Positions 1 through 62,788 of a stretch of DNA of 62,788 nt are shown here, piece by piece (within the stretch, counting starts at the first letter, position 1; each line of letters opens with the position of its first letter). This DNA comes from Candidatus Omnitrophota bacterium. Its GTDB lineage: Bacteria > Omnitrophota > Gorgyraeia > Gygaellales > Profunditerraquicolaceae. Under the pieces are notes generated by a model. That model had not been told where the DNA came from. It saw only the letters and a list, made by a program, of their open reading frames with translations, and made no database searches. A program made the translations under genes and the position numbers. The DNA lies in the NCBI GenBank assembly GCA_018825985.1, contig JAHKAP010000035.1, positions 1 through 62,788 of the forward strand. Reading direction: 5' to 3'.

Positions 1-55
1 ATTCATATTAGCCGGAGGGTCTGTAGCTACCTGCCTTTTTAGGACATTTAGAGAC

Positions 56-3000
56 TTGATCGATTACAGGATAAGGCAGGAGAAGGCGTTGACAATCGTT
101 TTTATTGCCCAAGAGGCAACTAACCTCTATCTGGATGAAGAGCCATTCTTAAGCCAAATCTGGCAATATCAGGGGTTCTTGGCGGGTAGAAAAATTGCCT
201 TCTGGGGGTATAATTTTATCTCGCGAACCATCTTCGGCCAATACGCCGGAGATCCCCGGATCATCTTATTGATAACCAAGGGGCCCAAGGATGTTTTGGA
301 ATTGATAAGCGCAGGCGGGGACATCCTTTCGATTGTCTGCAAGGACGTCCCTCGATTGGTTGCAAGGATGTCCCCGAACGGGAGTTCGCCGATAAAAGAT
401 TCATTTTTGGATAATACGATTAAAAGATTCTTAGAGAAGCTCCTTTCCGCCGCGCCTTATCCCGCAAAACTGAAAGAGGCAGAGAAGATATACCCGGATA
501 CCTTTGATGCCCGGGAGTTGGTAGATGTCCTGGGTTTATTAAAAGAGACGATCATAGACGAGATTGTCGTAGGTTTAGGCGGTGTATCCCGGGTGTATCT
601 TGATAAAAAAATCAAAGAATACCTTTTTATAGCCATAGGAGTCCTGCGCTATAGGTTAATGGATGCAGCAAAAAGAGGCCCGATAGACCTGAGGCACTAC
701 CAGGAGATAATCAGGTTAATGCATTTCTTTACCGAAGATAAAAGGATAGCTATAGATATCGAGACCGTAAAACCCCAGGTCTCCACAGCTTACCATAGAT
801 TAGCAAACCAGTATTTTATTACCGGAGATTTATCTCAGGCAGAGGAATACTACCGCCGGGCCCAGTACTTTAGCCCGGAAAAGGCGATGTCGAATCTTGT
901 CCGAGGGAACAGGTTCTTCCGCCAGGCAAAGTTTAAAGAGGCCTCCTGGGAGTATGTCCGGGCAAAAAACCTCGGAGTTATTTCTCCGGAGCTGCGTAAA
1001 ATAATGCGCAGTAATTTAGGTTATACCTTTGAGATGCTCGGAGAGAACTCTTTTGCGGTAGAAGAATATAGGAATGCTTTGGGTTTAGACCCGGAAAATT
1101 ACCCTCTGGGCTTAGGGATAGGCCTATCTCTTATAAGGCTGGGTCTTTATCCGGAGGTATTGGAAGATTTCAGCCGAAAGGGGCTCTTGGAGGCGGAGAA
1201 CTTTGCCGGCCTTCTTAATATGCCTGATTCGCTAACGTACTTGGAGATGGCGGACAAGACAATTCAGTTTTGTTCGGATAAGAAACTTCTCCCGGATAAG
1301 TTTTTAGCCGAATTAGAGGATTTGGTTGAGGCGCTGAGTATTGTGTCCAGGCAGGAATTCGAGGGCCTTTCCAGCAGCCCTATAAAATTAGCTGATGCCT
1401 TTGTCACTAAGTTGCCGTTATTATTTACTCCTGAAGGGGCAAACGACTTCAGGAAGATAAAAAAAGCCCTCGGCAACAATTCTTTTAACGTTTTGTTTGG
1501 CCCGGCTTTCGGAGCGGATGTTTTGCTGTCCTTGTACCTTTTTGACCCCAGCATTATCTTAGCCGTGGATATGTTGGCTTTTGGCGAGTCTAAAGAATTA
1601 GGCAAATCCGCTTTATCAGGTATTAGGGATGAATATATTAAAGAGAAGAGGTGTCCCGGAGGATTCTCTTGGACGAGTACTTTGAGTAGAAAGATAAAAG
1701 TATTAGGGATTCCTATTTTATTAGAGCTGGAACTTTTAGGCCTTAAGAGAAAAGATATAAACCTAGCGATTAAAGGCAGGAATACTGCCGAGATTACATT
1801 TGTTTTGCCTAAGAATATCGACTCCGCAGGCAGGTTAAGGAAGGTCGTTTTCTTCGGCGGACTGGATGTTAATGATTTAGGTTCTTATCCCAAAACCCTT
1901 AAGTTGCTTATGAATAGGATTGATGCGTGTATGTATAAGGCTTTTTCGCCTTTCTATATAGAGGCAAAGACTTGGGATTTCATACTTTCCGGGTTCCGTA
2001 AAAGCGGGGTGATAGTTTCAGACAGGGGAATATTCCTAACCAGGAAGGGGAGAAAAAGAGTGTCGCATACTTACCACACGGAGATCAGCTTTGGGCATAA
2101 TCATTTTTATTCCTGGGGTAGAGGTGGCACATTTATTTACGAAGTGAAAGCTAAGACCTCTAGCTCTCCGGTCGGAGCCTTAATGCGCACTTATTCAGAG
2201 TCAACCCACAAACAATCCAGCAGCCCTATCGGTTCATATGACAAAGAAAAGATATTCTTGGATCCTTTATCTGTTGGCTTCCCAGACGAGAAATTCCTTG
2301 TTAATGGAAATTTATTTGATTTTTCCAGACGTCTTATCCTTCACCTGAATTTTTATAATCATAATTCAGGAAATTTGGGAGGTATTGAATTACTCTTACC
2401 CGGACACCTTATTAATTATATCTATGTGGAGCCGAAAGTTAGAGGCCAGGGACTGGCGAGAGCCTTCTTAATTACCCTATTTAAGATTATTGAGGATGGG
2501 TGGATAGAAGAAAATCTAAAAATGGGCATGTTTAATATGTATGTGCGGCATCCCTTACTAGCAAAAACGTTGTTAAGGCTCGGCTATGGCCATACTCCCG
2601 TGATAGGGGCAGAGGGTTTTAGCACGGAATTGATTTTAGGCAAGACGCTGGAGAATAAGAAAGTTCCGGTATATATACCCGATCCGGTAAAGAGAAAAGA
2701 TTTCATTATTTATGTCTCTGCAGCCGGAGAAGACTATAACATGCTTTTTATAGAGGATAAGCTTATTCGGGGAGATGCGGTAAGGATATATGAAACATAC
2801 TATCTTAAAGACGAGGATACATTCCGCAAACAAGTTGACAATTCTAGCATTAGAATAAAGGAAACTGTTTCCAAATCAATCGGGACAGTGGGTAATGGCG
2901 CCAGCTCGGCGGTGAGCCCGGGAGGCTCATATTATGCCGAACTATTTAAAACATTCGTGCGTACTCATCAGTGGACAGATATCATAGAATTAAGGCGGCA

Positions 3001-6000
3001 ATTGACCAGTCAGTTCCGGTTCCCCAATGAGTTTGTCCATCATTTACAGGATCATAAAGGCAAAATACAGTTAGCTGTTCTGAAAGTACATAACTTTAAG
3101 CAGCAATTCATTATGCGGGGTTACAATTTAGGGGTGGGGCATAAGTTGGGAGCTATTGCCGCGGCTAAGGTCATCCGCTACCAGCTCAGGATTGCCCTAC
3201 AGGAACAAATTAAGAGGATGGTGGATAACGGTCTAATGCCGTCTGAAACACAGTGCAATATCTATAACGCGGGGCCGAAATTCCGTATTATTTTCCGTTT
3301 CAGTCAGGATATGACAAATGAAAAGGCGGCGCAGGAGATACTGCTGGGTGTCTTGGCAGAACATTCGGGCTTTAAGGAAAAGGTTATTAGCGGAGTGAAA
3401 GACAGATCAGGCATTGCAGAATTGCTGCATCATTTTTCAACCAAAAACTTTTATATGTACGGCGGCGTATCAAGCCTGCACCAGGCAGGGATAAGCGATT
3501 TAGATACAGCTTTGTCTGTAGCCGACAGGATACAACAGGAGGCCGGCAAGGCCGCAAATATTGTCCATATCAGGTATTGCGCTGACTATAAACAACTGTT
3601 AAGCCGGCTTAAGGAAATCGGGGATTTTACTATCAGCCTCTATAAGATGCATAAGCGTGAGGTGATACTGCGCAGGTTGCATCAGGTTATTCTCTTTCAA
3701 GAGAAGGACGCGGTGGAAACATTATCTGAGGAGATTCAGGAGGAAATAATCGCGTTAGAGGCCTTGGGTTTAGATAAGGAATTGGTTGATTTTGATCCTG
3801 TGTCAGATCAATTTAGGCACCGGGTGAGTTTTTTCGAACACGGGATTGAAAACTATGAACAGTGGTATCGTTTTCTGGATACGACGCGCATAGAACAAAG
3901 CCCGGAGTTATTATTCTTGCGGGGAGTGCTCTACACTAGCGAGCTCAGCGGGGCTAAAGACAATATTTTATTCGGCTATTCCAATTTCAGGAGATTCATC
4001 AACTATATCTTGCGGCACAAAGTGCCCTATTCATTTCATGCGGTCTTCAGGATGGGGGTAGAGTCTGATGAGTTTGTTGCTCTATTGTGGAATGCGCAAG
4101 AAGAAAAGTTGGCTTTATTTTGCTTTGATACCTCCAATACCGGGGATATCGGTACATTCCACGGCCGCCGGACCGCTAACGAAATGCTGGATAAAATGGG
4201 TTTGTTGCTCAAGCGTGTCTTTTCCCAAGCGGTGCAGAAAGGATCTTTTAAGGCATGGCTTATGCATATCCGCCAGACACTGCCCGGGGTATTGGATAAG
4301 GAGTTTGAGGATGTTTCCTATCGTCTGACTCCCGTGATATATCCCTTGCTGCAGGATGAGGTATTACTTAAGGATGTGCGCAGGCAGGTTCTTTCTATGC
4401 TGGATCGGGATAGCGGCGCGCTCTATAAGGTGAGATTTACCGTCCCGGAGAAAACAGGCAACAGGAACTATAGACCGCTGATACGGGATATATCCGGCAA
4501 AGAGATAGCTTATTCTGAATCCGATCCGCCATTCTTTTTTGAAAGTGTGGGCGGTTATCTTAAGGTGGTATCCAACAAATTCAGCATCCTGGCAGTTTCC
4601 TTGGCCGAATATAATATATTGAAGAAGAAACAATTGTTAGTAGTTGATGGCGGCCGGGATTATGACGTGGCGGTGTGGGTAAAGCCTGCCTTTTCAGGAG
4701 GATGCCTTACCTTGAGCACGAGGCATATTCGGGATTTCAGCAGAGACTTCGGTGATTTGCAATGGCCGGCGGATTACCGCGCAGAATACGTTAAGCGCAG
4801 GAGAATAATCCCCTACCAGATGCTGCACTATGGCGCATTGCCCGCTAAGAAAATTATAGGCACAGAGAGGGTTGATATCAGCAGGATTTCCCGCAAACTC
4901 CCTTTATTTAAAGAGAAGCCGATTCAGGCAGGCGTAGCCCTGGCTATTCTCTCTCGGATCGAGGCCGAACAGAAAGAGATAGGAGGAGACGGTAATGTTG
5001 CTTCTTCGCCGATGGAACAGGAAATGCCGCTTCTCGCAGGAGACATGCACAAAGAGGGATTATGTGTTATGAGTCGGGCGCATCATGTAATCGATTTTGT
5101 CTGTTTGCCCGAAGATTTAATCAGAAAGTTTGCTGCCGGAGGCAATGCTATGGCGCAGATTTATCTGGAGGCGCGCAATATCGGCAGGGATTTTTCGGAT
5201 GATGATTGGCTGGACGCGTCTAAGTGGGAGGTCTTTGCTATGTTGGGAAAGATGGAGCGCGCTTTTCTTTCCCAAAGGGACAAACTAAATGCGATGCAGT
5301 TTAGAGAAAGGCTTTATTCTCTATACGGAATATGCGTGGTGGGGATGAACCTGATGGATATCTGGCATTGTGGCCCGGTTTCCGTGGGTTTGGCCCGGTC
5401 ATTGAGGGGTTTAGGGTATGACCCGCGCCTGTTCCGTAATAATAAGTACGCTTCGGCCATGCTTGAAAAGTTCATCCATCCGGAGAGAATAAGCAAGGAT
5501 GATAGATTTGACCACATCTTCGTAGTTGATAATGCAAACGGAGAAGGCGGAATTTACATTGATTTCAGGGCCATGCAATTCCTGGAAGAGATAAAGGGGG
5601 TTAGGGATTTATTGCGGGAAACCGCAGTTTTTCTAAAGAATCATCAACAATCCAGCAGCCCGGTTGAGAAAGCCGGGCCGAGCCCTTACTTTCAAGACAG
5701 CGCAAAGGCTTCCCAAAATGGTGTTGTGTTTCGGCGCGTAACTCCCGAGGCATTCTCCGGCACAACCCTGATCTTCGTCCACGGTAAGGGAGTGCTTGAT
5801 GTCTATAATTATTTCACGCGCCTGCTTAGGCCATCTCTGCGCAGGCAATATCTGCCCCATTACGACCTTGTCTGCTGGCAGGAAGGATCCCCCTTGAAAC
5901 AGTTTTTAGGCCTGGGTTTTGAGATGGTTTCTTTCCCTCACGCTACTCTCAATCCCAAGAACATACTTATGAACGTCGAAGAAATAAGCAGGAAGATTTT

Positions 6001-9000
6001 TATCCCGGCGATAGAGCGCATCTTCCAAACGCAACCTTTTCTTAAGGGCGGTAAAATAGTAGTGGTGGGATACAGTTTCGGAGCGATCCTGGCTTCCTAT
6101 AACAGCGGTTTCTTAAGGAACAGGGGAGTCAGCGGGTTAGCCTTGATTAATCCGGTATTTTCTTTTAATAAGGGAGTATCCGAATGGATGAGGCTACAGA
6201 CGGTTTTATTCTGGGATATCCTCTCCCGGATCTACCTTAGGGATTACCGTAAAGGAATACACCGCCAGCTTATAAGGGGGACGCCGGAAAATAAGGCGCT
6301 TATGGAAAAAATTAACGCGGAGATCAAACAATGGGAGGAAAATGAGGTAATCCTGGTCAGCACCTTTACTAAAGAGGGAAGGCCGGTAGCCAGGAAAAAT
6401 AAAGGCTGGATTGAGGATATGCTTGACCGCCTGGCAACTCCTGAGACCGACGGTGTTACTGAATTGGCCGGTTTCGATGCCGGGGCCAAGAATATACCGG
6501 TAATAAAAATCGAAGGCGTCGACCACAGCGGCGCATTGTGGGGCCAAGACAAGAGGGTTTTAAGCATTGTGAGCAACTTTTGCCTTAATAGGTCTCCTTC
6601 CATTTCTCCGATTGTATTTAACGCCTCTTCAGAACAAAGGAATTTTATCGCGGCATTAACCCAAAAAGAGCCTGGTTTTTCTCACCTGCCTAAGGCTGAA
6701 ATAATAAAGCGCAGCAGAATCCGGGGCTATAGCAATTTTATGCAAGTATATGAAACAGAAGATTGCCCCGGGCTTGTTTTTAAGATACCGAATCCCTCAG
6801 ACGGCCTGATCCTATATCCTCAAGAAGCCGCCTGTATGCAGATTATCGCCGATAGAATGATTAGCAGGGAAGTGAGGATCGGCGGCTGGAGGCTCGTTAA
6901 GATTGTGCCGTTTGTGCCAGTGGCATATGTAGACGGCATCATTGTCCAACAGAAAGCAATACCCGTTTATAAGCAGGGCAGGACAGAATCATGGCTCTCG
7001 ATAACAGGCAGGATAACGCAGAAGTTAGAGAAAAATAGGATTCGTTACCGTTTTCCTGATTGGCTAAAGTATGAAAACGGAGATATAGGGTGGGTAGGAA
7101 AAGAGGATGGGAGCGGGGACGTGGAGCCAGCTATTCTCGATAACGGGTTATTCTTCCCGCTTGAATTTGTAGAGGCATTAAGGCAAAGGGCTGAAGAGGC
7201 GGTAGATATCTTGCCCCTGGAAGAAATTACGCAAGTCATCGGCAGGTTGGGTTATTACTCTGCCTCTTTTTTGAAAATATGCTATGAGAAACAGACATAT
7301 GATTGGATGGCCCCCAGCCGGCATGATCTGGAATTTGCCGGCCGTTATTGGAAAGAGATATTTGGAGGGACCACGTATAAGGAAGCAATAGCCAAGGTCA
7401 TCGGCACGATGAAAACAAAATACGCATCTTCTCCGGCGGGCAGGGATAGTCCCTCAATTAAAAAGCCCGGATTAAGAAACGCCGTAAAAATCCTAGGCGA
7501 AGAAGCAAGCGATTGTTTTATCCGCTGTAGGGTGTTGATAGAGAAGACAGCCGGTCATTTGAGATCGTTGTTACCTAAAAAGCAGTATAGCGATAAGTAT
7601 TTTAAGCCGAATGACGAAAATCTATCCACACTTGTTGTGATCCGGCCATTATTTGGTGGGCGTTCTGGTGTAAACGCGGCGCATAGAGCCGTGAATTTTG
7701 TTGATGGTAATTTAATCGTTACAGATGAACACCACCGTATTTTAGAATACTTAACCGGAGGAGATAGCGTCCTATCTTTTGATTATGATCTTGACAATCT
7801 AAGGCAGTATTCAAATAAGAAAACTACCGTTATTGCGCCTGCGGATCAGACTAATTGGGTCGTATGGGCGAAATTTAAGGGATGTAAGGTGTGGTTATGT
7901 ATCCCTTCGTGGAGAATAAAAGGAATCGATTCTTTGTTAGATGACCCTGAGAAAGACTTTGAACGGATTTTTTCAAATATCGATGAAATCCCAACAATTA
8001 CGGGAGATGTGGTAGTAACGTTTTGCCTGGATTATTTTGCGAATCGCTTTATGCCTCAAGGAGTAGAAGGTCCGGATTACGAGCGGGATGAGATGCGCCC
8101 TTTATTTGATGAGATTGAAGGGCAGATAAGAAGCATTGCTAATGTGCTTAAGGAAAGAGAAATTGTTGTTAAATTTGTGCACCTGAGCATATCCAGTCAA
8201 TATGCTTATGAAGAGTACAAAGATTTTGTGATACAGGAATTGAAAGAGCACATAGTGCCTCTTTTAGGATTATACAGTTCATCCTCCTCTGGACCCACTA
8301 TCAGGGACACCCTTGAGATTAGCCGCGAAGACGACCCCCGGCATAATAGGCATTCTTCCAGTTCCCCTATTCTGGAATCCGGCAGTAAGAGCGATAAGCT
8401 TACCGATAAAGAGAAGATCCGAAATCTCCTGGGGGCAGTCAGGCGCAGGGGCGATTCCAGGAACATGGTTTATTACCATGTAAAGATGGCTGTTTTTGCC
8501 CTTTTGTTGGCTGGCCTAAACCAGTTTTTATTCGGCTGGAACCCTATTTCTATTTTGCTCTGCGCCGGCCTTATTGTGAGCATAGAAGGCCCTCTATTTT
8601 TCTTCGGGATATTGTTGATGCGCGTACGGCTCTATGGCTCTAATGAAACATTAAACGTAATAACGATGTGCAGGGAGGAATGCGTAACATATAATTTAAA
8701 TTCAGCAATAATGCGTTTCCATAAAGACTATCTCTTATCCCCTCTGGCCTTGATACTTTTCTCGGAATATTTGGGATTGATTGAGCAAGATTTCTTATTT
8801 TGGTCCACTTCGGTCATGCTGATTAATGCAGGGGTTGCTAATACGGTTTCGGAATTGATAGATACAAAGCTGTACTGGAAGGATATCTACAGGGAGTTAT
8901 TTGGCAGTGTATCGGCAAGATCCTCTGTGGGCGGTAAAGGACAAGGTCGCTCTAGCTCTCCGGCGGCAGCATCCAGCCCAACAATCCAGGGCAGGCATAA

Positions 9001-12000
9001 GCGAAAAAGCCCATCTCTGCAGTTTAATTCTCTTGCCGAACAACTTAGGCCTGTTAAGGCAAAAAATGAAGCGCGTGAGTTGCCTATACAGGTAGAACAG
9101 ATCGCAGGTTCGCTTAAAGACAGAAATTTATGGGGAACACAAAATAAACCGATTATCGTTGTGTTTGATGCGCATGGGACATTGCTTGAACCGACATGGA
9201 AATTCGAGATTGCCGATGTCTACCATGATATTACCGGCAGGGACATAGGAGAAGGCTTAGTATGGGTGGAGCAAAACGCGATGAACGAGAATATAGATAC
9301 AATTGCGCAGAGGCTGTCTATAGCTTCAGAAATTTCTAAAGAGGATATAATACGCCTACTCGATGAAAGAATGCGCCATTACCACTTAAATTATATTCCT
9401 AAGGCAAGGCCGTATGCTCTGGAGTTTATTAAAGCGCTTAATATATTGGGTATTCCTCTATTTATAAGGACTGGTTCAGATACCGATTTAACAATTTCTC
9501 AATTAAAAATAAATGGCCTCTTGGATTTTATACCCCAAGAGCATATTGTGGGGAGTGAGCGAAATAAGGGGTTACGTAGCTCAGATACGATTGAAGCGCT
9601 CCACAGGCAATTTCAAAACCATAGAATTGTGTATTTTGATGATTGGGTGGGAGCGGGGAAAAAGCTCGTTGAAATCGGGGGTGTGTTTTTTGGCTTGCCT
9701 CAAGGGCCTACTGTTGAGAGCAATGAATTTCAGGGTAACAGGGAGGCGCTTATTGCCGACGGAGCCAACTATATACTTAGCGGCTGGCAGGATTATGAAG
9801 AAATTATTAAGTTGATATCGGTTGATAAGGAGGCTCAAAACAGGGACGAGGCGATCCCGGTTGCTGAGGGGGCGGCTAAAGAGCTTTATCCTATTATCCC
9901 GGCAGCCAGGCCAAACAAGATATCTTTGTTCATTGATATTTCCCGAGATAGCGACATAACCTATCATTATATGGAAAATGACCCTTTAGCATTTGGTATT
10001 AACGGCAAAGCGAATTATGATGATCTGGTGTTAAAGTTACAAAAAATCGTTACTATCCCGGACGCCCGCCTGATCACTCCCCAAAAATATATAGACACCC
10101 GCCTTGAACCGTCAATCCGTAATTTACTTAATCAGCTCCTTGCCGGACAAAAACGCTATACGAGATTTATGGATGTAATAGTTTCCTGGGACGCGGCTAT
10201 CGATAAGAATGTGTGGACCACCAACAGGGATACAATTTATTTCCTGGACATAGTTGATAAAGAAGGTGTATTTGAAGATGATACGGTTGAGCGGCTTCTT
10301 GAGATAGGAGTTGGAGGAGGACAGATTTCGGCAACTTCCGCCAAGCGGTTCGTAAACCTCAAAAGCCTTTCAGTCAGCGATATCAGTATCTACGCTTTGC
10401 GCTGCAGTTATAAAAATATCCTGCCTTATATGAAAAATGGCTTGGATTTGCATTTCTATTGGGGTAAGGGCATACGCACGATAAACGAGTATTTTGATGT
10501 TATATTTATCAACCCTCCTTATATACGGATCCCGCCGTGGCGTAAGCAGGATAATAAAGACCCCTATCGCGGGACCGGGCTTATCCGCGAGATATTGGAG
10601 ATAGGGGTACAAAAGCTTAATAGGCATAACCCGAATGTCAGAATCTTTATTAATGTTTCAAGCCTGGCAGAAAAAGATTTAATCCGCTATGTTGATGAGT
10701 TAGACGGCGAGTTTATTCTTAGCTCGCTGGGGCCGCGTTTAAACCTTCCGTTTAAGCATGCCCAGTTTTTAATTCAAAAATCAGGAAACTATCTGGATGT
10801 TCCTCTTAAGGTACAAGCTGTGGATGAAAAATGGCGGCAGTGGCTTATAGAAGAAGGCGGCCTGGAATACCGAAAAGATGTCGAAGATCATATGGAACCG
10901 TACTGGCATACTCTTCAGATGTATATGATAAAGCCTGCGCGAGCAAGCAGCTCACCGGCGGCAAAGGCCGGAGCGAAAAATATCTCCGTATTAAATAGGT
11001 ACGCCCCCAAGGATAAATTTAGGGTAAGGATTTATAGCGGAAAGGAGGATGATTTTTGGAGTTTTCAGGAAAGCCTGCGCCAGTGGCTTAAATATAAATA
11101 TGGAAAATTCCGATTCGATACCGTAAAAGATGACTCCGGCCGCATCATCAAAACCCCGCTCCTGCGTAAGTTCATAACCGGCATTGTCAATGGCAATACC
11201 TATTCTAACTACCGTTATATTTCCATCTGTAACGATAATACGCTCCTTGCTATGCAGGGGATTGAGCTGCATCCTGATAAAAATAATCCGCTAAGGATGA
11301 GGAAGTTTGTCGCAGCCAAGACAGTAATATCGCCTTTTATACGGCAGGATAAAAAATACGATACGGAAAAACTGCTGGCTCGCCTCTTTAGCGCTGTAAT
11401 CGGTTTTAGCAAAAACAATGGCTTTGGCGGGAAAATCTGGGGGATTACCGTAAGCACGGCAATCCTGCGGCATTTAGAAGGCTGCGGAGCGGTAATTATT
11501 CCTTTTAAGCTTATCAGCGGGATCAGGTCGTATATCTATATCCTTGAGCCAGAGGCAGCAGAAAGATATTTAGAGAGCCGACACTATGCCAGCTCACCGG
11601 CTCAGTTTTTGCAATCCTTATTTATCTCGCTTGAGCCGCTGGGATTAAATCGTTTGATAGAAGTAAAGAATAAGCATGGTTTTGAGGCCGCATTCTTTGC
11701 ACGCATAAGAAAAAAAGCGGGCAAGGAAGAAAAGATTTTTGTATTCCGATATCGCGCCTCTGAAAATAGCGGTTTTGCGGGGGCGTATAAAATAAGGGAT
11801 TTCGCATGCTATGAAATTGCAACCGGACAGGATCAAGAAATTTTTGCCGGGGGCCTGACTTATGTCATCCCACCGCTGGGAAGTCAAACCGCCTATACGT
11901 GGGTCAGGCAGCAGTATCTTAGCTTTTTGAGATATTATCCGGGTATGCAGGAGCACGCGTTTTTTGTGGCTGAACCATATCGCAGGCAATACTTCCTTGG

Positions 12001-15000
12001 GAATGGCCTCTTGGCATTAGCCGTGCAATATATGAAGAGATGCGATAGATTGAGCGTATATAACTATGCGTACTGGACGCCATCATCCATGGCAGTTCTT
12101 TTAAAATTACTCCCCGATATGACTCCCTGGCTAAGCATCAGCCATTTTAAGAATGAGCGCAGCTTAGAGACGTTGAGAGTAATCAGGGAGAAAGGTAAGA
12201 GCATCATACTGTCCTCTTGGTTAAAAAATGCCTTCTCGCCTATTGCCTTGAATCCATTGGCTGATAAGCAGCTATACGCCTCGTCGCTACGCCGCTCCAG
12301 TTCGCCTGCGCAGAAACCCGCCTCCTCACCGGCTGTAAATGCCATATATGATGCTTCTCAGCCGTATCCCAGATGGCATCTGTTAGAAAGTATTATATCA
12401 ACCGGCAAGCAAGGTGACATTATCCGGGAAAGGGGCGCCGCGTATTGTATATACGTATCCATATTTGACGCTTTAAAGAAGAAGGGGGCATTGATACATG
12501 CAGACATTGTATTGAGCAAAGAGAGGGCCCGGGAAATAGTATTATTTGCTTCTGAGAAGGCGGAGATAGCGTTGCAAGATGATGCCTATAGGCAAAAGAA
12601 TATTATCGCTGTTATCCTGCGGTCTGAGTATGATATGACATCAATAGAATTCAATTACTCCTGGGTGTTTTCCGATATTGGCTTACCCAGCCTGCCGACG
12701 GATATACATCCTTCATGGCAATTCAACAAGATAATTTTTTCTGTCGGCCGGGGAGAGATTTCTGCGTTAGGCGGGGATGGCGGGATTTTGCACTCCGTAA
12801 ATTTGGGTGATATCCGCGGTACCTTAAGCGGGGATGGCGCAGAGCGCAGCGCCTTGCGACCGAGCGAAAGCGAGGGAGTCCTGAGAGATGCCGGAAGCCG
12901 AATCGAAGGGCCGATCGTCCGCTCCAGTTCGCCGGCCGCCTCGCCGCTGGGCCGCTCCAGTTCGCCTATACGTAGAAGAAAAATCTCGAAGTCGCCTTTT
13001 ATTAAAGAAAGGCCAAAATTTCTGTTAATAATTTATAAAAGCATTGTAGGGTCTTTAGCAACTATCGCGTTCCTTATATCCCTAGATGCATTTTTTGGGC
13101 AATATTTCTTTGAAGCGGTAATAGTGGCGGCAGTATTTACTATTACAGCGGCTTTATACAAAAAACGTAAAGACAGGATTCAAAGAGAGAGGCGCACATT
13201 TTATATACGTAAATGGCCAAATAATACGAATCGCAAGGATAACGCCAGCTCGCCGGTGGCTGATTTATCCAGCTCTTCTTTTAATTTCCCCGTAGATTTT
13301 TCTCATGCGGCAGGAGAATGGATACCCGTTTCTACGGGGGAAATGGTATTTAAGGCTACGGTTGGCAGTATTTTGATTGATGGGAAAAATGTGTTACTGT
13401 CTCAGCCGCTGTGTGTTTGTAAGAAGATATTATCCAATCCTGGCTTCGCGCTCTGCCGGAACATAGTAGCTGTTTTATTGGATGAATATTTTCGCAAGAA
13501 AAATGAATATACTATCGCTCATATCCCTATCCCGGGAGGATGGTTTAAAGAAGGATACTTTTACTTTTTTGTCCGTGGCACGGATGGTTTTTCATGGGAG
13601 GTAATGACCTTAGAAGGCAGAGAAAATATCCAGATGCAAGAGTGGAATATATGCAAAGGGTTATTTTGGAAATTCGGTATAGATATAGGTTACGATATTG
13701 TTAATGCCGAAGACGCGTTAAGCAAAAATATTATTATCGAGGGGTATGATATAGAACAATTGTATCTAACATGCTCTCTTTCTAAGTATTGGACCAGGAT
13801 TGATTTTGGTTATGAGAGCCTGCCGGTCAGACTTAATCGTCTACAGGAGGCTATTAGAGAGGATAAGGCAAGCCTACGCAAAGTTTTAGGCTGGAGATTT
13901 AAACTGTTGGAATGCGCTGCTTATGGGATAGAAAGAGAATTTACTCCGCAGCAAAAAACATTATTTGAGAAGTTATTTGGTAGGTACCAGTTAGAAGAAT
14001 TGGAACAGTATATATATTCGCACAATATTGTTTCTAGCCCTGTTACCGGGGACACCTTTGAACTTAGCCGTAAAGATGTCCCCAGATTGGCTGCAAAGGC
14101 GTCCCTGAAGATATTGGGGGAGGCGGTAGATATTATTGAGTCATTCGCAGATCACAGATTTAAATTATACCTCACCGGCAGCCTGGCCCGGGAGATTATC
14201 CGGGGGAGTAAGGATTTTAAGGTGACAGATGTTGACCTGGCGCTGGGGTTATCAGGGAGGCTTGAGCGATATTTAGAGGCTCTGGCCAGTATTCAGACGC
14301 AGTTAAATCTGGAATTTGCAGATAATGTGCACCTGGCAGCAGTGCGTTACGGAAGGCTGTATAAAATTAATGATGAGCTTAAGATTAAAGATACTGGCGA
14401 GATATTGGGCGAGGGTATTTATGACCGGGCCTCCGCAGAAAACCGCAGGAAACTGGTCTTAATACAGATTGACAGGAATTTTAAGGTATTCTTACAAAGG
14501 ATGATCGGGGAGCGACTTAAGATTAATTCAGCTTTGGAAGTGCAGGCTGTTTTTCCAATGCATATCAGGCCTTTTGTTTTGCTCTGTGAGATAGCCAGCG
14601 CCATAAAAGAGACTCGCGGCATAGATATTTATATTACAATCTTAAACGAAATAAAAGAAGAGGTGCTGAAGGTCAGTCAGGCTCTTGGTGATATCAAAGA
14701 AGCTAATCGTGATAAAGCTGCATGGCCGGTGATGGAGGCGGTGGAGCCTTATCGGAGCTATGCCCACGGGGTTTTTTACGTATCTCAAACACACTACTTT
14801 CGGTGTGAGTTCTTTTCTCCGGAAGGAGAACCTGTCCATCCGGATAATGATATATCTTCTTTATTGCAGCAGTTTCTTAGCAATACAATCATAGGCAGGA
14901 ATGGGATAAAGATTGATGTTAGTTTTCCTGCTGACGAGCCGGATAAAGAGATTACCGAAGCGCAGAAAGCGGAGATCTTCGCTTTAATCGGATACTTAAG

Positions 15001-18000
15001 CCCTATCCGGGAGAACACCTCTGATAGTAATAATTCATCTTCGCCGATACCTGAGAATAACTTTATAAATACGGAAAAGGTTGGTGAGAAATTAAATCAA
15101 TATCAGTTTGACCATCATTTTGAGATGCTACAGCGGTGGATGCATATGTATCCGGTTATCTGCGGAGACAGCGTGCACACTATCTGTAAGTTTTTATCCG
15201 AGACATTTCATCACGATTTCTCAACCAAAGAGGAAAATTCTTTTCCTTATCTGGAATTCGCTTTTGTGGTCTTTACCGGAGACTTTGCAGCGCGCCGCTT
15301 ATGGGATATTGTCAGAAGCATGGTTTACGCCGGAAATGATAAGGACTTGAGGTTACATCTTTGTTTGAAAATTTACTTTTCCGAAACCAACAGCTACCTT
15401 ATTGACGGAGCAGCTAATGTATATGATAAAACCTATGATCGCAAAATAGCCTTTTTGCCTTATGAACAAGCGTTGAATGAACTAGGTTATAAAGAAAAGG
15501 GGCTCTTTTCCGACCCTCTTAAATTACTGCAATTTCTAAAGATAGTATCTGTTTCCAGCCCAGTAACATTCCCGACAGCGAAAGGGACTAAATTTCATAA
15601 TATTATCGAGCCAGGGAGAAAAGGATTCTGGCAGGCTCAAGACCCGGTTAAACTTGTATGCGCGGACTGCGTTGGTACGGTATTCTTTACCCGGGAAAGA
15701 AATATCTATCTGGCCCTGACAGACCCCCAGGCGTATAAACAGGATATATTGAATCAGTGGGAAGGATACGGATGTTTTGATGCCAGTAGAATTTTTGACA
15801 AGAATACCAAGGCGCTTATTTCTCATGTAATGAGAAGGAGTATACCCGCAGTATCGCTTAAGGCGTACCTTATTTCCCAGGGTTTAATTGAACAAAATAT
15901 ACAAATTGACCCCGCGCCTGAGGGTATAAACGAATTTGTCGAGAATATGATTTTATATGTCTGGCCGGATAAGGCCTTGAAAGTCGCTTATGATATTCCC
16001 AGGATTTTCAGGAGTCCGTATATCGTTGTTAACCGTTATTGGCTGGATTTCGGTTTTACCCTGTTACGTATTTCTTCCAGCCCCATCACGGAAACTGTTT
16101 CCAAGTCAATCGGGACAGTGGGTAATGGGGCCAGCTCGCCGATTGCTACGAGAGTGATAAAGCCGGGGGTACCAGTAGGCACATCGGTATATAGAATTAC
16201 TAAGCCTGAACAATTGCGCCAGTTTATCGGAGAAGGCGTGGCCAAAGTAAAAGAATACTGGGATCATGCAGTGGCCTATAAAATAACGGGGAATAGAGAG
16301 AGATTAAGCGCGTATGCATTTATATACACCTATATAAGAGGCGTTAAGGTTAATGGCCTTTACCAGTCTGTAGGAGGGACGCGGCATAAAAGATATCCGA
16401 ACGAGGTGGATGCGATTATAGACGGGCTGGAACTTTCTAGAGATATGACATATAAGAATGCTTTGGCCGGCATTCCTTTAGGTGGAGCAAAGGCAGTTCT
16501 TATGAATAAAGATAAGGAAATCTTAAAGATTTTTGCTTTGACACTTGAGGCTTTAGGAGTAATGCTCACGGGCCAGGATGTAGGCATATCTGAGGAAGAT
16601 GTGAATTATATGGCTGGATTCGGACCGCATGTAATTTGCGGCACGCCGGACAGAGCCTTGGGTGGCGAACCCACTGCTCCTTATACCTCTCTGGGGCTTT
16701 ACCACGCCACAATTGAAATGATTAAAGTGGCACATGAAAGAAGAATTCTAAGTTTTCATTCGCCAAACTTAAAAGATTATGGGTTTGGCTTACAGGGGTT
16801 AGGCGCGGTGGGAAGCAGGGTTTTGGAACATTTACTTAACGCCGGGGCAAGGGTGTATGCGACAGATGAGAAATCATTTGTTATGGCTAGTATTGCTAGA
16901 GAGCACTGCGAGGCTATATCAAGCGGCCAGTTAATATTAGTGAGGCCGCAGGAAATTTATAAAGTTAAAGGCGCGCAGATTTTTTTACCATGCGCCTTAG
17001 GCGGGGTATTAAATAATGTGACCATTCCATGGCTTTCTGATGCAGGTTGCAAAATGATTATTAGCGGGGCGAACAATGATTTAGATAAACCGGAAGAATA
17101 TTACAGCCACCTTATTCTTGAGAAAGGCATGATTCATATGCCGGGTTTTGGCGCTAATTCGGGAGGGGTATTAGCTGCCTTATGTAAAGTGGGAGGATAT
17201 GATTTAATAGAGAAGGTTACCCAAGGGATCCCCGCCAGGGTAAGACAGATTGTAGAGATATCCCTTGATGAACGCAGGCCTTCCTATGTGGTTGCAAAGG
17301 AGATTGCTAAAAAAATCGTGCGGCATTCAAAGATAGATTGGCAAGCCAGAGAGCAAGCCGCCTCGCCGGTAACCAGATATTCCGCAGATGAAGCGGTTAA
17401 GCGATGGATATATTTATGGCAAGAGATTAAATCCGGCCAAAAATTAGGTTTTAAATGTAAAGATATGCCTTTATGTTTAAATATAGCATTAAACATTATT
17501 AAGCCCCTTGATAGCTCAGAGCCACAACAATCAATACGACTTACTGTTGTAGATCTTGGGCATAAGCGAAATAAAGTTCAGGCCTGGCTTACTTATCACT
17601 ATGATAAGCAGATTCGTCTTTTAACACTGGCGGAAATTAAAGGAAGTCGTAGGGTAAAAGGATTAGGGGCGGTATTGGTATTAGAAGCTATAAGCCGTCA
17701 TCGGGAAGCTGAACAGGTTGTATTCAGCCGCCCTAAGAAAAAAGGCCGGATATTAATTAAGAAGCTGGAATATGTTGGCATCATCTGTAGCGTAGAGACA
17801 ATTGTTCAGCAGGGGAGGCTTTGGAGAATCTTGGGTTCGCATTTTGCAGATAATAAAAGAGCATACATCATTTGGGTCCGCCTAACTAACCTTACCACTG
17901 CTACATCTTTTGTTTCCAGCTCACCGGCCGCCTCGCCGGTGGAGAACGAAAATGTAGAGTATCTTTCAGTAGAAAGTAAAATAATGGAGGGGCGCCAGGA

Positions 18001-21000
18001 TATAATAGATGCTTTATCTAAAGGGAAACAGCCTCCTTTATTTGAAGTACAGTTTCATCCAAGCGCTATTTGCAATAATAGATGTCTTGGGTGTATCGGA
18101 ACAGCCATTAACGCTATCATTAAAAGCGATGGACGTAACTGCAATGCCCTATTGCTTTCCAGGGAACAGTTTTCTAAGGCTTTCGCAGATATAAGAGAAT
18201 ATAATGCTTATATAACGAGGATTCCCGGACAGCGTCCTGTCGAGCGCCTGATATTTTCCGGACTTACCGGAGAGCCAACCTGTAACAGATATGCTATTGA
18301 TGCGTTGAGAGAAGCCGCCGAATTAGGATTTCATAATACCTTATTAACAAATGGAAGGCTTCTAAATAATGATCGAAAGAAGGAAATCGTAATTACTTCT
18401 GTTAATGATATCATTGTTAGTTTATATGGAGCTACGGCTAAGGCCTATGGATTTGTCGCAGGGGTAGATGAAAGTGCCTTTAGGCCGCTTATAGAAAATA
18501 TAAGAGGATTGGTTCAAATAAGGAATATTAGAAAGCTTGGCAGCAAAATAGGAATCGCGTTTTTAATTGAGCGCGGAAATTATAAAGGAGTCATAGCCGC
18601 TACAAAGATAGCCTATGAATTAGGAGTAGATTTTATAAGATTTAGGGCTATTATGCAGGCTAATGAAAGGATGTTAGCCCCGGAACAGTGGAAGGAGTGC
18701 GAAGAAGGCCTGTCTTTCGCTAGAGAAAAGTATGAAACTGATAGCTTTAAGGTTATGGTTACCTCTGATGATAAGAAAACTTCGCCTAATGCGGAGAAAA
18801 GCTGCTTAAACTGCGTTGCTTGCCAAATCATGCCAGTGATAGGGCCTGATTTCAAGGTTTACCCTTGCCCTCACTTAAGTTATTTCGGCGCGGAAGATTA
18901 TGGTTCTCTCGAAAATTCTTCATTAATTGAGATATTGACGGGAGAACGAAGCAAACGGTTGATTGAAAGGATTGTTTCTAACCCAACTGATATTGTTTGT
19001 TCGCCAAGAAGGAGCAGGATAAATGAGCTTTTTAAGACAATAAAAAGCGGTTCCTCCAGCTCACCGGTGGGTTCGACTTTTGGTTCTCGGTTTCTGGTTC
19101 TCACAAGCACCGAGCACCGAGCACCGAGCACCGAAGGCGCCGCCTCGCCGTTTGGCCAGCTATCAGCTATTATCCGTCAGCTATCGGCTAAATATAGCTC
19201 CAATAGTTTACCGGCTCAGCCAACCGGATCCGGTTTATTTGCGGAAATATTTTTGCACCGGCCCAATGATAAAAGCTCTGAATTTGAAGGTAAATATTTT
19301 TTGATCCATACGAATGATTTACCATTCTTCAGGAACGAAGTTAGAAACTTGCCTGTAGTGGAAGGTATTGTTACTCACTTATCTGTGGGTATTGGCAGAG
19401 CCCGGAAGAACGGCCTTAAGTACGCAGGCGTCGCTATTCCAGCCCCGGGGACTAAATACGGCTTTGTTATAAAAGGCAATAGATGCGCCTCCAGCTCGCC
19501 GGCCGCTTTGCCGCTGGCGCACCGTGCACAGTTCTATCATAAATCATCTTCCGCTATAGAGTTAGACAGAAACGATCTAAGTAGTAGGCTGCAGGCTCAG
19601 GCTGTCTCCCGCCTTGAGGGCGGGTTTAAACAGAACAATTGGTATGCCATAAAGTTTAATTCCAGCGAAAAGCTGATTATTGATAAGGCCCAGTCCAGAG
19701 TAGAAAAGTTGTTAAGTCCTTATTATAGAAAACAGCTGGTTCGATGGAGGCCCGTTGATCCTCATGAATGGGGGCTTATTTTTATTACTCCTATAACAGC
19801 GTGGTTTTCGCCTTTTGTTTATCTTACCTATAAAGGTAGATTCAAGAGCGATCTTGATAACCAGGATCATTTTATACGGATTAGAATAGGCATGAGCGAG
19901 CAGGATCTTTTCCGCGTAACGGCTCATGAAAAAATACATAGCTTGATCCATTCGGGGGCGTTAGAAATAGATGAAGACAAGGAGATGGTATTGGCGGAAG
20001 CCATTGCCCTTATCGCTTTATTCCAGGAATATGGGATTATAGAACCGGATTATTTTAATTTAAGCGGAACTCCTCCCATGATCGTGGCCGCCATAAAAGA
20101 AGGGGAGTTCTTGGTAAACAATGGGGAGTTTAGTATTATCGAAATACGACAGAGAGCAGCGTTGCGTGAAGAGTATTATTATAAGGCAAGTTATTGTTTT
20201 ATTGCAAGGATGGTGGGGCGACTGACCCATGTAACGTTTAATTCAGAACCCTACTTGACCTATATTTATCAACGTATGCTCACCGGAGCCGTCCTAAAGG
20301 CGATAAGGACTAAAACACAGGAAGGTAATGTGTATCAGGAAGCTGTGTCTTTACTGATAAGTATGAGTACCGGTCTTCAGGATTTTTTTGAATCGGATTA
20401 TTCCATTCGCCGCAAACTGTCGGCCCAAAGAAGTTCAGGTGTTGATTTTAAGTTTTCTGTTTCTGCGGATGCGGACCCGCAGGGTCAAGAGCCCGGACAG
20501 ACAGTTTCCTCTTCGCCGGTAATTATTAAGGAACAGACCCAGTGTCCCGAACAACTCGGAAACAGTTTCCCCTTTGGGGCGGTTGTGGGGATGTTGTTAA
20601 GGGTGGCTCATTCCTCTTCGCCGGTTAATGATATTAACCAGGAGAGCTTGTACAATACCGTCAATTTAATATTGGAGTTAGGGGAACCAAAGAATTATCC
20701 GCTGGCATTAGTATTATTAGATGAGCTTTTTAAATATGATCCCCAGGATATAAGAATAAAGGATATTTATCTTGATCTTGCCGGCCATAAAAGAGGATAT
20801 GTTGAAAATGCCATTGATAAACTTGAAGAAATTATCAATACCCCGGATTTCTTTTCTCCGGTAGCCCATTATATACGGGCTATACTGAATTTTGATAAAG
20901 GCAATTTTAAAGAGTGCATAGCTGATTTGGATGAAGCGGTTCGGCTGTCCAAGGGTGTAGAAAATCGGACCAGGTATATTTTTGAGAAAATCCGCTATCT

Positions 21001-21763
21001 GGATAAAATGTCGGATAAAAATAAGTTTTATGTAGGGAGTATTTCTTTAAGCCGGGAGATAGAAAATTCTGTAGAAGAACTATTAAAGTTTAAAGGATGG
21101 CTGGCGAGTCATAAAAGACGGGATTGGGTGGTTTTAAGCCGCATAATTTCAGCTGAGGCCTTAAATAGGCAAGGCAGATATTCCGAGGCTAAAGATGAAA
21201 TAGACACAGCTCTTTCTATGGAATACACCTCTGGGATAATGAAGAGCGATCCGGACACGAGCAGGTATTTTGCCCGAGGGTTCCATCTAAAGGCCAGCCT
21301 GGCCTTGTTTTTGGTTGAGGAATTATTATTCAAAGCGGAGTTAAAATGGGTCCGCGGAACAGTTTTCCAACCGGAAGATTTAGAAAACATTGAATATTTG
21401 TTTGAGCAGGCAGAAAATGATATCAAAATGGCTGAGATGGCGGATAAAAGTTATGTTGACGGAGTTAATCATTTGATGATGGAAGAATTATCTCTTAAGG
21501 CAGAGATAATTAAAAGAGATAGGTATGAACAGATGCCTTTGAGAGATAGCGCGCGGGTTTTGCATGGCGCCATAGCTTTAGCCTTGGGTAAAGAAAACAG
21601 GCGCAGGTTTAATCTCAAGGAATTAAAAAATGTTGATTCTGGAATAAATATTGCGCCGGTAGATATAGAGGGCCTTAAGGTATTAGGGATTATCGCTTCT
21701 ATAAATGACATGCGCGAAACATTTTATTACAGCGGGATGAGATTTATTGTTATTAGGCCGTAG
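56..21763 (+). CDS. giant mosaic multi-enzyme protein, >=7235 aa (5' end possibly outside the window)
   Basis: Single uninterrupted ORF of 21.7 kb ending at TAG 21761-21763. The same frame has no stop from nt 2, so the TTG at 56 is only the first in-window start candidate. It contains catalytic signatures of more than 12 unrelated enzyme families plus TM blocks, separated by about 30 copies of [A/S]-S-S-P-[V/I/A]. Confidence 0.85.
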   Translation: MIDYRIRQEKALTIVFIAQEATNLYLDEEPFLSQIWQYQGFLAGRKIAFWGYNFISRTIFGQYAGDPRIILLITKGPKDVLELISAGGDILSIVCKDVPRLVARMSPNGSSPIKDSFLDNTIKRFLEKLLSAAPYPAKLKEAEKIYPDTFDARELVDVLGLLKETIIDEIVVGLGGVSRVYLDKKIKEYLFIAIGVLRYRLMDAAKRGPIDLRHYQEIIRLMHFFTEDKRIAIDIETVKPQVSTAYHRLANQYFITGDLSQAEEYYRRAQYFSPEKAMSNLVRGNRFFRQAKFKEASWEYVRAKNLGVISPELRKIMRSNLGYTFEMLGENSFAVEEYRNALGLDPENYPLGLGIGLSLIRLGLYPEVLEDFSRKGLLEAENFAGLLNMPDSLTYLEMADKTIQFCSDKKLLPDKFLAELEDLVEALSIVSRQEFEGLSSSPIKLADAFVTKLPLLFTPEGANDFRKIKKALGNNSFNVLFGPAFGADVLLSLYLFDPSIILAVDMLAFGESKELGKSALSGIRDEYIKEKRCPGGFSWTSTLSRKIKVLGIPILLELELLGLKRKDINLAIKGRNTAEITFVLPKNIDSAGRLRKVVFFGGLDVNDLGSYPKTLKLLMNRIDACMYKAFSPFYIEAKTWDFILSGFRKSGVIVSDRGIFLTRKGRKRVSHTYHTEISFGHNHFYSWGRGGTFIYEVKAKTSSSPVGALMRTYSESTHKQSSSPIGSYDKEKIFLDPLSVGFPDEKFLVNGNLFDFSRRLILHLNFYNHNSGNLGGIELLLPGHLINYIYVEPKVRGQGLARAFLITLFKIIEDGWIEENLKMGMFNMYVRHPLLAKTLLRLGYGHTPVIGAEGFSTELILGKTLENKKVPVYIPDPVKRKDFIIYVSAAGEDYNMLFIEDKLIRGDAVRIYETYYLKDEDTFRKQVDNSSIRIKETVSKSIGTVGNGASSAVSPGGSYYAELFKTFVRTHQWTDIIELRRQLTSQFRFPNEFVHHLQDHKGKIQLAVLKVHNFKQQFIMRGYNLGVGHKLGAIAAAKVIRYQLRIALQEQIKRMVDNGLMPSETQCNIYNAGPKFRIIFRFSQDMTNEKAAQEILLGVLAEHSGFKEKVISGVKDRSGIAELLHHFSTKNFYMYGGVSSLHQAGISDLDTALSVADRIQQEAGKAANIVHIRYCADYKQLLSRLKEIGDFTISLYKMHKREVILRRLHQVILFQEKDAVETLSEEIQEEIIALEALGLDKELVDFDPVSDQFRHRVSFFEHGIENYEQWYRFLDTTRIEQSPELLFLRGVLYTSELSGAKDNILFGYSNFRRFINYILRHKVPYSFHAVFRMGVESDEFVALLWNAQEEKLALFCFDTSNTGDIGTFHGRRTANEMLDKMGLLLKRVFSQAVQKGSFKAWLMHIRQTLPGVLDKEFEDVSYRLTPVIYPLLQDEVLLKDVRRQVLSMLDRDSGALYKVRFTVPEKTGNRNYRPLIRDISGKEIAYSESDPPFFFESVGGYLKVVSNKFSILAVSLAEYNILKKKQLLVVDGGRDYDVAVWVKPAFSGGCLTLSTRHIRDFSRDFGDLQWPADYRAEYVKRRRIIPYQMLHYGALPAKKIIGTERVDISRISRKLPLFKEKPIQAGVALAILSRIEAEQKEIGGDGNVASSPMEQEMPLLAGDMHKEGLCVMSRAHHVIDFVCLPEDLIRKFAAGGNAMAQIYLEARNIGRDFSDDDWLDASKWEVFAMLGKMERAFLSQRDKLNAMQFRERLYSLYGICVVGMNLMDIWHCGPVSVGLARSLRGLGYDPRLFRNNKYASAMLEKFIHPERISKDDRFDHIFVVDNANGEGGIYIDFRAMQFLEEIKGVRDLLRETAVFLKNHQQSSSPVEKAGPSPYFQDSAKASQNGVVFRRVTPEAFSGTTLIFVHGKGVLDVYNYFTRLLRPSLRRQYLPHYDLVCWQEGSPLKQFLGLGFEMVSFPHATLNPKNILMNVEEISRKIFIPAIERIFQTQPFLKGGKIVVVGYSFGAILASYNSGFLRNRGVSGLALINPVFSFNKGVSEWMRLQTVLFWDILSRIYLRDYRKGIHRQLIRGTPENKALMEKINAEIKQWEENEVILVSTFTKEGRPVARKNKGWIEDMLDRLATPETDGVTELAGFDAGAKNIPVIKIEGVDHSGALWGQDKRVLSIVSNFCLNRSPSISPIVFNASSEQRNFIAALTQKEPGFSHLPKAEIIKRSRIRGYSNFMQVYETEDCPGLVFKIPNPSDGLILYPQEAACMQIIADRMISREVRIGGWRLVKIVPFVPVAYVDGIIVQQKAIPVYKQGRTESWLSITGRITQKLEKNRIRYRFPDWLKYENGDIGWVGKEDGSGDVEPAILDNGLFFPLEFVEALRQRAEEAVDILPLEEITQVIGRLGYYSASFLKICYEKQTYDWMAPSRHDLEFAGRYWKEIFGGTTYKEAIAKVIGTMKTKYASSPAGRDSPSIKKPGLRNAVKILGEEASDCFIRCRVLIEKTAGHLRSLLPKKQYSDKYFKPNDENLSTLVVIRPLFGGRSGVNAAHRAVNFVDGNLIVTDEHHRILEYLTGGDSVLSFDYDLDNLRQYSNKKTTVIAPADQTNWVVWAKFKGCKVWLCIPSWRIKGIDSLLDDPEKDFERIFSNIDEIPTITGDVVVTFCLDYFANRFMPQGVEGPDYERDEMRPLFDEIEGQIRSIANVLKEREIVVKFVHLSISSQYAYEEYKDFVIQELKEHIVPLLGLYSSSSSGPTIRDTLEISREDDPRHNRHSSSSPILESGSKSDKLTDKEKIRNLLGAVRRRGDSRNMVYYHVKMAVFALLLAGLNQFLFGWNPISILLCAGLIVSIEGPLFFFGILLMRVRLYGSNETLNVITMCREECVTYNLNSAIMRFHKDYLLSPLALILFSEYLGLIEQDFLFWSTSVMLINAGVANTVSELIDTKLYWKDIYRELFGSVSARSSVGGKGQGRSSSPAAASSPTIQGRHKRKSPSLQFNSLAEQLRPVKAKNEARELPIQVEQIAGSLKDRNLWGTQNKPIIVVFDAHGTLLEPTWKFEIADVYHDITGRDIGEGLVWVEQNAMNENIDTIAQRLSIASEISKEDIIRLLDERMRHYHLNYIPKARPYALEFIKALNILGIPLFIRTGSDTDLTISQLKINGLLDFIPQEHIVGSERNKGLRSSDTIEALHRQFQNHRIVYFDDWVGAGKKLVEIGGVFFGLPQGPTVESNEFQGNREALIADGANYILSGWQDYEEIIKLISVDKEAQNRDEAIPVAEGAAKELYPIIPAARPNKISLFIDISRDSDITYHYMENDPLAFGINGKANYDDLVLKLQKIVTIPDARLITPQKYIDTRLEPSIRNLLNQLLAGQKRYTRFMDVIVSWDAAIDKNVWTTNRDTIYFLDIVDKEGVFEDDTVERLLEIGVGGGQISATSAKRFVNLKSLSVSDISIYALRCSYKNILPYMKNGLDLHFYWGKGIRTINEYFDVIFINPPYIRIPPWRKQDNKDPYRGTGLIREILEIGVQKLNRHNPNVRIFINVSSLAEKDLIRYVDELDGEFILSSLGPRLNLPFKHAQFLIQKSGNYLDVPLKVQAVDEKWRQWLIEEGGLEYRKDVEDHMEPYWHTLQMYMIKPARASSSPAAKAGAKNISVLNRYAPKDKFRVRIYSGKEDDFWSFQESLRQWLKYKYGKFRFDTVKDDSGRIIKTPLLRKFITGIVNGNTYSNYRYISICNDNTLLAMQGIELHPDKNNPLRMRKFVAAKTVISPFIRQDKKYDTEKLLARLFSAVIGFSKNNGFGGKIWGITVSTAILRHLEGCGAVIIPFKLISGIRSYIYILEPEAAERYLESRHYASSPAQFLQSLFISLEPLGLNRLIEVKNKHGFEAAFFARIRKKAGKEEKIFVFRYRASENSGFAGAYKIRDFACYEIATGQDQEIFAGGLTYVIPPLGSQTAYTWVRQQYLSFLRYYPGMQEHAFFVAEPYRRQYFLGNGLLALAVQYMKRCDRLSVYNYAYWTPSSMAVLLKLLPDMTPWLSISHFKNERSLETLRVIREKGKSIILSSWLKNAFSPIALNPLADKQLYASSLRRSSSPAQKPASSPAVNAIYDASQPYPRWHLLESIISTGKQGDIIRERGAAYCIYVSIFDALKKKGALIHADIVLSKERAREIVLFASEKAEIALQDDAYRQKNIIAVILRSEYDMTSIEFNYSWVFSDIGLPSLPTDIHPSWQFNKIIFSVGRGEISALGGDGGILHSVNLGDIRGTLSGDGAERSALRPSESEGVLRDAGSRIEGPIVRSSSPAASPLGRSSSPIRRRKISKSPFIKERPKFLLIIYKSIVGSLATIAFLISLDAFFGQYFFEAVIVAAVFTITAALYKKRKDRIQRERRTFYIRKWPNNTNRKDNASSPVADLSSSSFNFPVDFSHAAGEWIPVSTGEMVFKATVGSILIDGKNVLLSQPLCVCKKILSNPGFALCRNIVAVLLDEYFRKKNEYTIAHIPIPGGWFKEGYFYFFVRGTDGFSWEVMTLEGRENIQMQEWNICKGLFWKFGIDIGYDIVNAEDALSKNIIIEGYDIEQLYLTCSLSKYWTRIDFGYESLPVRLNRLQEAIREDKASLRKVLGWRFKLLECAAYGIEREFTPQQKTLFEKLFGRYQLEELEQYIYSHNIVSSPVTGDTFELSRKDVPRLAAKASLKILGEAVDIIESFADHRFKLYLTGSLAREIIRGSKDFKVTDVDLALGLSGRLERYLEALASIQTQLNLEFADNVHLAAVRYGRLYKINDELKIKDTGEILGEGIYDRASAENRRKLVLIQIDRNFKVFLQRMIGERLKINSALEVQAVFPMHIRPFVLLCEIASAIKETRGIDIYITILNEIKEEVLKVSQALGDIKEANRDKAAWPVMEAVEPYRSYAHGVFYVSQTHYFRCEFFSPEGEPVHPDNDISSLLQQFLSNTIIGRNGIKIDVSFPADEPDKEITEAQKAEIFALIGYLSPIRENTSDSNNSSSPIPENNFINTEKVGEKLNQYQFDHHFEMLQRWMHMYPVICGDSVHTICKFLSETFHHDFSTKEENSFPYLEFAFVVFTGDFAARRLWDIVRSMVYAGNDKDLRLHLCLKIYFSETNSYLIDGAANVYDKTYDRKIAFLPYEQALNELGYKEKGLFSDPLKLLQFLKIVSVSSPVTFPTAKGTKFHNIIEPGRKGFWQAQDPVKLVCADCVGTVFFTRERNIYLALTDPQAYKQDILNQWEGYGCFDASRIFDKNTKALISHVMRRSIPAVSLKAYLISQGLIEQNIQIDPAPEGINEFVENMILYVWPDKALKVAYDIPRIFRSPYIVVNRYWLDFGFTLLRISSSPITETVSKSIGTVGNGASSPIATRVIKPGVPVGTSVYRITKPEQLRQFIGEGVAKVKEYWDHAVAYKITGNRERLSAYAFIYTYIRGVKVNGLYQSVGGTRHKRYPNEVDAIIDGLELSRDMTYKNALAGIPLGGAKAVLMNKDKEILKIFALTLEALGVMLTGQDVGISEEDVNYMAGFGPHVICGTPDRALGGEPTAPYTSLGLYHATIEMIKVAHERRILSFHSPNLKDYGFGLQGLGAVGSRVLEHLLNAGARVYATDEKSFVMASIAREHCEAISSGQLILVRPQEIYKVKGAQIFLPCALGGVLNNVTIPWLSDAGCKMIISGANNDLDKPEEYYSHLILEKGMIHMPGFGANSGGVLAALCKVGGYDLIEKVTQGIPARVRQIVEISLDERRPSYVVAKEIAKKIVRHSKIDWQAREQAASPVTRYSADEAVKRWIYLWQEIKSGQKLGFKCKDMPLCLNIALNIIKPLDSSEPQQSIRLTVVDLGHKRNKVQAWLTYHYDKQIRLLTLAEIKGSRRVKGLGAVLVLEAISRHREAEQVVFSRPKKKGRILIKKLEYVGIICSVETIVQQGRLWRILGSHFADNKRAYIIWVRLTNLTTATSFVSSSPAASPVENENVEYLSVESKIMEGRQDIIDALSKGKQPPLFEVQFHPSAICNNRCLGCIGTAINAIIKSDGRNCNALLLSREQFSKAFADIREYNAYITRIPGQRPVERLIFSGLTGEPTCNRYAIDALREAAELGFHNTLLTNGRLLNNDRKKEIVITSVNDIIVSLYGATAKAYGFVAGVDESAFRPLIENIRGLVQIRNIRKLGSKIGIAFLIERGNYKGVIAATKIAYELGVDFIRFRAIMQANERMLAPEQWKECEEGLSFAREKYETDSFKVMVTSDDKKTSPNAEKSCLNCVACQIMPVIGPDFKVYPCPHLSYFGAEDYGSLENSSLIEILTGERSKRLIERIVSNPTDIVCSPRRSRINELFKTIKSGSSSSPVGSTFGSRFLVLTSTEHRAPSTEGAASPFGQLSAIIRQLSAKYSSNSLPAQPTGSGLFAEIFLHRPNDKSSEFEGKYFLIHTNDLPFFRNEVRNLPVVEGIVTHLSVGIGRARKNGLKYAGVAIPAPGTKYGFVIKGNRCASSSPAALPLAHRAQFYHKSSSAIELDRNDLSSRLQAQAVSRLEGGFKQNNWYAIKFNSSEKLIIDKAQSRVEKLLSPYYRKQLVRWRPVDPHEWGLIFITPITAWFSPFVYLTYKGRFKSDLDNQDHFIRIRIGMSEQDLFRVTAHEKIHSLIHSGALEIDEDKEMVLAEAIALIALFQEYGIIEPDYFNLSGTPPMIVAAIKEGEFLVNNGEFSIIEIRQRAALREEYYYKASYCFIARMVGRLTHVTFNSEPYLTYIYQRMLTGAVLKAIRTKTQEGNVYQEAVSLLISMSTGLQDFFESDYSIRRKLSAQRSSGVDFKFSVSADADPQGQEPGQTVSSSPVIIKEQTQCPEQLGNSFPFGAVVGMLLRVAHSSSPVNDINQESLYNTVNLILELGEPKNYPLALVLLDELFKYDPQDIRIKDIYLDLAGHKRGYVENAIDKLEEIINTPDFFSPVAHYIRAILNFDKGNFKECIADLDEAVRLSKGVENRTRYIFEKIRYLDKMSDKNKFYVGSISLSREIENSVEELLKFKGWLASHKRRDWVVLSRIISAEALNRQGRYSEAKDEIDTALSMEYTSGIMKSDPDTSRYFARGFHLKASLALFLVEELLFKAELKWVRGTVFQPEDLENIEYLFEQAENDIKMAEMADKSYVDGVNHLMMEELSLKAEIIKRDRYEQMPLRDSARVLHGAIALALGKENRRRFNLKELKNVDSGINIAPVDIEGLKVLGIIASINDMRETFYYSGMRFIVIRP
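785..1110 (+). other. TPR-like repeat module (giant ORF)
   Basis: AYHRLANQYFITGDLSQAEEYYRRAQYFSPE ... AVEEYRNALGLDPENYP shows 34-aa helical repeat patterning typical of TPR. Confidence 0.5.
2270..2600 (+). other. GNAT-type acetyltransferase-like module (giant ORF)
   Basis: LINYIYVEPKVRGQGLARAFLITLF matches GNAT motif A (R-G-x-G-x-A), followed by LLRLGY. The module is bounded by SSSPI (nt 2216) and by the repeat plus ASS motif (nt 2860-2911). Confidence 0.55.
2860..2911 (+). repeat. GGAAAC-T-GTTTCC / GGGACAGTGGG repeat, copy 1 (in frame in giant ORF; translated ETVSKSIGTVGNGASS)
   Basis: ggaaactgtttccaaatcaatcgggacagtgggtaatggcgccagctcggcgg differs at only about 3 of 52 nt from the copy at 16090-16141. 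Confidence 0.9.
2990..3400 (+). other. possible degenerate GGDEF-like (nucleotidyl-cyclase palm) module (giant ORF)
   Basis: LAVLKVHNFKQQFIMRGYNLGVGHKLGAIAAAKV ... IYNAGPKFRIIFRF follows the GGDEF layout (DxFKxxND..GH..GD ... RxGGDEF), but the signature is AGPKF. By-eye call only. Confidence 0.3.
5300..5570 (+). other. transglutaminase-like cysteine peptidase core (giant ORF)
   Basis: MDIWHCGPVSVGLARSLRGLGYDPRL ... FDHIFVVDNANGEGGIYIDF has Cys, His and Asp in the order and spacing of transglutaminase-like cores. Confidence 0.4.
5750..6545 (+). other. alpha/beta-hydrolase module (giant ORF)
   Basis: LIFVHGKG, VVVGYSFGAILA (G-x-S-x-G nucleophile elbow, nt 6068-6082) and IEGVDHSGAL (His). The module starts right after SSSPV at nt 5651. 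Confidence 0.6.
8465..8870 (+). other. multi-pass transmembrane module (giant ORF)
   Basis: Hydrophobic stretches VKMAVFALLLAGLNQFLFGW, ISILLCAGLIVSIEGPLFFFGILLM, LLSPLALILFSEYLGLI and FLFWSTSVMLINAGVA, bounded by SSSSPI (8354) and SSSPAAASSP (8951). Confidence 0.6.
9150..9815 (+). other. HAD-superfamily hydrolase-like module (giant ORF)
   Basis: IIVVFDAHGTLLEP (motif I variant D-x-H), FIRTGSDTD and VYFDDWVGAGKK. Confidence 0.5.
10130..10700 (+). other. SAM-dependent methyltransferase module, NPPY type (HemK/PrmC or N6-adenine-like) (giant ORF)
   Basis: LEIGVGGGQISA (SAM motif I, nt ~10298-10330) and DVIFINPPYI (NPPY motif, nt 10508-10522). Confidence 0.65.
13018..13160 (+). other. two-helix transmembrane module (giant ORF)
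   Basis: FLLIIYKSIVGSLATIAFLISL and FFEAVIVAAVFTITAALY flanked by basic residues. The module lies between SSSPI (12956) and ASSPV (13244). Confidence 0.6.
14050..14450 (+). other. Pol-beta-type nucleotidyltransferase module (giant ORF)
   Basis: KLYLTGSLAREIIRGSKDFKVTDVDLALGL matches the G-S-x(n)-D-x-D signature. Confidence 0.55.
16090..16141 (+). repeat. GGAAAC-T-GTTTCC / GGGACAGTGGG repeat, copy 2 (in frame; ETVSKSIGTVGNGASSP)
   Basis: ggaaactgtttccaagtcaatcgggacagtgggtaatggggccagctcgccg, flanked by SSSPI (16073) and ASSPI (16130). Confidence 0.9.
16200..17330 (+). other. Glu/Leu/Phe/Val (ELFV) amino-acid dehydrogenase module (giant ORF)
   Basis: GGTRHKRYPNEVDAIIDGLELSRDMTYKNALAGIPLGGAKAVL (ELFV catalytic Lys/Gly-rich motif) and the Rossmann stretch GLQGLGAVGSRVLEHLLNAGARVYATD. 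Bounded by ASSPI (16130) and AASPV (17360). Confidence 0.75.
17560..17760 (+). other. possible second GNAT-like module (giant ORF)
   Basis: LLTLAEIKGSRRVKGLGAVLVLEAISRH resembles GNAT motif A. Weak by-eye call. Confidence 0.3.
17990..19040 (+). other. radical SAM module with C-terminal Cys-rich (SPASM-like) region (giant ORF)
   Basis: FHPSAICNNRCLGCIG contains CxxxCxxC (nt 18071-18094), GLTGEPT, and the C-terminal CLNCVACQIMPVIGPDFKVYPCPH. Bounded by SSSPAASPV (17915) and SSSSPV (19052). Confidence 0.7.
19082..19191 (+). repeat. blocks of heptanucleotide tandem repeats inside giant ORF
   Basis: (GGTTCTC/GGTTTCT)x3 at 19082-19102, (GCACCGA)x4 at 19107-19134, and (CAGCTAT)-type x5 at 19157-19191. 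The AASP linker at 19142 lies between blocks. Confidence 0.9.
19510..20500 (+). other. HExxH zinc-metallopeptidase-like module (giant ORF)
   Basis: RVTAHEKIHSLIH carries HEKIH at nt 19925-19939. Bounded by ASSSPA (19487) and SSSPV (20507). Confidence 0.45.
20538..20572 (-). repeat. same repeat, copy 3, inverted orientation, still in frame in giant ORF (translated QCPEQLGNSFPF)
   Basis: cccagtgtcccgaacaactcggaaacagtttcccc is the reverse complement of copy 5 with about 2 mismatches. It is flanked by identical 14-mers tcctcttcgccggt at 20507 and 20612. Confidence 0.85.
20630..21760 (+). other. C-terminal TPR-like helical repeat module (giant ORF)
   Basis: ALVLLDELFKYDPQDIRIKDIYLDLAG, AHYIRAILNFDKGNFKECIADLDEAVRLS and AEALNRQGRYSEAKDEIDTALSME. 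Confidence 0.5.
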
Positions 21764-21792
21764 CTATGGAGTTAAATTATTTCAATAAATCA

Positions 21793-21820
21793 TTGCAATA
21801 TACGCGATTTTTAATATAAT
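21793..21820 (+). promoter_or_regulatory. sigma70-like promoter upstream of the tandem-PilZ gene
   Basis: TTGCAA (21793-21798), 16-nt spacer, TATAAT (21815-21820). The gene start at TTG 21833 would leave a very short leader. Confidence 0.4.
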
Positions 21821-21832
21821 AAAAGAAAGCCC

Positions 21833-22543
21833 TTGAATACTAAAGAGCAGCGTAATAACGTTAGGTGGCATATTAGCCGGCCGATTAAAATAAAATTGGA
21901 CGGCGTGGGTGATTTTGTCGATTGTCAACTGATCAATATTAATTATAAAGGCTTGCAACTATCTCTGGGGCCTAAGGTTATTGAGAAAGACCAGTTTCTG
22001 AATTTGAGTATTTTGCTGGACGATAATTTTACCCTGGATATAGAAACATGGGTGGTCTGGCACAGGGTTATAGATAACAGGAATCTCTACGGGTTTTATT
22101 TTATCAAAATAAAAGATAGCGATAAAGACAGTCTTTTTAAATTCGTTTTTAAATACGCGCCCCAAGAGGTAAACAAACATTGGTGGGAAGGCCTTAAAGC
22201 AGGAGAGGAAATTATGACGCAGAGCCAGAATTTTGAGGATAAAAGAGTATTTGCGCGTTTTCCTATGGAGTTATCTCTAAGGTTTCTTGAACCAAGCGCT
22301 ACTCGGGAAGGTTTGGCCAGATCGGTGGATATAAGCTCTAAGGGGTTGGGTTTGGTTACAGAAGAAAAATTAGTACCTGATACTTCTTTAGAGATGTGGC
22401 TGAGCGTTCCGGATCGGCCCGAACCTCTTTATACCCGGGGCCAGGTAATCTGGTCAGAAGGATCTGGCGCCTCTGGTTTTCGCTGTGGAATTAAGCTGGA
22501 GCGGGCGGATTTGATGAGCCTGACCAGGAATTTCAAGGGTTGA
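21833..22543 (+). CDS. tandem PilZ-domain protein (c-di-GMP receptor family)
   Basis: Two PilZ signatures: RNNVR ... NINYKG, and RVFAR ... DISSKGLGL (RxxxR + D/NxSxxG). The TTG start is uncertain. Confidence 0.7.
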   Translation: MNTKEQRNNVRWHISRPIKIKLDGVGDFVDCQLININYKGLQLSLGPKVIEKDQFLNLSILLDDNFTLDIETWVVWHRVIDNRNLYGFYFIKIKDSDKDSLFKFVFKYAPQEVNKHWWEGLKAGEEIMTQSQNFEDKRVFARFPMELSLRFLEPSATREGLARSVDISSKGLGLVTEEKLVPDTSLEMWLSVPDRPEPLYTRGQVIWSEGSGASGFRCGIKLERADLMSLTRNFKG

Positions 22544-22553
22544 GGCAAGACAG

Positions 22554-22829
22554 ATGAAAGAAAAGCGTAAATTTAACCGGATAAATAAAAAAGACGATGC
22601 GTTTTACCATAAAGGCGATGGCAAGAAAGAAAAATGTATAGTCTTGGATATTTCTGCCGGCGGGATGAAAGTAGCTTTAGACAATAAATTAGAGCCGGGT
22701 AACTCAATTTTTGGCCAATTTCAAATCTTGCCTGGATTAGGGCACTTTTATATCTGCGGAGAAGTAGTCTGGGTTAAGGGAAGGGAAGTCGGAGTTAAAT
22801 TTAATAAAGTAAGCACAATCCCGCTTTAG
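22554..22829 (+). CDS. single PilZ-domain protein
   Basis: RKFNR ... DISAGGMKV (RxxxR + DxSxxG). ATG start with an upstream GAGG. Confidence 0.7.
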   Translation: MKEKRKFNRINKKDDAFYHKGDGKKEKCIVLDISAGGMKVALDNKLEPGNSIFGQFQILPGLGHFYICGEVVWVKGREVGVKFNKVSTIPL

Positions 22830-22841
22830 ATCATTACCCGG

Positions 22842-23930
22842 TTATTTATTACGAAAAATATTAGCCCCGGCATCCGCCTCTTCAAACAATTCATTAAAAT
22901 CCCTTAAAATAGTTTCAACCTTGCCCATTACAATATAGCCTTTGGATTTCAGGGACCTATGGAATTTAGCGACCAGTTCTTTTTGAAGATACCGGTTGAA
23001 GTAAATAAAAACATTCCTGCAGAACAGTACATCGGTGTTCTCGATCAGGTCAGGCGTGGTCAGGTCCTGATAGAGGAATTTGACCATATTTTTTATTTCA
23101 CTTTTTAATTTATAATTCCCGCCGCTTAACTGAAAGTATTTCTCGGCGATCTTAGGATCTAAATTTTTTACGCTTTCTTTTGGATATAGCGCCTCTTCCG
23201 CGTCCCGGAGGCATTTTTTATCGATGTCCGTGCCGTAGATCTCCAGGCTGAATTTATCCAGGTCGTTTTTTAACAGTTCTTTTAAAATAATTGCGACGGT
23301 ATAAGGCTCTTCGCCGCTGGCGCATCCGGCCGACCAGATCTTTATACTTTTATCGTTATTGTTATTTTTTAGGCGGATGAGATTCTCTAATAGATATTTT
23401 ACGGTTATCCAGATGTCGCCATCCCGGAAAAATTCTGAGACATTTATGCATAGGGTTTCAAACAGTTTATCGTACTCCTCGGGATTGCTGAAGAGGAAGT
23501 TCATATATTCAGAATAAGATTTCAGGCCGTTGGCGCGGACCCTCGTTGCCAACCTCCTTTTTAAGATTTCCTGATGGTAATTGCGGAAGTCTATGCCTCT
23601 CTCCTCGAATATTTTCTTGAGCATTAATTTAAACAGCTCCTGGCGGTCTTCTTTTAATTTATGTTTAGGATTTTTACTTACAATGTCTATCGCGATAAGG
23701 ATCAGGTGGTTGATTTTACTTTCTTCTTCCGGGCTGTTTTTTTCAGCCAGCGTATGTATCGCGCCTTTTTCAGTGGTAGAGTATTGGACCGGCAGTCGGG
23801 AGAGGATATAGGCGAGCATATCGTCTTCGCAGGTTATGCAGCTGCAGATATCATAGCGGATAGAGAGGGCCCTGGTTAAGCGCTCCCTGACTATTTCTGC
23901 GGTAATATTCCTCAGTTTGCTTTGGGTCAT
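22842..23930 (-). CDS. ComFB-domain / CheR-type SAM methyltransferase fusion protein
   Basis: N-terminal YDICSCITCEDDMLAYILSRLPVQY is ComFB-like with a Cys cluster. CheR signatures: FFRD, IKIWSAGCASGEEPYTVAI and VLFCRNVFIYF. Confidence 0.75.
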   Translation of the reverse strand: MTQSKLRNITAEIVRERLTRALSIRYDICSCITCEDDMLAYILSRLPVQYSTTEKGAIHTLAEKNSPEEESKINHLILIAIDIVSKNPKHKLKEDRQELFKLMLKKIFEERGIDFRNYHQEILKRRLATRVRANGLKSYSEYMNFLFSNPEEYDKLFETLCINVSEFFRDGDIWITVKYLLENLIRLKNNNNDKSIKIWSAGCASGEEPYTVAIILKELLKNDLDKFSLEIYGTDIDKKCLRDAEEALYPKESVKNLDPKIAEKYFQLSGGNYKLKSEIKNMVKFLYQDLTTPDLIENTDVLFCRNVFIYFNRYLQKELVAKFHRSLKSKGYIVMGKVETILRDFNELFEEADAGANIFRNK

Positions 23931-24022
23931 GGCAATTAAATAATAACATAAATATTTTACATTGAAAAGAGCATTTATAAAAAAGGTTTAGATATCAGGG
24001 AACAGTCTCCTGATGTAATTAT

Positions 24023-24054
24023 TGCCAGGTTCGCAGGCTCTCTCCTGCCAGGTT
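24023..24054. promoter_or_regulatory. direct repeat TGCCAGGTT x2 in the divergent cheR-like/msbA control region
   Basis: TGCCAGGTT occurs at 24023-24031 and 24046-24054. Possible regulator binding site; no function can be shown from sequence. Confidence 0.2.
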
Positions 24055-24138
24055 GGCGGAAAATAGAGCACTCGACAAAAAGAGACTATTGTGTTAACAT
24101 ATAATTCTTAAAAATACTACTTATCTTAGGAGAGGTCA

Positions 24139-25938
24139 ATGCGCGATTACCTGAAATTGCTTCGTTTTGTCAAACCCTATCCCGGACTTTTTATTATGGC
24201 AGGCATATGCATGCTCTTTTCTGCCGTATTTGACGGAGTTTCTCTGGGCATGATCGTGCCTATGGCGGACAAAGTCTTGACCAATAAGCAGATCATTGTC
24301 TCGACGAAACTACCGGGTTTCTTAATGAATCTTATCGGTTTTATTAACGGCGTTCAGCCGCTGGCCATGCTTAATTATATTGCTGTGGCTACTATATTCC
24401 TGTTTTTATTTAAAGGTATATTCGGCTTTCTGCAAAGTTATCTTATGTCGGATATAGGACAGCTGGTAGTTAGGGATATCCGGGCCAAACTTTATACCAA
24501 ACTTCATGCTTTATCTATGGATTATTTTACCCAGAAGCGCGGAGGCGAGCTGATCTCCCGGATCACCAACGACGTAAAATTGGTGGAAAACGCTGTTTCT
24601 TACGGCTCCACGGACATGATTTACCAAACCTTACAGGTAATTCTTTTTACCACTTTAATATTCTTTATCCATTGGAAGATGGCCTTGACTGCCCTGGTGC
24701 TTCTTCCGTTAATCAGCCTGCCGATTATTAAGGTAGGTAAGGTGTTAAGGAAACTCTCCCGTAAAACCCAGGAGGTTATGGCAGATATCAATTCAATACT
24801 TTACGAGAGCATCCTGGGCGCCAGGATCATCAAAGCATTTAATATGGAGAGTTACGAGGTCGCTAAATTCAGCCAGACCAATCAGTATTATTACCGGCTT
24901 TCGATGAAATCAATCAAGCGTACTCTGCTCTTAGGCCCGTTTACCGAGATCTTAGGCGCTATTGCCGGTATTTTTGTTTTTTTATGGGCGGGTAAAGAGG
25001 TGATTGCGGGAAAGCTTTCTTTCGGCGTATTCGGTTTGTTTATGGCGTCATTACTTTCTTTGATCCGGCCGTTTAAAAAATTGAGCCAGGTAAATTCGAT
25101 AATCCAGCAGGCTATGGCGGCCAATTCCCGCATTTATGAAGTTTTGGATACTATACCGACGGTAGTTGAAAGAAAGAATACCCAGGAACTAAATGATTTT
25201 AAAAACAGCCTTATCTTTGAGGATGTCTGGTTTAATCATGGCGCTCAGGAGATTATAAGAGGGATTAACCTGGAGGTAAAAAAAGGCCAGGTAGTGGGTA
25301 TCGTCGGCCCGAGTGGCGCGGGCAAGACTACTTTAGTGGATTTGATCCCCCGTTTTTACGATCCTTTAAGAGGGAGGATCCTGATCGATGGCCAGGATGA
25401 AAAGAGTTTCAGCCTTAAATCATTGCGTCAACAGATCGGTATTGTTACCCAGGAGACCATTTTATTTAATGATACCATTAGGACTAATATTGCTTACGGA
25501 AGGCCGGACGCGTCTAATGAAGATATAGAGCGGGCTGCTATGCAATCTCATGCCCATGATTTTATCCAGCGCCTGCCTTTAGGCTATGATACATTTATCG
25601 GAGACAGGGGGATGAAATTATCCGGAGGAGAAAGGCAGAGGATCGCCATCGCCAGGGCGATTTTAAAGGATCCTCCGATATTGATTTTGGATGAGGCAAC
25701 CTCACAGCTGGATACCGAGGCTGAACGCCTCGTCCAGGAGGCTATAAATAAGCTGATAAAAGGACGCACGGTATTTGTTATCGCCCACCGTCTTTCTACT
25801 ATAAGGCATGTCCATCGAATACTTGTTTTAAAAGAAGGCAGGATCATTGAAGAAGGAACCCATGCCGAACTTCTGGAAAAACAGGGATTGTACCATAAGC
25901 TCTACTGCAACCAGGATTTTCATAAATCCGAAAACTAG
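24139..25938 (+). CDS. msbA: MsbA-like ABC transporter (fused permease/ATPase; lipid A/LPS flippase family)
   Basis: Six-TM N-terminal half, then GPSGAGKTT (Walker A), LSGGERQRIAIARA (ABC signature) and ILILDEATS (Walker B). It lies in an LPS/Kdo operon context. Confidence 0.8.
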   Translation: MRDYLKLLRFVKPYPGLFIMAGICMLFSAVFDGVSLGMIVPMADKVLTNKQIIVSTKLPGFLMNLIGFINGVQPLAMLNYIAVATIFLFLFKGIFGFLQSYLMSDIGQLVVRDIRAKLYTKLHALSMDYFTQKRGGELISRITNDVKLVENAVSYGSTDMIYQTLQVILFTTLIFFIHWKMALTALVLLPLISLPIIKVGKVLRKLSRKTQEVMADINSILYESILGARIIKAFNMESYEVAKFSQTNQYYYRLSMKSIKRTLLLGPFTEILGAIAGIFVFLWAGKEVIAGKLSFGVFGLFMASLLSLIRPFKKLSQVNSIIQQAMAANSRIYEVLDTIPTVVERKNTQELNDFKNSLIFEDVWFNHGAQEIIRGINLEVKKGQVVGIVGPSGAGKTTLVDLIPRFYDPLRGRILIDGQDEKSFSLKSLRQQIGIVTQETILFNDTIRTNIAYGRPDASNEDIERAAMQSHAHDFIQRLPLGYDTFIGDRGMKLSGGERQRIAIARAILKDPPILILDEATSQLDTEAERLVQEAINKLIKGRTVFVIAHRLSTIRHVHRILVLKEGRIIEEGTHAELLEKQGLYHKLYCNQDFHKSEN

Positions 25939-25956
25939 AATAGTAAAACTAACTAC

Positions 25957-26042
25957 ACGGATTATTACGGATTCTTTATACTGATTTCTACGGATTAAAC
26001 AAACCGAGTGCATTAGCGCTGTAAAATCCGCGTGAATCCGCG
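25957..26042. repeat. cluster of ACGGATT / AATCCGCG motifs (msbA-rfaE1 spacer)
   Basis: ACGGATT at 25957, 25967 and 25990. The inverted form AATCCG(CG) is at 26025 and 26035. A similar cluster lies at 31898-31977. Confidence 0.7.
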
Positions 26043-26055
26043 TTAAGAAATAAAG

Positions 26056-26084
26056 TTGATTTGGTTATAAAATTGTGATAAATT
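26056..26084 (+). promoter_or_regulatory. possible sigma70-like promoter for rfaE1/kds operon
   Basis: TTGATT (26056-26061), 17-nt spacer, TAAATT (26079-26084). Confidence 0.3.
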
Positions 26085-26122
26085 AATAAAGTTGTCTTTG
26101 GCCTTTTAGGGGGTAAAAGAAT

Positions 26123-27142
26123 ATGCCGGATTTTGAGCAAATAATCAATAAATTCAATAAAGCGAATATACTGGTGATCGGCGATTTGATCCTGGATGAA
26201 TTCATCTGGGGGGATGTGGAGAGGATATCTCCGGAGGCGCCGGTGCCGGTAGTCTGGGCCAAAAAACGCACTTTTATACCCGGAGGAGCGGCAAACGTAG
26301 CCAACAACATCCGTTCGCTTGACGGGAATGTCTGCCTGGCCGGGGTTATCGGCAAAGATAAAAATACCGGTATTCTACTGGCTGAATTAAAAAAACGCAA
26401 GATTTCCACCGCGGGTATTTTTGCTACTGCCCAAAGGTGCACTACTTTAAAGACCAGGATCGTTGCCGGCCATCAGCAGGTGGTTAGACTTGACTGGGAA
26501 GATGTTGAACCGCTCACCCGCCAAACAAATCAAGGGATCATTGGTTTTATCAGGAGGAATATACATAAGTTTGACGCTATTATTATCGAGGATTATGGCA
26601 AAGGCGTGATCAATATGGAGCTTTTGGGGATGGTCTTAAGCCTGGCCAGGAAACACAAAAAGATAATTAATGTCGATCCCAAGGAAGAACACTTTCAATA
26701 CTATAAAGGAGTCACTTGTATTACTCCTAACCGTAAAGAGCTGGAGAACGCGGCCAGGAATATAAAGATCCGGGATAATACCAATAGGTTTAAGCTGGAT
26801 AATTATAGGTTATCGGCTATGAAAGATGTGGACGTGGCAGCAGAGCATATAATGAGATATCTGGACTTGGATGCGGTCTTGGTTACTTTAGGCGAACAGG
26901 GTATGAAGCTTTTCGAGAAAAATAAGAAAGTAGTTCATATACCCACAGTGGCCCAGGAGGTATTTGATGTTTCCGGAGCCGGGGATACGGTTATCGCCGC
27001 CTTTACCTTAAGCCTTTGTTCGGGGGCGGCTAAAGTTGAGGCAGCCCGGATCGCTAATTATGCCGCGGGGATAGTTGTCGGTAAATTGGGCACAGCGGTA
27101 ACTAACCGAAAAGAGTTATTGGAAAAGCTAAATAAGGTATAA
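26123..27142 (+). CDS. rfaE1: D-glycero-beta-D-manno-heptose-7-phosphate kinase (RfaE domain I, PfkB family)
   Basis: ILVIGDLILDEFIWGDVERISPEAPVPVV and DVSGAGDTVIAAF. There is no adenylyltransferase domain (339 aa). Confidence 0.8.
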   Translation: MPDFEQIINKFNKANILVIGDLILDEFIWGDVERISPEAPVPVVWAKKRTFIPGGAANVANNIRSLDGNVCLAGVIGKDKNTGILLAELKKRKISTAGIFATAQRCTTLKTRIVAGHQQVVRLDWEDVEPLTRQTNQGIIGFIRRNIHKFDAIIIEDYGKGVINMELLGMVLSLARKHKKIINVDPKEEHFQYYKGVTCITPNRKELENAARNIKIRDNTNRFKLDNYRLSAMKDVDVAAEHIMRYLDLDAVLVTLGEQGMKLFEKNKKVVHIPTVAQEVFDVSGAGDTVIAAFTLSLCSGAAKVEAARIANYAAGIVVGKLGTAVTNRKELLEKLNKV

Positions 27143-27147
27143 AAATT

Positions 27148-27894
27148 ATGGATGTAATAGGAGTAATACCGGCGCGATATTCTTCTACCAGGTTCGCGGG
27201 AAAAGTTTTAGCCGATATATTAGGTAAACCGATGCTGCAACATGTCTGGGAGAGGTCCAAAAAATCACTGCTTTTGGATGATTTGATCATTGCCTGTGAC
27301 GAGGATAAAGTAGCTGAAAAAGCCCGCGAGTTCGGGGCTAAAGTAGTAATGACATCTAAGGGCCATGTCTGCGGCACAGACAGGATAGCTGAAGTAGTTA
27401 ATCCTCTGGATGTAAAGGTTATAATTAATATCCAGGCTGACGAGCCCCTGATCCATCCGAGCATGATCGATAGCGTAGCCCAGGCTTTACTGGGGAATAA
27501 ATCAATTTCTATGGCTACGCTGATGAAAAAAATTGAAAGCCACGAGCTTATAAAGGACCCGAATATAGTAAAGGTGGTTGTAGATATGAATAATTTCGCT
27601 CTTTATTTTTCCCGGGCCGCTATACCTTTCAGGGCCGCGAATTCAGATATTGCATTGCCGGCTTATTATAAACATATCGGCCTCTACGGTTACACTAAGG
27701 ATTTTTTGTTCATTTACAAGAACCTGGCGCCTTCGAATCTGGAAAGAATAGAAAAACTGGAACAGCTGAGGGTCCTGGAAGAAGGTTACCGGATAAAAGT
27801 AATTGAGACCAAATACGATTCCATCGGTGTAGATACGCCCGAAGATTTAGAGAAAGTTGAAGAGTATTTGAAGGCTGAAACGGAAAAAAAATAA
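27148..27894 (+). CDS. kdsB: 3-deoxy-manno-octulosonate cytidylyltransferase (CMP-Kdo synthetase)
   Basis: IGVIPARYSSTRFAGKVLADILGKPMLQHVWER, NIQADEPL and GVDTPEDL. Confidence 0.9.
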   Translation: MDVIGVIPARYSSTRFAGKVLADILGKPMLQHVWERSKKSLLLDDLIIACDEDKVAEKAREFGAKVVMTSKGHVCGTDRIAEVVNPLDVKVIINIQADEPLIHPSMIDSVAQALLGNKSISMATLMKKIESHELIKDPNIVKVVVDMNNFALYFSRAAIPFRAANSDIALPAYYKHIGLYGYTKDFLFIYKNLAPSNLERIEKLEQLRVLEEGYRIKVIETKYDSIGVDTPEDLEKVEEYLKAETEKK

Positions 27895-27895
27895 A

Positions 27896-28717
27896 ATGAC
27901 AAAAGTTGTAAAAATCCAGGATATAAAAGTCGGAGGCGGCAATCCTTTTGTGTTGATCGCCGGGCCTTGTGTTATTGAATCTGAGTCCGGTGTTTTGGAT
28001 ACCGCAAAAAAGATCAAGGATATTACAGCTAAACTAGGCATACCATTTATTTTTAAATCCAGTTATGATAAAGCCAATCGGATGTCCATTGATTCTTATC
28101 GCGGACCGGGATTTAAAAAGGGCCTGGATATTCTGTATAAGGTAAGACAAAAGATCAAGGTTCCGATTTTAAGCGATGTGCATTGCCGGGAAGAAGTCAT
28201 TGCGGCTAAGTGCGTTTTAGATGTGATACAAATACCGGCTTTATTATGCCGGCAGACAGACCTGGTGTTAGCAGCAGCTAAGAGCGGGAAGGCAGTTAAT
28301 ATTAAAAAAGGCCAGTTTGTCGCTCCTTGGGATATTCAACCGATGATCCGCAAAGCCGAATCAACGGGAAATAAGTCAATTTTGATTACCGAAAGAGGGT
28401 TTTCATTCGGTTATAATAATCTGGTTTCCGACCTACGTTCTCTTTCGATAATGCGGGGGTTTGGCTATCCGGTGATCTATGACGCTACCCACAGTATTCA
28501 GTTACCCGCAGGCAAAGGAACATCATCAGGCGGTCAGAAAGAATTTGTTTCCGGGTTATCCCGGGCAGCAGTTGCTTTTGGCTGTGATGGTTTATTTCTG
28601 GAAGTGCATGTTTCCCCGGATAAGGCTCTTTGCGACGGGCCGAATATGATCGACCTGAAAGAGCTGGAGAATTTGTTAAAGCAGGTAAAAAGCATAGAAA
28701 AAGCATTAAGCAATTAG
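27896..28717 (+). CDS. kdsA: 2-dehydro-3-deoxyphosphooctonate aldolase (Kdo8P synthase)
   Basis: FVLIAGPCVIES, FKSSYDKANR and VIYDATHS. Confidence 0.9.
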   Translation: MTKVVKIQDIKVGGGNPFVLIAGPCVIESESGVLDTAKKIKDITAKLGIPFIFKSSYDKANRMSIDSYRGPGFKKGLDILYKVRQKIKVPILSDVHCREEVIAAKCVLDVIQIPALLCRQTDLVLAAAKSGKAVNIKKGQFVAPWDIQPMIRKAESTGNKSILITERGFSFGYNNLVSDLRSLSIMRGFGYPVIYDATHSIQLPAGKGTSSGGQKEFVSGLSRAAVAFGCDGLFLEVHVSPDKALCDGPNMIDLKELENLLKQVKSIEKALSN

Positions 28718-28750
28718 GAAACTGTTTCCGATTTGTTCGGGACAGTGGGG
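28717..28750 (+). repeat. same repeat, copy 4, in the kdsA-kdsD spacer
   Basis: ggaaactgtttccgatttgttcgggacagtgggg begins at the last base of the kdsA stop codon (TAG 28715-28717). Confidence 0.85.
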
Positions 28751-28773
28751 TTTGTTTCAGCAGCGAGCGAATA

Positions 28774-29742
28774 ATGAAAATCAATACTATAAAAAGAGCT
28801 AAAGAAGTCTTGGATATTGAGATTGAGGCGATCAGAATTTTAAAGTCCCGGCTGGGAAATGATTTTACAAAAGCTTTGGAGATGATGTTTAAGGCCAAAG
28901 GAAGGATCGTGGTAAGCGGGATGGGTAAGACCGGTATTATCGCCCAGAAACTCTCTGCTACCCTGGCTTCGACAGGCACGCCAAGTTTATTCCTGCATAC
29001 AACTGAAGCGGTTCACGGTGATTTAGGCAGGGTAACCAGCGAAGATGTGGTTATAATAATTTCTAACAGCGGCTCAAGCGAAGAGTTAAAGCAATTAATG
29101 CCGCTTTTAAAAAAGATAGGCTCGAAAGTAATCGCTCTTACCGGAAATCTTAAATCCGTTTTGTCTAAATATAGCGACGCAGTCCTGGATGTTTCAGTAA
29201 AAAAAGAAGCCTGTCCTTTAGGCCTGGCTCCTACAGCTTCTACTACCGCGGCTTTAGCTATGGCGGATGCTTTAGCAGTCTGCCTTTTGGAATTAAAAGG
29301 TTTTGAAGAGAAAGATTTTGCTTTTTTCCATCCGGGCGGGGCTTTAGGCAAACGCCTGCTTTTAAAGGTAAGCGATATTATGCGCTCGGGGAAAGCCAGC
29401 CCTGTGGTTGATGCGGGTATGTTAGTCTCCCGGGTCCTGCTTAAGATTACTCAGGCTAGGGCAGGCTCAGCTACGATAGTGGATAAAAAAGGAAGTCTCG
29501 TTGGCATTTTTACCGACGGAGACCTGCGCCGGCACCTGGAGGCGGATGCAAACCTCTCTAAGCGTAGAATAAGCGAGGTAATGACTAAGAATCCGCTAGT
29601 CATAACCGCTGACAGGCTGGCTGCCGAAGGCATGCGTATCCTGGAAGAAAAAAAGATTGACGAAATCCCAGTTGTGGATAAGAATAATAAGCCTGTAGGC
29701 CTGCTGGATATCCAGGACCTGTTAAGGGCTGGTCTGGTTTAA
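28774..29742 (+). CDS. kdsD: arabinose-5-phosphate isomerase (KpsF/GutQ family; SIS + tandem CBS)
   Basis: VVSGMGKTGIIAQKLSATLASTGTPS (SIS) and C-terminal CBS pairs. I place the start at ATG 28774 (MKINTIK), because the longer ORF from 28630 overlaps kdsA and the repeat. Confidence 0.85.
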   Translation: MKINTIKRAKEVLDIEIEAIRILKSRLGNDFTKALEMMFKAKGRIVVSGMGKTGIIAQKLSATLASTGTPSLFLHTTEAVHGDLGRVTSEDVVIIISNSGSSEELKQLMPLLKKIGSKVIALTGNLKSVLSKYSDAVLDVSVKKEACPLGLAPTASTTAALAMADALAVCLLELKGFEEKDFAFFHPGGALGKRLLLKVSDIMRSGKASPVVDAGMLVSRVLLKITQARAGSATIVDKKGSLVGIFTDGDLRRHLEADANLSKRRISEVMTKNPLVITADRLAAEGMRILEEKKIDEIPVVDKNNKPVGLLDIQDLLRAGLV

Positions 29743-29754
29743 TTCCCCTATAAA

Positions 29755-30282
29755 ATGGAAGAATATATATTAGAGAAGGCCAAAAGAGTTAAGTTATTGT
29801 TATTGGATGTTGACGGGGTCCTGACCGACGGAAGGATAATTTACGATTCTTCACTCCGTGATATGAAGTTTTTTGACGTGCATGACGGCCTGGGGGTGTA
29901 TCTTTTAAAAAGGTACGGTATCCCGACCATACTTATTACAGCCAAGGGTTCCCGGGCGATAAAACCCAGGGCCCGGGATATGCGGGTTGATATGGTATTT
30001 AAGAATATATCTCCCAAGAGCAAGGTCTTGCCGAAGATTTTAAGGAAATACAGGCTGACTAAGGATGAGGTATGTTTTGCCGGCGATGACCTGGCGGATA
30101 TCTGCTTGATGAAAAGGGTTGGTTTTCCGGTGGCTGTATTTAACGCCTGCCCGGAAGTAAAAAGAGTTGCTTCTTATATTACGATGAAAGAAGGAGGCAG
30201 GGGCGCGGTCAGGGAGATAGCGGAATTGATCCTTAAGACCCAGGGTAAATGGAAGGAAGCGCTTGGGCTTTATGATATTTGA
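29755..30282 (+). CDS. kdsC: Kdo-8-phosphate phosphatase (HAD)
   Basis: LLLLDVDGVLTDGRIIYD and FAGDDLADI. Confidence 0.85.
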   Translation: MEEYILEKAKRVKLLLLDVDGVLTDGRIIYDSSLRDMKFFDVHDGLGVYLLKRYGIPTILITAKGSRAIKPRARDMRVDMVFKNISPKSKVLPKILRKYRLTKDEVCFAGDDLADICLMKRVGFPVAVFNACPEVKRVASYITMKEGGRGAVREIAELILKTQGKWKEALGLYDI

Positions 30283-31192
30283 AAAGTTAGTCCCCTTAAT
30301 ACTAATCCTGATATTTTGCGTATCACCGGCCAGGGCTGCGGATAACACTGCTCAAACCCAGAATGATTCTGACCAACAGGTCCAGGATTTTACCCTTTCC
30401 GGTTACGCTGATAAGGGTAAGAGGAATTGGGATATCAAAGGTAAATCCGCGGATATTTCAGCGCAGAGCATCAAGCTGAATAATATTACCAGTAATTTTT
30501 ACGGGGAATCGGATAATGTAACCTTGACCGCCGACACCGGCGATTATAACCGCATCGCCGGAAAGATGCACTTAGAAAAGAATGTGGTAGTAACTATTTC
30601 TTCCGGGGCTAAGATGACTACAAATTCCCTGGATTGGGATAAACAGAATAAGACCATTTCAACCGAAGATAAGGTAAAGATAGAAAAAGAAAATGTTGTT
30701 ACTACCGGTAAAGGAGTTTTTAGCCGTCCGGAATTAAACCAGGCTAGTTTAACTAAAGATGTGTCGGTGGATATCCTGCCGCTTCCCGGCGAGTCATCTA
30801 AGGGTAAGGGTTTTGGCAAGGTAGTAATTACCTGCGACGGGCCGCTGCAGATCGACTATCATAAGAAAACCGCTACTTTTAATAAGAACGTAAAAGTGGT
30901 TACTAAAGATATGGTCATACACTCCGATATAATGGATGTATATTTCAGCTCCTCGGATAAAAAAGACTTGCCCAAAAAACTCGAGAATATCGCGGAGGGT
31001 TCGATGTTCATGGGTTCGCAGATCGACAAGATCCGGGCCTGGGGGAATGTTAAGATAGTCCGGGGCAGCAATGTTTCTTACAGCGATGAGGCGATTTATA
31101 ACTCGGTGGACAATAAGATCATACTTTCGGGAAGACCAAAGCTAGAGATAGCTTCAGTGGAGGACTTTCAAGGTGCACTTACTGGAAATTAA
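30272..31192 (+). CDS. LptC-like + LptA/OstA-like fused LPS transport protein
   Basis: N-terminal anchor/signal LVPLILILIFCVSPARA. The first half shows LptC-like beta-jellyroll patterning and the second half is OstA_N-like (AWGNVKIVRG ... EAIYNSVDNKIILSG). It is the only ORF between kdsC and lptB. Confidence 0.6.
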   Translation: MIFEKLVPLILILIFCVSPARAADNTAQTQNDSDQQVQDFTLSGYADKGKRNWDIKGKSADISAQSIKLNNITSNFYGESDNVTLTADTGDYNRIAGKMHLEKNVVVTISSGAKMTTNSLDWDKQNKTISTEDKVKIEKENVVTTGKGVFSRPELNQASLTKDVSVDILPLPGESSKGKGFGKVVITCDGPLQIDYHKKTATFNKNVKVVTKDMVIHSDIMDVYFSSSDKKDLPKKLENIAEGSMFMGSQIDKIRAWGNVKIVRGSNVSYSDEAIYNSVDNKIILSGRPKLEIASVEDFQGALTGN

Positions 31193-31895
31193 GGGTTTAT
31201 CCAAATCTTACGACGGAAGAGAAGTGGTCAAAGGCGTAGACATGTTGGTCAAGCGCGGCGAGATCGTCGGCCTCTTAGGGCCTAACGGCGCCGGTAAGAC
31301 CACTACTTTTTATATGGTTGTCGGGATCATCGCGCCCAATAAGGGGAAGATAATTTTTGACAACGAAGACATAACCTCTCTTCCGATACACGAACGTTCG
31401 CGCTACGGAATAGGATATCTTTCCCAGGAACCGTCAATATTCAGGAAACTAACGGTTGAAGAAAATATTATGGCTATCTTGGAGACTCTTGCGATAAATA
31501 AGAAGACCCGCATGAAGAGACTTAAGAATCTGCTGGAGGAACTTAAGATCGCCCATCTGGCTAAAAATAAGGCTTTTACCCTCTCCGGAGGAGAGAGGAG
31601 GCGGCTTGAGATCACCCGGGCGCTGGTTACTAATCCATCGTTTATACTTTTGGATGAGCCGTTCTCAGGGATAGACCCGATAATTGTTAATGAAGCTCAG
31701 GAGATCATCAAGGAATTAAGGCAGAAAGGGCTGGGGATATTGCTCACTGATCATAACGTAAGAGAGACCTTGTCTATAACTGACCGGGCTTATCTGATCG
31801 CCGAAGGGAAGATCTTGATCTCCGGGCCGACCGAAGAATTGATCAATAATCCTAAAGCCAAAGAGATATACTTAGGAGAAAAGTTCAGAATGTAG
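31173..31895 (+). CDS. lptB: LPS export ABC transporter ATP-binding protein
   Basis: GLLGPNGAGKTTTFYM, LSGGERRRLEITRAL and ILLDEPFSGIDP. GTG start 7 nt after GGAGGA. Confidence 0.9.
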   Translation: MHLLEIKGLSKSYDGREVVKGVDMLVKRGEIVGLLGPNGAGKTTTFYMVVGIIAPNKGKIIFDNEDITSLPIHERSRYGIGYLSQEPSIFRKLTVEENIMAILETLAINKKTRMKRLKNLLEELKIAHLAKNKAFTLSGGERRRLEITRALVTNPSFILLDEPFSGIDPIIVNEAQEIIKELRQKGLGILLTDHNVRETLSITDRAYLIAEGKILISGPTEELINNPKAKEIYLGEKFRM

Positions 31896-31897
31896 GA

Positions 31898-31977
31898 CAC
31901 GGATGCACATAGATAAAATAACGGATTCGCGCGGATAATCTGTGGAAATCCGTGTAATAAATCCGCGGGAATCCATG
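31898..31977. repeat. cluster of ACGGAT / AATCCG motifs (lptB-tig spacer)
   Basis: acggatg, acggatt, gcggata, then aaatccgtg and aaatccgcgggaatcc. The segment GTAATAAATCCGCGGGAATCC parallels GTAAAATCCGCGTGAATCC at 26021-26039. Confidence 0.65.
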
Positions 31978-31999
31978 AAAAAAGGAGCGATAGCAACCA

Positions 32000-32875
32000 A
32001 TGAAAACTGAAGTTAAAGTAGTTGATAATGCTAAAAGAGAGATCTGCGTAGAGGTGAGCGGAGATGTGGTTAAGAATAAATTCGAGGATGTTTTTAAAAG
32101 GATCAGCCAGGAGGCTAAGGTCAAGGGTTTTAGGCCCGGGCATGTTCCGCGGGACATATTAGAAAAGAATTATTCTTCGTTAGCGCATGAACAAGTGATA
32201 CGGGAGCTGGTCCCGGATATTTACGGTGAGGCTTTGGATAAGGAAAAACTGGCGGCTATAGACCTGCCTCAGATAACCGACGTTAAATTGGACAGAAATT
32301 CGCTTTCTTTCAAGGCGAGGTTAGAGATAATGCCGGAGATAACGGTGAATAAATATAAAGGTTTAAAAATTGAATATCAACAGGCTCAGGTTAATCCTGA
32401 TGAGATCAAGCGCAATATCGATTCGATTAAAGAGTCGCGTAAGGCTGAAATAATTGACGATAATTTTGCCAAGAATTTAGGTTATCCCGGTTTAACCGAG
32501 CTGGAGAAAGTAATGCAGAGGCAGCTCGCTGCCCAGAAAGACAGCCAGCAGCGCCATAATATAGAAAGCCAGGTAATTGAGCAGCTCATCAAGGAACTGG
32601 ATTTTAAACTTCCGGAGTCGCTGGTAAAAAAACAGCATGAGGATCTGCTCAGGCAGACCAAGATGGACTTGGCGATCAAAGGGGTGCCCAAGGAAAAAAT
32701 TGAAGAACAAGAAAAGAAGATCGCTCAGGATTTGGAACCGGAAGCTAAAAAACAGGTAAAGATCTATATGATTTTATCTGCTATAGCCAAGAAAGAAAAT
32801 ATCGCTGTAGATGACCATATGCCGCAAAAGGTAATGGAATTTTTATTCAGAGAAGCAGACTGGGTAATTAAATAA
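32000..32875 (+). CDS. tig: trigger factor-like chaperone lacking the PPIase domain
   Basis: The N-terminal ribosome-binding domain carries GFRPGHVP. After about 125 aa the sequence runs directly into the C-terminal arm-type region ([20 protein letters not shown]...). It is only 291 aa. Confidence 0.7.
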
Positions 32876-32886
32876 CGGAGGTGAGC

Positions 32887-33492
32887 ATGACCGCTAAAAA
32901 CCAGGTTTTGATTCCGATGGTAATCGAGCAGACGGCCCGAGGTTATGAAAGGGCTTATGATATTTATTCCAGGCTTCTGAAAGATAGGATTATTTTTTTA
33001 GGCACTTCCATTGATGACAATGTGGCAAACCTGATTATCGCCCAGATGCTATTTTTACAGCAAGAAGACGCGACTAAGGATATCAATCTTTACATCAACT
33101 CACCCGGAGGATCGGTCACTTCCGGTATGGCTATTTATGATACTATACAATTTATTAAATGCGACGTAGCCACTTATTGCGTGGGCCAGGCTGCCAGCAT
33201 GGGGGCTATTCTTTTGTGCGCCGGAACAAAAGGGAAACGCTCCTCTTTGCCTAATTCCCGGGTCATGATCCATCAGCCCTGGGGAGGGGTACAGGGAGCA
33301 GCCGAAGATATATCCAGGCATGCCCAGGAGATCTTAAAGCTTAGGGACAAGATCAACCAGATATTAGCGGCGCATACCGGGCAATCCATTGAAAAGATCC
33401 TCAAAGACAGCGATCGGGATTATTTTATGTCAGCCCAAGAGGCTAAGGATTACGGCTTGATTGATGAGGTATTTATAGGCAAGAAAAAGTAA
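32887..33492 (+). CDS. clpP: ATP-dependent Clp protease proteolytic subunit
   Basis: [25 protein letters not shown] (Ser) and MIHQP (His). ATG 32887 lies 6 nt after GGAGG; the ORF track's GTG at 32881 is less likely. Confidence 0.9.
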
Positions 33493-33500
33493 TTTTAATG

Positions 33501-33552
33501 GGGACAGCGACTATTTTTTCTATAATCTCTAATAAAAAATAGTCGCTGTCCC
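33501..33552. repeat. perfect 19-bp palindromic element GGGACAGCGACTATTTTTT / AAAAAATAGTCGCTGTCCC (terminator-like)
   Basis: Arms at 33501-33519 and 33534-33552 with a 14-nt loop, in the clpP-aminotransferase spacer. A near-identical element lies at 43050-43100. Confidence 0.85.
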
Positions 33553-33573
33553 TAATAACCGAAAGGAAGTAAA

Positions 33574-34710
33574 ATGAAAAAGAATTATCTATTGACTCCG
33601 GGTCCGACACCATTGCCGGCAGAGGTTTGCGAGGCTTTAGCCAGGCCGATAATTCATCATCGCACGCCTCAGTTCCAGGCGATATTAAAAGAGGCGCACG
33701 AAGGCCTGAAGTACGTATACCAGACTACCAGTAATGTTTTTATCTTAGCTTCTTCCGGGACCGGGGCAATGGAAACGGCAGTTATAAATTTTCTTTCACC
33801 CGGGGATACGGTAATAACTGTAGAGGGCGGTAAATTCGGCGAACGCTGGACTGAGATATGTCTTGCCTACGGGATCAATTGCGAGGTATTGAAAGTGGAA
33901 TGGGGCAAGGCAGTAGACCCTAAAGATATCGAAAAACAGTTAAAAAGCAATCCTAAAATAAAAGCGGTATTCACTACTCTTTGTGAAACTTCAACTGGCG
34001 TCGTGGTTGATATGCAGGCGATCGGCGCGGCGGTAAAAGATACTTCCGCTATATTGGTGGTGGATGCGATCAGTGGTTTAGGCGCAATCGACCTGAAGAC
34101 CGATGCCTGGAATTGCGATGTGGTAGTTTCAGGTTCTCAAAAAGGGCTGATGCTTCCTCCGGGTTTAGGTTTTATTTCAGTTAGCCCTAAGGCCTGGAAA
34201 TTATCCGAGACTTCCAAGTGTCCGAAATATTATTTTAGTTTAAAAGCGGCCCAGAAAGCTTACGAGAGTACCGATACCCCCTGGACCCCGGCTATTGGTT
34301 TGATCATTGCGCTTAATGACGCGATCAAGTTAATGAAGCAGGATGGTCTGGAGAATATTTTTAAGCGGCACAATAAAATGGCGGATGCCACTAGGGCTGC
34401 TATGAAGGCATTGGGTCTGGAACTTTTTTCTCCTACGGCAGCTTCGGATGTGGTGACCGCGGCTAAGGTTCCGGCAGGCCTCGACGGAGAAAAGCTGGTC
34501 AAGACCATGAGAGATATTCACGGTGTAACTATTGCCGGCGGCCAATCCGAGATGAAAGGCAAGCTTATTAGAATCGCCCACATGGGTTATATCGGAGAGT
34601 TTGATATTATTCTGGGAATATCCTGTTTAGAAAAAGTCCTGGCCCAGATGGGTTATAAATTTCAGATGGGAGCGGGGGTTAAAGCCGCAGAAGAAGTTTT
34701 CTTGAAATAA
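33574..34710 (+). CDS. class V aminotransferase (serine-pyruvate / phosphoserine aminotransferase-like)
   Basis: LTPGPTPLP at the N terminus and the PLP-Lys motif VVSGSQKGLMLPPGL. It sits next to serA. Confidence 0.7.
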   Translation: MKKNYLLTPGPTPLPAEVCEALARPIIHHRTPQFQAILKEAHEGLKYVYQTTSNVFILASSGTGAMETAVINFLSPGDTVITVEGGKFGERWTEICLAYGINCEVLKVEWGKAVDPKDIEKQLKSNPKIKAVFTTLCETSTGVVVDMQAIGAAVKDTSAILVVDAISGLGAIDLKTDAWNCDVVVSGSQKGLMLPPGLGFISVSPKAWKLSETSKCPKYYFSLKAAQKAYESTDTPWTPAIGLIIALNDAIKLMKQDGLENIFKRHNKMADATRAAMKALGLELFSPTAASDVVTAAKVPAGLDGEKLVKTMRDIHGVTIAGGQSEMKGKLIRIAHMGYIGEFDIILGISCLEKVLAQMGYKFQMGAGVKAAEEVFLK

Positions 34711-34799
34711 AGAAGGTAAAGGTAGAGTAAAAGCAATTCTGAAGGCGTTTTTCTATACCTATACCTAGTTATTTTAACAGATAAGTAAGGAGGATGATA

Positions 34800-36386
34800 A
34801 TGTTTAAAATTTTAGTTAGCGATTCTTTATCCGAGGAAGGCCTAAAAATATTAAAGGGAAATAAAGATTTTCAGGTTGATGTCAAAATCGGGATGAAGCC
34901 CGAAGAACTAAAGGCTGTAGTCGGGGATTACGATGCTCTTTTAGTCAGGAGCGCCACCAAGGTAACTAAAGATATTATTGCCGCGGCCAACAAGCTTAAG
35001 GTAATCGGCAGGGCTGGAGTAGGGCTGGATAACGTGGACCTTCCGGCAGCAACCGAAAGAGGCATAGTGGTAATGAATACTCCGGCGGGAAATACCATTT
35101 CTACTTGTGAGCAGACTTTGAGCCTTATTTTATCTTTGGCCCGCAGTATCCCTTTGGCAAATTCTACTACCAAGGCAGGGGAATGGAGACGTTCCAAATT
35201 CATGGGAGTGGAACTTTACCAGAAGACTTTAGGCGTAGTCGGCCTGGGCAAGATCGGTTCAGAAGTGGCTAAACGGGCGATCTCTTTCGGGATGAAGGTT
35301 TTGGCATATGATCCTTATTTATCCCGTGAAGCAGCCCAACACATGGGGATCGAAGCAGTAGAATTAAATGAATTACTTAAAACAGCGGATTTTATTACGG
35401 TTCATGTTCCATTAACCGAAGATACCAAATATCTGATCTCAGACGAGGAATTTACTCTGATGAAGAAGACTTGCCGGGTGATTAATTGCGCCCGGGGAGG
35501 GATAATCGAGGAAAAGGCGTTGATTAACGCGCTTAAAGAAGGCAAGATAGCCGGAGCGGCTTTAGACGTATTTGAAAAAGAACCTCCGGATCCGAATTCG
35601 GAATTATTAAAGATGGATAATGTAGTGGTCAGCTGTCATTTAGGGGCTTCGACCGAAGAGGCCCAGGTGAATGTGGCTATTGAGGTGGCTGAATGCGTAC
35701 GGGATTTTCTATCCGGCAAAGGAATTCGCAATGCCGCCAATTACCCGAATATCGAACCGGAGCTATACAAGATCCTTCAGCCGTATATAATTATGGCCGA
35801 GAAACTGGGGGATTTTTCCGGCCAGATAATTGAGGGGAGGATTAATGAGATTAGCATTCAGTATAGCGGTGATATCACCAAGTATAATACCGCTTCTCTG
35901 ACCATGGCCCTGGTCAAGGGGCTTTTAAAACCGGTATTAAAAGATACGGTCAATTTTATTAATGCCATTCCGATCGCCAAAACCAGGGGTATTCAGATCA
36001 AGGAGACCAAGACCCTGGTGGAAGAAGATTTTGTTAACCTGATCTCGCTTAAAATAACCACTGATAAAGAGACCCGCAAGTTTGCGGCTTCGCTTTCTCC
36101 GAAGAGAGAGCCTAGGATCGTCAAGATAGATGATTTTTATGTTGAGGCTGCTCCGTCAGGATACCTGTTGACGATGAAGAATTGGGATAAACCGGGGATC
36201 ATTGGGAGTATCGGAACGCTTTTAGGAAAACATAACATTAATATCGCGGCAATGACTTTTGGCAGAAAGATTGAAGGCGGGGAGGCGGTAAGTTTATTGA
36301 ATGTGGACTCACCAATCTCTCCTGAACTTATGGAGAAGATCAAAAAGCTGGATAATATATTGGCTGTAAAGGTTATAAAGCTATAA
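34800..36386 (+). CDS. serA: D-3-phosphoglycerate dehydrogenase (with ASB/ACT regulatory region)
   Basis: GVVGLGKIGSEVAKRA (NAD Rossmann), INCARGG and a C-terminal ACT-like domain. ATG 34800 lies 6 nt after AAGGAGG; ATG 34794 abuts the RBS. Confidence 0.85.
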   Translation: MFKILVSDSLSEEGLKILKGNKDFQVDVKIGMKPEELKAVVGDYDALLVRSATKVTKDIIAAANKLKVIGRAGVGLDNVDLPAATERGIVVMNTPAGNTISTCEQTLSLILSLARSIPLANSTTKAGEWRRSKFMGVELYQKTLGVVGLGKIGSEVAKRAISFGMKVLAYDPYLSREAAQHMGIEAVELNELLKTADFITVHVPLTEDTKYLISDEEFTLMKKTCRVINCARGGIIEEKALINALKEGKIAGAALDVFEKEPPDPNSELLKMDNVVVSCHLGASTEEAQVNVAIEVAECVRDFLSGKGIRNAANYPNIEPELYKILQPYIIMAEKLGDFSGQIIEGRINEISIQYSGDITKYNTASLTMALVKGLLKPVLKDTVNFINAIPIAKTRGIQIKETKTLVEEDFVNLISLKITTDKETRKFAASLSPKREPRIVKIDDFYVEAAPSGYLLTMKNWDKPGIIGSIGTLLGKHNINIAAMTFGRKIEGGEAVSLLNVDSPISPELMEKIKKLDNILAVKVIKL

Positions 36387-38146
36387 TGTGTAAATTCGCC
36401 ATCTATCATCCATTATCCATTGTCCGATTTGGGTTTATTTTCTTATTAATGTTTTGCCTATTGAATTTTAATAGTTATGCCGAGGAGATTACCATACTTT
36501 ACACCGGCGAGACCCATGCCATGCTTTATCCTTGTAACTGCCCGATTGAATCCGACGGAGGAGTAGCCCGTAGGGCCGGCCTGATCAAGGAATTAAGGGC
36601 AAAAAACGCCAATATTTTAGTTTTGGATTCAGGCGGATTTTTTGCCGGTGGATTAGCCGATGAATATACCCAGAATACGGACCTGGACAAGAAAAGAACA
36701 TTAGTAAATCTTAAAGCCCTGGAATTAATGAAATATGACGTTTTGAATTTAGGGGATAATGAATTTAATTTTGGCAGGGAATTTCTGCAACAGGCTATAA
36801 AAGACGTAAAAGTAAATTTTGTCTGTGGCAATGTAAAATTAGATAACGTTTTACCTTATATAATAAAAGAGTTGGCTGGCGTAAAGATCGGGATAATCGG
36901 AGTGGCTCCTGTTTCAATGGCCCCTAAAACCGGCGGACTGGATATTCAGGAGCCCATTTCTAAAGTAAGACAGATAGCGGAGGAACTTAGGTCCAAATCA
37001 GTTGATATTATTATTCTTTTAAGCCAATTAGGCGAAGATGAAGATACTCGGTTGGTCAAAGAAGTTCCGGGGATTGATGTGGTTATGATCGGACATAGGC
37101 GCCTGAAAGAAGCTATTTTTGGCAAGGTAAATTCAACTTTAATGTTAAGGCCGGCCTGGCAAGGCCGCAGATTAGGCAAAGCAGTTTTAAATATAAAAGA
37201 TAAAAAAATTTCCGGCTATAAGATAGATGAATTACGTTTGTCAGATAAAATAATTGATGATGAAACTATAGGATCGGTGCTTCCCCGTTGTTTTTCCGAG
37301 GCTAACTGTAAAAAAGAAAAAATGATCCCGACCTGCCAGAATCCCGGGGAGATCAGCTCTCAGTGCGTGTTTACCGAAGCTAATAAAGTCCGGCTTGCGG
37401 TAATCAACCCTAAATCCTGCATGGTTTGTGATATTCAGCCGGTAATAAATTACTTTAAAAAGAAAATCTCCGGGCTGGAAGTTACTGAGGTCCCTTACCC
37501 GGGCAAGGAAGCGGATAAACTGATCAAGGAATTTAGTATTACCGGTTTACCGGCTTATTTTTTAGGCAAGGAGGCAGAGAAAGAGAGGGAATTTGAAGGC
37601 CTGAAGAATAACTTAGAATTAAAAGGCGATCTTTATTGGGTCAGGCCTCAATTGACCGGGATGTCGTATTTCTTAAATCGTGAATTAATTAAGGGCAAGC
37701 TGGATTTATTTTTTAGTTTGTTTGATAAGGATAGTCCCGCGCTTCTGGAATCGTTAAAAGAGTTTGATCTATCGCCGCATTTTCTGGCTGTGGAGAGGGA
37801 AGGTAAATTTGACGCCCCTAAAGGCGCCTTAGAAGTTGAAGAATATTTACGCAGCGCTTGCGTTCAGAAATATTACCCTCAAGCCTTCTGGGATTATGTA
37901 AGCTGCCGGGCGAAAAAAAGCGATACTTCTTGGTGGGATGATTGCGCAGCGGGTAAATTCGATACGCTTAAGATCAAGGCCTGCGCCCAATCCGAAGAGG
38001 GAAAAGACCTATTAAGGCAAAATATTAGCCTGAACAAAGAACTGATGGTCATGTTCGGGCCCACGTATCTGTTAAATAACAGAGAGATTTTTAGTTCCAA
38101 GGGGGCTCCCTCTAAAGAGGAGCTCAGAAAGATAATAAAAAGGTAG
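36386..38146 (+). CDS. secreted metallophosphoesterase/5'-nucleotidase-like protein with Cys-containing C-terminal domain
   Basis: N-terminal signal-like FIFLLMFCLLNFNSYA, then ILYTGETHAMLYPCNCP and VLDSGGFF..., GDNEFNF. The function is not resolved by eye. Confidence 0.45.
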   Translation: MCKFAIYHPLSIVRFGFIFLLMFCLLNFNSYAEEITILYTGETHAMLYPCNCPIESDGGVARRAGLIKELRAKNANILVLDSGGFFAGGLADEYTQNTDLDKKRTLVNLKALELMKYDVLNLGDNEFNFGREFLQQAIKDVKVNFVCGNVKLDNVLPYIIKELAGVKIGIIGVAPVSMAPKTGGLDIQEPISKVRQIAEELRSKSVDIIILLSQLGEDEDTRLVKEVPGIDVVMIGHRRLKEAIFGKVNSTLMLRPAWQGRRLGKAVLNIKDKKISGYKIDELRLSDKIIDDETIGSVLPRCFSEANCKKEKMIPTCQNPGEISSQCVFTEANKVRLAVINPKSCMVCDIQPVINYFKKKISGLEVTEVPYPGKEADKLIKEFSITGLPAYFLGKEAEKEREFEGLKNNLELKGDLYWVRPQLTGMSYFLNRELIKGKLDLFFSLFDKDSPALLESLKEFDLSPHFLAVEREGKFDAPKGALEVEEYLRSACVQKYYPQAFWDYVSCRAKKSDTSWWDDCAAGKFDTLKIKACAQSEEGKDLLRQNISLNKELMVMFGPTYLLNNREIFSSKGAPSKEELRKIIKR

Positions 38147-38157
38147 AGAGGTGAAAA

Positions 38158-39402
38158 ATGGCAGATAAACCAAAAATATATTTAATTGACGTTACGAACC
38201 GGGACGGGGTCCAGACATCGCGGATCTGTTTGTCTAAGCTCCAGAAGACAATGATCAATACCCTGCTTAATGAAATGGGCGTGTTCCAGACGGAATTTGG
38301 GTTTCCGATCACCCACCATGAGACCAATTATCTTAATGCCAACCTGGAGTTGGTTAAGAAAGGGGTATTGGTCCCTATTCACTTAGGAGGATGGCTGAGG
38401 GCGATCAAGGAAGATGTTGAGCAGTCGTTTAAACTGGTGCCTGCGATAAAACATCTGAATTTATCCATTTCTACCTCTGATCAGATGATTGAGCACAAAT
38501 TCAAGGGGAAACTGGATTATGTTTCTATAATTAAAGAGATGTCTGAGGCGGTTAAGGAAGGCCGTAAGCTGGGCGCGGAGACTATTGGGGTGAATGCTGA
38601 GGACGCCTCAAGGTCGCGGATGGAATATCTGGTAGAATTCGGCCAGGCAGCCAAAGCAGCGGGAGCAGACCGTTTGAGGTATTGTGATACTTTAGGTTTT
38701 GATTCTCCGTTCAGTATTTATGAGCGGATCAAGATAATAGCCGAAAAGGTGAAATTGCCTATCGAAGTCCATTGTCACAATGATCTGGGTATGGTAGTAG
38801 CTAATTCGATTGCCGGGGCTATGGCAGCCAATGACTGTGGATATGACGCTTACATCAATACCTGCGTTAATGGTATGGGCGAACGGGCCGGCAACGCCGA
38901 CTTGGTTGCGGTGATCCTGGCGATAAAGTATAGCAGCCAGATAAAGGGTAAGTATATACTGGATGAAAAAGTGGATTTAAAATTAGCCTGGAAGATCTGC
39001 AAATACGCTTCTTATGCTTTCGGCATACCTATTCCGATAAATCAGCCGGGTGTGGGTTCAAACGCTTTTGCTCATGAATCCGGGATCCACGCTGACGGGG
39101 CGCTGAAAGACAGGCGGAATTACGAACTTTATGATTATGAAGAGTTAGGCCGGGGAGACCCGGAGATAATTGAGACCGGCAGGAAGATCACCGTCGGGGA
39201 ATACTCCGGCATCAAAGGCTTCAGGAATGTTTATGATAAATTGGAAATAGCTTTTAAAGACGATAAAGAGGCGACTGAGATTTTGGAACTGGCCCGCTAC
39301 GCTAATGTCCATAACCAGAAACCTTTAGTGGATGAAGAGCTTAAATTTATCGGGAAGTATCCGGATATCGCCCGAAAAATATTTACAATGTCTCCGGAAT
39401 AG
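38158..39402 (+). CDS. homocitrate/2-isopropylmalate/citramalate synthase family protein (HMGL-like aldolase)
   Basis: DVTNRDGVQ (variant of DTTLRDGEQ), HCHNDLGMVVANSIAGAMA and HESGIH. There is no LeuA regulatory domain (414 aa). Confidence 0.65.
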   Translation: MADKPKIYLIDVTNRDGVQTSRICLSKLQKTMINTLLNEMGVFQTEFGFPITHHETNYLNANLELVKKGVLVPIHLGGWLRAIKEDVEQSFKLVPAIKHLNLSISTSDQMIEHKFKGKLDYVSIIKEMSEAVKEGRKLGAETIGVNAEDASRSRMEYLVEFGQAAKAAGADRLRYCDTLGFDSPFSIYERIKIIAEKVKLPIEVHCHNDLGMVVANSIAGAMAANDCGYDAYINTCVNGMGERAGNADLVAVILAIKYSSQIKGKYILDEKVDLKLAWKICKYASYAFGIPIPINQPGVGSNAFAHESGIHADGALKDRRNYELYDYEELGRGDPEIIETGRKITVGEYSGIKGFRNVYDKLEIAFKDDKEATEILELARYANVHNQKPLVDEELKFIGKYPDIARKIFTMSPE

Positions 39403-39501
39403 AGACAAATAAAGAGGATAGGTATAGGAATAGGTGGAGGTAGAGAAAGGCAAAAACAAAAAACTTTACCTATACCTTTTACTAAACAGAATATTAATTA
39501 A

Positions 39502-40785
<1,284 letters not shown>

Positions 40786-40838
40786 CTATAATTTGAGGTT
40801 ATGATATCATAAAATTTCTAATGAAACAGGAGGTTAGG

Positions 40839-41480
40839 ATGAAAAAGTATTTTTTATTTAGTATAATTTTGACCGCCTTAGTCCTGAATGGGTGTACTTT
40901 TGTTTTTCAAGGAGGAAGGCATTCGGACCTGCAGAAGATTGAAAATCTGTCTAAGCAGGTAGATGAATTAAGCCAGGTTAAAGGTATTTTGGAGAAAAGG
41001 CTCTCCCAAGAGATCAAAGATAAAAATGTCCGGCTGAATATGATGGAGAAGGGTCTGGTGATTACTTTTGTGGCCGATATATTATTTGATTCCGGTAAGG
41101 ATAAAATAAGGCAGGAGGCTATGCCGATCCTGGATAAGGTGGCCCTGGTTTTAGAGGAGAATATTCCTGAATTCAAGGTGGGGATCGAGGGGCACAGCGA
41201 TAATGAGCCTATTAAAGTGTCCGGATGGAAGTCGAATTGGGAACTTTCCACTGCCAGGGCTTTAAGCGTATTGCATTATCTTATTGATCAAAAAAATATT
41301 GTTCCTGAACGGCTCTCCGCTATAGGTTACGGCGAGTATCATCCAGTCAGTTCGAACGATTCCAAAGAAGGCAGAAAATTCAACCGCAGGGTCGAGATCG
41401 TAATTTTACCTAAGGCTACCAAGGTTAAGGACGCTAAAAATACGCAAGCCCTTAAGGAGCCGAAGGAAAACATTAAATAA
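40839..41480 (+). CDS. OmpA/MotB-family peptidoglycan-binding lipoprotein
   Basis: Lipobox LVLNGC, then LFDSGKDKI, GHSDNEPI, NWELSTARALSV and NRRVEIVI. ATG 40839 is preceded by AGGAGG. Confidence 0.75.
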   Translation: MKKYFLFSIILTALVLNGCTFVFQGGRHSDLQKIENLSKQVDELSQVKGILEKRLSQEIKDKNVRLNMMEKGLVITFVADILFDSGKDKIRQEAMPILDKVALVLEENIPEFKVGIEGHSDNEPIKVSGWKSNWELSTARALSVLHYLIDQKNIVPERLSAIGYGEYHPVSSNDSKEGRKFNRRVEIVILPKATKVKDAKNTQALKEPKENIK

Positions 41481-41498
41481 TAAATAGGGGGATTTCAG

Positions 41499-41876
41499 AT
41501 GGAAGAAGATATCCGGGGTAAACTATTTCCAATACTGGTACTACTTACATTAATTTTTTTCATTACTACGGTTAAATCCTGCAGCGGCATCAATAAACAG
41601 AAGAATATGAAAGATAAAGAAATGTACGCCAGGCTGGAGGCCGAGGAGAAATTACAGGATGTAAAAAAGGGCTGGGATCTCCAGTTAATAGTTAAAGATA
41701 AAGAATTAAAGGATGAAAAATCTGCTCATGAAGCGACTAAAAATTTATTGGATCAGGAGAGGTTAATCAATAAAGACTTAAAAGAGGAACTGGATAAGGT
41801 TACTAAGGTTAAGGAGGTTTTGGAAGAGGAGCTTAAAGACGTCCTGGTAAACAGTAAATTGAAAACCAAAAAATAA
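41499..41876 (+). CDS. small membrane-anchored coiled-coil protein (hypothetical)
   Basis: N-terminal hydrophobic helix followed by a K/E-rich heptad-like sequence. I recognise no family. Confidence 0.45.
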   Translation: MEEDIRGKLFPILVLLTLIFFITTVKSCSGINKQKNMKDKEMYARLEAEEKLQDVKKGWDLQLIVKDKELKDEKSAHEATKNLLDQERLINKDLKEELDKVTKVKEVLEEELKDVLVNSKLKTKK

Positions 41877-41914
41877 TTCTAAAGGAGATGGTTAACTAAT
41901 AAATTGCAGCGAGG

Positions 41915-41938
41915 AAAGGGATATTCATCCCTTTTTTT
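41915..41938 (+). terminator. intrinsic terminator
   Basis: GGGAT-attc-ATCCC hairpin (41918-41931) followed by TTTTTTT (41932-41938). Confidence 0.6.
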
Positions 41939-42002
41939 GTTGCGGCGCTGCGGGTAATCGTAGCGCAAGGGTATTCCGCTTACTGCGGAAGGAGGCAATG
42001 AT

Positions 42003-43043
42003 ATGGCTCTGACAAAAATACGAAAAATTAAAAATAGGCTCTCCAGGATAGTCCCCAAAAAGAAAAAAACCGCGGTATCGGCAAGGCGCAAAGTTTTAGG
42101 CGCTAAGCGTAAAGGCGCTGTTTCTAAAAATGATAATGTTGGTATTTCTCCTAAGGATATGCTGGGTATCCAGCAGATAGAGATAGAAAAGGCAAAATTT
42201 TCTTTTATCCAGGCAAAACAATTGCCCAAGCCAATGCCTCATGACCTTCCCGGAGGATATAATAAAGACGAGATTATCTTGCAGATCCGCGACCCTTGGT
42301 GGTTGTATTCATATTGGGAAGTTACCTTAAATACCTGGGCCAAATTAAAGCAGCATCTTAAGGATGTTTTTCAAACGGCCAAAAAGACCCTCAGGGTTTA
42401 TGATGTCAGCCAGATTATTTTCAACGGTAAGAACGCGCACAAGTTTTTCGATATCGAGACCAACCATGACGCTAATGCCTGGTATATTGACGCTGCCGGG
42501 CCGGGAAAGTCCTGGTGCGTGGATTACGGTTTAAAGCTTCCCAATGGAGAATTTATAACCATAGTTCGTTCCAATACTGTCCAATCTCCGCTGGACGGGC
42601 CGTCCTGGATCACTGATGAAGAGTGGATGATCCCCGAAGAGATCTTCGGAAGGCTCTATGGTATGGGTATTGGATTGGGGCAGAGTTCGCCTGGAAAGGG
42701 TTGGCAGGAGAGGATGAAAAAGGCTTTGTTCTCCGGGATCCTGGCTTCTCCGGGAATGGCCTCAATGGCCAGCCCGGTTAAAAAGGCCCCCAAGTTGAGG
42801 AAATTCTGGTTAGTAGTAGATTGCGAATTGATCGTCTACGGGGCCACTGAACCGGACGCTTTAGTTACGGTTCAGGGGAAACCGATAAAATTAAGGCCGG
42901 ATGGAACTTTTACTCTGCGCTACGCCCTGCCTGATGGAAAGCAAGTAATCCCGGTCAAGGCTGTTGCCAGCGATGAATTGGAAGAGAGGACTATCACTCC
43001 GATAGTATCCCGGGAAACAAAGTCCAGCCAGGTATTGAAATAA
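42003..43043 (+). CDS. DUF4912-like protein (commonly paired with GH57 branching enzyme)
   Basis: DPWWLYSYWEV motif. Its position directly upstream of a GH57 gene matches the usual pairing. RBS GGAAGGAGG. Confidence 0.55.
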   Translation: MALTKIRKIKNRLSRIVPKKKKTAVSARRKVLGAKRKGAVSKNDNVGISPKDMLGIQQIEIEKAKFSFIQAKQLPKPMPHDLPGGYNKDEIILQIRDPWWLYSYWEVTLNTWAKLKQHLKDVFQTAKKTLRVYDVSQIIFNGKNAHKFFDIETNHDANAWYIDAAGPGKSWCVDYGLKLPNGEFITIVRSNTVQSPLDGPSWITDEEWMIPEEIFGRLYGMGIGLGQSSPGKGWQERMKKALFSGILASPGMASMASPVKKAPKLRKFWLVVDCELIVYGATEPDALVTVQGKPIKLRPDGTFTLRYALPDGKQVIPVKAVASDELEERTITPIVSRETKSSQVLK

Positions 43044-43049
43044 TAAATA

Positions 43050-43100
43050 GGGACAGCGACTATTTTTCTAATAGATTATTGAAAAAATAGTCGCTGTCCC
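43050..43100. repeat. palindromic element GGGACAGCGACTATTTTT / AAAAATAGTCGCTGTCCC, second copy
   Basis: Arms at 43050-43067 and 43083-43100, in the DUF4912-GH57 spacer. Confidence 0.85.
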
Positions 43101-43123
43101 TAATAAAAAAAAGAAAGATAGAC

Positions 43124-44707
43124 ATGTCTACTAAAGGATATCTTTGTCTTGTCCTGCACAGCCATCTTCCTTATGTCCGGCATCCTGAACATGAGGATTT
43201 TCTGGAGGAAGATTGGTATTATGAGGCGATCACTGAAACTTATCTGCCGCTGATCTGGGTCTATGAAAAATTAGTGGAAGACAAAATAGATTTCAGGATC
43301 ACCATGTCGGTTACCCCGACCCTGGTGTCGATGTTCTGTGACCAGCTCTTGCAGGAGCGTTATTTAAAACATATCAACAGGCTGATTGAGCTCTCCCATA
43401 AAGAAATAGAAAGGACCAGCTGGGAGCCGCAATTCCAGCGGTTGGCAATGATGTATTTGAATACTTTCTGCCGGGCCAGGGATACTTTTGAAAAATATAA
43501 AAGGAACCTGGCATTAGCGTTCAAGAGGTTCCAGGATCTGGGTAAATTGGAGATCATTACTTGCGGGGCAACCCATGGATATTTGCCGCTGATGGATGTG
43601 CGTAGGGAATCGGTAAGGGCCCAGGTTAAAGTAGCTGTCAATAATTATGAGAACGTATTCGGCAGGAGGCCCAGGGGGATCTGGCTTCCGGAGTGCGGTT
43701 ATCAGCCAGGCCAGGACGAGATCTTAAAAGAGGCAGGGATAAAATATTTTTTTTCGGATGCCCACGGAGTTTTACACGGCACGCCCAGGCCGAAATACGG
43801 GATATTTGCTCCGGTATATTGCAAGAATACCGGGGTGGCTTGTTTTGGCAGGGACCTGGAGTCTTCTAAGCAAGTCTGGTCTTCGATCGAAGGTTACCCC
43901 GGGGATTATAATTACCGTGAATTTTACCGGGATATCGGTTTTGACTGCGAGTATAATTATATTAAACCTTATATTCATCCCGATGGGGTAAGGATCTCGA
44001 CAGGAATAAAATATTACCGAATTACCGGAACAGGCGACCACAAAGAGCCCTATGTCCCGGAATGGGCGGCTCAAAAGTGCGCGGAACACGCGGGGAACTT
44101 TATGTTCAACCGTCAGAAGCAGGTTGAATACCTTTATGATCTTACCGGTAAGAGACCGTTGATAGTTTCTCCATATGACGCGGAATTATACGGGCACTGG
44201 TGGTTTGAAGGGCCACAGTGGCTGGATTTTTTGATCCGCAAAATTTCCTGCGACCAGGATATTGTACGCTTGATCACTCCTTCGGAATACCTGGCCGAGA
44301 ACCCGCGCAACCAGGTGATCACTCCTTCGCTGTCCAGCTGGGGATGGAAGGGTTATTCCGAGATGTGGCTACAGGGTTCAAATGACTGGATCTATCGCCA
44401 TTTGCATACTGCGTCCGAAAGGATGACCGAACTGGTAAAATTGCATCCTAATATCAATGGCTTGTATAGACGAGCTTTAAACCAGGCTTTGCGGGAACTA
44501 CTTCTGGCTCAGGGCTCAGACTGGGCGTTTATTATGGGAACCGGAACACATACCAGTTACGCGGTCCGCCGGACCAAAGACCACATCCTGAATTTTACAC
44601 GCCTTTACGAAGATATTAAGTCAAATTCCCTTGATGAGGAATGGCTTTCGGGCATCGAATACAAAAATAACATTTTCCCGGAAATAGATTATCGAGTCCA
44701 TCAGTAA
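43124..44707 (+). CDS. glycoside hydrolase family 57 1,4-alpha-glucan branching enzyme
   Basis: LVLHSHLPYVRHPE, GATHGYLPL and AELYGHWWFEG. Confidence 0.85.
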   Translation: MSTKGYLCLVLHSHLPYVRHPEHEDFLEEDWYYEAITETYLPLIWVYEKLVEDKIDFRITMSVTPTLVSMFCDQLLQERYLKHINRLIELSHKEIERTSWEPQFQRLAMMYLNTFCRARDTFEKYKRNLALAFKRFQDLGKLEIITCGATHGYLPLMDVRRESVRAQVKVAVNNYENVFGRRPRGIWLPECGYQPGQDEILKEAGIKYFFSDAHGVLHGTPRPKYGIFAPVYCKNTGVACFGRDLESSKQVWSSIEGYPGDYNYREFYRDIGFDCEYNYIKPYIHPDGVRISTGIKYYRITGTGDHKEPYVPEWAAQKCAEHAGNFMFNRQKQVEYLYDLTGKRPLIVSPYDAELYGHWWFEGPQWLDFLIRKISCDQDIVRLITPSEYLAENPRNQVITPSLSSWGWKGYSEMWLQGSNDWIYRHLHTASERMTELVKLHPNINGLYRRALNQALRELLLAQGSDWAFIMGTGTHTSYAVRRTKDHILNFTRLYEDIKSNSLDEEWLSGIEYKNNIFPEIDYRVHQ

Positions 44708-44788
44708 CTCGTAATTTAGTAACCAGGAACTCGTAGGTTCAGGTTAGAACGAGGCTCCGGGAATTACTAGTTACGAGTTTTTAGGTTT

Positions 44789-45496
44789 ATGAATAGGCCA
44801 AAACATATAGCGATTATAATGGATGGTAATGGCAGGTGGGCCCAGGCGAGAAAGCTTCCCAGGGTCATCGGCCACCGCGAGGGGATAAACCGGGTCAGGG
44901 AGATCGTCAGGGCAGCTCCGGACCTGGGGATCAAGGTCCTTACGCTTTTTGCTTTTTCTTCGGAGAATTGGAACCGGCCCAAAAAAGAGATCGAGGCCCT
45001 GATGCGTTATTTTCATGATTTCCTGGATAACGAGGTCAAGGACCTGGATAAGAATAACATAAAGGTATTGTTTATCGGCAGGAATGACCCTCTTACGGAA
45101 GAGATCCAGAAGAAGATGAGGGCGGCGGAAGAAAAAACTATGGGCAATACCAAGATGACTTTGGTATTCGCTTTAAATTATGGCTCACGCCAGGAGATAG
45201 TGGATGCGGTAAAAGATTTTGCCCATCTTGCGGTCAAGAACAAGGTTAAGATCGAAAGCCTGGATGAAGAGTTTTTCGGAAGATTTCTTTATACCAGTAA
45301 TCTTCCTGACCCTGACCTATTGATCCGTACCAGCGGAGAAATAAGGGTAAGCAATTTTTTGCTCTGGCAGCTTTCTTACGCTGAATTATATTTTGTCAAA
45401 AAATGCTGGCCTGATTTTAAGAAAGAAGACTTAAAGGAAGCGGTTGAGGCATATAGCGAAAGAAAAAGGAGGTTTGGAGGAATAGATGCTAAGTAA
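44789..45496 (+). CDS. uppS: undecaprenyl-diphosphate synthase (cis-isoprenyl transferase)
   Basis: HIAIIMDGNGRWA, LTLFAFSSENWNRP and IRTSGEIRVSNFLLWQ. Confidence 0.92.
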   Translation: MNRPKHIAIIMDGNGRWAQARKLPRVIGHREGINRVREIVRAAPDLGIKVLTLFAFSSENWNRPKKEIEALMRYFHDFLDNEVKDLDKNNIKVLFIGRNDPLTEEIQKKMRAAEEKTMGNTKMTLVFALNYGSRQEIVDAVKDFAHLAVKNKVKIESLDEEFFGRFLYTSNLPDPDLLIRTSGEIRVSNFLLWQLSYAELYFVKKCWPDFKKEDLKEAVEAYSERKRRFGGIDAK

Positions 45497-46280
45497 GAGG
45501 ATATTAAGTACGGTAGTGCTGGTTTTTTTAACCATACTGGTAATTTTCAGCGATTGGCTCTCTGGGCTGGTAGTTACTTTATTGATAATAATGGGGCTGT
45601 ATGAATTTTTCACCATGTTGGAGAAAAAAGGGATCAGTATTTATAAATATTTCGGGATCGGCATGGGCGCGATCATACCGCTGTCGGTCCTGTCCCGTTT
45701 TGAACTGACTAAGAGCTGGGAGCTCTTATTAATTGTCCTGGCTTTATTATTTCTGATAATTATGCAGTTCAAGCGCCGGGAGAGCAGCGGGACAGTAGTG
45801 GGGATTTCCACAACTATTTTCGGGATCCTTTATGTCTCCTGGTTTTTAAGTTTTTTGATCAAGATACGTTTTTTGGATAACGGAACGGCTTTTTTAGCCG
45901 GGGTAATAATCATTACCAAATTAACCGATATCGGCGCATTTTTGGTAGGTATGCGTTTTGGCAAAACGCCGCTTATCCCCCGGATCTCGCCCAAAAAATC
46001 AGTGGAAGGCGCGGTTGGAGGAGTGATATTCAGCGTTTTAGGGGCCCTGATTTGTAAATCATTCTTACCATTTTCCTATATGCATCTTTTAATTTTGGGA
46101 GTGTTGTTGAGCGTATTAGGGCAGTTAGGTGATCTATCTGAATCATTGATCAAGAGAGATTGCCAGATCAAAGATTCCGGCTCGGCAATACCCGGTATTG
46201 GCGGGGTTTTAGATTTGTTGGACAGCCTTATTTTTACCGCTCCAGCGTTTTATTTTTACATGAGCATCGTTTCAAAATAA
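45486..46280 (+). CDS. cdsA: phosphatidate cytidylyltransferase
   Basis: Multi-TM protein with SLIKRDCQIKDSGSAIPGIGGVLDLLDS (CdsA signature). Confidence 0.88.
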   Translation: MLSKRILSTVVLVFLTILVIFSDWLSGLVVTLLIIMGLYEFFTMLEKKGISIYKYFGIGMGAIIPLSVLSRFELTKSWELLLIVLALLFLIIMQFKRRESSGTVVGISTTIFGILYVSWFLSFLIKIRFLDNGTAFLAGVIIITKLTDIGAFLVGMRFGKTPLIPRISPKKSVEGAVGGVIFSVLGALICKSFLPFSYMHLLILGVLLSVLGQLGDLSESLIKRDCQIKDSGSAIPGIGGVLDLLDSLIFTAPAFYFYMSIVSK

Positions 46281-46282
46281 AG

Positions 46283-46353
46283 AAATGGGGTCAGAATTAT
46301 TTTTCTACCTCTTGTATCCCAGAAAAATAATTCTGACCCCATTTCTGACCCCA
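46283..46353. repeat. ~70-nt palindromic element AAATGGGGTCAGAATTATTTTT-loop-AAAAATAATTCTGACCCCATTT (copy upstream of dxr)
   Basis: Arms at 46283-46304 and 46323-46344, with an extra partial arm ctgacccca at 46345-46353. Confidence 0.9.
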
Positions 46354-46360
46354 ATATAAA

Positions 46361-47509
46361 ATGAAAAATATAGTCATATTAGGATCGACCGGCTCCATCG
46401 GAGAGAATGCCCTGGCAGTCTGCCGTAATCTGCCCGGAAGGTTTAAAATAGCGGGATTAAGCGCTAATTCCAGGGTCGATATTTTATCCAGGCAGATAAA
46501 AGAATTCAGGCCCTGGTTTGTGAGCGTAAATAATAAAGAAGCCGGACTAGAATTAAAGTCTAAAATTGGAACTTTCACCAAGGTTTTTATCGGCGACCAA
46601 GGACTGGAGCTGATGCTTGAAGATAAAAGAATCAACGCGGTGCTTCTGGCTATCAGCGGCTCAGCCTGCCTCCTGCCCTTATTAAAGGCTATTGATAAAG
46701 GAAAAGAAATAGCCCTGGCGAATAAAGAAGCTTTAGTCATGGCCGGGCCGATGATCATGCGCAAGGCTTTAGAGAAAAAGATAAGGATCATTCCGATAGA
46801 CAGCGAACAATCAGCTATCTGGCAGTGCCTGGACGGGCGGGACAAACAGGAACTTAAAAATATTTATTTAACTGCTTCCGGCGGACCGTTCCGGGAGTTA
46901 AATAGGATAGAGTTTAAGGGCATCTCGGTTAAAGATACTTTGCGGCATCCCCGCTGGCAGATGGGCAGGAAGATTACGGTAGATTCAGCCACTTTAATGA
47001 ATAAGGGGCTGGAAATTTTAGAGGCGATGTATTTATTTAATGTTCCGGTTGAAAAAATCAAGGTCCTGGTCCACCCGGAAGCTATAATTCACTCCATGGT
47101 TGAATTTATCGACGGTGTAGTAATGGCTCAGTTATCGGTTACGGACATGCGTATTCCTATCCAGTACGCGCTGACTTATCCTAAGAGGCTTTCTGGTGAG
47201 GCAGGAAGGGTTGATTTTTATAAATTAAGGAGGATGAATTTTGATAAACCGGATCTTAAGAAATTTCCCTGTTTAGGTCTGGCATATCTAGCGGCTAAAG
47301 AAAAAGGCACGGTTCCGGCGGTATTAAATGCCGGGAATGAAATAAGTGTTGATGAATTCTTAAAAGGCAACCTAAAGTTTATAAATATCCCTAAGGTGAT
47401 CGAAAAAGTAATCAGCCGCCATAAAAAGATCAGGGATCCGAACCTGGAGCAGATTTTAAGGGCCGACAATTGGGCCAGGCAGGAAGCCCATAGGATTATA
47501 AATAAATAA
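46361..47509 (+). CDS. dxr: 1-deoxy-D-xylulose-5-phosphate reductoisomerase
   Basis: ILGSTGSIGENAL, LANKEALV and NKGLEILEA. Confidence 0.92.
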   Translation: MKNIVILGSTGSIGENALAVCRNLPGRFKIAGLSANSRVDILSRQIKEFRPWFVSVNNKEAGLELKSKIGTFTKVFIGDQGLELMLEDKRINAVLLAISGSACLLPLLKAIDKGKEIALANKEALVMAGPMIMRKALEKKIRIIPIDSEQSAIWQCLDGRDKQELKNIYLTASGGPFRELNRIEFKGISVKDTLRHPRWQMGRKITVDSATLMNKGLEILEAMYLFNVPVEKIKVLVHPEAIIHSMVEFIDGVVMAQLSVTDMRIPIQYALTYPKRLSGEAGRVDFYKLRRMNFDKPDLKKFPCLGLAYLAAKEKGTVPAVLNAGNEISVDEFLKGNLKFINIPKVIEKVISRHKKIRDPNLEQILRADNWARQEAHRIINK

Positions 47510-47542
47510 AGAATATGCTGAATAATAATCAAATGGATAAAG

Positions 47543-47616
47543 AAATGGGGTCAGAAATGGGGTCAGAATTATTTTTCTACCTCTTGTATCCCAAAAAAAT
47601 AATTCTGACCCCATTT
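47543..47616. repeat. second copy of the AAATGGGGTCAGAATTATTTTT palindromic element (downstream of dxr)
   Basis: Partial arm at 47543-47554, full arms at 47555-47576 and about 47594-47616. The loop ctacctcttgtatccca is the same as in the upstream copy. Confidence 0.9.
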
Positions 47617-47633
47617 ATTATAGAAAGGAAAAT

Positions 47634-48719
47634 ATGATTTCTTTTTTTATTTTTATATTTATTTTAGGACTATTGATAATCGTACATGAGTGGGGGCATT
47701 TTATCGCTAGCCGCAGGGTAGGGGTGAGGGTGGAGAAGTTTTCCATTGGTTTTGGGCCCCGGCTTTTCACTAAGGTAAGAAATAAGACAGAGTATTCGCT
47801 TTCAGCGATACCCTTTGGCGGTTATGTAAAATTAGCCGGGGATAACCTGGATGAATATAAGGGGGGGGCGGATGAATATTTTTCCAAACCTCTTAAACAG
47901 CGTTTTAAGATAATCTTCGCCGGCGCGTTTTTAAATTATATCATGGGTTTTTTGTGTTTCTGGCTGATATTTTTCATCGGGTTTCCTACTTTAACCACTA
48001 AGGTCGGGGGTTTAGTCGACGGTTTCGGGGCAAAAGAATCCGGGATAATCTCCGGTGATAAAATTATTAGTATTGATAATAAAAAAACACTGACCTGGCC
48101 GGAGTTACAGGCTGCGGTGCAGATGCGTAAAGATAAATCAAAGGTTGATGTCATGGTCTTAAGAGAAGGCCAGGAATTGAATTTCGCAGTTGTGATAAGG
48201 GAGAAGCCGTTAAAGGATGTCCTGGGAGAAAAACGGAATATCGGTTTGCTGGGGATTACTCCCGCAGATGAGATCGTACAAATCAAATATGGATTCTTTA
48301 AATCTTTCTTTATGGGAATGAATAAAGCTTTGGATTTATCGGCACTGACCTATAAGGCGTTATGGAGGATGATCACCGGAAATTTATCAATAAAGGATTC
48401 TGTAACCGGGCCTTTAGGGATGTATTATCTGACTTCTAAGGCTGCCAGTATAGGTTTAGTGGCTATCCTGCATTTGATGGCTGCATTAAGCATCAGCCTG
48501 GCGATATTTAATTTATTGCCTTTGCCGGCATTAGACGGCGGGCACATCGTGCTCTTATTGATAGAAAAGATCAGGGGTAAGGCTTTATCCTTAAGAGCAG
48601 AGAGGATATTTTCTAATGTAGGCATGAGTTTATTGATTACCCTGGCGGTGGCGGTGTTTTATAATGACTTAATCCGTTTCGGCTGGATCGATAAGGTGAA
48701 TAAATTGTTTATCCGATGA
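47634..48719 (+). CDS. rseP: RIP metalloprotease RseP (site-2 protease, M50)
   Basis: HEWGHFIASR (HExxH), a PDZ region and NLLPLPALDGGH. Confidence 0.88.
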   Translation: MISFFIFIFILGLLIIVHEWGHFIASRRVGVRVEKFSIGFGPRLFTKVRNKTEYSLSAIPFGGYVKLAGDNLDEYKGGADEYFSKPLKQRFKIIFAGAFLNYIMGFLCFWLIFFIGFPTLTTKVGGLVDGFGAKESGIISGDKIISIDNKKTLTWPELQAAVQMRKDKSKVDVMVLREGQELNFAVVIREKPLKDVLGEKRNIGLLGITPADEIVQIKYGFFKSFFMGMNKALDLSALTYKALWRMITGNLSIKDSVTGPLGMYYLTSKAASIGLVAILHLMAALSISLAIFNLLPLPALDGGHIVLLLIEKIRGKALSLRAERIFSNVGMSLLITLAVAVFYNDLIRFGWIDKVNKLFIR

Positions 48720-49843
48720 AGATAATCAGGCATAAGACAAAAGTTATCAAAATAGGCGACCTGGCTATCGGCGGGTATAATCCGGTGGCGATCCAGTCAA
48801 TGGTTAAGGTTAAGACTGAAAATGCCTCTGCCGTGGTCAGGGAAATAAAAAAGTTGGAGAGTTTAGGCTGCGAGATCATCCGGCTGGCGGTAAAGGATAT
48901 GGCTGACGCTAAATCTTTAGGCTTGATCAGGCCTAAAGTTAAAATACCATTGGTTGCGGATATTCATTTTGATTACCGTTTAGCTTTACAGGCCATAGAT
49001 AGCGGAGCGGATAAAATCCGGCTTAACCCGGGGAATATTTATAAAAAAGAAGAAATCCGGCAGATCGTAAAAAAAGCTAAGGCTAATCATATACCTATAC
49101 GGGTTGGGGCTAACTCTGGTTCAGTAAGGGATTGGCACCGGGATTCCAAGACGCCAGGGCATAGGTCGATGGCGGATTTGATGGTAAAGGGGGTTTTGGA
49201 TTATATTAAAATACTTGAGGGCTGCGGATTTAACGATATTGTAATTTCATTAAAAGCCTCAAATATCCTGGATACTGTAGAGGCTTATCAAAAGATCTCT
49301 AAATTATGCGCTTATCCATTGCATTTAGGAGTAACTGCTACGGGTGCAACAGCTACCGGTATAATAAAATCCAGTATCGCAATCGGGGCTTTACTAATGC
49401 AGGGTATCGGTGATACAATAAGGATATCTCTGAGCGATACTCCGTCAGAAGAGGTAGGGGCTGCCAGGAGAATATTAGAGTCTTTAGGCTTGCGCAGATT
49501 TGGCCCTGAAATCATCAGTTGTCCGACCTGCGGCCGCTGCGGAGTGGATCTGATTAAGATAGTAAACGACATTAATAGGAAGATGACGCAGTTCACAGTC
49601 CATAGTCCACAGTCCATGGATAGGGACCGTCGACCGTCGACCGTAGACCGTAGACAGTTCCCAACGGTGGCTATAATGGGTTGTGTGGTCAACGGCCCAG
49701 GCGAAGCCAAAGAGGCCGATCTGGGAGTGGCATTTGGTAAGAAAGAAGGGCTGCTGTTTAAAAAAGGGAAACCAGTAAAGAAGGTCAAGGTTGATCAGTG
49801 CGTGGATATTTTAATGAAGGAAATATCAGCCTACGCGCTTTAA
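48716..49843 (+). CDS. ispG: 4-hydroxy-3-methylbut-2-enyl-diphosphate synthase
   Basis: GGYNPVAIQSMV, ISCPTCGRC and MGCVVNGPGEA. The start overlaps the rseP stop (ATGA). It carries a 22-codon repeat-derived insertion. Confidence 0.9.
   Translation: MKIIRHKTKVIKIGDLAIGGYNPVAIQSMVKVKTENASAVVREIKKLESLGCEIIRLAVKDMADAKSLGLIRPKVKIPLVADIHFDYRLALQAIDSGADKIRLNPGNIYKKEEIRQIVKKAKANHIPIRVGANSGSVRDWHRDSKTPGHRSMADLMVKGVLDYIKILEGCGFNDIVISLKASNILDTVEAYQKISKLCAYPLHLGVTATGATATGIIKSSIAIGALLMQGIGDTIRISLSDTPSEEVGAARRILESLGLRRFGPEIISCPTCGRCGVDLIKIVNDINRKMTQFTVHSPQSMDRDRRPSTVDRRQFPTVAIMGCVVNGPGEAKEADLGVAFGKKEGLLFKKGKPVKKVKVDQCVDILMKEISAYAL
49594..49659 (+). repeat. heptanucleotide tandem repeats inserted in frame in ispG
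   Basis: (CACAGTC/CATAGTC)x3-4 at 49594-49621 and (GACCGTC/GACCGTA/GACAGTT)x5 at 49625-49659. Translated VHSPQSMDRDRRPSTVDRRQ. Confidence 0.9.
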
Positions 49844-49908
49844 TAGAGTTTCAAATAGATTTGACGCGGTTTGGCGGATGTCGCTAGATATATAAATAGA
49901 GGTGCTCC

Positions 49909-51153
49909 ATGTATTGGACGAAATTATTTATTCCGACTTTAAAAGATACTCCCCAGGAGGCGGAATCAGCCAGCCATCAATTGATGCTTAGGTCCGGGTT
50001 GATCCGGATGTTGATGTCCGGGGTTTATACTTATCTGCCTTTAGGGTTAAAAGTGCTGAACAATATCAAGAATATCATTCGCCAGGAGATGAACGCAACA
50101 GGTGCTAACGAATTATTGCTCCCGGCTTTACAACCCCTGGAATTATGGTTGGCTTCAGGCCGGGACCAGGATATGGGCGAGGTGATGATCAGGTTTACTG
50201 ACCGCAGGAAAAGAAACATCTGCCTTGGTCCGACCCATGAAGAAGTTATCACTGACCTGGTTAAGAATAATGTTTCTTCTTATCGGCAGCTGCCCCTGGT
50301 ACTGTATCAAATCCAGACTAAGTTCCGGGATGAGATCCGTCCGCGTTTTGGCCTGGTCAGGGGTTGCGAGTTTATTATGAAAGACGCCTATAGCTTTGAT
50401 AAAGATGAAGAAGGGTTAAAAAATAATTACAATATAATGTATGACGCCTACCATCGGATCTTTAAACGCTTAGGGCTAGATTTTTTATGTATTGAGGCTG
50501 ATCCGGGAGTAATGGGAGGGAATTTATCCCACGAGTTTATGGTCCCGGCTGAGATCGGAGAAGATATAGTCTGTTCCTGCCAGGGATGTAAATTTACCCG
50601 GACTTTCAGCGAAGAAAAAGATATTACCTGCCCCAAATGCAAAACCGGGATGAAAAAAGTTAATGCGATTGAAGTAGGGCATATATTTCAACTGGGAACC
50701 AAATACAGCGTTAGTTTAGGGGCGAATTTTGTGGATCAGACAGGGAAGAGCCTGCCTATTATAATGGGTTGTTACGGGATCGGGGTCTCAAGGTTAATCT
50801 CCGGGATCATTGAACAGAACCACGATGCCGAAGGGATCATTTGGCCTAAAGAAATAACTCCGTTTCAGGTGATAATTATGCCTTTGGATGTAACTGACCA
50901 GAAAATCATGGATAAGGCTAAAAGTATTTATGACGCCCTGGAAAAAAAAGGGATAGAACCGTTTTTAGATGACCGAGATGAACGGGCCGGGGTTAAATTT
51001 AAAGACGCGGACCTGATCGGTATGCCATTTCAGATAATCATCGGTAAGGAATTTTTAAAAAACAATAATCTGGAATTGAAAGTCCGCCGGACTAAAGAGA
51101 AAATCATCGCTTCTTTTGAAGAAATAGTAAAGAGGATCGTAGATAATGGATAG
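49909..51153 (+). CDS. proS: prolyl-tRNA synthetase, bacterial-type core without INS editing domain
   Basis: The N terminus matches bacterial ProRS (HQLMLRSGLIR, YQIQTKFRDEIRPRFGLVRGCEFIMKDAYSF). Between motifs 2 and 3 there is only about 60 aa, including CSCQGC ... CPKC. It is 414 aa. Confidence 0.8.
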   Translation: MYWTKLFIPTLKDTPQEAESASHQLMLRSGLIRMLMSGVYTYLPLGLKVLNNIKNIIRQEMNATGANELLLPALQPLELWLASGRDQDMGEVMIRFTDRRKRNICLGPTHEEVITDLVKNNVSSYRQLPLVLYQIQTKFRDEIRPRFGLVRGCEFIMKDAYSFDKDEEGLKNNYNIMYDAYHRIFKRLGLDFLCIEADPGVMGGNLSHEFMVPAEIGEDIVCSCQGCKFTRTFSEEKDITCPKCKTGMKKVNAIEVGHIFQLGTKYSVSLGANFVDQTGKSLPIIMGCYGIGVSRLISGIIEQNHDAEGIIWPKEITPFQVIIMPLDVTDQKIMDKAKSIYDALEKKGIEPFLDDRDERAGVKFKDADLIGMPFQIIIGKEFLKNNNLELKVRRTKEKIIASFEEIVKRIVDNG

Positions 51154-51607
51154 AAAAGAGTTATCCGAGAGATTAACCGCCATAATAGGCGAAAGTGTTA
51201 AAGGGCGCGGCCTGGAGTTGGTTGAGCTTATTTGTAATTATCAAGGCAGGGATGTAATCTTAAGGCTCCTGGTGGATAAGCCGGAAGGCGGGATCACTAT
51301 AAAAGAATGCGGGGAAGTCAATCGTTGGGTAAGCTTGATGCTGGATGAGGTTAATATAATTGAGCAGGGGTATATCTTGGAAGTATCTTCTCCCGGCCTC
51401 GACCGTCCGCTATCCGCTAAAAATGATTTTATCCGTTGTCTAAATAAAGAAGCCCGGTTTTTTCTGGTTGAGCCGGTAAATGGCAAGGTTGAATTAGAGG
51501 GTTTTATCCGTAAAGCGGATGAAAATTCAGTTTACGTCGAAACAGAAGGAGTAACAATAGAAATACCTTTTGTTAAAATAAATAAAGCTAAGCAGAAGAT
51601 CAAATAA
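51146..51607 (+). CDS. rimP: ribosome maturation factor RimP
   Basis: LELVELICNYQGRDVILRLLVDKPEGGITIKEC and LEVSSPGLDRPL. Confidence 0.85.
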   Translation: MDRKELSERLTAIIGESVKGRGLELVELICNYQGRDVILRLLVDKPEGGITIKECGEVNRWVSLMLDEVNIIEQGYILEVSSPGLDRPLSAKNDFIRCLNKEARFFLVEPVNGKVELEGFIRKADENSVYVETEGVTIEIPFVKINKAKQKIK

Positions 51608-51655
51608 GATTACGCAGATTAAAAATCAGATTACGCCGATAAAAATCACGTAATC
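51607..51655. repeat. GATTACGC direct/inverted motif cluster (rimP-nusA spacer)
   Basis: agattacgcagattaaaaatcagattacgccgataaaaatcacgtaatc contains two direct copies of GATTACGC plus the inverted CGTAATC. Confidence 0.6.
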
Positions 51656-51688
51656 AATACTAACATAGAAACTACATAGGAGTTAAAC

Positions 51689-52933
51689 ATGAGTCAGGAA
51701 TTATTAAGCATAATCGAGCAGTTGGAGAGGGAGAAGGGTATAAAAAAAGAAGTTTTGGTAGCGGCAGTGGAGAGCGCAATTTTAAGCGCTGCCCGCAAGG
51801 TAATCGACACTAAGCCCGGAGAAGAGTTAAGTGTTAAGGTTGATCTATCCAACGGCAAGATCCACGCTTATAAAAACGAAGAAGAGATCACTTCTTTTGA
51901 TTTCGGCAGGATCGCTGCTTCTACCGCCAGGCAGGTAGTAATTCAGAAGATCCGGGAGGCTGAAAAGGATGTGATCTTTAATGAATTCCAGGCCAGGGTA
52001 GGTGAACTTACCAGCGGCACGGTTTACAGGTTTGAAAAAGGAAATACAATTATTGATCTTCTGGGCAAGGCCGAAGGCATACTTTTAAAAAGGGAGCAAT
52101 CAACTAAAGAAGAATTCAAACAGGGCCAGCGGATCCGGGCTTATGTCCTGGAGGTAAGAAAAGAGCTTAAGGGCCCTCAGATCATCCTTTCCCGGGCCCA
52201 TCCCAGCCTGGTGAAGAAATTATTCGAATTAGAAGTCCCGGAGATATACGATGGAACAGTGGAAATAAAAGCCATCTCCCGCCAGGCAGGAGAGCGTACC
52301 AAGATCGCGGTTGCTTCCAAGAATGAAAAAGTGGATTCAGTGGGCGCTTGTGTGGGGATGCGGGGGAACCGGGTGAAAAATGTCGTTAACGAACTACAAG
52401 GTGAGAAAATCGATATTGTGCGTTATAATGAAGATATAAAGGAATATATCAAGGCCGCGCTTTTACCGGCTGAAATATCGGAGATAAAATTAGATAAAGC
52501 TAATAAGCGGGCCGAGGTAATTGTGGCTAATGATCAGCTTTCTTTGGCTATCGGAAAACATGGCCAGAATGTGCGTTTAGCGTCTAAGTTGATCGGCTGG
52601 GAACTGGATATCCGGACCAAAGAGACTGCTGCGGCTGTTGTTGCTGCTGCGGAAGCTGCGGCTGCTGAAGCTGCCAGCCGGGTTAAATTGGCTGCCGAGG
52701 CGCTTGAAGAAGAAAAGGTAAGGGTAGAGGTAGAGCAAAAAGCAAAAACAAAAGCCAAGAAGGCTAAAACCAGGGCTAAAATTGAATCCAAAACCAAAGC
52801 AGAGGCTAAGCCTAAGACAGAGGCAAGAGCCAAAACTAAGGCCGAACCTAAAGTTAAGGCTCCGGCTAAAACCAAGACCGTCAAGCCAAAGGCTGAAAAA
52901 AAGAGCAGAAAAACATCAGCCGTGAAAGAATAG
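51689..52933 (+). CDS. nusA: transcription termination/antitermination factor NusA with Lys/Ala-rich C-terminal tail
   Basis: S1/KH layout (GxxIRAYV..., VGACVGMRGNRVKNV, LAIGKHGQNVRLASKL), then AAAVVAAAEAAAAEAA followed by KAKTKAKKAKTRAK... Confidence 0.9.
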   Translation: MSQELLSIIEQLEREKGIKKEVLVAAVESAILSAARKVIDTKPGEELSVKVDLSNGKIHAYKNEEEITSFDFGRIAASTARQVVIQKIREAEKDVIFNEFQARVGELTSGTVYRFEKGNTIIDLLGKAEGILLKREQSTKEEFKQGQRIRAYVLEVRKELKGPQIILSRAHPSLVKKLFELEVPEIYDGTVEIKAISRQAGERTKIAVASKNEKVDSVGACVGMRGNRVKNVVNELQGEKIDIVRYNEDIKEYIKAALLPAEISEIKLDKANKRAEVIVANDQLSLAIGKHGQNVRLASKLIGWELDIRTKETAAAVVAAAEAAAAEAASRVKLAAEALEEEKVRVEVEQKAKTKAKKAKTRAKIESKTKAEAKPKTEARAKTKAEPKVKAPAKTKTVKPKAEKKSRKTSAVKE

Positions 52934-52939
52934 GATAAT

Positions 52940-55114
52940 ATGACCGAAGATAGAAAGAAAAAAACCAAGACAAAGGCAGAAGCAAAGATTAAGCCTAAGG
53001 CAAAAACAGAGACCAGGGCTAAGCCTAAAGCTAAGCCTGTGGTAAAACCAAAGGCGGTTAAAAAAGAGATTAAACCAGCGCCTAAACCTAAGATAGTTGA
53101 AAAACCTAAGGCGGCTAAGGCGGGCCTGCATAAAACTAAAGTTGTTGAAAAACAGGCCCATCTTCCGGTAAAAGAAGAGGTTAGGCCCAAGGTCGAGGCA
53201 AAACTAAAAGTAGAGGCGCATAAGCCGGTAGTTGCTGAACCGGCAAAACATGCTCCAACTGTGGCCCAACCTCCGAAGCCTACGGCTGTCGAAGCCCCTA
53301 AGCCGGTAATTGAACCTCCTAAGCCTATATTAGTTCCTCCTCCTGTAACGCTGACTAAAGAATTGGAACTAGAATTACCTATTACTGTTAAAGACCTGGC
53401 TATTAGGCTGGTGGATAAATCTTCCAACCTGATCAAGACTTTGATGGGTATGGGTGTTATGGCGGGGTTAAATAATTTTCTCAAAGAAGAGATAGTGGCT
53501 AAGGTCTGTGAAAAATATGGTTTTGCGGTTAAAAAAGCCTTGGCTAAAGAAGAGATAGCCTTAGAATTACATACAGACGCAGATTCTCAGGAACAATTAA
53601 AGCCGCGGTCTCCGATAGTTACTTTAATGGGACATGTAGACCATGGCAAGACTTCGCTTTTGGACGCTATCCGCAAGAGTAAAGTCGCGGAATCAGAACA
53701 CGGCGGGATTACCCAGCATATCGGGGCTTACCGGGTGGTTCTGCCCCACGGCGAGATCACTTTTTTAGATACCCCCGGCCATGAGGCTTTTACAGCCATG
53801 CGAGCAAGAGGAGCTAAGGTCACGGATATGGTGATTTTAGTTGTAGCTGCTGATGATGGTATTATGCCTCAGACCAAAGAAGCGATCGACCATGCCCGGG
53901 CCGCCGGAGTTTCAATAATCGTAGCAGTGAATAAAATTGATAAATCAGGCGCTGACCTGGACCGGGTTAAAAAACAATTATCCGCGCTCGACCTTACAGC
54001 TGAAGATTGGGGCGGAAAGACTATTACAGTCGCGGTATCAGCCAAGACCGGAGAAGGCATAGATACACTTTTAGAGATGGTGCTTTTAGAAGCCCAGATG
54101 ATGGAATTAAGGGCTAATCCTGACCGCTTGGCTAAAGGTATTGTGCTGGAAGCAAAACTGATCAAGAGTAAGGGGCCGATAGCGACACTCCTGGTGCAAA
54201 ACGGAACTTTGCATTTAAATGATAATATTATAGTGGGTAAATTTTACGGGAAGATCCGGGCAATGTATGATGCCCGCGGCCATTCAGTTACCAAAGCAAT
54301 GCCTTCTTTCCCGGTTGAAGTTTTAGGTATATCCGGGGTTCCTGAAGCAGGCGAACAGTTTTATGTAATTGAGGATGAAAAGACAGCCAAGAACCTGTCT
54401 TTGCAGAGACAGGAACAGGAGAGGGACCAGCAGATAATTTCAATAAAGAGGATGGGGTTGGAAGACCTGTATTCCCAGATCCAACAGGGAAAGCTTAAGG
54501 AGCTTAACCTGGTAATTAAAGCTGATGCCCAAGGGTCATTAGAGGCGATTAAAGATACCTTAGGCAGGATAAATACCGAAGAGATCAAGATGAGTATTAT
54601 CCATGACGGTATCGGCAATATCAATACTTCCGACGTGATCCTGGCGATAGCTTCTAATGCTTTGATCTTAGGTTTTAACATTGTTGTAGATGAACAGGCT
54701 AAGGAATTGATCTCCAAAGAAGGCCAGGATGTGCGCATATATAATATTATTTATGAGCTGGCTAATGACATTCGGGCGGCTTTAACCGGTATGTTGGCGC
54801 CTAAATTAAAGAAGGTATTTTTAGGCAGGGTGGAGATCAAAAAAGTATTCCGGCTTTCCTCGCACGGAGTTATTGCCGGTTGCATTGTTTCTAAGGGCAA
54901 GGTCATTCGTTCGGCTGAAGCTGAACTGGTGCGTAACGGGACAGTAATTTATACCGGAAAGATATCTTCGTTAAAGCGCTTTAAAGATGATGTTAAGGAA
55001 GTAGAAGAAGGTTTTGAGTGCGGCGTGGCTTTAGCGAATTTTGACGCTATCTTAGAAGGCGATGTGATCGAGGCTTTCCAGGTTCAGAAGATCGCCCGGG
55101 TGTTAGAGGAATAA
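52940..55114 (+). CDS. infB: translation initiation factor IF-2
   Basis: K/P/A-rich N terminus, then the G domain [20 protein letters not shown] and NKID. Confidence 0.92.
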
Positions 55115-55117
55115 AAT

Positions 55118-56098
55118 ATGAAAAAAAGAATACTTAGCGGTATGCGGCCTACCGGTAAACTTCATCTTGGCCATTTAGCCGGCACCCTGGATAACTGGGT
55201 CAAGCTGCAGGATGAATACGAATGTTTTTTTATGGTGGCAGACTGGCACGCCTTGATGAGCGAATATGAGGTCCCCTCAGTTTTAGTTGAATCCGGATTA
55301 GATAATGTAATAGATTGGCTTAGTTTCGGTATCGACCCCAAAAAAGCGACTATTTTTGTCCAGTCCGAGGTATCCACTCACTTGGATTTATATATGATCT
55401 TATCCTGCATTACTCCTTTAGGATGGCTGGAGAGATGCCCGACTTATAAAGAACAATTAAGGGAAATCAAATCCCGGGATTTGCATACCTATGGTTTCTT
55501 AGGTTATCCAGTGCTTCAGGCAGCGGACATTTTAATTTACAAGGCTCAGAAAGTTCCCGTAGGAGAAGACCAGCTTCCTCATCTGGAACTGACCAGGGAG
55601 ATCGCCCGCCGTTTTAATAGTCTTTACAAAAAAGAAGTTTTTCCTGACCCGGAGGCGATATTAACCAAGACCTCCAGGCTCTTAGGTTTAGACGGAAGGA
55701 AAATGAGTAAGAGTTACGATAATGCCATCAATCTTTCAGATTCTGAAGAAGTGATCAAGAAGAAGATCCAGACCATGTTCACTGACCCGAAGAGGGTAAA
55801 ATTATCGGACGTAGGTCATCCGGATACCTGTAATGTGTATTCTTATTATTTAATATACCAGCCGCAGGCAAAAGAAGACGTCCATGATTGGTGCTCAAAG
55901 GCTAAGGTAGGCTGCACTGATTGCAAGAGAAGGCTGGCATTAGGGCTCTGGGATAAATTAGCTCCTTTTAAAGCCAAACGCAAAGAATTAGAGCAGGACA
56001 AGAATCAGATCAAAAAGATTTTAGCAGAGGGCAGGGAAAAAGCCCTGGAAGCGACTTCCAAGACCATGCATGAAGTAAAGCAAGCGATGGGGATATAA
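55118..56098 (+). CDS. trpS: tryptophanyl-tRNA synthetase
   Basis: SGMRPTGKLHLGHLAG (HIGH-type) and KMSKS. Confidence 0.92.
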   Translation: MKKRILSGMRPTGKLHLGHLAGTLDNWVKLQDEYECFFMVADWHALMSEYEVPSVLVESGLDNVIDWLSFGIDPKKATIFVQSEVSTHLDLYMILSCITPLGWLERCPTYKEQLREIKSRDLHTYGFLGYPVLQAADILIYKAQKVPVGEDQLPHLELTREIARRFNSLYKKEVFPDPEAILTKTSRLLGLDGRKMSKSYDNAINLSDSEEVIKKKIQTMFTDPKRVKLSDVGHPDTCNVYSYYLIYQPQAKEDVHDWCSKAKVGCTDCKRRLALGLWDKLAPFKAKRKELEQDKNQIKKILAEGREKALEATSKTMHEVKQAMGI

Positions 56099-56107
56099 AT
56101 GTGCTCT

Positions 56108-56151
56108 ATCCGCCTTTGGCGGATCTCACTAAATGTCTGCCTTCGGCAGAC
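56108..56151 (+). terminator. two tandem short GC hairpins after trpS (terminator/REP-like)
   Basis: ATCCGCC-ttt-GGCGGAT (56108-56124) and GTCTGCC-ttc-GGCAGAC (56135-56151). No U-tract follows. Confidence 0.35.
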
Positions 56152-56165
56152 GTATATAGGTGCTC

Positions 56166-56954
56166 ATGAACTATAAGATAAAATTAGAAATATTCGAAGG
56201 GCCTTTGGACCTGCTTTTATACCTGGTTAAAAAGGACCATTTAAATATTTACGATATTCCGATTACTGCGGTAACCAAGCAGTATATGCAATACCTGGAG
56301 TTGATGCAGTCGCTGGATTTAAATATCGCTGGAGAGTTTTTAGTGATGGCAGCGACTTTGCTCCAGATAAAATCCAAAATGCTTTTACCGGCGCGAGAAG
56401 GCGAGCAGGCAATAGATGAGGAAGATGACCCCAGGCAGGATTTGGTCAGGCAGTTATTGGAATATGAGAAGTTTAAGGAAGTAGCGGAAAATCTAAGGCA
56501 GAGGGAAATATCCCAGCGGGATATTTTTAAAAGGCCGAAGACCGGTGAACCAGTTTTCCTTCCGGAGAAACAGGATGGGGATGCGCCTCCGGTTTATTTT
56601 GAAGCCAGTATATTTGACCTGATCAGCGCTTTTTCCAAAGCTTTAGAAGACGCGCCCAAGGAATTATTCTATCAGGTTATTAAAGATGAATACACGGTTG
56701 AGGATAAGGTGCATAATATCCTGCATCTGTTGCTGGTTAAGCAGGCAGTATCATTATCGGAGTTGTTTACCCAGGCCAAGACTAAAATGGAGATCATTGT
56801 TACTTTTTTAGCTATCCTGGAATTGATTAAATTAAAAGAGATTGTTGCCCGGCAGAAAGAAGTCTTTGGGGAAATTGAGGTCGCCCGTAACGACGAGAAT
56901 ATAATACCTTATAACAAACGACAAAGCAATGAAGCCCAGCAGGAAGAGAACTAA
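56166..56954 (+). CDS. scpA: segregation and condensation protein A
   Basis: FEGPLDLLLYLVKKDHLNIYDIPI. ATG 56166 is preferred over GTG 56160. Confidence 0.85.
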   Translation: MNYKIKLEIFEGPLDLLLYLVKKDHLNIYDIPITAVTKQYMQYLELMQSLDLNIAGEFLVMAATLLQIKSKMLLPAREGEQAIDEEDDPRQDLVRQLLEYEKFKEVAENLRQREISQRDIFKRPKTGEPVFLPEKQDGDAPPVYFEASIFDLISAFSKALEDAPKELFYQVIKDEYTVEDKVHNILHLLLVKQAVSLSELFTQAKTKMEIIVTFLAILELIKLKEIVARQKEVFGEIEVARNDENIIPYNKRQSNEAQQEEN

Positions 56955-58032
56955 TTCCGAGTATATCTACGCCAGTGATACCCCGGCAGGATTAGGAGGG
57001 GTCATCCCACCTGTAAATTTTCTTAAAGCCAAACAAGAAACCGAAGAAGATGTAGTTTTAAACCTTTCTTTAAGGCCTAATAAATTGACTGATTTTATCG
57101 GCCAGAAAGATATGGTGGCTAATTTAAAGGTCTGTTTAACCGCTGCCAAACAGCGCAAAGAGCCTTTAGAACACATTCTTTTTTCCGGGCCTCCGGGTTT
57201 AGGAAAAACCTGCCTGGCTCATATTATCGCCCATGAAATGCATTCCAAGATCACCGCGACTTCCGGACCGGCAATTGAAAGGGCAGGGGATCTGATCGGG
57301 ATATTAACCAACCTGGAAAAAGGGGATATTCTTTTTATTGATGAGATCCACCGCTTATCCAAAGTAGTTGAGGAATTCATTTATCCGGCAATGGAGAATT
57401 TTGAGATCGATTTTGTGATCGATAAAGGCCCATATGCCAAGACCATAAAATTCCATTTAAAGCCATTTACTTTAGTAGGGGCAACTACCCGCACCGGATT
57501 ACTGACTTCTCCTTTAAGAAGCAGGTTCGGCATATTCCACCACTTGGATTTCTACAAAATAGATGATTTAGCTGAAATCATTATGCGCTCGGCAGATATA
57601 CTTAAAGTTAAAATTGAAAATGACGCGGCAATTGCAATTGCTAAAAGAGCAAGAGGCACTCCCAGGATCGCTAATCGCTTATTGCGCCGGGTAAGGGATT
57701 TTGCCCAGGTGGAGGAGATCGCTAAAATTGATGTGGCAGTGGCATCGCGCACCTTAGATGAATTAGGGATTGATAAATCCGGGCTTGATAATTTAGACCG
57801 CAAGGTCCTTAAGCTTATTATTGATACTTATGAAGGCGGGCCAGTGGGAATTGAGTCAGTGGCTGCCAGCCTGAATGAAGAAGTCGACACCCTTGTTGAC
57901 ACTATAGAGCCTTATCTCCTCAAGGCTGGATACCTGAAACGTACCTCCCGGGGTAGACAAGTTACCAAGCTCACCTACGAACACTTCGGGATTGCAAATA
58001 AAGATAATCAAAAAGAATTATTCGATAAATAA
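56929..58032 (+). CDS. ruvB: Holliday junction branch migration helicase RuvB
   Basis: LRPNKLTDFIGQ, GPPGLGKTCLAHIIA, IDEIHRL and RGTPRIANRLLRRVRD. Confidence 0.92.
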   Translation: MKPSRKRTNSEYIYASDTPAGLGGVIPPVNFLKAKQETEEDVVLNLSLRPNKLTDFIGQKDMVANLKVCLTAAKQRKEPLEHILFSGPPGLGKTCLAHIIAHEMHSKITATSGPAIERAGDLIGILTNLEKGDILFIDEIHRLSKVVEEFIYPAMENFEIDFVIDKGPYAKTIKFHLKPFTLVGATTRTGLLTSPLRSRFGIFHHLDFYKIDDLAEIIMRSADILKVKIENDAAIAIAKRARGTPRIANRLLRRVRDFAQVEEIAKIDVAVASRTLDELGIDKSGLDNLDRKVLKLIIDTYEGGPVGIESVAASLNEEVDTLVDTIEPYLLKAGYLKRTSRGRQVTKLTYEHFGIANKDNQKELFDK

Positions 58033-58135
58033 CGGCTAGCGGGTCCTGCCCGAAGGAGGCAGCTCTTGGGCCCCTCCGCCCGGTGTGGATCCTCCCAATC
58101 GCCGCCATCCTTCGGTCACCCGCTAGCAGACCTTT
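58033..58135 (+). other. GC-rich ~100-nt structured element closing with an 11-bp stem and U-tract (large terminator or boundary element)
   Basis: GGCTAGCGGGT ... ACCCGCTAGC encloses internal hairpins (CTGCC-cgaagga-GGCAG) and is followed by CTTTTTT. It marks the switch from the core block to AT-rich island DNA. Confidence 0.5.
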
Positions 58136-58145
58136 TTTATCAAAT

Positions 58146-58191
58146 ATTTCTTTGTTGAGAATGAGGGTGTTTAAAATATGTCTCGCTATCC
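58146..58191 (+). repeat. degenerate copy of the island junction element
   Basis: atttctttgttgagaatgagggtgtttaaaatatgtctcgctatcc aligns loosely with ttctttgaaaatagtgagttagatttggtctcttctcgcgtctatt at 61812. Confidence 0.35.
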
Positions 58192-58224
58192 AAAAAATGA
58201 TTACTCTATAATGAGAGGAAATAT

Positions 58225-60591
58225 ATGGTAACCAATCCAAAAGAAAACTATAGATATTGTGCTTTTACAGGTTCACTTTGTAATAAATTATTGCCTAATG
58301 AGAATGATTTAAAGGTATTCTTTGCCTACCCGTCAGTACCTAAAATTAATGGCTATATGAATGATATTTGTAATCATGTAGAGTTAAAAGGGATGGATCT
58401 TTTTCCTTGGATAAACTTAAGTGATTCAGGGGGGATCATCTTTTGTAAAATATGCTCTCACATATTAGAATCACACGCTATTGTTGCAGACATTACATAT
58501 ATAAACCAAAATGTACTTTTTGAACTTGGATTTGGTATAGCAAATGGAAAAATACCAATACTCATAAAAGAAGAAAGCAGAAGTGGTAATGTTATTGATA
58601 TTTTGAAAGATATAAAACGTATCGATTATTCTGATATCGACGCTTTGGCTGGAAAATTATATGGAGCTTTTTTTTCAGAATTCACCTTTTCTGATTTATC
58701 CGATACTTCTGATAATCCCCAAGTTTTCTTTATAAATGCAGATGCGAACATGCCTATTAAAAGACCTATATATAAATATTTGGAAGAAAATTGTCGAGAT
58801 TTTCTATTTAATATACAAATTGATGATTCTTCTGAAATCTCGAGCCATAAATTAATCCATCTATTAAAAACTATTAATAAGAGTGAATTGATTGTATGTC
58901 ACATGGTAGGAATTGATTATAAAGGATATGATGAAATAAATGCCCAAGTAGCTTTTCTAGCTGGCTATGCTTTGGGGAAACAGAAAAAGATTATAATACT
59001 TCAGGAGTATCCATCTGATAAGATGCTTGATTTGCAACAGGTAAGGCGTGTGTATAGAGATAAAAAAGAAGCTCTCCAACTTCTAGAAAATTGGTTGAGA
59101 CCGATTAAGGACGCGAAATTAAAGATTTTAGAAAATGAAAAGAAAAACAAAGAACAAGCTGTTCTTAAGGAACAATTATCTTTAGCTTTGGGTCATCCTG
59201 CTGCGGAATATGACTCCAATTTAGATGATTCTTTTATTGAAACAAATGATTTCTTAGAAGCGAGGAGATTTAGGAAAGATTTGTTTATTGGTCGTAGGGG
59301 TACCGGGAAAACAGCTAATTTTCTCCAACTCAGTAAAGATTTTAAGAGACATCCTCGGAATATTGTGGTTGAAATAGTACCTTCTAAATTACAATTAATT
59401 AGTACTATCGACTATTTGTATAGTAGGGCAGGAAATGAACGCGTTACTGCACTTTTCGAGATGTTTTGGCAGTATTTAATTCTTACGGAGATTGCTATTC
59501 AATGTCAGAGATATGAAGTAACTAATAATTTTATGGTGGATCCTGGATCATTTCATGATGTAGTAACGCTTCTGGAAGAGTATGTTGATACGCATACGGA
59601 ATTTGACATTCGGTTTAATGATATAATTAATAGATTTTGCGATGTAGTCATGCAATCTAAAACAAATGACCTTAGAGCTATCATTCTACAAAATTTTTAT
59701 AAAGAGTATTTTCCAAAAATGCAGAAAGCTGTTTTAAAAATTAGCAATCATCATCCTATAGTAGTTTTAATTGATAATTTGGACAAAGATTGGGACAAAA
59801 AAAATATATCAAGCATTTCCGCTTTAGTTAATTCGCTTTTTGATATTATGAATAGAATTAACGTTAATAGTTCATTTGGAGATTGTAAGGTAGTATGCTT
59901 TCTAAGGACGGATATTTATCAAATATCATCAAAATATGATTCTGACTTTGATAAAAGACAACCTCAGGCATTAAAGTGGGATAAAGAATTGCTGAAGGCA
60001 GTTATTTGTGAACGTATAGCTTCTGCTAAAGGAATAGTTGGCGGCAATTATGATGATTTGTGGAGGGCTGTATTCGGAAATAATGTCGGGTCTATTGTAA
60101 ATGTGTTTGATTATATTATGGAAAAGACGATGCTAAGACCAAGGGATATTTTAACATTTTGTACCTATATTTTAGATAATATGATGAAAAAGGAAAAGAC
60201 TGTCGTAGATGAACAAATTATTCTTGAATCGGAGAAGCTTTATTCCGATTATTTATTGAGAAGTATAAGGCAAGAGTATATGATTGGATATCCTGACATT
60301 GATGATATATGTGCGGAGATATTTTTTGGAAGAAATACATTTTTTACTGAAAGTCAATTAAGAGAGAGAGTAGCAAATTATGCAGTTTCAAGATCAGAAT
60401 ATGGAATTGATGACATTATCGCATTTTGTTTTAAAAGCGGCATGTTAGGTATTGAAATTAATAATGTTATGCATTTTGAATATGAGGGCAAAGACTATAA
60501 TTTACTTATAAGTCAAGCACGTAAAAATCCTAAAGATTTTAATTTTATTGTCCATCCCGGACTTCGTGAGGTTTTAGAAACTAAATCATAA
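58225..60591 (+). CDS. tandem TIR-like/nucleoside-2-deoxyribosyltransferase-like domains fused to a P-loop NTPase (defence-type protein)
   Basis: aa 28-115: VFFAYP ... VADITYINQNVLFELGFGIANGKIPILI (flavodoxin-fold TIR/NDT-like with a conserved Glu). aa 165-262: a second copy with FLAGYALGKQKKIIIL in which the Glu is lost. Walker A is GRRGTGKT (nt 59290-59313) and Walker B is VVLIDNLD (nt ~59761-59784). The gene is AT-rich. Confidence 0.65.
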   Translation: MVTNPKENYRYCAFTGSLCNKLLPNENDLKVFFAYPSVPKINGYMNDICNHVELKGMDLFPWINLSDSGGIIFCKICSHILESHAIVADITYINQNVLFELGFGIANGKIPILIKEESRSGNVIDILKDIKRIDYSDIDALAGKLYGAFFSEFTFSDLSDTSDNPQVFFINADANMPIKRPIYKYLEENCRDFLFNIQIDDSSEISSHKLIHLLKTINKSELIVCHMVGIDYKGYDEINAQVAFLAGYALGKQKKIIILQEYPSDKMLDLQQVRRVYRDKKEALQLLENWLRPIKDAKLKILENEKKNKEQAVLKEQLSLALGHPAAEYDSNLDDSFIETNDFLEARRFRKDLFIGRRGTGKTANFLQLSKDFKRHPRNIVVEIVPSKLQLISTIDYLYSRAGNERVTALFEMFWQYLILTEIAIQCQRYEVTNNFMVDPGSFHDVVTLLEEYVDTHTEFDIRFNDIINRFCDVVMQSKTNDLRAIILQNFYKEYFPKMQKAVLKISNHHPIVVLIDNLDKDWDKKNISSISALVNSLFDIMNRINVNSSFGDCKVVCFLRTDIYQISSKYDSDFDKRQPQALKWDKELLKAVICERIASAKGIVGGNYDDLWRAVFGNNVGSIVNVFDYIMEKTMLRPRDILTFCTYILDNMMKKEKTVVDEQIILESEKLYSDYLLRSIRQEYMIGYPDIDDICAEIFFGRNTFFTESQLRERVANYAVSRSEYGIDDIIAFCFKSGMLGIEINNVMHFEYEGKDYNLLISQARKNPKDFNFIVHPGLREVLETKS

Positions 60592-60640
60592 AACTAGGGG
60601 ACGGTTCTGTTTATTTGGTAATTCTGAGACTGAATAATTA

Positions 60641-60659
60641 GGGACAGCGACTATTTTTT
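60641..60659. repeat. solo left arm of the GGGACAGCGACTATTTTTT palindromic element
   Basis: Identical 19-mer to 33501-33519, but no matching right arm follows. Confidence 0.7.
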
Positions 60660-60674
60660 AAACTATAGTAAATA

Positions 60675-60708
60675 GGGACACCCCGTAATTCAATCGGCAG
60701 GGTGTCCC
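60675..60708. repeat. hairpin repeat AATAGGGACACCC-N16-GGGTGTCCC
   Basis: Arms at 60675-60683 and 60700-60708. A homologous element lies at 62575-62608. Confidence 0.75.
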
Positions 60709-60777
60709 CTAAACTCGGGGAAGGGCGGTGGCGAGGCGGCGGTTGAGAAGAATAGAAGTATACTGAGTGATAGAAAA

Positions 60778-60812
60778 GTTTGTTAGATTTACGCAATTAA
60801 AGCGTCTATTAG
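60778..60812 (+). repeat. island junction element, copy A (contains GTTAGAT)
   Basis: gtttgttagatttacgcaattaaagcgtctattag is preceded by the GC-rich gggcggtggcgaggcggcggttgag (60723-60747). Confidence 0.6.
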
Positions 60813-60910
60813 TAGTAGAAAGTAAGTGGTCGCAGATTGCAACCAGTTTATAGGGTATAAATCTTTAAAAAGACATAATTATGTGGCATACTTTAAATAG
60901 GAAAAAGATA

Positions 60911-60939
60911 TTGACTATCGAGATATTATATGGTATAAA
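60911..60939 (+). promoter_or_regulatory. sigma70-like promoter upstream of a short structured RNA and the NYN gene
   Basis: TTGACT (60911-60916), 17-nt spacer, TATAAA (60934-60939). Confidence 0.5.
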
Positions 60940-60945
60940 AAATAA

Positions 60946-61009
60946 TCATCCCAGCGAGATCTCGTATCTTGCTGGCCCCGAACTCTTCGTGAGTTCGGGA
61001 TTTTTTTTT
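60946..61009 (+). ncRNA. candidate ~60-nt small RNA / attenuator leader (two hairpins + U9 terminator)
   Basis: Hairpin 1 is CCAGC-N15-GCTGG (60951-60975). Hairpin 2 is CCCGAACTC-ttcgt-GAGTTCGGG (60977-60999), followed by A and T9 (61001-61009). It starts about 7 nt after the -10 box and ends 17 nt before the NYN ATG. Confidence 0.45.
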
Positions 61010-61026
61010 ATATAGCGGATTAAGAT

Positions 61027-61638
61027 ATGAATAGATGTGCTTTTTTCGCGGACGGTTTTAATATATACCATTCTTTAGACGCATTACCCTCCTATTATAA
61101 ATATAAATGGCTAAACCTCGCCAAGCTAGCAAAAACATTTATTGCTTCATCCAGTGAAATTACCAGCATATTTTACTTCACTACTTATATTACCTGGGAT
61201 CAAAGGAAACTAGCCAGGCATCAGATATATGTTAGGGCTTTACAATCGGAAGGCGTCCAGCCAGTTTTTGGCGAGTTCCGGCGGGTGGATAGGGTATGCA
61301 AAGTTTGCCACAGGCAATACCAGACTTTTGAGGAAAAACAAACCGATGTTAACATCGCGATTAAGCTTTTTGAGACTGCTGTGACTGACCTATGGGATAC
61401 AGCAATAATCATTTCAGGAGATAGCGATTTGATACCGGCCCTGAAGGCAGTAAAAGCTACGTTCCCCACAAAGAAGGTTGGTATAATTATTCCCATAGCT
61501 AGAAGGGCTGAAGAGCTAAAGCAAGCGGCTGATTTTCACATGAAGATTAAAGAAAAGCACTTGATGAGTTGCCAGTTTGAAGATATGGTAATTATCGATA
61601 AGAATACAAAGTTGACTCGTCCAATTACTTGGAAATAG
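61027..61638 (+). CDS. NYN-domain (LabA/PIN-like) ribonuclease
   Basis: AFFADGFNIYHS, EKQTDVNIAIKL and IIISGDSDLIPALK (acidic residues of the NYN fold). Confidence 0.75.
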   Translation: MNRCAFFADGFNIYHSLDALPSYYKYKWLNLAKLAKTFIASSSEITSIFYFTTYITWDQRKLARHQIYVRALQSEGVQPVFGEFRRVDRVCKVCHRQYQTFEEKQTDVNIAIKLFETAVTDLWDTAIIISGDSDLIPALKAVKATFPTKKVGIIIPIARRAEELKQAADFHMKIKEKHLMSCQFEDMVIIDKNTKLTRPITWK

Positions 61639-61760
61639 CCGCATGATATCACAATTTGCGGAATAGGGACCGGGTCCCTTGGGTTTAAGCTTATGTGATA
61701 TAATGAATTCCAGCAAGTCAGTTTGCACTTTTTAAATTAGGGGGTTTTGGGGCGAAAGAG

Positions 61761-61794
61761 GGAAACTGTTTCCGAGTTGTTCGGGACAGTGGGG
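61761..61794 (+). repeat. same repeat, copy 5, in the accessory island spacer
   Basis: ggaaactgtttccgagttgttcgggacagtgggg followed by the GC-rich cggggcggcggtgggtg. Confidence 0.85.
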
Positions 61795-61811
61795 CGGGGC
61801 GGCGGTGGGTG

Positions 61812-61860
61812 TTCTTTGAAAATAGTGAGTTAGATTTGGTCTCTTCTCGCGTCTATTAAT
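61812..61860 (+). repeat. island junction element, copy B (contains GTTAGAT at 61829-61835)
   Basis: ttctttgaaaatagtgagttagatttggtctcttctcgcgtctattaat matches copy C at roughly 38 of 49 positions. Confidence 0.75.
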
Positions 61861-61873
61861 ATAGAGAATGAAG

Positions 61874-61930
61874 ATGGCTATATATTATATGTATAATTAT
61901 ATTGACAAATAGCCATATTAATGTTATATT
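61874..61930 (+). promoter_or_regulatory. brnTA promoter with flanking operator-like inverted repeat
   Basis: TTGACA (61902-61907), 17-nt spacer, TATATT (61925-61930). The inverted repeat ATGGCTAT (61874-61881) / ATAGCCAT (61909-61916) brackets the -35 box. Confidence 0.6.
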
Positions 61931-61934
61931 TTGA

Positions 61935-62234
61935 TTGTGGGGCAGAGATTTGGATATAATATTCGGAAGTTTTGTTTGGGACGAGGCCAAAGAATCAGCA
62001 AACCTATATAAACATGGAGTTAATTTTGTCATTGCTTGCAGGGTATTTAAGGACGCGGATAGGAAGATATATATTGATTTAAAGCATACTAGTAAAGAAG
62101 AAAGATTTTTCTGCATAGGAAAAGTTGAAGATAAAGTTTTAACCGTCAGGTTTACTTATCGCGGAGATAAAATTAGGATTATCGGAGCCGGATATTGGAG
62201 AAAGGGAAAAGATTACTATGAAAGCAAGGAATAA
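61935..62234 (+). CDS. brnT: BrnT-family toxin (DUF497)
   Basis: FVWDEAKESANLYKHGVNFVIACRVFKD ... EERFFCIGKVEDKVLTVRFTYRGDKIRIIGAGYWRKGKDYY. The TTG start position is uncertain. Confidence 0.85.
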   Translation: MWGRDLDIIFGSFVWDEAKESANLYKHGVNFVIACRVFKDADRKIYIDLKHTSKEERFFCIGKVEDKVLTVRFTYRGDKIRIIGAGYWRKGKDYYESKE

Positions 62235-62451
62235 TAATTCAGATATGCCTATCGGGAAATTGACCAAAATAAAGGATTTTCTTCCTCCGCCAGCTGAATT
62301 GGCGATTCCGGAAGAAACTGAAAAGATCACTATATCGCTTAATAAGTCCAGCATTGAATTCTTTAAGCGCCAGGCCCAGCAACATAATACTAAATACCAG
62401 AGGATGATCCGCGAGCTAATTGATAAATACGCCACACAATACTCAAAATAA
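62218..62451 (+). CDS. brnA: BrnA-family antitoxin (CopG/RHH-like)
   Basis: DFLPPPAEL ... ITISLNKSSIEFFKRQAQQHNTKYQRMIRELIDKY. It overlaps brnT by 17 nt. Confidence 0.85.
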   Translation: MKARNNNSDMPIGKLTKIKDFLPPPAELAIPEETEKITISLNKSSIEFFKRQAQQHNTKYQRMIRELIDKYATQYSK

Positions 62452-62574
62452 AACTAGGGAAGTGGGGACGTTTCCCAAAGTGACACCCTTTTAATTTGTA
62501 AATTATGCCACGAGAAAGAATTGCGCGGCGACAGAAGGATATATCCCGGCTGCTGAGAGAAAATAAATAGAATA

Positions 62575-62608
62575 GGGACACCCTCGCAGCTAAAGCTAAG
62601 GGTGTCCC
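62575..62608. repeat. hairpin repeat AATAGGGACACCC-N16-GGGTGTCCC, second copy
   Basis: Arms at 62575-62583 and 62600-62608. Confidence 0.75.
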
Positions 62609-62611
62609 CAG

Positions 62612-62660
62612 CTCTTTGAAAATTTGAGTTAGATTCGGCCTTCTTTTACGTCTGTTATGT
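62612..62660 (+). repeat. island junction element, copy C (GTTAGAT at 62628-62634)
   Basis: ctctttgaaaatttgagttagattcggccttcttttacgtctgttatgt. Confidence 0.75.
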
Positions 62661-62788
62661 TAGAGAGTGTGTCAAGCTATTTCATAACTAAGGGCTAAGT
62701 TTAGGAGCCTTTTAACTTTCTGTTATTCGTGGCAACCGAGTGTAACTTTCGGTTCACACTCTTTAATTTTGCGTTTTGGAGCCTAGGG

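What the first reader, a model, noticed from the sequence alone, without database searches (positions are those of the whole stretch)
56..21763. A 21.7-kb single ORF that concatenates more than 12 unrelated enzymes
The ORF has no internal stop over 7235 codons. It is not built from Ig/cadherin/RHS-type repeats, and I see no NRPS/PKS motifs (no C/A/T or KS/AT/ACP signatures).

Instead, successive segments each look like a complete stand-alone protein of a different family:
- GNAT (RGQGLA)
- an alpha/beta hydrolase (GYSFG)
- HAD
- an NPPY methyltransferase
- a Pol-beta nucleotidyltransferase (GS..DVD)
- an ELFV amino-acid dehydrogenase (MTYKNALAGIPLGGAKAV)
- a radical SAM with a Cys-rich tail (CNNRCLGC)
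- an HExxH peptidase
- a transglutaminase-like Cys peptidase
- TPR blocks at both ends
- two embedded TM blocks

A chain in which whole enzymes replace genes of an operon is very unusual for bacteria. Giant genes have been noted in some uncultivated lineages, but I cannot place this one taxonomically without a search.
Basis: partly seen in the sequence, partly recalled or inferred. Interest (0 to 1): 0.92.

Follow-up and report, generated by a model that had tools for sequence, protein, structure and literature searches.

The report
Omnitrophota giant gene of enzyme cassettes
This is a real 21.7-kb gene from a Candidatus Omnitrophota bacterium that strings at least 22 unrelated enzyme-sized modules into one membrane-anchored protein; the kind of gene is already described, but its modules are separated by a sharply conserved five-residue junction (Ser-Ser-Ser-Pro-Val/Ile/Ala) that could show where, or whether, such giants are cut up.

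Summary
The ORF is real: 56..21763 (+), 7,235 codons, no stop. It stays open to base 2 of a contig-length window, so the 5' end is uncertain. A second MAG carries a 6,016-aa piece and five other assemblies cover the 3' 3-8.5 kb. The host is a Candidatus Omnitrophota bacterium, and the gene sits among housekeeping genes.

HMMs support the HemK-like methyltransferase, ELFV dehydrogenase, radical SAM/SPASM and TPR. HAD and the alpha/beta hydrolase are probable, GNAT is weak, and the nucleotidyltransferase rests on a motif. The HExxH and Cys-peptidase calls are unconfirmed. One unannotated module folds confidently into a kinase-like domain.

Multi-enzyme giant proteins of Omnitrophota are already described, so this is a new member of a known kind.

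It occurs 25-30 times (0.33 expected) and never in the neighbouring genes. It recurs in distant Omnitrophota giants, where it flanks homologous modules placed in a different order. Small stand-alone homologues lack it. One relative uses S-L-D-N-G-G-[K/R] instead. Synonymous codons at the junction are also biased (TCC-AGC-TCG-CCG) in five organisms.

My best reading is a polyprotein-like cassette array with junctions as processing sites. This is inferred, not shown.

The parts
56..21763 (+). Giant ORF, 7,235 codons, stop TAG; frame open upstream to base 2 (contig edge)
74..91 (+). Possible true start: AGGAG, 6 nt, then TTG (codon 12)
   Evidence: inference only
56..382 (+). Module aa 1-109, unknown, possibly incomplete at its N-terminus
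   Evidence: ends at junction aa 110
383..1372 (+). TPR module aa 110-439
   Evidence: TPR_1/2/8 above the Pfam cut-off, aa 244-275
1373..2161 (+). Module aa 440-702, no family match
2219..5002 (+). aa 722-1649: GNAT-like start (RGQGLA; weak, E 0.044) plus unknown domains; decayed junction GASSAVSP near aa 950
5003..5653 (+). aa 1650-1866: Cys-His-Asp (papain/transglutaminase-like) motif module; fold unconfirmed
   Evidence: aligns with junction-bounded modules of P0011, P0031 and P0091; AF2 pLDDT 38.7; no Pfam match
5654..7426 (+). aa 1867-2457: alpha/beta-hydrolase-like (GYSFG) plus an unknown C-terminal half
   Evidence: Abhydrolase_6 E 5.8e-4, below cut-off
7427..8359 (+). Module aa 2458-2768, no family match
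8360..8953 (+). aa 2769-2966: transmembrane block 1 (about 4 hydrophobic helices)
   Evidence: hydropathy; helix count read from the sequence by eye
8972..10948 (+). aa 2973-3631: HAD hydrolase plus HemK/PrmC-like NPPY methyltransferase
   Evidence: Hydrolase E 4e-5; MTS above cut-off; NCBIfam HemK-type models E 2e-9
10949..11590 (+). Module aa 3632-3845, no family match
11591..12298 (+). Module aa 3846-4081, unknown; homologues found only inside other large proteins
12323..12925 (+). Module aa 4090-4290, unknown; homologues in P0091, P0078 and others
12959..13246 (+). aa 4302-4397: two-helix transmembrane hairpin
13247..14032 (+). aa 4398-4659: atypical protein-kinase-like (RIO/Bud32-like) domain belonging to a family absent from Pfam
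   Evidence: AF2 pLDDT 92.9; the top 50 Foldseek PDB hits listed are all kinase-like folds, best E 4.8e-3; no Pfam match for 21 members
14033..15037 (+). aa 4660-4994: Pol-beta-type nucleotidyltransferase-like module plus module '14b'; decayed junction (INSALE) near aa 4823
15038..15553 (+). Module aa 4995-5166, unknown
15554..16075 (+). Module aa 5167-5340, unknown; homologue in P0031 bounded by the same junctions
16133..17359 (+). aa 5360-5768: ELFV (Leu/Phe/Trp-type) amino-acid dehydrogenase, near full length
   Evidence: ELFV_dehydrog_N and ELFV_dehydrog above cut-off; ScyB model E 5e-42, positions 33-337 of 346
17360..17917 (+). Module aa 5769-5954, unknown (GNAT-like by eye)
   Evidence: no HMM match
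17930..19057 (+). aa 5959-6334: radical SAM (CNNRCLGC) plus SPASM
   Evidence: Radical_SAM E 1.4e-5; TIGR04317 E 1.3e-19; PqqE E 2e-11
19106..19134 (+). Perfect heptanucleotide repeat (AGCACCG)x4 in the linker between junctions aa 6335 and 6363; 3 copies in GCA_043820065.1 shift the frame
19142..19492 (+). Module aa 6363-6479, unknown
19493..20509 (+). aa 6480-6818: module with an HEKIH motif; peptidase assignment unconfirmed
   Evidence: no Pfam, NCBIfam or PDB match
20615..21760 (+). aa 6854-7235: C-terminal TPR module
   Evidence: TPR_2 E 3e-5, below cut-off
380..394 (+). Junction GSSPI (aa 110)
1370..1384 (+). Junction SSSPI (aa 440)
2159..2230 (+). Junction doublet SSSPV / SSSPI (aa 703, 722)
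5000..5014 (+). Junction ASSPM (aa 1650)
5651..5665 (+). Junction SSSPV (aa 1867)
7424..7438 (+). Junction ASSPA (aa 2458)
8357..8371 (+). Junction SSSPI (aa 2769)
8951..8983 (+). Junction doublet SSSPA / ASSPT (aa 2967, 2973)
10946..10960 (+). Junction SSSPA (aa 3632)
11588..11602 (+). Junction ASSPA (aa 3846)
12296..12334 (+). Junction doublet SSSPA / ASSPA (aa 4082, 4090)
12923..12970 (+). Junction doublet SSSPA / SSSPI (aa 4291, 4302)
13244..13258 (+). Junction ASSPV (aa 4398)
14030..14044 (+). Junction VSSPV (aa 4660)
15035..15049 (+). Junction SSSPI (aa 4995)
15551..15565 (+). Junction VSSPV (aa 5167)
16073..16144 (+). Junction doublet SSSPI / ASSPI (aa 5341, 5360); includes a 57-nt linker repeat shared with 2855-2911
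17357..17371 (+). Junction variant AASPV (aa 5769)
17915..17941 (+). Junction doublet SSSPA / AASPV (aa 5955, 5959)
19055..19153 (+). Junction doublet SSSPV / AASPF (aa 6335, 6363) enclosing the heptanucleotide repeat
19490..19504 (+). Junction SSSPA (aa 6480)
20507..20626 (+). Junction doublet SSSPV / SSSPV (aa 6819, 6854)

Best explanation
Shown:
- This is a genuine chromosomal giant gene of a Candidatus Omnitrophota bacterium.
- It belongs to the recently catalogued 'multi-enzyme' class of Omnitrophota giant proteins.
- It encodes at least 22 autonomous modules. They include a HemK-like methyltransferase, an ELFV dehydrogenase, a radical SAM/SPASM enzyme, a HAD-like and an alpha/beta-hydrolase-like domain, a RIO-like kinase fold, a nucleotidyltransferase-like domain, TPR blocks and many unannotated domains.
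- The modules are separated by a five-residue junction, [S/A/V]-S-S-P-[V/I/L/A].
- Modules bounded by this junction behave as cassettes. Homologous cassettes occur in other Omnitrophota giants in a different order, flanked by the same junction. Some also occur as stand-alone genes without it.

Inferred:
- Two hydrophobic blocks, each apparently with an even number of helices, anchor the chain in the inner membrane. The cofactor-dependent enzymes (SAM, NAD(P), Fe-S) would then face the cytoplasm.
- The junction is a recognition site at which the precursor is processed into separate or tethered enzymes. In other words, the gene is a bacterial polyprotein. A candidate protease is the Cys-His-Asp module at aa 1650-1866, which is shared with other giants.
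- The conserved in-frame junction DNA also offers microhomology that would allow cassettes to be gained, lost or swapped without breaking the frame.
For: Identity and reality:
- ORF confirmed.
- A 6,016-aa called gene in GCA_043820065.1 covers about window 1.2-19.3 kb. Five further assemblies cover the 3' 3-8.5 kb at 99.7-99.8% identity without stops.
- Polymorphisms are 33 nonsynonymous to 21 synonymous in the giant and 5 to 11 in its neighbours, with no nonsense changes.
- Cluster mates at >=90% identity are named Candidatus Omnitrophota. Neighbours are kds/lpt genes, clpP, purA, infB, nusA and ruvB.

Junction:
- SSP[AVI] occurs 25 times against 0.33 expected, and 0 times in the other 12,338 aa of the window.
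- A scoring matrix built only from other proteins finds 27 sites.
- In 29 relatives of >=700 aa there are 83 sites against 3.4 expected. In 92 relatives of <=400 aa there are 0.
- In the 117-instance logo, only five positions are conserved.

Cassettes:
- Shared modules begin and end at junctions, and their order differs between proteins. P0113 has the nucleotidyltransferase at 297 and ELFV at 3395. P0131 has radical SAM at 973 and the nucleotidyltransferase at 1784. P0031 has the kinase-like module at 140 and module 16 at 4029.
- Stand-alone kinase-like homologues lack the junction.
- In the AF2 model of aa 4398-4660 (pLDDT 92.9), confidence drops only at the two junction ends.

Processing idea:
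- A second junction type, S-[L/F]-D-N-G-G-[K/R/...], occurs 22 times in P0150 and its fragment P0091. It ends in a Gly-Gly pair, like the double-glycine sites cut by C39 peptidases. By my reading of the sequence, that protein ends in a sigma-70-like domain.
- A C...H...D module, itself bounded by junctions, aligns across the window protein, P0011, P0031 and P0091.

DNA layer:
- Codons at the junction are biased to TCC-AGC-TCG-CCG in the window and in four other organisms (p from 1e-3 to 1e-6 per position).
- The top direct-repeat families inside the gene are the junctions themselves: 29-nt variants at 86-90% identity and a 57-nt linker repeat at 91%.
Against: - No direct evidence of cleavage exists. 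No proteomic, mass or N-terminal data were available.
- The candidate protease module has no Pfam or PDB match, and its AF2 model failed.
- Cleavage next to proline is unusual for most peptidases.
- Some domain boundaries carry no junction. HAD and the methyltransferase share one interval. The junctions near aa 950 and 4823 have decayed.
- Some related giants have no recognisable junction: L008 (6,888 aa open), P0006 and P0036.
- Polymorphism in the giant is denser and more often nonsynonymous than in its neighbours, so constraint is relaxed.
- The membrane topology rests on hydropathy alone, and the N-terminus is unknown.
Confidence: 0.5

Rival explanations
1. The protein is an uncleaved chain of enzymes tethered to the membrane. 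The junction is a structural hinge and/or a translation pause site that lets each module fold before the next one emerges from the ribosome.
For: - Junctions fall in the low-confidence ends of a well-folded domain.
- TCG, the rarest Ser codon (6-11% background), is enriched 3-5-fold just before a Pro codon.
- The three Ser positions favour codons read by three different tRNA-Ser species (my inference).
- Most large bacterial multidomain proteins stay intact (general knowledge).
- About half of catalogued Omnitrophota giants are TM-only proteins read as membrane-anchored cytoplasmic enzymes.
Against: - Ordinary linkers conserve composition, not an exact pentapeptide, across modules that are only ~30% identical.
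- A second, unrelated exact motif ending in Gly-Gly in a homologous mosaic looks like a recognition site.
- TCC and AGC at the first two positions are common codons, so rarity does not explain them.
Confidence: 0.28
2. The junction is mainly a DNA-level joint. A conserved in-frame 12-15-nt sequence (TCCAGCTCGCCGG) mediates recombination that inserts, deletes and swaps cassettes, and the peptide it encodes is merely tolerated.
For: - The same synonymous codons are used in five organisms with 38-43% GC.
- The junctions are the main direct repeats in the gene, up to 29-57 nt at 86-91% identity.
- Module order is shuffled between giants, with breakpoints at junctions.
- Junction doublets are frequent and could be scars of cassette loss.
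Against: - Ser is kept through switches between the AGY and TCN codon families at the same position, which needs selection on the amino acid.
- P0074 keeps S-S-S-[S/P]-[VILA].
- No recombinase is linked to the locus.
- The exact 15-mer is too common by chance to trace in public collections.
- This reading is compatible with the best explanation rather than exclusive of it.
Confidence: 0.12
3. The junction is a site of post-translational modification, for example Ser-Pro phosphorylation by the embedded RIO-like kinase module, or O-glycosylation. The modification would regulate the array.
For: - There is an S-P core with an invariant Ser-Ser.
- A kinase-like module is present in this giant and several others.
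Against: - The kinase-like assignment is weak (best Foldseek E 4.8e-3, TM about 0.3).
- The SLDNGG junction type has no Ser-Pro.
- General protein O-glycosylation in bacteria is, as far as I know, periplasmic, whereas the modules look cytoplasmic (inference).
Confidence: 0.07
4. The ORF is an artefact: a mis-assembled chimera, a decaying pseudogene, or an operon fused by sequencing errors.
For: - One MAG (GCA_043820065.1) has a 7-bp deletion that splits the ORF.
- The 5'-most ~1.2 kb has no independent support.
- Constraint is relaxed.
Against: - Six independent assemblies are colinear, and five of them keep the frame across the repeat.
- The frameshift is a copy-number change in a heptanucleotide repeat, not random damage.
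- There is no stop in 7,235 codons.
- Catalytic motifs are intact by reading the sequence: NPPY, CX3CX2C, GGAK.
- The same architecture is seen in many Omnitrophota.
Confidence: 0.03

Closest known systems
Omnitrophota giant proteins, class 1 'multi-enzyme metabolic clusters' (Nielsen & Lui 2026, bioRxiv 10.64898/2026.06.07.730766; also West-Roberts et al. 2023, bioRxiv 10.1101/2023.11.21.568195; Seymour et al. 2023, PMC10066038)
   Same: - Same phylum.
- A single ORF over 20 kb.
- Many distinct enzyme families with none dominating.
- The same recurrent content: methyltransferase, GNAT, HAD, radical SAM.
- Hydrophobic blocks without adhesin, dockerin or SecA domains, matching the 'TM-only' architecture read there as membrane-anchored cytoplasmic enzymes.
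   Different: - At 7,235 aa it is below that catalogue's 10,000-aa threshold.
- None of the three papers mentions a linker. One mentions the word motif once, in a reference-list title. None describes a junction motif, cassette boundaries or cleavage points.
- No C39, S8 or SecA domain is detectable here.
Viral and eukaryotic polyproteins with conserved protease sites, such as picornavirus 3C sites and coronavirus PLpro LXGG sites (named from general knowledge)
   Same: Unrelated functional units sit in one reading frame, separated by a short, exact, repeated peptide. Related polyproteins use different site 'dialects'.
   Different: Cleavage is not demonstrated here and no protease is identified. 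The host is a cellular chromosome, and the modules are metabolic or regulatory enzymes.
Double-glycine leader processing by C39 peptidase domains (general knowledge; C39 domains in Omnitrophota giants are reported by West-Roberts 2023)
   Same: The SLDNGG[K/R] junction of the relative P0150/P0091 ends in Gly-Gly. A Cys...His...Asp module is shared by both junction types.
   Different: The window's junction is SSSP[V/I/A], not GG. No PF03412 match was found in the window protein or in the aligned Cys modules.
NRPS/PKS megasynthases and eukaryotic multifunctional enzymes such as AROM, CAD and FAS (general knowledge)
   Same: Very long polypeptides that carry several catalytic domains.
   Different: No C/A/T or KS/AT/ACP domains are present. 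The modules are not steps of one recognisable pathway, they have no carrier domains, and their order is not conserved among relatives.

Membership tests
Omnitrophota giant ORFs (Seymour 2023; West-Roberts 2023) | Encoded in a genome of phylum Omnitrophota | tested here: met
   Cluster mates (>=90% identity) of the window's PurA and MsbA are named 'MAG... [Candidatus Omnitrophota bacterium]'. Relatives L007 and L008 and five named giants are Omnitrophota.
Omnitrophota giant ORFs (Seymour 2023; West-Roberts 2023) | Single ORF longer than 20 kb (Seymour), about 7,000 aa | tested here: met
   21,708 nt, 7,235 codons, possibly longer.
Class 1 'multi-enzyme metabolic cluster' giants (Nielsen & Lui 2026) | Many distinct Pfam families tile the polypeptide, with none dominating by copy number | tested here: met
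   TPR, GNAT, Abhydrolase, HAD, MTS, ELFV (two domains), Radical_SAM and SPASM; the enzyme families occur once each and only TPR recurs, at both ends. No internal paralogy.
Class 1 'multi-enzyme metabolic cluster' giants (Nielsen & Lui 2026) | Length of at least 10,000 aa (catalogue threshold) | tested here: not met
   7,235 aa as assembled. The 5' end may be missing, so the result could change.
Class 1 'multi-enzyme metabolic cluster' giants (Nielsen & Lui 2026) | TM helices without a signal peptide (the 'TM-only' architecture) | tested here: inconclusive
   Two hydrophobic blocks are present. A signal peptide cannot be judged because the N-terminus is uncertain, and no dedicated topology predictor was available.
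Archaeovorin / dockerin-type giants (West-Roberts 2023) | SecA DEAD-like helicase, dockerin or C39/S8 peptidase domains | tested here: not met
   None at E<=0.1 in Pfam or NCBIfam.
NRPS/PKS megasynthases | Condensation/adenylation/thiolation or KS/AT/ACP domains | tested here: not met
   No such Pfam family at E<=0.1.
Repeat adhesins (Ig, cadherin, RHS) | Tandem arrays of one repeat family | tested here: not met
   No such families. No significant similarity between modules.
Proteolytically processed polyprotein | Short conserved sites between functional units | tested here: met
   27-30 junctions, strongly non-random, located between modules.
Proteolytically processed polyprotein | A cognate protease, in cis or in trans | tested here: inconclusive
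   A Cys-His-Asp module is shared by four giants, but the fold is unconfirmed. The HExxH module has no homologue.
Proteolytically processed polyprotein | Mature products smaller than the ORF | not testable with these tools
   Needs proteomics or biochemistry.
ELFV amino-acid dehydrogenases (module aa 5360-5768) | Both ELFV domains above the Pfam cut-offs, with the catalytic GGAK lysine | tested here: met
   38.3 and 38.8 bits against cut-offs of 25.3 and 23.4. ScyB model E 5e-42. The GGAK motif was read in the sequence.
Radical SAM/SPASM (module aa 5959-6334) | CX3CX2C cluster motif plus a SPASM Cys-rich tail | tested here: met
   CNNRCLGC is present. TIGR04317 E 1.3e-19 and PqqE E 2e-11. The Pfam Radical_SAM score of 25.8 bits is just under the 29.5 cut-off.
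Protein-kinase-like fold (module aa 4398-4659) | Bilobal kinase fold with a catalytic D..KN loop and a DFG-like motif | tested here: inconclusive
   Confident model. The top 50 Foldseek hits listed are all kinase-like, but weak (E>=4.8e-3, TM 0.24-0.35). D150, K160, N161, D186 and F-G are conserved in 80 sequences.

The most novel reading that the evidence does not exclude
The junction pentapeptide and its variants (S-S-S-[S/P]-[VILA] and S-L-D-N-G-G-[K/R]) would be the missing 'cleavage points' of Omnitrophota giant proteins. On this reading the giants are true cellular polyproteins, cut by an embedded papain-like module into dozens of enzymes. The same in-frame junction, conserved down to its codons, would also act as a recombination joint, making giant genes cassette arrays that shuffle whole enzymes within and between genomes.
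Probability: 0.3. Interest if true: 0.85.

Novelty: new member of a known kind. Interest (0 to 1): 0.6.

Why it matters
Giant genes can take up a noticeable share of the small Omnitrophota genomes, yet nobody knows whether their products act as one chain or are cut up. West-Roberts et al. state that missing cleavage-point information blocks even structure prediction.

A short, exact, countable junction gives three practical handles:
- It offers rational cut points for annotating and folding these proteins module by module. That worked here: pLDDT 92.9 for an unannotated module.
- It yields a directly testable prediction for proteomics, namely peptides that start or end at the junction.
- It provides a way to trace how whole enzymes are shuffled between giant genes.

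If the junction turns out to be only a hinge, the locus is an ordinary member of a known class.

Tried and rejected
- The search for homologous proteins: the whole ORF was too long and a 4,398-aa piece timed out. Three counted searches (aa 5167-6480, aa 1650-1867, N-terminus) returned nothing useful and did not recover the near-identical fragment P0001. All relatives therefore come from one exhaustive search with aa 3846-4995, so the other modules were not surveyed.\n- Genome scan: found three relatives but not the window's own species.\n- Metagenome scans: nothing found, either with the kinase alignment or with a 35-nt 5' probe meant to extend the gene upstream. Alignments A1 and A3 were too divergent to seed scans.\n- AF2 of the Cys-His-Asp module with a 4-row alignment failed at pLDDT 38.7.

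Full report
**Observation.** The ORF is there as described: 56..21763 on the + strand, 7,235 codons, with one stop, the terminal TAG. Neighbouring genes end in TAA, TAG and TGA (17/7/3), so no recoding is involved. One correction is needed. The frame has no stop between base 2 and base 55, and the window is an entire 62,788-nt contig. The gene may therefore run off the 5' end. A plausible start exists at codon 12 (AGGAG, 6 nt, TTG at 89-91), and SD-like sequences precede about half of the neighbouring genes. I could not settle this point.

**Origin and context.** Proteins at >=90% identity to the window's PurA and MsbA are named by NCBI 'MAG... [Candidatus Omnitrophota bacterium]'. The rest of the contig is a same-strand housekeeping region:
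- PilZ, CheR, MsbA, KdsB/A/D/C and LptC/A/B;
- trigger factor, ClpP and SerA;
- PurA, a GH57 branching enzyme, UppS, CdsA, Dxr, RseP and IspG;
- NusA, IF-2, ScpA and RuvB.

The giant gene is not in an obvious mobile island.

**Independent support.**
- The adjacent PilZ protein is found on six other assemblies that are 99.7-99.8% identical in DNA.
- In GCA_043820065.1 the called gene is 6,016 aa and runs to that contig's end. This corresponds to roughly window 1.2-19.3 kb.
- The four Logan assemblies and GCA_018827565.1 cover the last 3-8.5 kb without interruption.
- The only frame-breaking difference is a 7-bp deletion in GCA_043820065.1. It is the loss of one unit of a perfect (AGCACCG)x4 repeat at 19106-19134, inside a linker.
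- Polymorphisms across these assemblies are 33 nonsynonymous to 21 synonymous in the giant. In an equal length of neighbouring genes they are 5 to 11. None creates a stop. The gene is therefore under relaxed but real constraint.

**Module inventory.**

| Support | Modules |
|---|---|
| Above Pfam cut-offs | TPR (N-terminal), MTS methyltransferase, both ELFV domains |
| NCBIfam | HemK/PrmC-type models; near-full-length Trp/Leu/Phe-dehydrogenase match (E 5e-42); radical SAM/SPASM maturase models (E 1e-19) |
| Below cut-off but plausible | HAD, Abhydrolase_6, C-terminal TPR |
| Weak | GNAT (E 0.044) |
| Motif and homologue alignment only | Nucleotidyltransferase; its G and two D residues are invariant in five homologous modules |
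| Unconfirmed | HExxH module and Cys-His-Asp module: no Pfam, NCBIfam or PDB sequence match; the AF2 model of the latter failed |
| Hydropathy | Two hydrophobic blocks at aa ~2807-2850 and 4323-4363 |

No NRPS, PKS, Ig, cadherin, RHS, dockerin, SecA or C39 family appears, and the modules are not paralogous to each other.

**The junction.** Reading the translation shows a recurring [S/A]-S-S-P-[V/I/A].
- SSP[AVI] occurs 25 times against 0.33 expected from composition. The maximum in 500 shuffles was 3. It is absent from the other 12,338 aa encoded in the window.
- A scoring matrix built only from other organisms' proteins picks out 27 sites in the giant.
- None of the sites falls inside an HMM-defined domain. 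The ELFV interval (409 aa) and the radical-SAM interval (376 aa) are each filled by one near-full-length enzyme.
- Eight junctions are doublets, 4-35 residues apart.

**Relatives.** One exhaustive profile-free search with aa 3846-4995 gave 137 hits.
- Each module has its own set of homologues. The kinase-like module and module 14b also occur as stand-alone ~250-300-aa proteins. All the modules recur inside other proteins of 800-6,400 aa.
- Those large proteins carry the same junction. P0031 and P0113 each have 14 SSP[AVI] sites (18 and 20 with the broader pattern used), and P0131 has 7 (13).
- Overall there are 83 sites against 3.4 expected in 29 relatives of >=700 aa. There are none in 92 relatives of <=400 aa.
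- A logo of 117 instances shows conservation of just five positions.
- Homologous modules start and end at junctions in every protein, but their order differs.
- Stand-alone kinase-like proteins lack the junction at both ends.
- Named relatives are Candidatus Omnitrophota, with one labelled Aminicenantes.
- Their other modules include an epimerase, NUDIX, Fic and PAS.

**Other junction variants.** P0074 uses S-S-S-[S/P]-[VILA]. P0091 and its 7,587-aa cluster mate P0150 use a different exact motif, S-[L/F]-D-N-G-G-[K/R/...], 22 times at module-like spacing. By my reading of the sequence, P0091 ends in a sigma-70-like region. Some giants have no recognisable junction: L008 (6,888 aa open), P0006 and P0036.

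**Structure.** With an 80-row alignment, AF2 folds aa 4398-4660 with mean pLDDT 92.9 and pTM 0.91. Confidence falls only in the first ~10 and last ~5-13 residues, which are the junctions. The top 50 Foldseek PDB matches listed are all protein-kinase-like folds (RIO1, RIO2, PRPK, PI3K, APH), but they are weak: best E 4.8e-3, TM 0.24-0.35. The family has no Pfam model. This shows that junction-to-junction intervals are practical units for annotation.

**A nucleotide layer.**
- At the junction the window prefers TCC-AGC-TCG-CCG. TCG takes 14 of 30 positions against an 11% background, TCC takes 12 of 17 Ser against 17%, and CCG takes 21 of 30 against 36%.
- The same preference holds in 30 junctions from four other organisms with 38-41% GC.
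- The strongest direct repeats inside the gene are junction DNA: 29-nt variants at 86-90% identity and a 57-nt linker repeat at 91%.
- Even so, Ser is maintained across the AGY and TCN codon families, so the peptide itself is selected. I cannot explain the codon preference. Possible causes are pausing, use of three different tRNA-Ser species, or recombination and gene conversion between junctions.

**Mechanism.**
- *Shown:* a cassette architecture with an exact junction that is conserved across deep divergence.
- *Inferred:* the junction is a recognition site. I favour proteolytic processing, a polyprotein, for four reasons. First, exact inter-unit motifs are what protease sites look like. Second, a second junction type ends in Gly-Gly, like the sites cut by C39 peptidases that West-Roberts et al. 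report as common in these giants. Third, a junction-bounded Cys...His...Asp module aligns across four giants of both junction types. Fourth, a terminal sigma-like domain would seem to need release.
- *Against:* there are no product data, the protease is unverified, the site contains proline, and some boundaries lack a junction.

My rough weights are 0.5 for processing, 0.28 for an uncleaved hinge or pause site, 0.12 for a mainly DNA-level recombination joint (compatible with either), 0.07 for a modification site and 0.03 for an artefact.

**Comparison and novelty.** Giant ORFs over 20 kb are common in Omnitrophota (PMC10066038). West-Roberts et al. 2023 describe them and raise cleavage as an open question. 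Nielsen & Lui 2026 define a 'multi-enzyme metabolic cluster' class with the same domain repertoire and a TM-only architecture. The finding as reported is therefore a new member of a known kind. None of these papers mentions a linker or junction motif, and two text searches for the peptide found nothing relevant. This absence applies only to the held library.

**Limits.**
- Only one segment of the protein was searched exhaustively.
- The taxonomy rests on NCBI names of cluster mates.
- The topology rests on hydropathy.
- The junction's function is inferred throughout.

Noticed in passing
window 19106-19134 (and L001 ~7281): A perfect heptanucleotide repeat, (AGCACCG)x4, lies in the linker between two junctions. 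GCA_043820065.1 has 3 copies, which shifts the frame and splits the gene into a 6,016-aa ORF and an 836-aa ORF. This could be slipped-strand switching of the C-terminal ~870 aa, or an assembly error.
   Followed up: partly
window 2855-2911 and 16085-16141: A 57-nt linker segment (ETVSKSIGTVGNGASS) is repeated at 91% nucleotide identity, 13 kb apart within the gene. The upstream copy ends in a decayed junction (SSAVSP).
   Followed up: partly
window 1-91: The giant's frame is open to the contig edge. A tandem SD-like duplication (CAGGAGAAGG x2.1 at 67-87) precedes a TTG at 89-91 that may be the real start.
   Followed up: partly
window 58225-62788: This is a low-GC stretch (33-37% against ~44%). 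It holds a 788-aa ORF with only faint nucleoside-deoxyribosyltransferase-like and AAA matches. It also holds a 203-aa NYN protein that matches the PADLOC candidate defence family HEC-09 over its full length (E 1e-57). It is probably a small defence islet.
   Followed up: partly
By eye it ends in a sigma-70-like domain and also carries GT2, ELFV-like and M23-like modules.
   Followed up: partly
P0023, P0075, P0095, P0110, P0118, P0120 (stand-alone homologues of window aa 4823-4995): These ~270-aa proteins have signal-peptide-like N-termini, a conserved L-[S/A]-P-x-L-x-I just before the domain, and a conserved C-terminal tail (TPDYK ... SAI). This suggests a secreted family with its own sorting or processing signals.
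   Followed up: no
window 13247-14032 and alignment A6: The kinase-like module belongs to a sizeable family (about 100 representatives at 50% clustering) of ~250-aa proteins with no Pfam model. H92, G111, G144 and N161 are invariant, and there is a WKRIDFG motif.
   Followed up: partly
window 32000-32875: The trigger factor is only 291 aa. It matches the N- and C-terminal Pfam domains, but no PPIase domain lies between them.
   Followed up: no
window 36386-38146: A 586-aa ORF between serA and an HMGL-like synthase gene has no Pfam or PADLOC match.
   Followed up: no
window 13244-13258 vs L001: In GCA_043820065.1 the junction at aa 4398 reads A-G-S-P-V instead of A-S-S-P-V. There are three substitutions within two codons, an unusual local cluster of changes.
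   Followed up: no

Follow-up and report, generated by a model that had tools for sequence, protein, structure and literature searches.

Giant genes of the multi-enzyme class have been described in Omnitrophota (10.64898/2026.06.07.730766; 10.1101/2023.11.21.568195), the phylum of the gene analysed here. They tile diverse enzyme and regulatory domains along one very long ORF and encode transmembrane segments with no signal peptide seen, and the same holds here. West-Roberts et al. 2023 (10.1101/2023.11.21.568195) state the cleavage points of giant proteins as unknown. A separator motif, a DNA joint or permutation of modules at joints appears in neither study.

Viral polyproteins (picornavirus, potyvirus) also place several complete proteins in one ORF with a short conserved peptide at the junctions. 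In contrast, the present gene lies on a bacterial chromosome among housekeeping genes, its junction is conserved at synonymous sites as well, its modules are reshuffled between close relatives, and Pfam showed no cognate protease in the visible parts of the chain. The MARTX toxins of Vibrio are likewise large bacterial proteins with a strain-variable set of unrelated enzymatic modules. These modules are exchanged by recombination, and the unstructured linkers are processing sites at which an internal cysteine protease domain releases the effectors; cutting takes place after Leu, and the linkers lack a fixed nucleotide motif. MARTX modules are cytotoxic, whereas those here are metabolic or regulatory, and RTX repeats and the C80 protease are absent by Pfam from the visible parts of our protein and its relatives at loci L026/L030, L028 and L022. 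Integron arrays and shufflons (R64 Rci/sfx) share with this gene a short DNA site in the same orientation at each boundary and a variable content and order of cassettes, and in shufflons the site is inside coding sequence and translated, as here. Unlike in those systems, we see no recombinase in the 41 kb downstream, the 13-nt site has neither inverted repeats nor a hairpin, and all cassettes are read through as one protein. Polymorphic toxins carry a short peptide at the swap point (VENN in CdiA, PxxxxDPxGL in Rhs) that is conserved also as DNA, and these motifs are linked to processing of the protein. CdiA and Rhs have a single junction before a C-terminal toxin, and an immunity gene, whereas here dozens of junctions lie between enzyme-like modules without immunity genes.

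The giant gene occupies the left third of the window, the 62,788-nt stretch of DNA that was analysed. The ORF is free of stop codons and remains open on the left side of the window, which gives the protein a length of at least 7,253 residues. Measured against a length of 10,000 aa, this edge-cut copy compares with a relative on JBDRLN010000018.1 that reaches at least 10,387 aa (52 joints) and is still open; all family-member lengths are lower bounds, as every 5' end is beyond the retrieved sequence. The host is a member of the Omnitrophota: two Candidatus Omnitrophota MAGs carry genes 90% and 70% identical to the flanking MsbA, in both cases followed by the same gene order downstream.

The gene is a string of complete, unrelated enzymes linked by one short joint, with about 24 modules of 60-930 aa each. 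Pfam families in the window protein are TPR, alpha/beta hydrolase, HAD, MTS methyltransferase, ELFV dehydrogenase, radical SAM/SPASM and GNAT-like; each is present once or twice and none dominates by copy number. Methyltransferase, GNAT, HAD, radical SAM, receiver and TPR domains are shared with the multi-enzyme class of Omnitrophota giant genes, to which this gene probably belongs. The modules are complete proteins that probably fold independently. The module of Leu/Trp-dehydrogenase (LeuDH) type matches residues 36-344 in LeuDH/TrpDH chains that are 361-364 aa long, its nearest relatives being free-standing proteins at 30-37% identity, and an HPr module aligns to residues 9-87 of the 88-aa HPr; one ORF thus holds several complete proteins. 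Read from the sequence, the membrane modules look like hairpins of helices whose two ends are both positively charged.

The original prediction listed 32 motif positions, all of which were reproduced: 27 S-S-P sites, four A-A-S-P sites (12935, 17357, 17927 and 19139) and one degenerate ASSAV (Table 1). Its estimate that the motif is enriched proved conservative. The ORF contains 27 SSP tripeptides, against 1.58 +/- 1.2 in 5,000 composition-preserving shuffles (maximum 7), and 22 copies of [AS]SSP[VIA] against 0.05 expected; among the window's 34 other ORFs (12,372 aa) there are two SSP and no full motif. Enrichment is 15- to 20-fold in every family member.

Table 1. Giant ORF, its joints and selected modules (positions in the window).
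Feature	Position	Strand	Remarks
Giant ORF	2..21763	+	at least 7,253 aa, open at left window edge
Joint GSSPI (GGG AGT TCG CCG ATA)	380..394	+	
Joint SSSPI (TCC AGC AGC CCT ATA)	1370..1384	+	
Joint SSSPV	2159..2173	+	2 mismatches to 13-mer
Joint SSSPI	2216..2230	+	
Decayed joint ASSAV	2900..2914	+	DNA GCCAGCTCGGCGG, 2 mismatches from consensus; Pro to Ala
Joint ASSPM	5000..5014	+	
Joint SSSPV	5651..5665	+	immediately upstream of alpha/beta-hydrolase module
Joint ASSPA	7424..7438	+	
Joint SSSPI	8357..8371	+	membrane-spanning module starts here
Double joint SSSPAAASSPT	8951..8983	+	
Joint SSSPA	10946..10960	+	follows HAD + methyltransferase module
Joint ASSPA	11588..11602	+	
Double joint SSSPAQKPASSPA	12296..12334	+	
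Triple joint SSSPAASPLGRSSSPI	12923..12970	+	left edge of patch differing from second strain
Joint ASSPV (GCCAGCTCGCCGG)	13244..13258	+	end of 96-aa two-helix membrane mini-module
Joint VSSPV	14030..14044	+	peptide kept, DNA far from consensus
Joint SSSPI	15035..15049	+	
Joint VSSPV	15551..15565	+	
SSSPI + 19-aa spacer + ASSPI	16073..16144	+	N-terminal boundary of LeuDH-type module
Leu/Trp-dehydrogenase-type module, complete	16133..17374	+	closest relatives free-standing, 345-365 aa
Joint AASPV (GCC GCC TCG CCG G, second DNA class)	17357..17371	+	C-terminal boundary of LeuDH module
Composite joint SSSPAASPV	17915..17941	+	upstream of radical SAM/SPASM module
Joint SSSPV	19055..19069	+	radical SAM module ends here
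Joint AASPF	19139..19153	+	
Joint SSSPA	19490..19504	+	exact 13-mer copy TCCAGCTCGCCGG
Joint SSSPV	20507..20521	+	
Joint SSSPV	20612..20626	+	similarity to relative's giant gene starts ~6 residues upstream
Last module, TPR solenoid + winged helix (PCI-like fold)	20615..21760	+	

The joints stand at the boundaries of whole-protein modules, as had been proposed. Of 105 motif sites in four family members, none is located within a Pfam envelope, where 13.7 would be expected (p = 4e-7). When family members are aligned by BLAST, 27 of 133 alignment ends lie no more than 5 aa from a motif; 6.4 would be expected, and 2,000 randomisations gave at most 16. The three boundary examples first put forward (ELFV dehydrogenase, radical SAM and alpha/beta hydrolase) are all correct. 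In the AlphaFold model, the confident block of the LeuDH module begins one residue past the start of ASSPI and stops one residue short of AASPV, and the C-terminal module is modelled to begin 3-5 residues past SSSPV. In these models the joint is exposed and unstructured, its 4-5 residues lying directly beyond the edge of the folded modules.

The joint is constrained at both the DNA and the peptide level. Its DNA consensus is TCC AGC TCG CCG G, with a second form GCC GCC TCG CCG G. The three serines each prefer a different codon: TCC at position -1 (36/50, 8.4 expected), AGC for the first Ser (41/61, 15 expected) and TCG for the second (36/61, 6.7 expected); the Pro is CCG in 45/61 (23 expected). 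Third codon positions hold 0.4-1.1 bits in the joint and about 0.03 in the flanks, and conservation is confined to about 16 nt. The 13-mer is found unchanged at 14 joints in six loci, where about 0.1 would be expected. The first 12 consensus bases (TCCAGCTCGCCG) match with 0-1 mismatch 36 times in frame on the coding strand, and never in other frames or on the opposite strand. Within the same genes, Ser-Pro is written TCG-CCG in 62/125 joints and in 8/73 other Ser-Pro pairs. Joint-centred 80-nt windows fold like controls (z = -0.20 vs -0.27, p = 0.47), and the 13-nt joint contains no inverted repeats of the kind that define an attC site of integrons.

As a peptide, the joint reads small residue, Ser/Ala, Ser, Pro, aliphatic residue, and it is under selection in its own right. 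When joints are chosen by DNA alone (1-2 mismatches to the 12-mer), synonymous changes account for 34 of their 61 mismatched bases (28% expected, p = 4e-6), and the non-synonymous ones mostly replace Ser by Ala at position -1. Pro is followed by an aliphatic residue, the third base of whose codon is free. Joints that have drifted by 7-10 mismatches in DNA still encode x-S-S-P-aliphatic. The original prediction had taken codon variation between copies as evidence for selection on the peptide rather than on a DNA repeat. The first half of that argument stands, and the second does not, because codon choice at the joint is position-specific and a nucleotide-level signal exists as well.

The search was extended to giant ORFs of related genomes, and the same motif recurs in other Omnitrophota; the joint occurs in six loci of different genomes beside unrelated modules. 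At L001/L026, where MsbA is 90% identical, the giant ORF shares only two modules with the window: the last one (65%) and the GNAT-like one (33%; residues 5768-5980 of the window protein), which is at a different position. The last module is internal in other family members. P0005, P0006 and P0009 have shared modules in differing orders, and homology ends at the joint. Modules are permuted between genomes, with homology starting and stopping at joints. A second strain is 99.75% identical, and its differences are four times denser in the giant gene and group into patches. One patch spans just one mini-module flanked by two joints, and 21 of the 41 strain differences fall in the 96-aa two-helix membrane mini-module. 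Patch ends match joints only approximately, and one patch runs at least 24 nt past the joint.

We put a probability of roughly 45% on a reading in which the motif is an in-frame cassette joint as well as an exposed linker and probably a processing site. In the proposed cassette array, every boundary carries the same short joint. As all joints lie on the coding strand and share one codon phase, recombination between copies would keep the reading frame, and recombination, slippage or microhomology-guided joining between copies could delete, duplicate or swap whole modules. In-frame exchange at joints would explain why close relatives differ almost wholly in module content and order, and why synonymous positions of the joint are retained though the modules have nothing in common. 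A parallel is offered by another lineage (L027), whose modules are separated by a different, near-identical DNA repeat of 110 nt. The joint peptide, in turn, would most likely serve as the recognition site for cutting the chain into its constituent proteins, which would make the chain a bacterial polyprotein. Cleavage is plausible and fits the anatomy, in which modules are complete proteins and some have free relatives that work as oligomers. We infer both the cleavage and the actual use of the joint by recombination. The joints are the first explicit candidates for cut sites and gene-reshuffling points in such giant proteins.

Several results weigh against one or the other half of this reading. 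With 13 nt, the site falls short of what ordinary RecA-dependent recombination requires, and the 41 kb downstream of the giant gene encode no recombinase or integrase. S-S-S-P-V fits no protease specificity known to us, and where joints stand in tandem, 4-20 residues apart, cutting would produce very small peptides. Pfam found no endopeptidase able to process the chain in the ~26,000 residues that make up the visible parts of family members, where most modules carry no annotation; the only peptidase-family matches were an M23 cell-wall peptidase in L022 and a weak S33-type alpha/beta-hydrolase match in L030. The HExxH module mentioned in the original prediction (HEKIH, residues ~6498-6837) has no Pfam match, no solved-structure match and no confident model, and no Cys-peptidase module was detected in the window protein.

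The lack of a protease match is in line with another version, in which the 13-mer is selected or regenerated by in-frame exchange alone, the peptide is a tolerated linker and the chain stays uncut and membrane-anchored. The strongly conserved synonymous sites, the two discrete DNA forms and the permutation of modules all agree with it. The membrane modules are apparently hairpins with both ends cytoplasmic, so an uncut membrane-anchored chain is topologically possible, and the positive ends on both sides are compatible with it. The multi-enzyme class has also been read as membrane-anchored cytoplasmic proteins (10.64898/2026.06.07.730766). We nevertheless consider this version unlikely, as the peptide-level constraint holds independently of how sites are chosen, strongly drifted joints keep the peptide, and what is constrained after Pro is the class of amino acid and not the codon. 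Enzymes of the ELFV dehydrogenase family, such as the LeuDH type, are oligomers when free, and tethering at both ends is hard to reconcile with this.

A Ser-Pro core that follows small residues, precedes an aliphatic one and is modelled as exposed and unstructured could instead be a site of serine-directed modification (phosphorylation, O-glycosylation) or a docking site (chaperone, prolyl isomerase) that marks linkers and regulates or protects the chain. Sites do stand in tandem clusters such as SSSPAASPV and SSSPAQKPASSPA, an arrangement common in multi-site modification. This is rather improbable: neither a kinase nor a glycosyltransferase is associated with the locus, the modules belong to cytoplasmic enzyme types while general bacterial O-glycosylation acts in the periplasm, and the nucleotide-level conservation is left without explanation.

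Codon-specific conservation is what an mRNA- or tRNA-dependent event, rather than a plain protease site, would leave, and UCG CCG G, where Pro-tRNA enters the A site, might be a place of translational pausing or peptide-bond skipping that lets modules fold or be released during translation. The Pro is invariant where viral 2A stop-go and SecM-type arrest peptides also have Pro. The 12-30 upstream residues that 2A and arrest peptides need show no conservation, however; the RNA has no local structure, other codons are used at many joints, and stop-go is not known from bacterial ribosomes, all of which makes such an event very improbable. An ordinary Ser/Pro-rich interdomain linker, its conservation inherited from duplicated linker segments, is hardly credible: such linkers are common in multidomain proteins, and ETVSKSIGTVGNGASS is indeed duplicated here (residues ~953-968 and ~5364-5379), but in place of their variable length, low complexity and lack of fixed sequence, the joint has a core fixed at 4-5 residues, information that falls to background one residue outside it, flanks that are only mildly polar, and synonymous sites conserved amid unrelated flanks, and it recurs at six loci of different genomes beside unrelated modules.

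The giant ORF runs in frame 2 out of the left edge of the window and is open up to its stop codon (Table). It is not an assembly artefact, because locus L025 from an independent assembly (GCA_018824565.1) matches part of the gene and its downstream region at 99.75% identity without gaps. The genes that follow are ordinary Gram-negative housekeeping genes, nearly all on the + strand, and include PilZ, CheR, MsbA, the KDO pathway, LptC/A/B, trigger factor, SerA, PurA, UppS, CdsA, Dxr, RseP, IspG, NusA, IF-2 and RuvB. MsbA is 90% and 70% identical to its homologs in two Candidatus Omnitrophota MAGs.

Coordinates of the giant ORF, its parts and neighboring or related features. Positions refer to the window unless a contig is named.
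Feature	Position	Strand	Extent or remark
Giant ORF	2-21763	+	at least 7,253 codons
Repeated linker segment, copy 1	2858-2905		runs into joint ASSAV
Repeated linker segment, copy 2	16091-16138		runs into joint ASSPI
Region matched by L025	11568-31763		
Membrane mini-module	between joints 12956 and 13244		96 aa
Second strain-difference patch	starts near joint 14030		
Third strain-difference patch	starts near joint 20612		
Radical SAM module	17930-19072		SPASM-type cluster domain
Last module	20615-21760		380 aa
Trigger factor gene	32000-32875		291 aa
ORF among housekeeping genes	36386-38146		586 aa
Region of low G+C	58000-62000		
Multi-module ORF (L027)	JBAZUO010000031.1, 116-6262		2,049 aa

The modules of the giant protein are separated by a short motif, here called the joint. 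All 32 motif positions of the original prediction were reproduced, and the predicted enrichment is large. S-S-P occurs 27 times in the giant ORF, compared with 1.58 +/- 1.2 expected from 5,000 shuffles (maximum 7), and [AS]SSP[VIA] occurs 22 times compared with 0.05 expected. The other 34 ORFs of the window (12,372 aa) contain two S-S-P and no full motif. Information is restricted to five residues and falls to background one residue beyond. In order, these are a small residue (S, A, sometimes V, G or T), S or A, S, P, and V, I, A or L. The peptide ETVSKSIGTVGNGASS is present twice ahead of joints, and linker-adjacent segments were therefore duplicated together with the joint.

Relatives were recovered from other metagenomes by exhaustive search with the last module. 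Word-indexed protein searches with residues 2255-7253 of the giant protein and with the last module returned no match and missed even a 99% identical sequence (P0001). Giant ORFs of related genomes carry the same punctuation, at 15- to 20-fold over expectation. The punctuated relatives are proteins P0002, P0004-P0007 and P0009 and loci L026/L030, L028 (5,753 aa) and L022. L026/L030 encodes at least 10,387 aa with 39 SSP and 52 [ASG]SP[VIAL] sites; this length is a minimum, since its 5' end is still open and two upstream walks along JBDRLN010000018.1 ended before the ORF start. The family sequences obtained cover no N-terminus of any member, and scans of metagenomes and viral contigs gave no match that would supply one. 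Modules of P0009 read by eye comprise GGDEF, receiver, LOG-like and alanine dehydrogenase domains. Pfam identified HPr, CheR and other methyltransferases, peptidase M23, B12-radical SAM, iPGM, ATP-grasp, GH77, HD and GNAT modules in the relatives, and the majority of modules are without annotation. In the classification of a 2026 preprint (10.64898/2026.06.07.730766), these are Omnitrophota giant proteins of the "multi-enzyme metabolic cluster" class.

The multi-module ORF of locus L027, from another Omnitrophota MAG, contains no SSP. Its modules are separated by three to four copies of a 35-aa sequence (GPFRDIGPTTHNQTPIDDFLNVPxLPDDE), two of which are nearly identical over ~110 nt of DNA, and one module is common to the SSSP-type giants (46-48% identity). 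Because L027 has its own separator, near-identical as DNA, separators that double as DNA repeats may be general in giant genes, with a lineage-specific sequence.

Throughout the family the joint lies where one complete, independently folding protein ends and the next begins. The original prediction placed the motif beside recognizable domains, and this holds well beyond the window: none of 105 sites in four family members falls inside a Pfam envelope (13.7 expected, p = 4e-7). The module flanked by ASSPI and AASPV aligns with residues 36-344 of Leu/Trp dehydrogenases (361-364 aa), and the proteins most closely related to it are free-standing and 345-365 aa long. Its AlphaFold model, based on 45 aligned LeuDH sequences that are free-standing, has a pLDDT of at least 70 over residues 34-441, and the joints are at 33-37 and 442-446. 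A 120-aa module of a relative likewise aligns to residues 9-87 of the 88-aa HPr. The window also encodes a radical SAM module that, like peptide-modifying maturases, has a SPASM-type cluster domain. No connection between this module and the Ser-Pro joint was established, and the joint is not a sulfatase-type S-x-P-x-R site, since Arg is absent at the required position.

The last module is conserved in P0002-P0009 and combines a TPR solenoid with a winged helix, resembling the PCI domains of eIF3a and the proteasome lid. Model confidence starts 3-5 residues past SSSPV. We ruled out a protease function for this PCI-like scaffold, which is without catalytic-looking invariant residues. The module is a free-standing protein in P0003 and P0008 and is internal in P0005 and P0006. 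In the two loci with a terminal last module and annotated downstream genes (the window/L025 strain pair and L022), the giant ORF is followed by PilZ genes.

Modules are permuted between genomes at the joints. The window protein and that of the near relative with the 90% identical MsbA have two modules in common and are otherwise unrelated. One is the last module (65% identity), where similarity begins ~6 residues ahead of the joint; the other is GNAT-like and occupies a very different place in the two chains. P0005 and P0006 also have a module in common, and the two sequences part exactly where the following joint lies. Single modules are common to the pairs P0006/P0009, P0004/P0009 and L026/P0009, in each case with joints no more than 1-8 residues from the module limits, and module order varies among family members. 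Internal ends of alignments are within 5 residues of a joint in 27 of 133 cases, compared with 6.4 expected (2,000 randomisations, maximum 16). In a single strain pair, the window and L025, the giant gene has four times the density of differences seen downstream (41 in 10.2 kb compared with 10 in 10 kb). Of the 41, 24 are non-synonymous and 17 synonymous; they cluster in three patches, and 21 are in a membrane mini-module between two joints. The patch ends can be placed only roughly, and one patch extends at least 24 nt beyond a joint. This clustering suggests module-wise replacement of alleles, with patch ends that match the joints approximately.

The joint is constrained both as nucleotide and as peptide sequence, and its conservation as DNA is a new finding. 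Across 61 joints of six loci, which represent six independent genomes with DNA, the codons TCC for Ser at -1 (36/50, 8.4 expected), AGC and TCG for the first and second Ser of SSP (41/61, 15 expected, and 36/61, 6.7 expected) and CCG for Pro (45/61, 23 expected) are preferred. Third codon positions carry 0.4-1.1 bits, compared with ~0.03 in the flanks. The exact 13-mer TCCAGCTCGCCGG is found at 14 joints, where codon usage predicts ~0.1, and a second form, GCC GCC TCG CCG (AASP), at 15 or more. The first 12 bases of the consensus, TCCAGCTCGCCG, occur with at most one mismatch 36 times in frame on the coding strand and nowhere else. Within the window, 11 copies of the 13-mer with up to two mismatches lie in the giant gene and one outside (0.94 expected). 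The original prediction took codon variation to indicate selection on the peptide rather than on a DNA repeat alone. Selection on the peptide is borne out: among joints selected by DNA alone, with 1-2 mismatches, synonymous changes make up 34 of the 61 mismatched bases (28% expected, p = 4e-6), and the remainder are mostly Ser to Ala at -1. Even joints 7-10 mismatches away from the consensus encode x-S-S-P-aliphatic, and the residue after Pro is constrained in class (GTN, GCN, ATH, CTN) with a free third base. The codons themselves are position-specific, so the argument from codon variation is not supported in that form.

Several familiar explanations were rejected. The joint lacks inverted repeats and does not exceed controls in secondary structure, and the raw folding-energy difference that suggested an attC-like hairpin or RNA structure vanishes against composition-matched shuffles. 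A restriction site is excluded, as CCGG shows no avoidance in the rest of the window. Unlike a genome-wide repeat or uptake sequence, the 13-mer is restricted to the giant gene, where it lies in frame. Codons that follow the motif include GCN, which cannot initiate, excluding internal starts.

We consider it possible, at a probability of roughly 0.45, that the joint is at once an in-frame DNA joint and an exposed peptide site for recognition or processing. As a repeat in fixed phase, it would keep the reading frame in any joining between copies, which would account for the module shuffling and for conserved synonymous sites beside unrelated modules. The exposed peptide would be a site of recognition, and endoproteolytic release of modules would be its most likely purpose. 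The recombination half has about even odds, and cleavage somewhat less than even. Arguments for release are that the modules are whole proteins, some of whose free relatives act as oligomers, and that the motif is sharply defined. Published work also suspects that giant proteins are processed, at cleavage points that are not known, which blocked piecewise structure prediction as well (10.1101/2023.11.21.568195).

Counted against both halves is the failure to find either machinery. Relaxed-threshold Pfam searches of 20 of the 24 single modules of the window revealed no peptidase, a module with an HEKIH sequence had no match among solved structures and no confident model, and no recombinase was found among the genes of the 41 kb downstream of the giant gene. 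Thirteen nucleotides are short for homologous recombination. The motif fits no protease specificity familiar to us, tandem joints would yield tiny peptides, and an uncut membrane-anchored chain is topologically possible.

A joint that serves recombination alone, which would leave the chain whole, is unlikely; the module permutation agrees with it, but the constraint on the peptide counts against it. Somewhat less likely still is a categorically new system, a translated integron-like cassette array. Here a dedicated mechanism would insert, excise and permute genes in frame at the 13-nt joint, and the product would be split there into free proteins by a matching protease or during translation. 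If true, a cellular organism would combine integron-like gene shuffling with polyprotein expression. Modification of the peptide or docking to it is improbable; the Ser-Pro core between small and aliphatic residues would suit such a site, but the conserved synonymous sites would go unexplained. We give even less credence to ribosomes pausing or skipping at UCG-CCG. As TCG-CCG, this codon pair encodes Ser-Pro at 62 of 125 joints, compared with 8 of the 73 Ser-Pro pairs elsewhere in these genes and 0 of 29 in neighboring genes, but many joints use other codons. An ordinary linker is very improbable; the joints do lie between domains, but polar residues are only mildly enriched in their flanks.

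The joint array resembles viral polyproteins, MARTX effector arrays, integrons and shufflons, and polymorphic-toxin junction motifs, but differs from each in tested defining features. Omnitrophota giant genes, the largest of which exceed 100,000 codons, are a recognized puzzle, both in how they are built and in whether the product is one chain or cut. A joint readable from sequence delimits natural units for modeling and annotation, predicts exact termini for metaproteome searching and gives a defined 13-nt place to seek recombination breakpoints in long-read population data. It also invites a search for lineage-specific separators in other giant genes; L027 already provides a different one. 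Cleavage, if confirmed, would mean that a bacterium uses polyproteins on a large scale, and recombination at the joint, if confirmed, would be a new means of exchanging whole proteins in frame. Literature searches on joint peptide strings and bacterial polyproteins found nothing relevant, and neither 10.64898/2026.06.07.730766 nor 10.1101/2023.11.21.568195 mentions the separator motif, the DNA joint or module permutation.

The window has further features downstream of the giant gene. The short trigger factor has its N- and C-terminal domains without the FKBP-type prolyl isomerase domain between them, and a further ORF in this region is without a Pfam match. Near the right end, G+C drops to 0.33-0.37 from ~0.43-0.45 elsewhere. 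This region, which may be an acquired island, encodes a 788-aa ORF with a faint nucleoside 2-deoxyribosyltransferase-like match, followed by an NYN-domain ORF.

Follow-up and report, generated by a model that had tools for sequence, protein, structure and literature searches.

The window, that is the whole stretch of 62,788 nt from a Candidatus Omnitrophota bacterium analysed here, opens with a giant open reading frame on the forward strand (56 to 21763) that comprises 7235 amino acids from its first start codon and that probably extends upstream of the window, as the frame is open from base 2. Linkers of the type [AS]SSP[VIA] separate its enzyme-sized modules (TPR, HAD, methyltransferase, ELFV dehydrogenase and radical SAM), and the motif SSP occurs 27 times in this frame, against 1.5 expected, and only twice in the other 12,502 amino acids encoded in the window. 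As a single, very long frame that joins numerous unrelated enzyme domains, the ORF fits the class of giant multi-enzyme proteins of Omnitrophota (10.1101/2023.11.21.568195; 10.64898/2026.06.07.730766). A search of genome contigs for orthologues that might carry an empty site found no relative of it, and the protein collection returned only stand-alone leucine dehydrogenases of 35-41% identity.

The window holds five copies of a 33-nt repeat, GGAAACTGTTTCC-N8-(T)CGGGACAGTGGG, in which a 13-nt palindrome, module A, is followed by a variable octamer and a terminal module B. All five are solo, one-arm units and all were found where the initial annotation had placed them; for the 13-mer with at most one mismatch shuffling predicts 0.06 occurrences, and the observed five were reached by none of the shuffles. 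Copy 1 (2860 to 2892, forward strand) consists of GGAAACTGTTTCC, the N8 segment AAATCAAT and CGGGACAGTGGG, and copy 2 (16090 to 16122, forward, N8 AAGTCAAT) is flanked by an SSSP (16073 to 16084) and an ASSP motif (16130 to 16141), with a Glu/Leu/Phe/Val-dehydrogenase module directly downstream. Both lie in the giant ORF and are read as the peptide ETVSKSIGTVG. Copy 3 (20538 to 20570, reverse strand, N8 GAGTTGTT, B module GGGACACTGGG) is inverted within the same ORF, yields the peptide QCPEQLGNSFP and is bracketed by two SSSP motifs, at 20507 and 20612. Copy 4 (28717 to 28749, forward, N8 GATTTGTT) sits in the spacer between kdsA and kdsD, and copy 5 (61761 to 61793, forward), which matches the family consensus exactly and has the N8 segment GAGTTGTT, is intergenic, with an NYN-domain gene on one side and a BrnT/BrnA toxin-antitoxin pair on the other. 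The distribution is thus zero copies in 37.5 kb of ordinary genes, two in approximately 3.6 kb of non-coding DNA and three in the giant ORF. A DNA-uptake sequence was discarded as a candidate, the density in the window being just about one repeat per 12.6 kb.

As had been claimed, copies 1 and 2 are identical in 49 of 52 positions. They also have in common the 19 nt that follow copy 1 (2893 to 2911, encoding NGASSA), and because this tail is not part of the repeat, intragenic duplication or gene conversion accounts for the pair better than two separate transpositions would. A single internal duplication does not account for all coding copies, as the N8 segment of copy 3 matches that of copy 5 and not those of copies 1 and 2. 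Copies 3 and 5 agree in 32 of 33 positions although they lie 41 kb apart and in opposite orientation, one coding and the other non-coding, and their common N8 segment GAGTTGTT is found elsewhere in just 2 of 129 units. We count this shared rare octamer, together with the 32/33 identity, as sequence evidence for a recent copying event within the genome. An invertible segment or shufflon between 16090 and 20570 was considered and rejected: no ORF of at least 150 amino acids spans 16-20.5 kb on the minus strand, so that inversion would break the frame. In other assemblies of the same species (those covering the respective copy; overall identity 99.8-99.97%), copy 3 is unchanged base for base in three and the kdsA-kdsD copy in four, so neither is an assembly artefact. 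The comparison of the four assemblies, all at least 99.8% identical, gave no differences at the repeats and is therefore uninformative on mobility; neither presence/absence polymorphism of an in-ORF copy nor a transposition event was observed.

Far from being confined to this contig, the element is abundant elsewhere. The motif is present in at least 20 metagenome-assembled genomes (MAGs) of Candidatus Omnitrophota, mostly as tandem 23-nt units that form long intergenic inverted hairpins. The exact two-module pattern was found at 53 loci, with 59 copies, in 12 of these MAGs, the tandem form adds eight more, and a further 53 metagenome contigs carry the repeat; just five matches fall in other phyla and are taken as chance. 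Module A, GGAAAC(T/A)GTTTCC, together with a variable 8-nt spacer and CG makes up the 23-nt unit, and one to three units are followed by a terminal module B, either CGGGACAGTGGG or the palindrome GGGACA(G/C)TGTCCC. Full elements, 100-170 nt long, have a second arm in opposite orientation, B' CCCACTTTCCCG-(N8-A)n, which enables them to fold as long hairpins. Modules A and B are constant, whereas N8 varies extremely, the 129 units showing at least 40 variants of it, and neither N8 nor the number of units is conserved across copies. Within one array the segments of 8-10 nt between the palindromes, which recur with a period of 23 nt, are identical; a CRISPR array, which would have unique spacers, was rejected accordingly. 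About three quarters of the copies are extragenic and adjoin ordinary housekeeping genes, in either orientation and between tandem, convergent and divergent genes alike. Outside the window, 14 of the 59 copies lie in open frames of more than 1000 amino acids, and the others are found between genes or at the 5' margin of an open frame.

In 11 related loci a gene for a Y1/HUH transposase of 144-161 amino acids lies exactly between two inverted repeat arrays. In one of them (L080/L164) a 160-amino-acid ORF is preceded, just upstream of its ribosome binding site, by (A-N8)x3-GGGAAAGTGG and is followed right after the stop codon by GGGACAGTTTCCC-(N8-A)x3, and ten other orthologous loci (L165-L168, L171, L301-L304 and L306) show the same arrangement, while more distant orthologues of the transposase are flanked by variant palindromes. 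The L080/L164 protein matches Y1_Tnp in Pfam (PF01797, E = 4e-11), and its sole match in the PDB, at a distant level of similarity (E = 0.004), is 4ER8, the TnpA-REP protein of E. coli, to whose corresponding regions the HUH motif (MPNHIHII) and the sequence YVEQNP of the L164 protein, the latter with the catalytic tyrosine, were aligned. In the protein collection the family makes up 426 clusters, and a member of it is listed in one source as 'REP element-mobilizing transposase RayT'. In L164-L168, L171, L302-L304 and L306 a comM/yifB-like Mg-chelatase gene lies immediately upstream, and this conserved neighbor points to a syntenic, vertically inherited and probably single locus for the RAYT. 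Inverted arrays around a RAYT gene are the classic REP/RAYT, or 'REPtron', arrangement. No RAYT was found in the window, and none of the RAYT homologues looked up lies on contigs of the four assemblies of this species, all of them fragmented MAGs; the cognate enzyme is known only from relatives whose kdsA products are 70-75% identical. Another candidate transposase, an ORF between inverted units at L020, turned out to be a PHP-type housekeeping protein.

Full elements of 100-170 nt with long inverted arms would also suit a MITE derived from an insertion sequence with a DDE transposase, terminal inverted repeats and target-site duplication. Inspection of full elements (L003, L015, L018 and L038), however, revealed no target-site duplication at their ends, there is no DDE transposase in the window, and the only transposase embedded in the repeats is the Y1/HUH enzyme, of a type that makes no such duplications, so that we regard this origin as highly improbable. 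The ASSAV/ASSP flanks of coding copies were likewise considered as a target-site duplication and rejected; in JACQXK01 the two sides resemble each other as nucleotide sequences (15/18), but those in the window do not (8/15).

Copy 4 bears the mark of an insertion. kdsA (27896 to 28717, forward strand, DAHP_synth_1 family) and kdsD (28774 to 29742, forward, SIS and CBS domains) are separated here by a repeat-bearing spacer of 57 nt, whereas in 56 of 78 relatives the two genes either overlap or adjoin without a gap. The first G of the repeat is the third base of the TAG stop of kdsA, whose stop codon is thus completed by the repeat, and the ATGA start of kdsD retains the ancestral in-frame stop of kdsA. 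Because the genes overlap or abut in most relatives, sequence comparison identifies the spacer as a derived insertion with respect to the overlapping ATGA junction. At this junction the presence or absence of the repeat differs among relatives.

The position of copy 4 inside the kdsBADC operon, right at a stop codon, also bears on the idea that the repeat is a cis-acting signal of the host, an operator array or an RNA stem-loop acting as terminator, stabilizer or processing site, that is reused between cistrons and between the modules of the giant mRNA, the adjacent Y1 gene being incidental. Its siting at gene boundaries, a 13-mer palindrome at a period of 23 nt, roughly two helical turns, and the strong folding of multi-unit arrays would all fit such a signal. 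Secondary roles of this kind are known for the REPs of E. coli. The full element of L003 folds at -63.9 kcal/mol (z = -10.6), and inverted doublets that form hairpins occur in relatives at L003, L015, L018, L034, L036 and L038, whereas the window has solo arms only, which as DNA reach -2.7 to -5.8 kcal/mol, mostly no better than shuffles. Single units fold no better than shuffles in three of five cases as RNA and in three to four of five as DNA. This solo form, the only one in the window, thus folds at chance level, and a scan of the whole window against Rfam 15 gave no match at the gathering score. The RNA-level signal that the initial annotation had offered as an alternative is not supported, on these counts and in view of the occurrence of the repeat in both orientations relative to genes. 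Against a host signal speak further the use of both orientations whether the neighboring genes are tandem, convergent or divergent, variable presence at one and the same junction, unconserved N8 segments and unit numbers, and the tight flanking of a transposase in 11 loci, which one would not expect of an operator, and we therefore consider it very unlikely as the primary identity of the repeat. Informal comparison with other known sites (LexA CTGT-N8-ACAG, parS, sigma-54/ECF promoters) showed a misfit in spacing and half-site order, and a tRNA/tmRNA scan of the window gave nothing. A further claim, that GC-rich tracts behind the spacer copies represent antisense linker DNA, could not be upheld. 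The tract ggcgaggcggcgg lies at 60730-60742, 3' of another hairpin (approximately 60675-60710) and not of the kdsA-kdsD copy, behind which stands gtttgtttcagcagcgagcgaata; a G-rich tract (ggggcggggcggcggtgggtg) stands after copy 5 only, and the intergenic copies of other genomes are without such tracts.

The copies inside the giant ORF raise the question of whether the encoded peptide, rather than the DNA, is the unit of interest. The translations given earlier, ETVSKSIGTVGNGASS(A/P) and, for the inverted copy, QCPEQLGNSFPF, are correct, and the observation that the repeat stands in frame and in both orientations in the giant ORF was borne out and extends to the giant ORFs of other genomes. 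The copies were also rightly described as lying beside SSP linkers: all three are found within 6 amino acids of an SS[PA] motif, a proximity that three randomly placed positions would show with a probability of about 0.001 (about 0.01 with copies 1 and 2 taken as a single event). In-ORF copies next to linkers of the [AS]SSP type occur in the giant ORFs of at least six genomes, and at least 14 copies in the giant ORFs of other genomes, as well as the three in the window, are open through the element. Read in the sense direction, 19 of 19 give ETVS..GTVG; with each independent type of linker counted once, module A gives ETVS in nine cases and GNSF in two (p = 0.0014). Every frame of the repeat actually seen in ORFs is free of stops, and the consensus, translated by hand, is open in all six frames. 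Ordinary genes are devoid of REPs, and where the repeat does lie inside a gene, it is in a linker of a giant multi-enzyme ORF.

This regularity is what one would expect if the primary entity were a linker peptide cassette of Omnitrophota giant proteins, ETVSxxIGTVG-x2-3-ASS[PA][VI], spread by recombination between giant genes, with the intergenic copies as debris of decayed or rearranged giant ORFs. The single reading frame across at least six genomes, the NGASS-coding tail downstream of copies 1 and 2, the eight near-identical composite linkers in one giant ORF of JACQXK01 and the SS[PA] motifs adjoining every in-ORF copy in the window can all be read in this way. The cassette does not, however, explain why about three quarters of the copies are extragenic beside ordinary housekeeping genes, nor can tandem and inverted arrays be read in a consistent frame, 23 nt not being a multiple of three. 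The nucleotide sequence, third codon positions included, is invariant among genomes whose KdsA proteins are approximately 70-75% identical, whereas the adjacent SSSP motif is encoded by many different codons. Palindromy has no meaning at the level of the peptide, and inverted repeats flank the RAYT gene; the REPtron arrangement already largely refutes a peptide origin, which we hold to be improbable.

We thus conclude, with a probability of roughly 0.8, that the 33-nt repeat is one unit of the REP family of a REP/RAYT system of a broad Candidatus Omnitrophota clade and that the in-ORF copies are tolerated insertions. By homology to E. coli TnpA-REP (4ER8) and to the IS200/IS605 family, the RAYT between its inverted arrays would bind and cut hairpins in single-stranded DNA and rejoin them elsewhere, so that non-autonomous copies spread, and the arrays may then enlarge through local slippage. 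The five solo units in the window would have to rely on a RAYT whose gene lies outside it in the same genome, and one of the extragenic copies was inserted at the ancestrally overlapping kdsA/kdsD junction. Those in the ORF presumably survive because their frames are free of stops, because the [AS]SSP linkers between modules, in which they landed, are under no constraint, and because ETVSxxxGTVG, the frame in which they are read, disturbs the protein least. We regard them as insertions that were tolerated after filtering by frame, and not as a linker of proven function; the fixed frame speaks for selection on which insertions can be borne, although it could alternatively reflect selection on the peptide itself. 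The earlier suggestion of a small, REP-like mobile element accordingly stands, on its presence in at least 20 MAGs, the inverted RAYT flanks at 11 loci and the absence of the spacer in most relatives, while its domestication as a coding linker is conjectural.

REP/RAYT systems have been studied mostly in Gammaproteobacteria, and the present family extends them to a nanobacterial phylum that is uncultivated. Its modular repeat is a distinct one and is constant across genomes whose housekeeping proteins share only about 70-75% identity. With the REP, BIME and REPIN-RAYT elements of E. coli and Pseudomonas it shares short imperfect palindromes, a mostly extragenic location and inverted hairpin doublets (PMC3333891, PMC3479197, PMC3116915, PMC6006769), and, with their REPtrons, a small Y1/HUH gene flanked by its own inverted repeats at one conserved chromosomal locus as well as the co-variation of repeat sequence and transposase clade. 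It differs in the build of the arms from tandem units of 23 nt, each with a perfect palindrome of 13 nt at its core, in the translation of copies in frame inside giant ORFs, and in the lack of the 5' GT[AG]G head of enterobacterial and pseudomonad REPs, the units starting with GGAA preceded by CG or variable bases. This head is not universal, and REP classes 2.6 and 3 are also without it (PMC6006769). The searched literature holds no mention of RAYT or REPIN together with Omnitrophota. From the IS200/IS605 family, with which the transposase superfamily (PF01797), the recognition of imperfect hairpins and, by inference, transposition without target duplication are shared, the Omnitrophota gene is set apart in that it is apparently not multi-copy, has no tnpB partner at the loci seen, keeps a fixed syntenic position and is far outnumbered by the repeats. 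Rickettsia palindromic elements likewise occur both between genes and in frame within them, translated as an extra segment, but are approximately 100-150 bp long, restricted to Rickettsia and without a known transposase (reviewed in PMC10969869), whereas the Omnitrophota unit has 33 nt, another consensus and a tie to RAYT, and its coding copies are confined to the inter-module linkers of giant ORFs. Pneumococcal BOX and Neisseria Correia elements resemble the Omnitrophota repeat in modular build, intergenic location and hairpin potential, with unrelated sequences. They are not known to have an associated Y1 transposase or to reside in frame in giant ORFs. A repeated boundary, GTTAGATT, in the accessory region of the window was examined as an attC/integron site and rejected, as no inverse core site was seen.

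What sets the Omnitrophota repeat apart is the in-frame translation of 'extragenic' palindromes, which is restricted to linkers of giant multi-enzyme ORFs and nearly always uses one and the same frame. Linkers, polyprotein boundaries and palindromic repeats are unmentioned in the text of both papers on the giant proteins (10.1101/2023.11.21.568195; 10.64898/2026.06.07.730766), which thus seem to describe neither the SSSP linkers nor the REPs that these contain, and the giant-gene literature itself notes a lack of information on module boundaries (10.1101/2023.11.21.568195). The in-frame REPs provide independent sequence evidence that the linkers are unconstrained spacers between autonomous modules, and the peptide that they encode, together with the [AS]SSP motif, can serve as a landmark of where one module ends and the next begins, of use in predicting structures and in testing for cleavage by proteomics. 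A more speculative and rather doubtful extension is that the giant ORF behaves like an operon without stop codons, in which the linkers are 'intergenic' and the REPs are not mere passengers. On this premise the [AS]SSP linkers would work as the equivalent of boundaries between genes, probably as sites at which a polyprotein is processed, and this would explain why strictly extragenic selfish DNA lives there. In-frame REPs could have helped to build the giant gene by turning stop/start junctions into stop-free spacers, as nearly happened at kdsA/kdsD, could act as ribosome-pausing hairpins between modules, or could serve as sites of homologous, in-phase recombination at which enzyme modules are shuffled, deleted or duplicated. 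No in-frame deletion between copies 1 and 2 was found, the ORF of JBDREG01 having the full length expected with both copies. Identical repeats in phase offer a mechanism for the gain and loss of modules, and copies 1 and 2 are spaced by whole codons, their separation of 13,230 nt corresponding to exactly 4,410.

The window contains five occurrences of the 13-nt palindrome GGAAACTGTTTCC, where shuffled sequences would give 0.06, and the initial annotation had placed all five copies correctly. At every copy eight variable bases follow the palindrome, and then (T)CGGGACAGTGGG, for which the inverted copy carries GGGACACTGGG. Numbered by coordinate, copies 1 (2860-2892, + strand), 2 (16090-16122, +) and 3 (20538-20570, −, inverted) lie inside the giant ORF, copy 4 (28717-28749, +) is found in the kdsA-kdsD spacer and copy 5 (61761-61793, +) is intergenic. 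Copies 1 and 2 are identical in 49 of 52 positions, as had been estimated, and the block common to both consists of the 33-nt element and a further 19 nt encoding NGASS(A/P). As this tail is not part of the REP, the two copies probably go back to intragenic duplication or gene conversion and not to two transpositions. Copies 3 and 5 agree in 32 of 33 positions and have the same variable octamer, GAGTTGTT, and a single base separates copy 4 from copy 5. As the rare octamer GAGTTGTT occurs both in an intergenic copy and, at a distance of 41 kb, in an inverted coding one, the sequences speak for recent copying inside this genome. The window stems from a Candidatus Omnitrophota genome, and four public assemblies match it at 99.8-99.97% identity; copies 3 and 4 are unchanged in the other same-species assemblies that cover them, and no coding copy was observed to be polymorphic for an empty site.

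The repeat recurs in related genomes, where the initial annotation had proposed to look for it. An exact scan for GGAAACTGTTTCC-N8-CGGGACA in one genome per species yielded 56 loci, 53 of them in 12 Omnitrophota MAGs; a tandem form (…N8-CGGGAAAC) was found in 8 further Omnitrophota MAGs, and a metagenome scan added 53 contigs. Relatives identified by kdsA were Omnitrophota without exception. As read directly from the loci, module A, GGAAAC(T/A)GTTTCC, forms a 23-nt unit together with the octamer N8 and CG, and one to three such units are closed by module B, CGGGACAGTGGG, or by the palindrome GGGACA(G/C)TGTCCC. In complete elements a loop of 15-35 nt and an inverted arm, CCCACTTTCCCG-(N8-A)n, follow. 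N8 takes at least 40 variants among 129 units (consensus RWNYYRWT), and as it is mostly uniform inside an array but different from array to array, it points to local slippage and to recognition of the constant palindromes. Complete elements fold very strongly (-63.9 kcal/mol, z = -10.6 for the one at locus L003); the copies in the window are lone A-N8-B arms, which as single strands fold weakly and mostly not better than shuffles.

The window itself encodes no transposase. When all ORFs of the loci from other genomes were screened for motifs, a 160-aa protein in locus L080 emerged that matches Pfam Y1_Tnp (IS200-like, E = 4e-11), has E. coli TnpA-REP (4ER8) as its sole match in the PDB and carries the HUH (NHIHII) and tyrosine (YVEQNP) motifs. 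Its gene is enclosed exactly by a complete element, with (A-N8)x3-GGGAAAGTGG ending just ahead of the ribosome-binding site and GGGACAGTTTCCC-(N8-A)x3 directly behind the stop. A RAYT/IS200-like transposase, which the initial annotation had proposed to look for, does reside between inverted repeat arrays in loci of relatives; the cognate RAYT of this very genome was not found. The same arrangement was observed at 10 more orthologous loci (L165-L168, L171, L301-L304, L306), with identities to L080 from 87% downwards, and more distant orthologues have variant palindromes of like style on both sides. In most of these loci the gene is located downstream of a comM/yifB-like Mg-chelatase gene. In the protein collection the family makes up 426 clusters, of which most bear the label of an Omnitrophota transposase and one that of RayT. 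A gene within inverted repeats is the defining REP/RAYT or 'REPtron' arrangement (PMC3333891, PMC6006769), in which the RAYT, a Y1/HUH transposase, mobilises the REPs. The Omnitrophota system works alike and displays most of the defining features; the GT[AG]G head is absent here, as it is from some published REP classes. Against a DDE-type MITE, the sole embedded transposase is of the Y1 type, and no target duplication was seen at the ends of the complete elements inspected. If it acts like its homologues TnpA-REP and the IS200/IS605 family (PMC3333891, PMC3479197), a RAYT encoded elsewhere in the genome would cut and rejoin the hairpins as single-stranded DNA, seeding copies whose arrays slippage would then enlarge. 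In the searched literature no paper names RAYT or REPIN along with Omnitrophota. The system is a canonical REPtron in a phylum new to such systems, with a modular 23-nt architecture.

The repeat family shows an extragenic bias, and copy 4 is a derived insertion at the kdsA-kdsD junction. Of 78 Omnitrophota loci in which kdsD comes directly after kdsA, the genes overlap or abut in 56, typically as ATGA, and are separated by at most 14 nt in 8 more. The spacer in the window measures 57 nt, made up of the REP and 24 nt; the TAG stop of kdsA takes its third base from the first G of copy 4, the length of the insert is divisible by three, and by direct reading the ancestral in-frame TGA inside ATGA persists. 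At this junction, 115 nt of related units with a 23-nt period are present in the closest relative (kdsA 86% identical), and unrelated hairpin repeats in other lineages. A host operator or RNA signal would agree with such a position at gene boundaries, but the orientation is variable, the repeat is present or absent at one and the same junction, solo units fold at chance level and there is no match in Rfam. REPs of E. coli have known cis effects. By analogy it is plausible that a REP abutting the stop codon lowers kdsA expression, that the insertion ends kdsA-kdsD translational coupling and that ribosomes pause at REP linkers. Note that under read-through (window 28715-28777) the REP would be translated in the ETVS…GTVG frame, as in giant ORFs, the path leading from the REP to TAA and on to the ancestral TGA that the ATGA overlap contains; had another dinucleotide preceded it, the insertion would have lengthened kdsA in frame. 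Several unrelated short palindromic or tandem repeats have independently entered this normally overlapping junction in different Omnitrophota lineages (L084-L163, e.g. L088, L105, L111, L133, L146, L132, L098), and it looks like a recurrent landing site.

The giant ORF spans bases 56-21763 (7235 aa), and as its frame is open back to base 2, the gene probably begins upstream of the window and exceeds this length. With Pfam domains of the TPR, HAD, small methyltransferase, Glu/Leu/Phe/Val dehydrogenase and radical SAM types it fits the 'multi-enzyme' class of Omnitrophota giant proteins (10.1101/2023.11.21.568195; 10.64898/2026.06.07.730766); neither paper mentions linkers or palindromic repeats. 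Its modules are divided by the motif [AS]SSP[VIA], and SSP occurs 27 times against 1.5 expected, but only 2 times in the 12,502 aa encoded elsewhere in the window. The codons vary, so that the motif is at least partly a protein-level one, yet with a position-specific preference for TCC-AGC-TCG-CCG. About 29 motifs of the form [AS]SS[PA][VIA] (e.g. at 1370, 2159, 5651, 8951, 12296, 12923, 16073, 16130, 19055, 20507 and 20612) bound enzyme-sized modules at intervals of 145-700 aa, and like motifs (ASSAV, GSPV, AASPV) exist in other Omnitrophota giant ORFs; a polyprotein processing or linker signal is possible. In L245 (GCA_043820065.1, JBDREG010000018.1), otherwise 99.8% identical, a 7-nt deletion (AGCACCG, window 19106-19112) breaks the ORF into products of 6016 and 836 aa, either as a real population variant or through an assembly error.

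Coding copies are in-frame, frame-biased and restricted to linkers. The 37.5 kb of ordinary genes in the window contain no REP, against 2 in the ~3.6 kb that are non-coding and 3 in the giant ORF, where the translations in the initial annotation were correct. Elsewhere, 14 of 59 copies (5 MAGs) lie deep within open frames of more than 1000 aa, the remainder lying between genes or at the 5' edge of open frames, and the metagenome set adds six deep in-ORF cases. Translated by hand, the consensus is free of stops in all six frames, and all frames observed in ORFs are open. In each of the 19 sense in-ORF copies, nevertheless, the first G occupies codon position 3, which gives ETVSxxxGTVG; module A likewise reads ETVS in the antisense copies L248 and L257, and GNSF in copy 3 and L300. 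Counted over 11 linker types whose independence was judged by eye, ETVS exceeds GNSF by 9 to 2 (p = 0.0014 for equal frames). None of the three in-ORF copies of the window is more than 6 aa away from an SS[PA] motif (~0.001 by chance), and copy 2 lies between SSSP and ASSP directly ahead of the dehydrogenase module. A linker in JACQXK01, GASSAV-LKEPSFPNNL-ETVSKSIGTVG-KR-GASSAV, occurs eight times and represents an inside-out doublet B'-N8-A-N8-B (B' being inverted B) with the motif on either side; that of L300 reads GSSP…HCPVQIGNSF…GSSP. A selected linker peptide would agree with the frame bias, but most copies are extragenic, third codon positions are invariant between divergent genomes, and both the palindromy and the transposase link would be left unexplained. 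For a REP mobilised by a RAYT, insertions into ordinary genes would be purged, and those into giant-ORF linkers would persist where the length preserves the phase and the reading frame yields a small, polar, Cys-free peptide. The domestication that the initial annotation proposed for the coding copies is hypothetical. Rickettsia palindromic elements show a similar in-frame residence, but the Omnitrophota repeat, which occupies giant-ORF linkers in a fixed frame, is not a member of that family.

The remaining genes of the window are housekeeping genes (PilZ, CheR, kdsB/A/D/C, lptC/A/B, tig, clpP, serA, purA, dxr, rseP, ispG, proS, rimP, nusA, infB, a class I Trp/Tyr-type tRNA synthetase, scpA, ruvB), followed by a small accessory region with an NYN-domain gene and BrnT/BrnA; the ORFs at 58225-60591 (788 aa) and 36386-38146 (586 aa) had no Pfam match at E <= 1e-5. 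Composite boundaries occur three times in the accessory region (60675-60822, 61761-61870, 62575-62669), each composed of a REP or a GGGAC-type hairpin, in some cases a G-rich tract, and then a conserved stretch of ~45 nt (…TTGAAAATnnTGAGTTAGATTyGG…CGTCTrTTAnnTAGAGA…). Like cassette borders, they enclose the NYN gene and BrnT/BrnA; no attC-like inverse core was seen. The tract ggcgaggcggcgg, which had been assigned to the kdsA-kdsD spacer, is actually located at 60730, behind a different hairpin. A second repeat family with the stem TAGGGACAGCGACTATTTTT (33493-33558, 43042-43108, 60633-60662) includes two complete hairpins of 25-26 bp just 3' of clpP and of the DUF4912 gene, as well as a half-copy 3' of the 788-aa ORF; they have a GGGACAG head in common with module B and look like terminator-type or REP-type hairpins. 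Two 64-nt hairpins, GGGGTCAGAATTATTTTTCT… (46281-46346 and 47553-47619), 98% identical and in direct orientation, lie on either side of dxr. A second RAYT, in L064 (MAG JAQTTI01), is flanked by a different hairpin, GGGACGGTTCTC (about 2340-2400 and 2895-2935 of that locus). As its half-copy TAGGGGACGGTTCTG is present in the window at 60594-60608, directly after the stop of the 788-aa ORF, Omnitrophota may harbor several REP/RAYT pairs.
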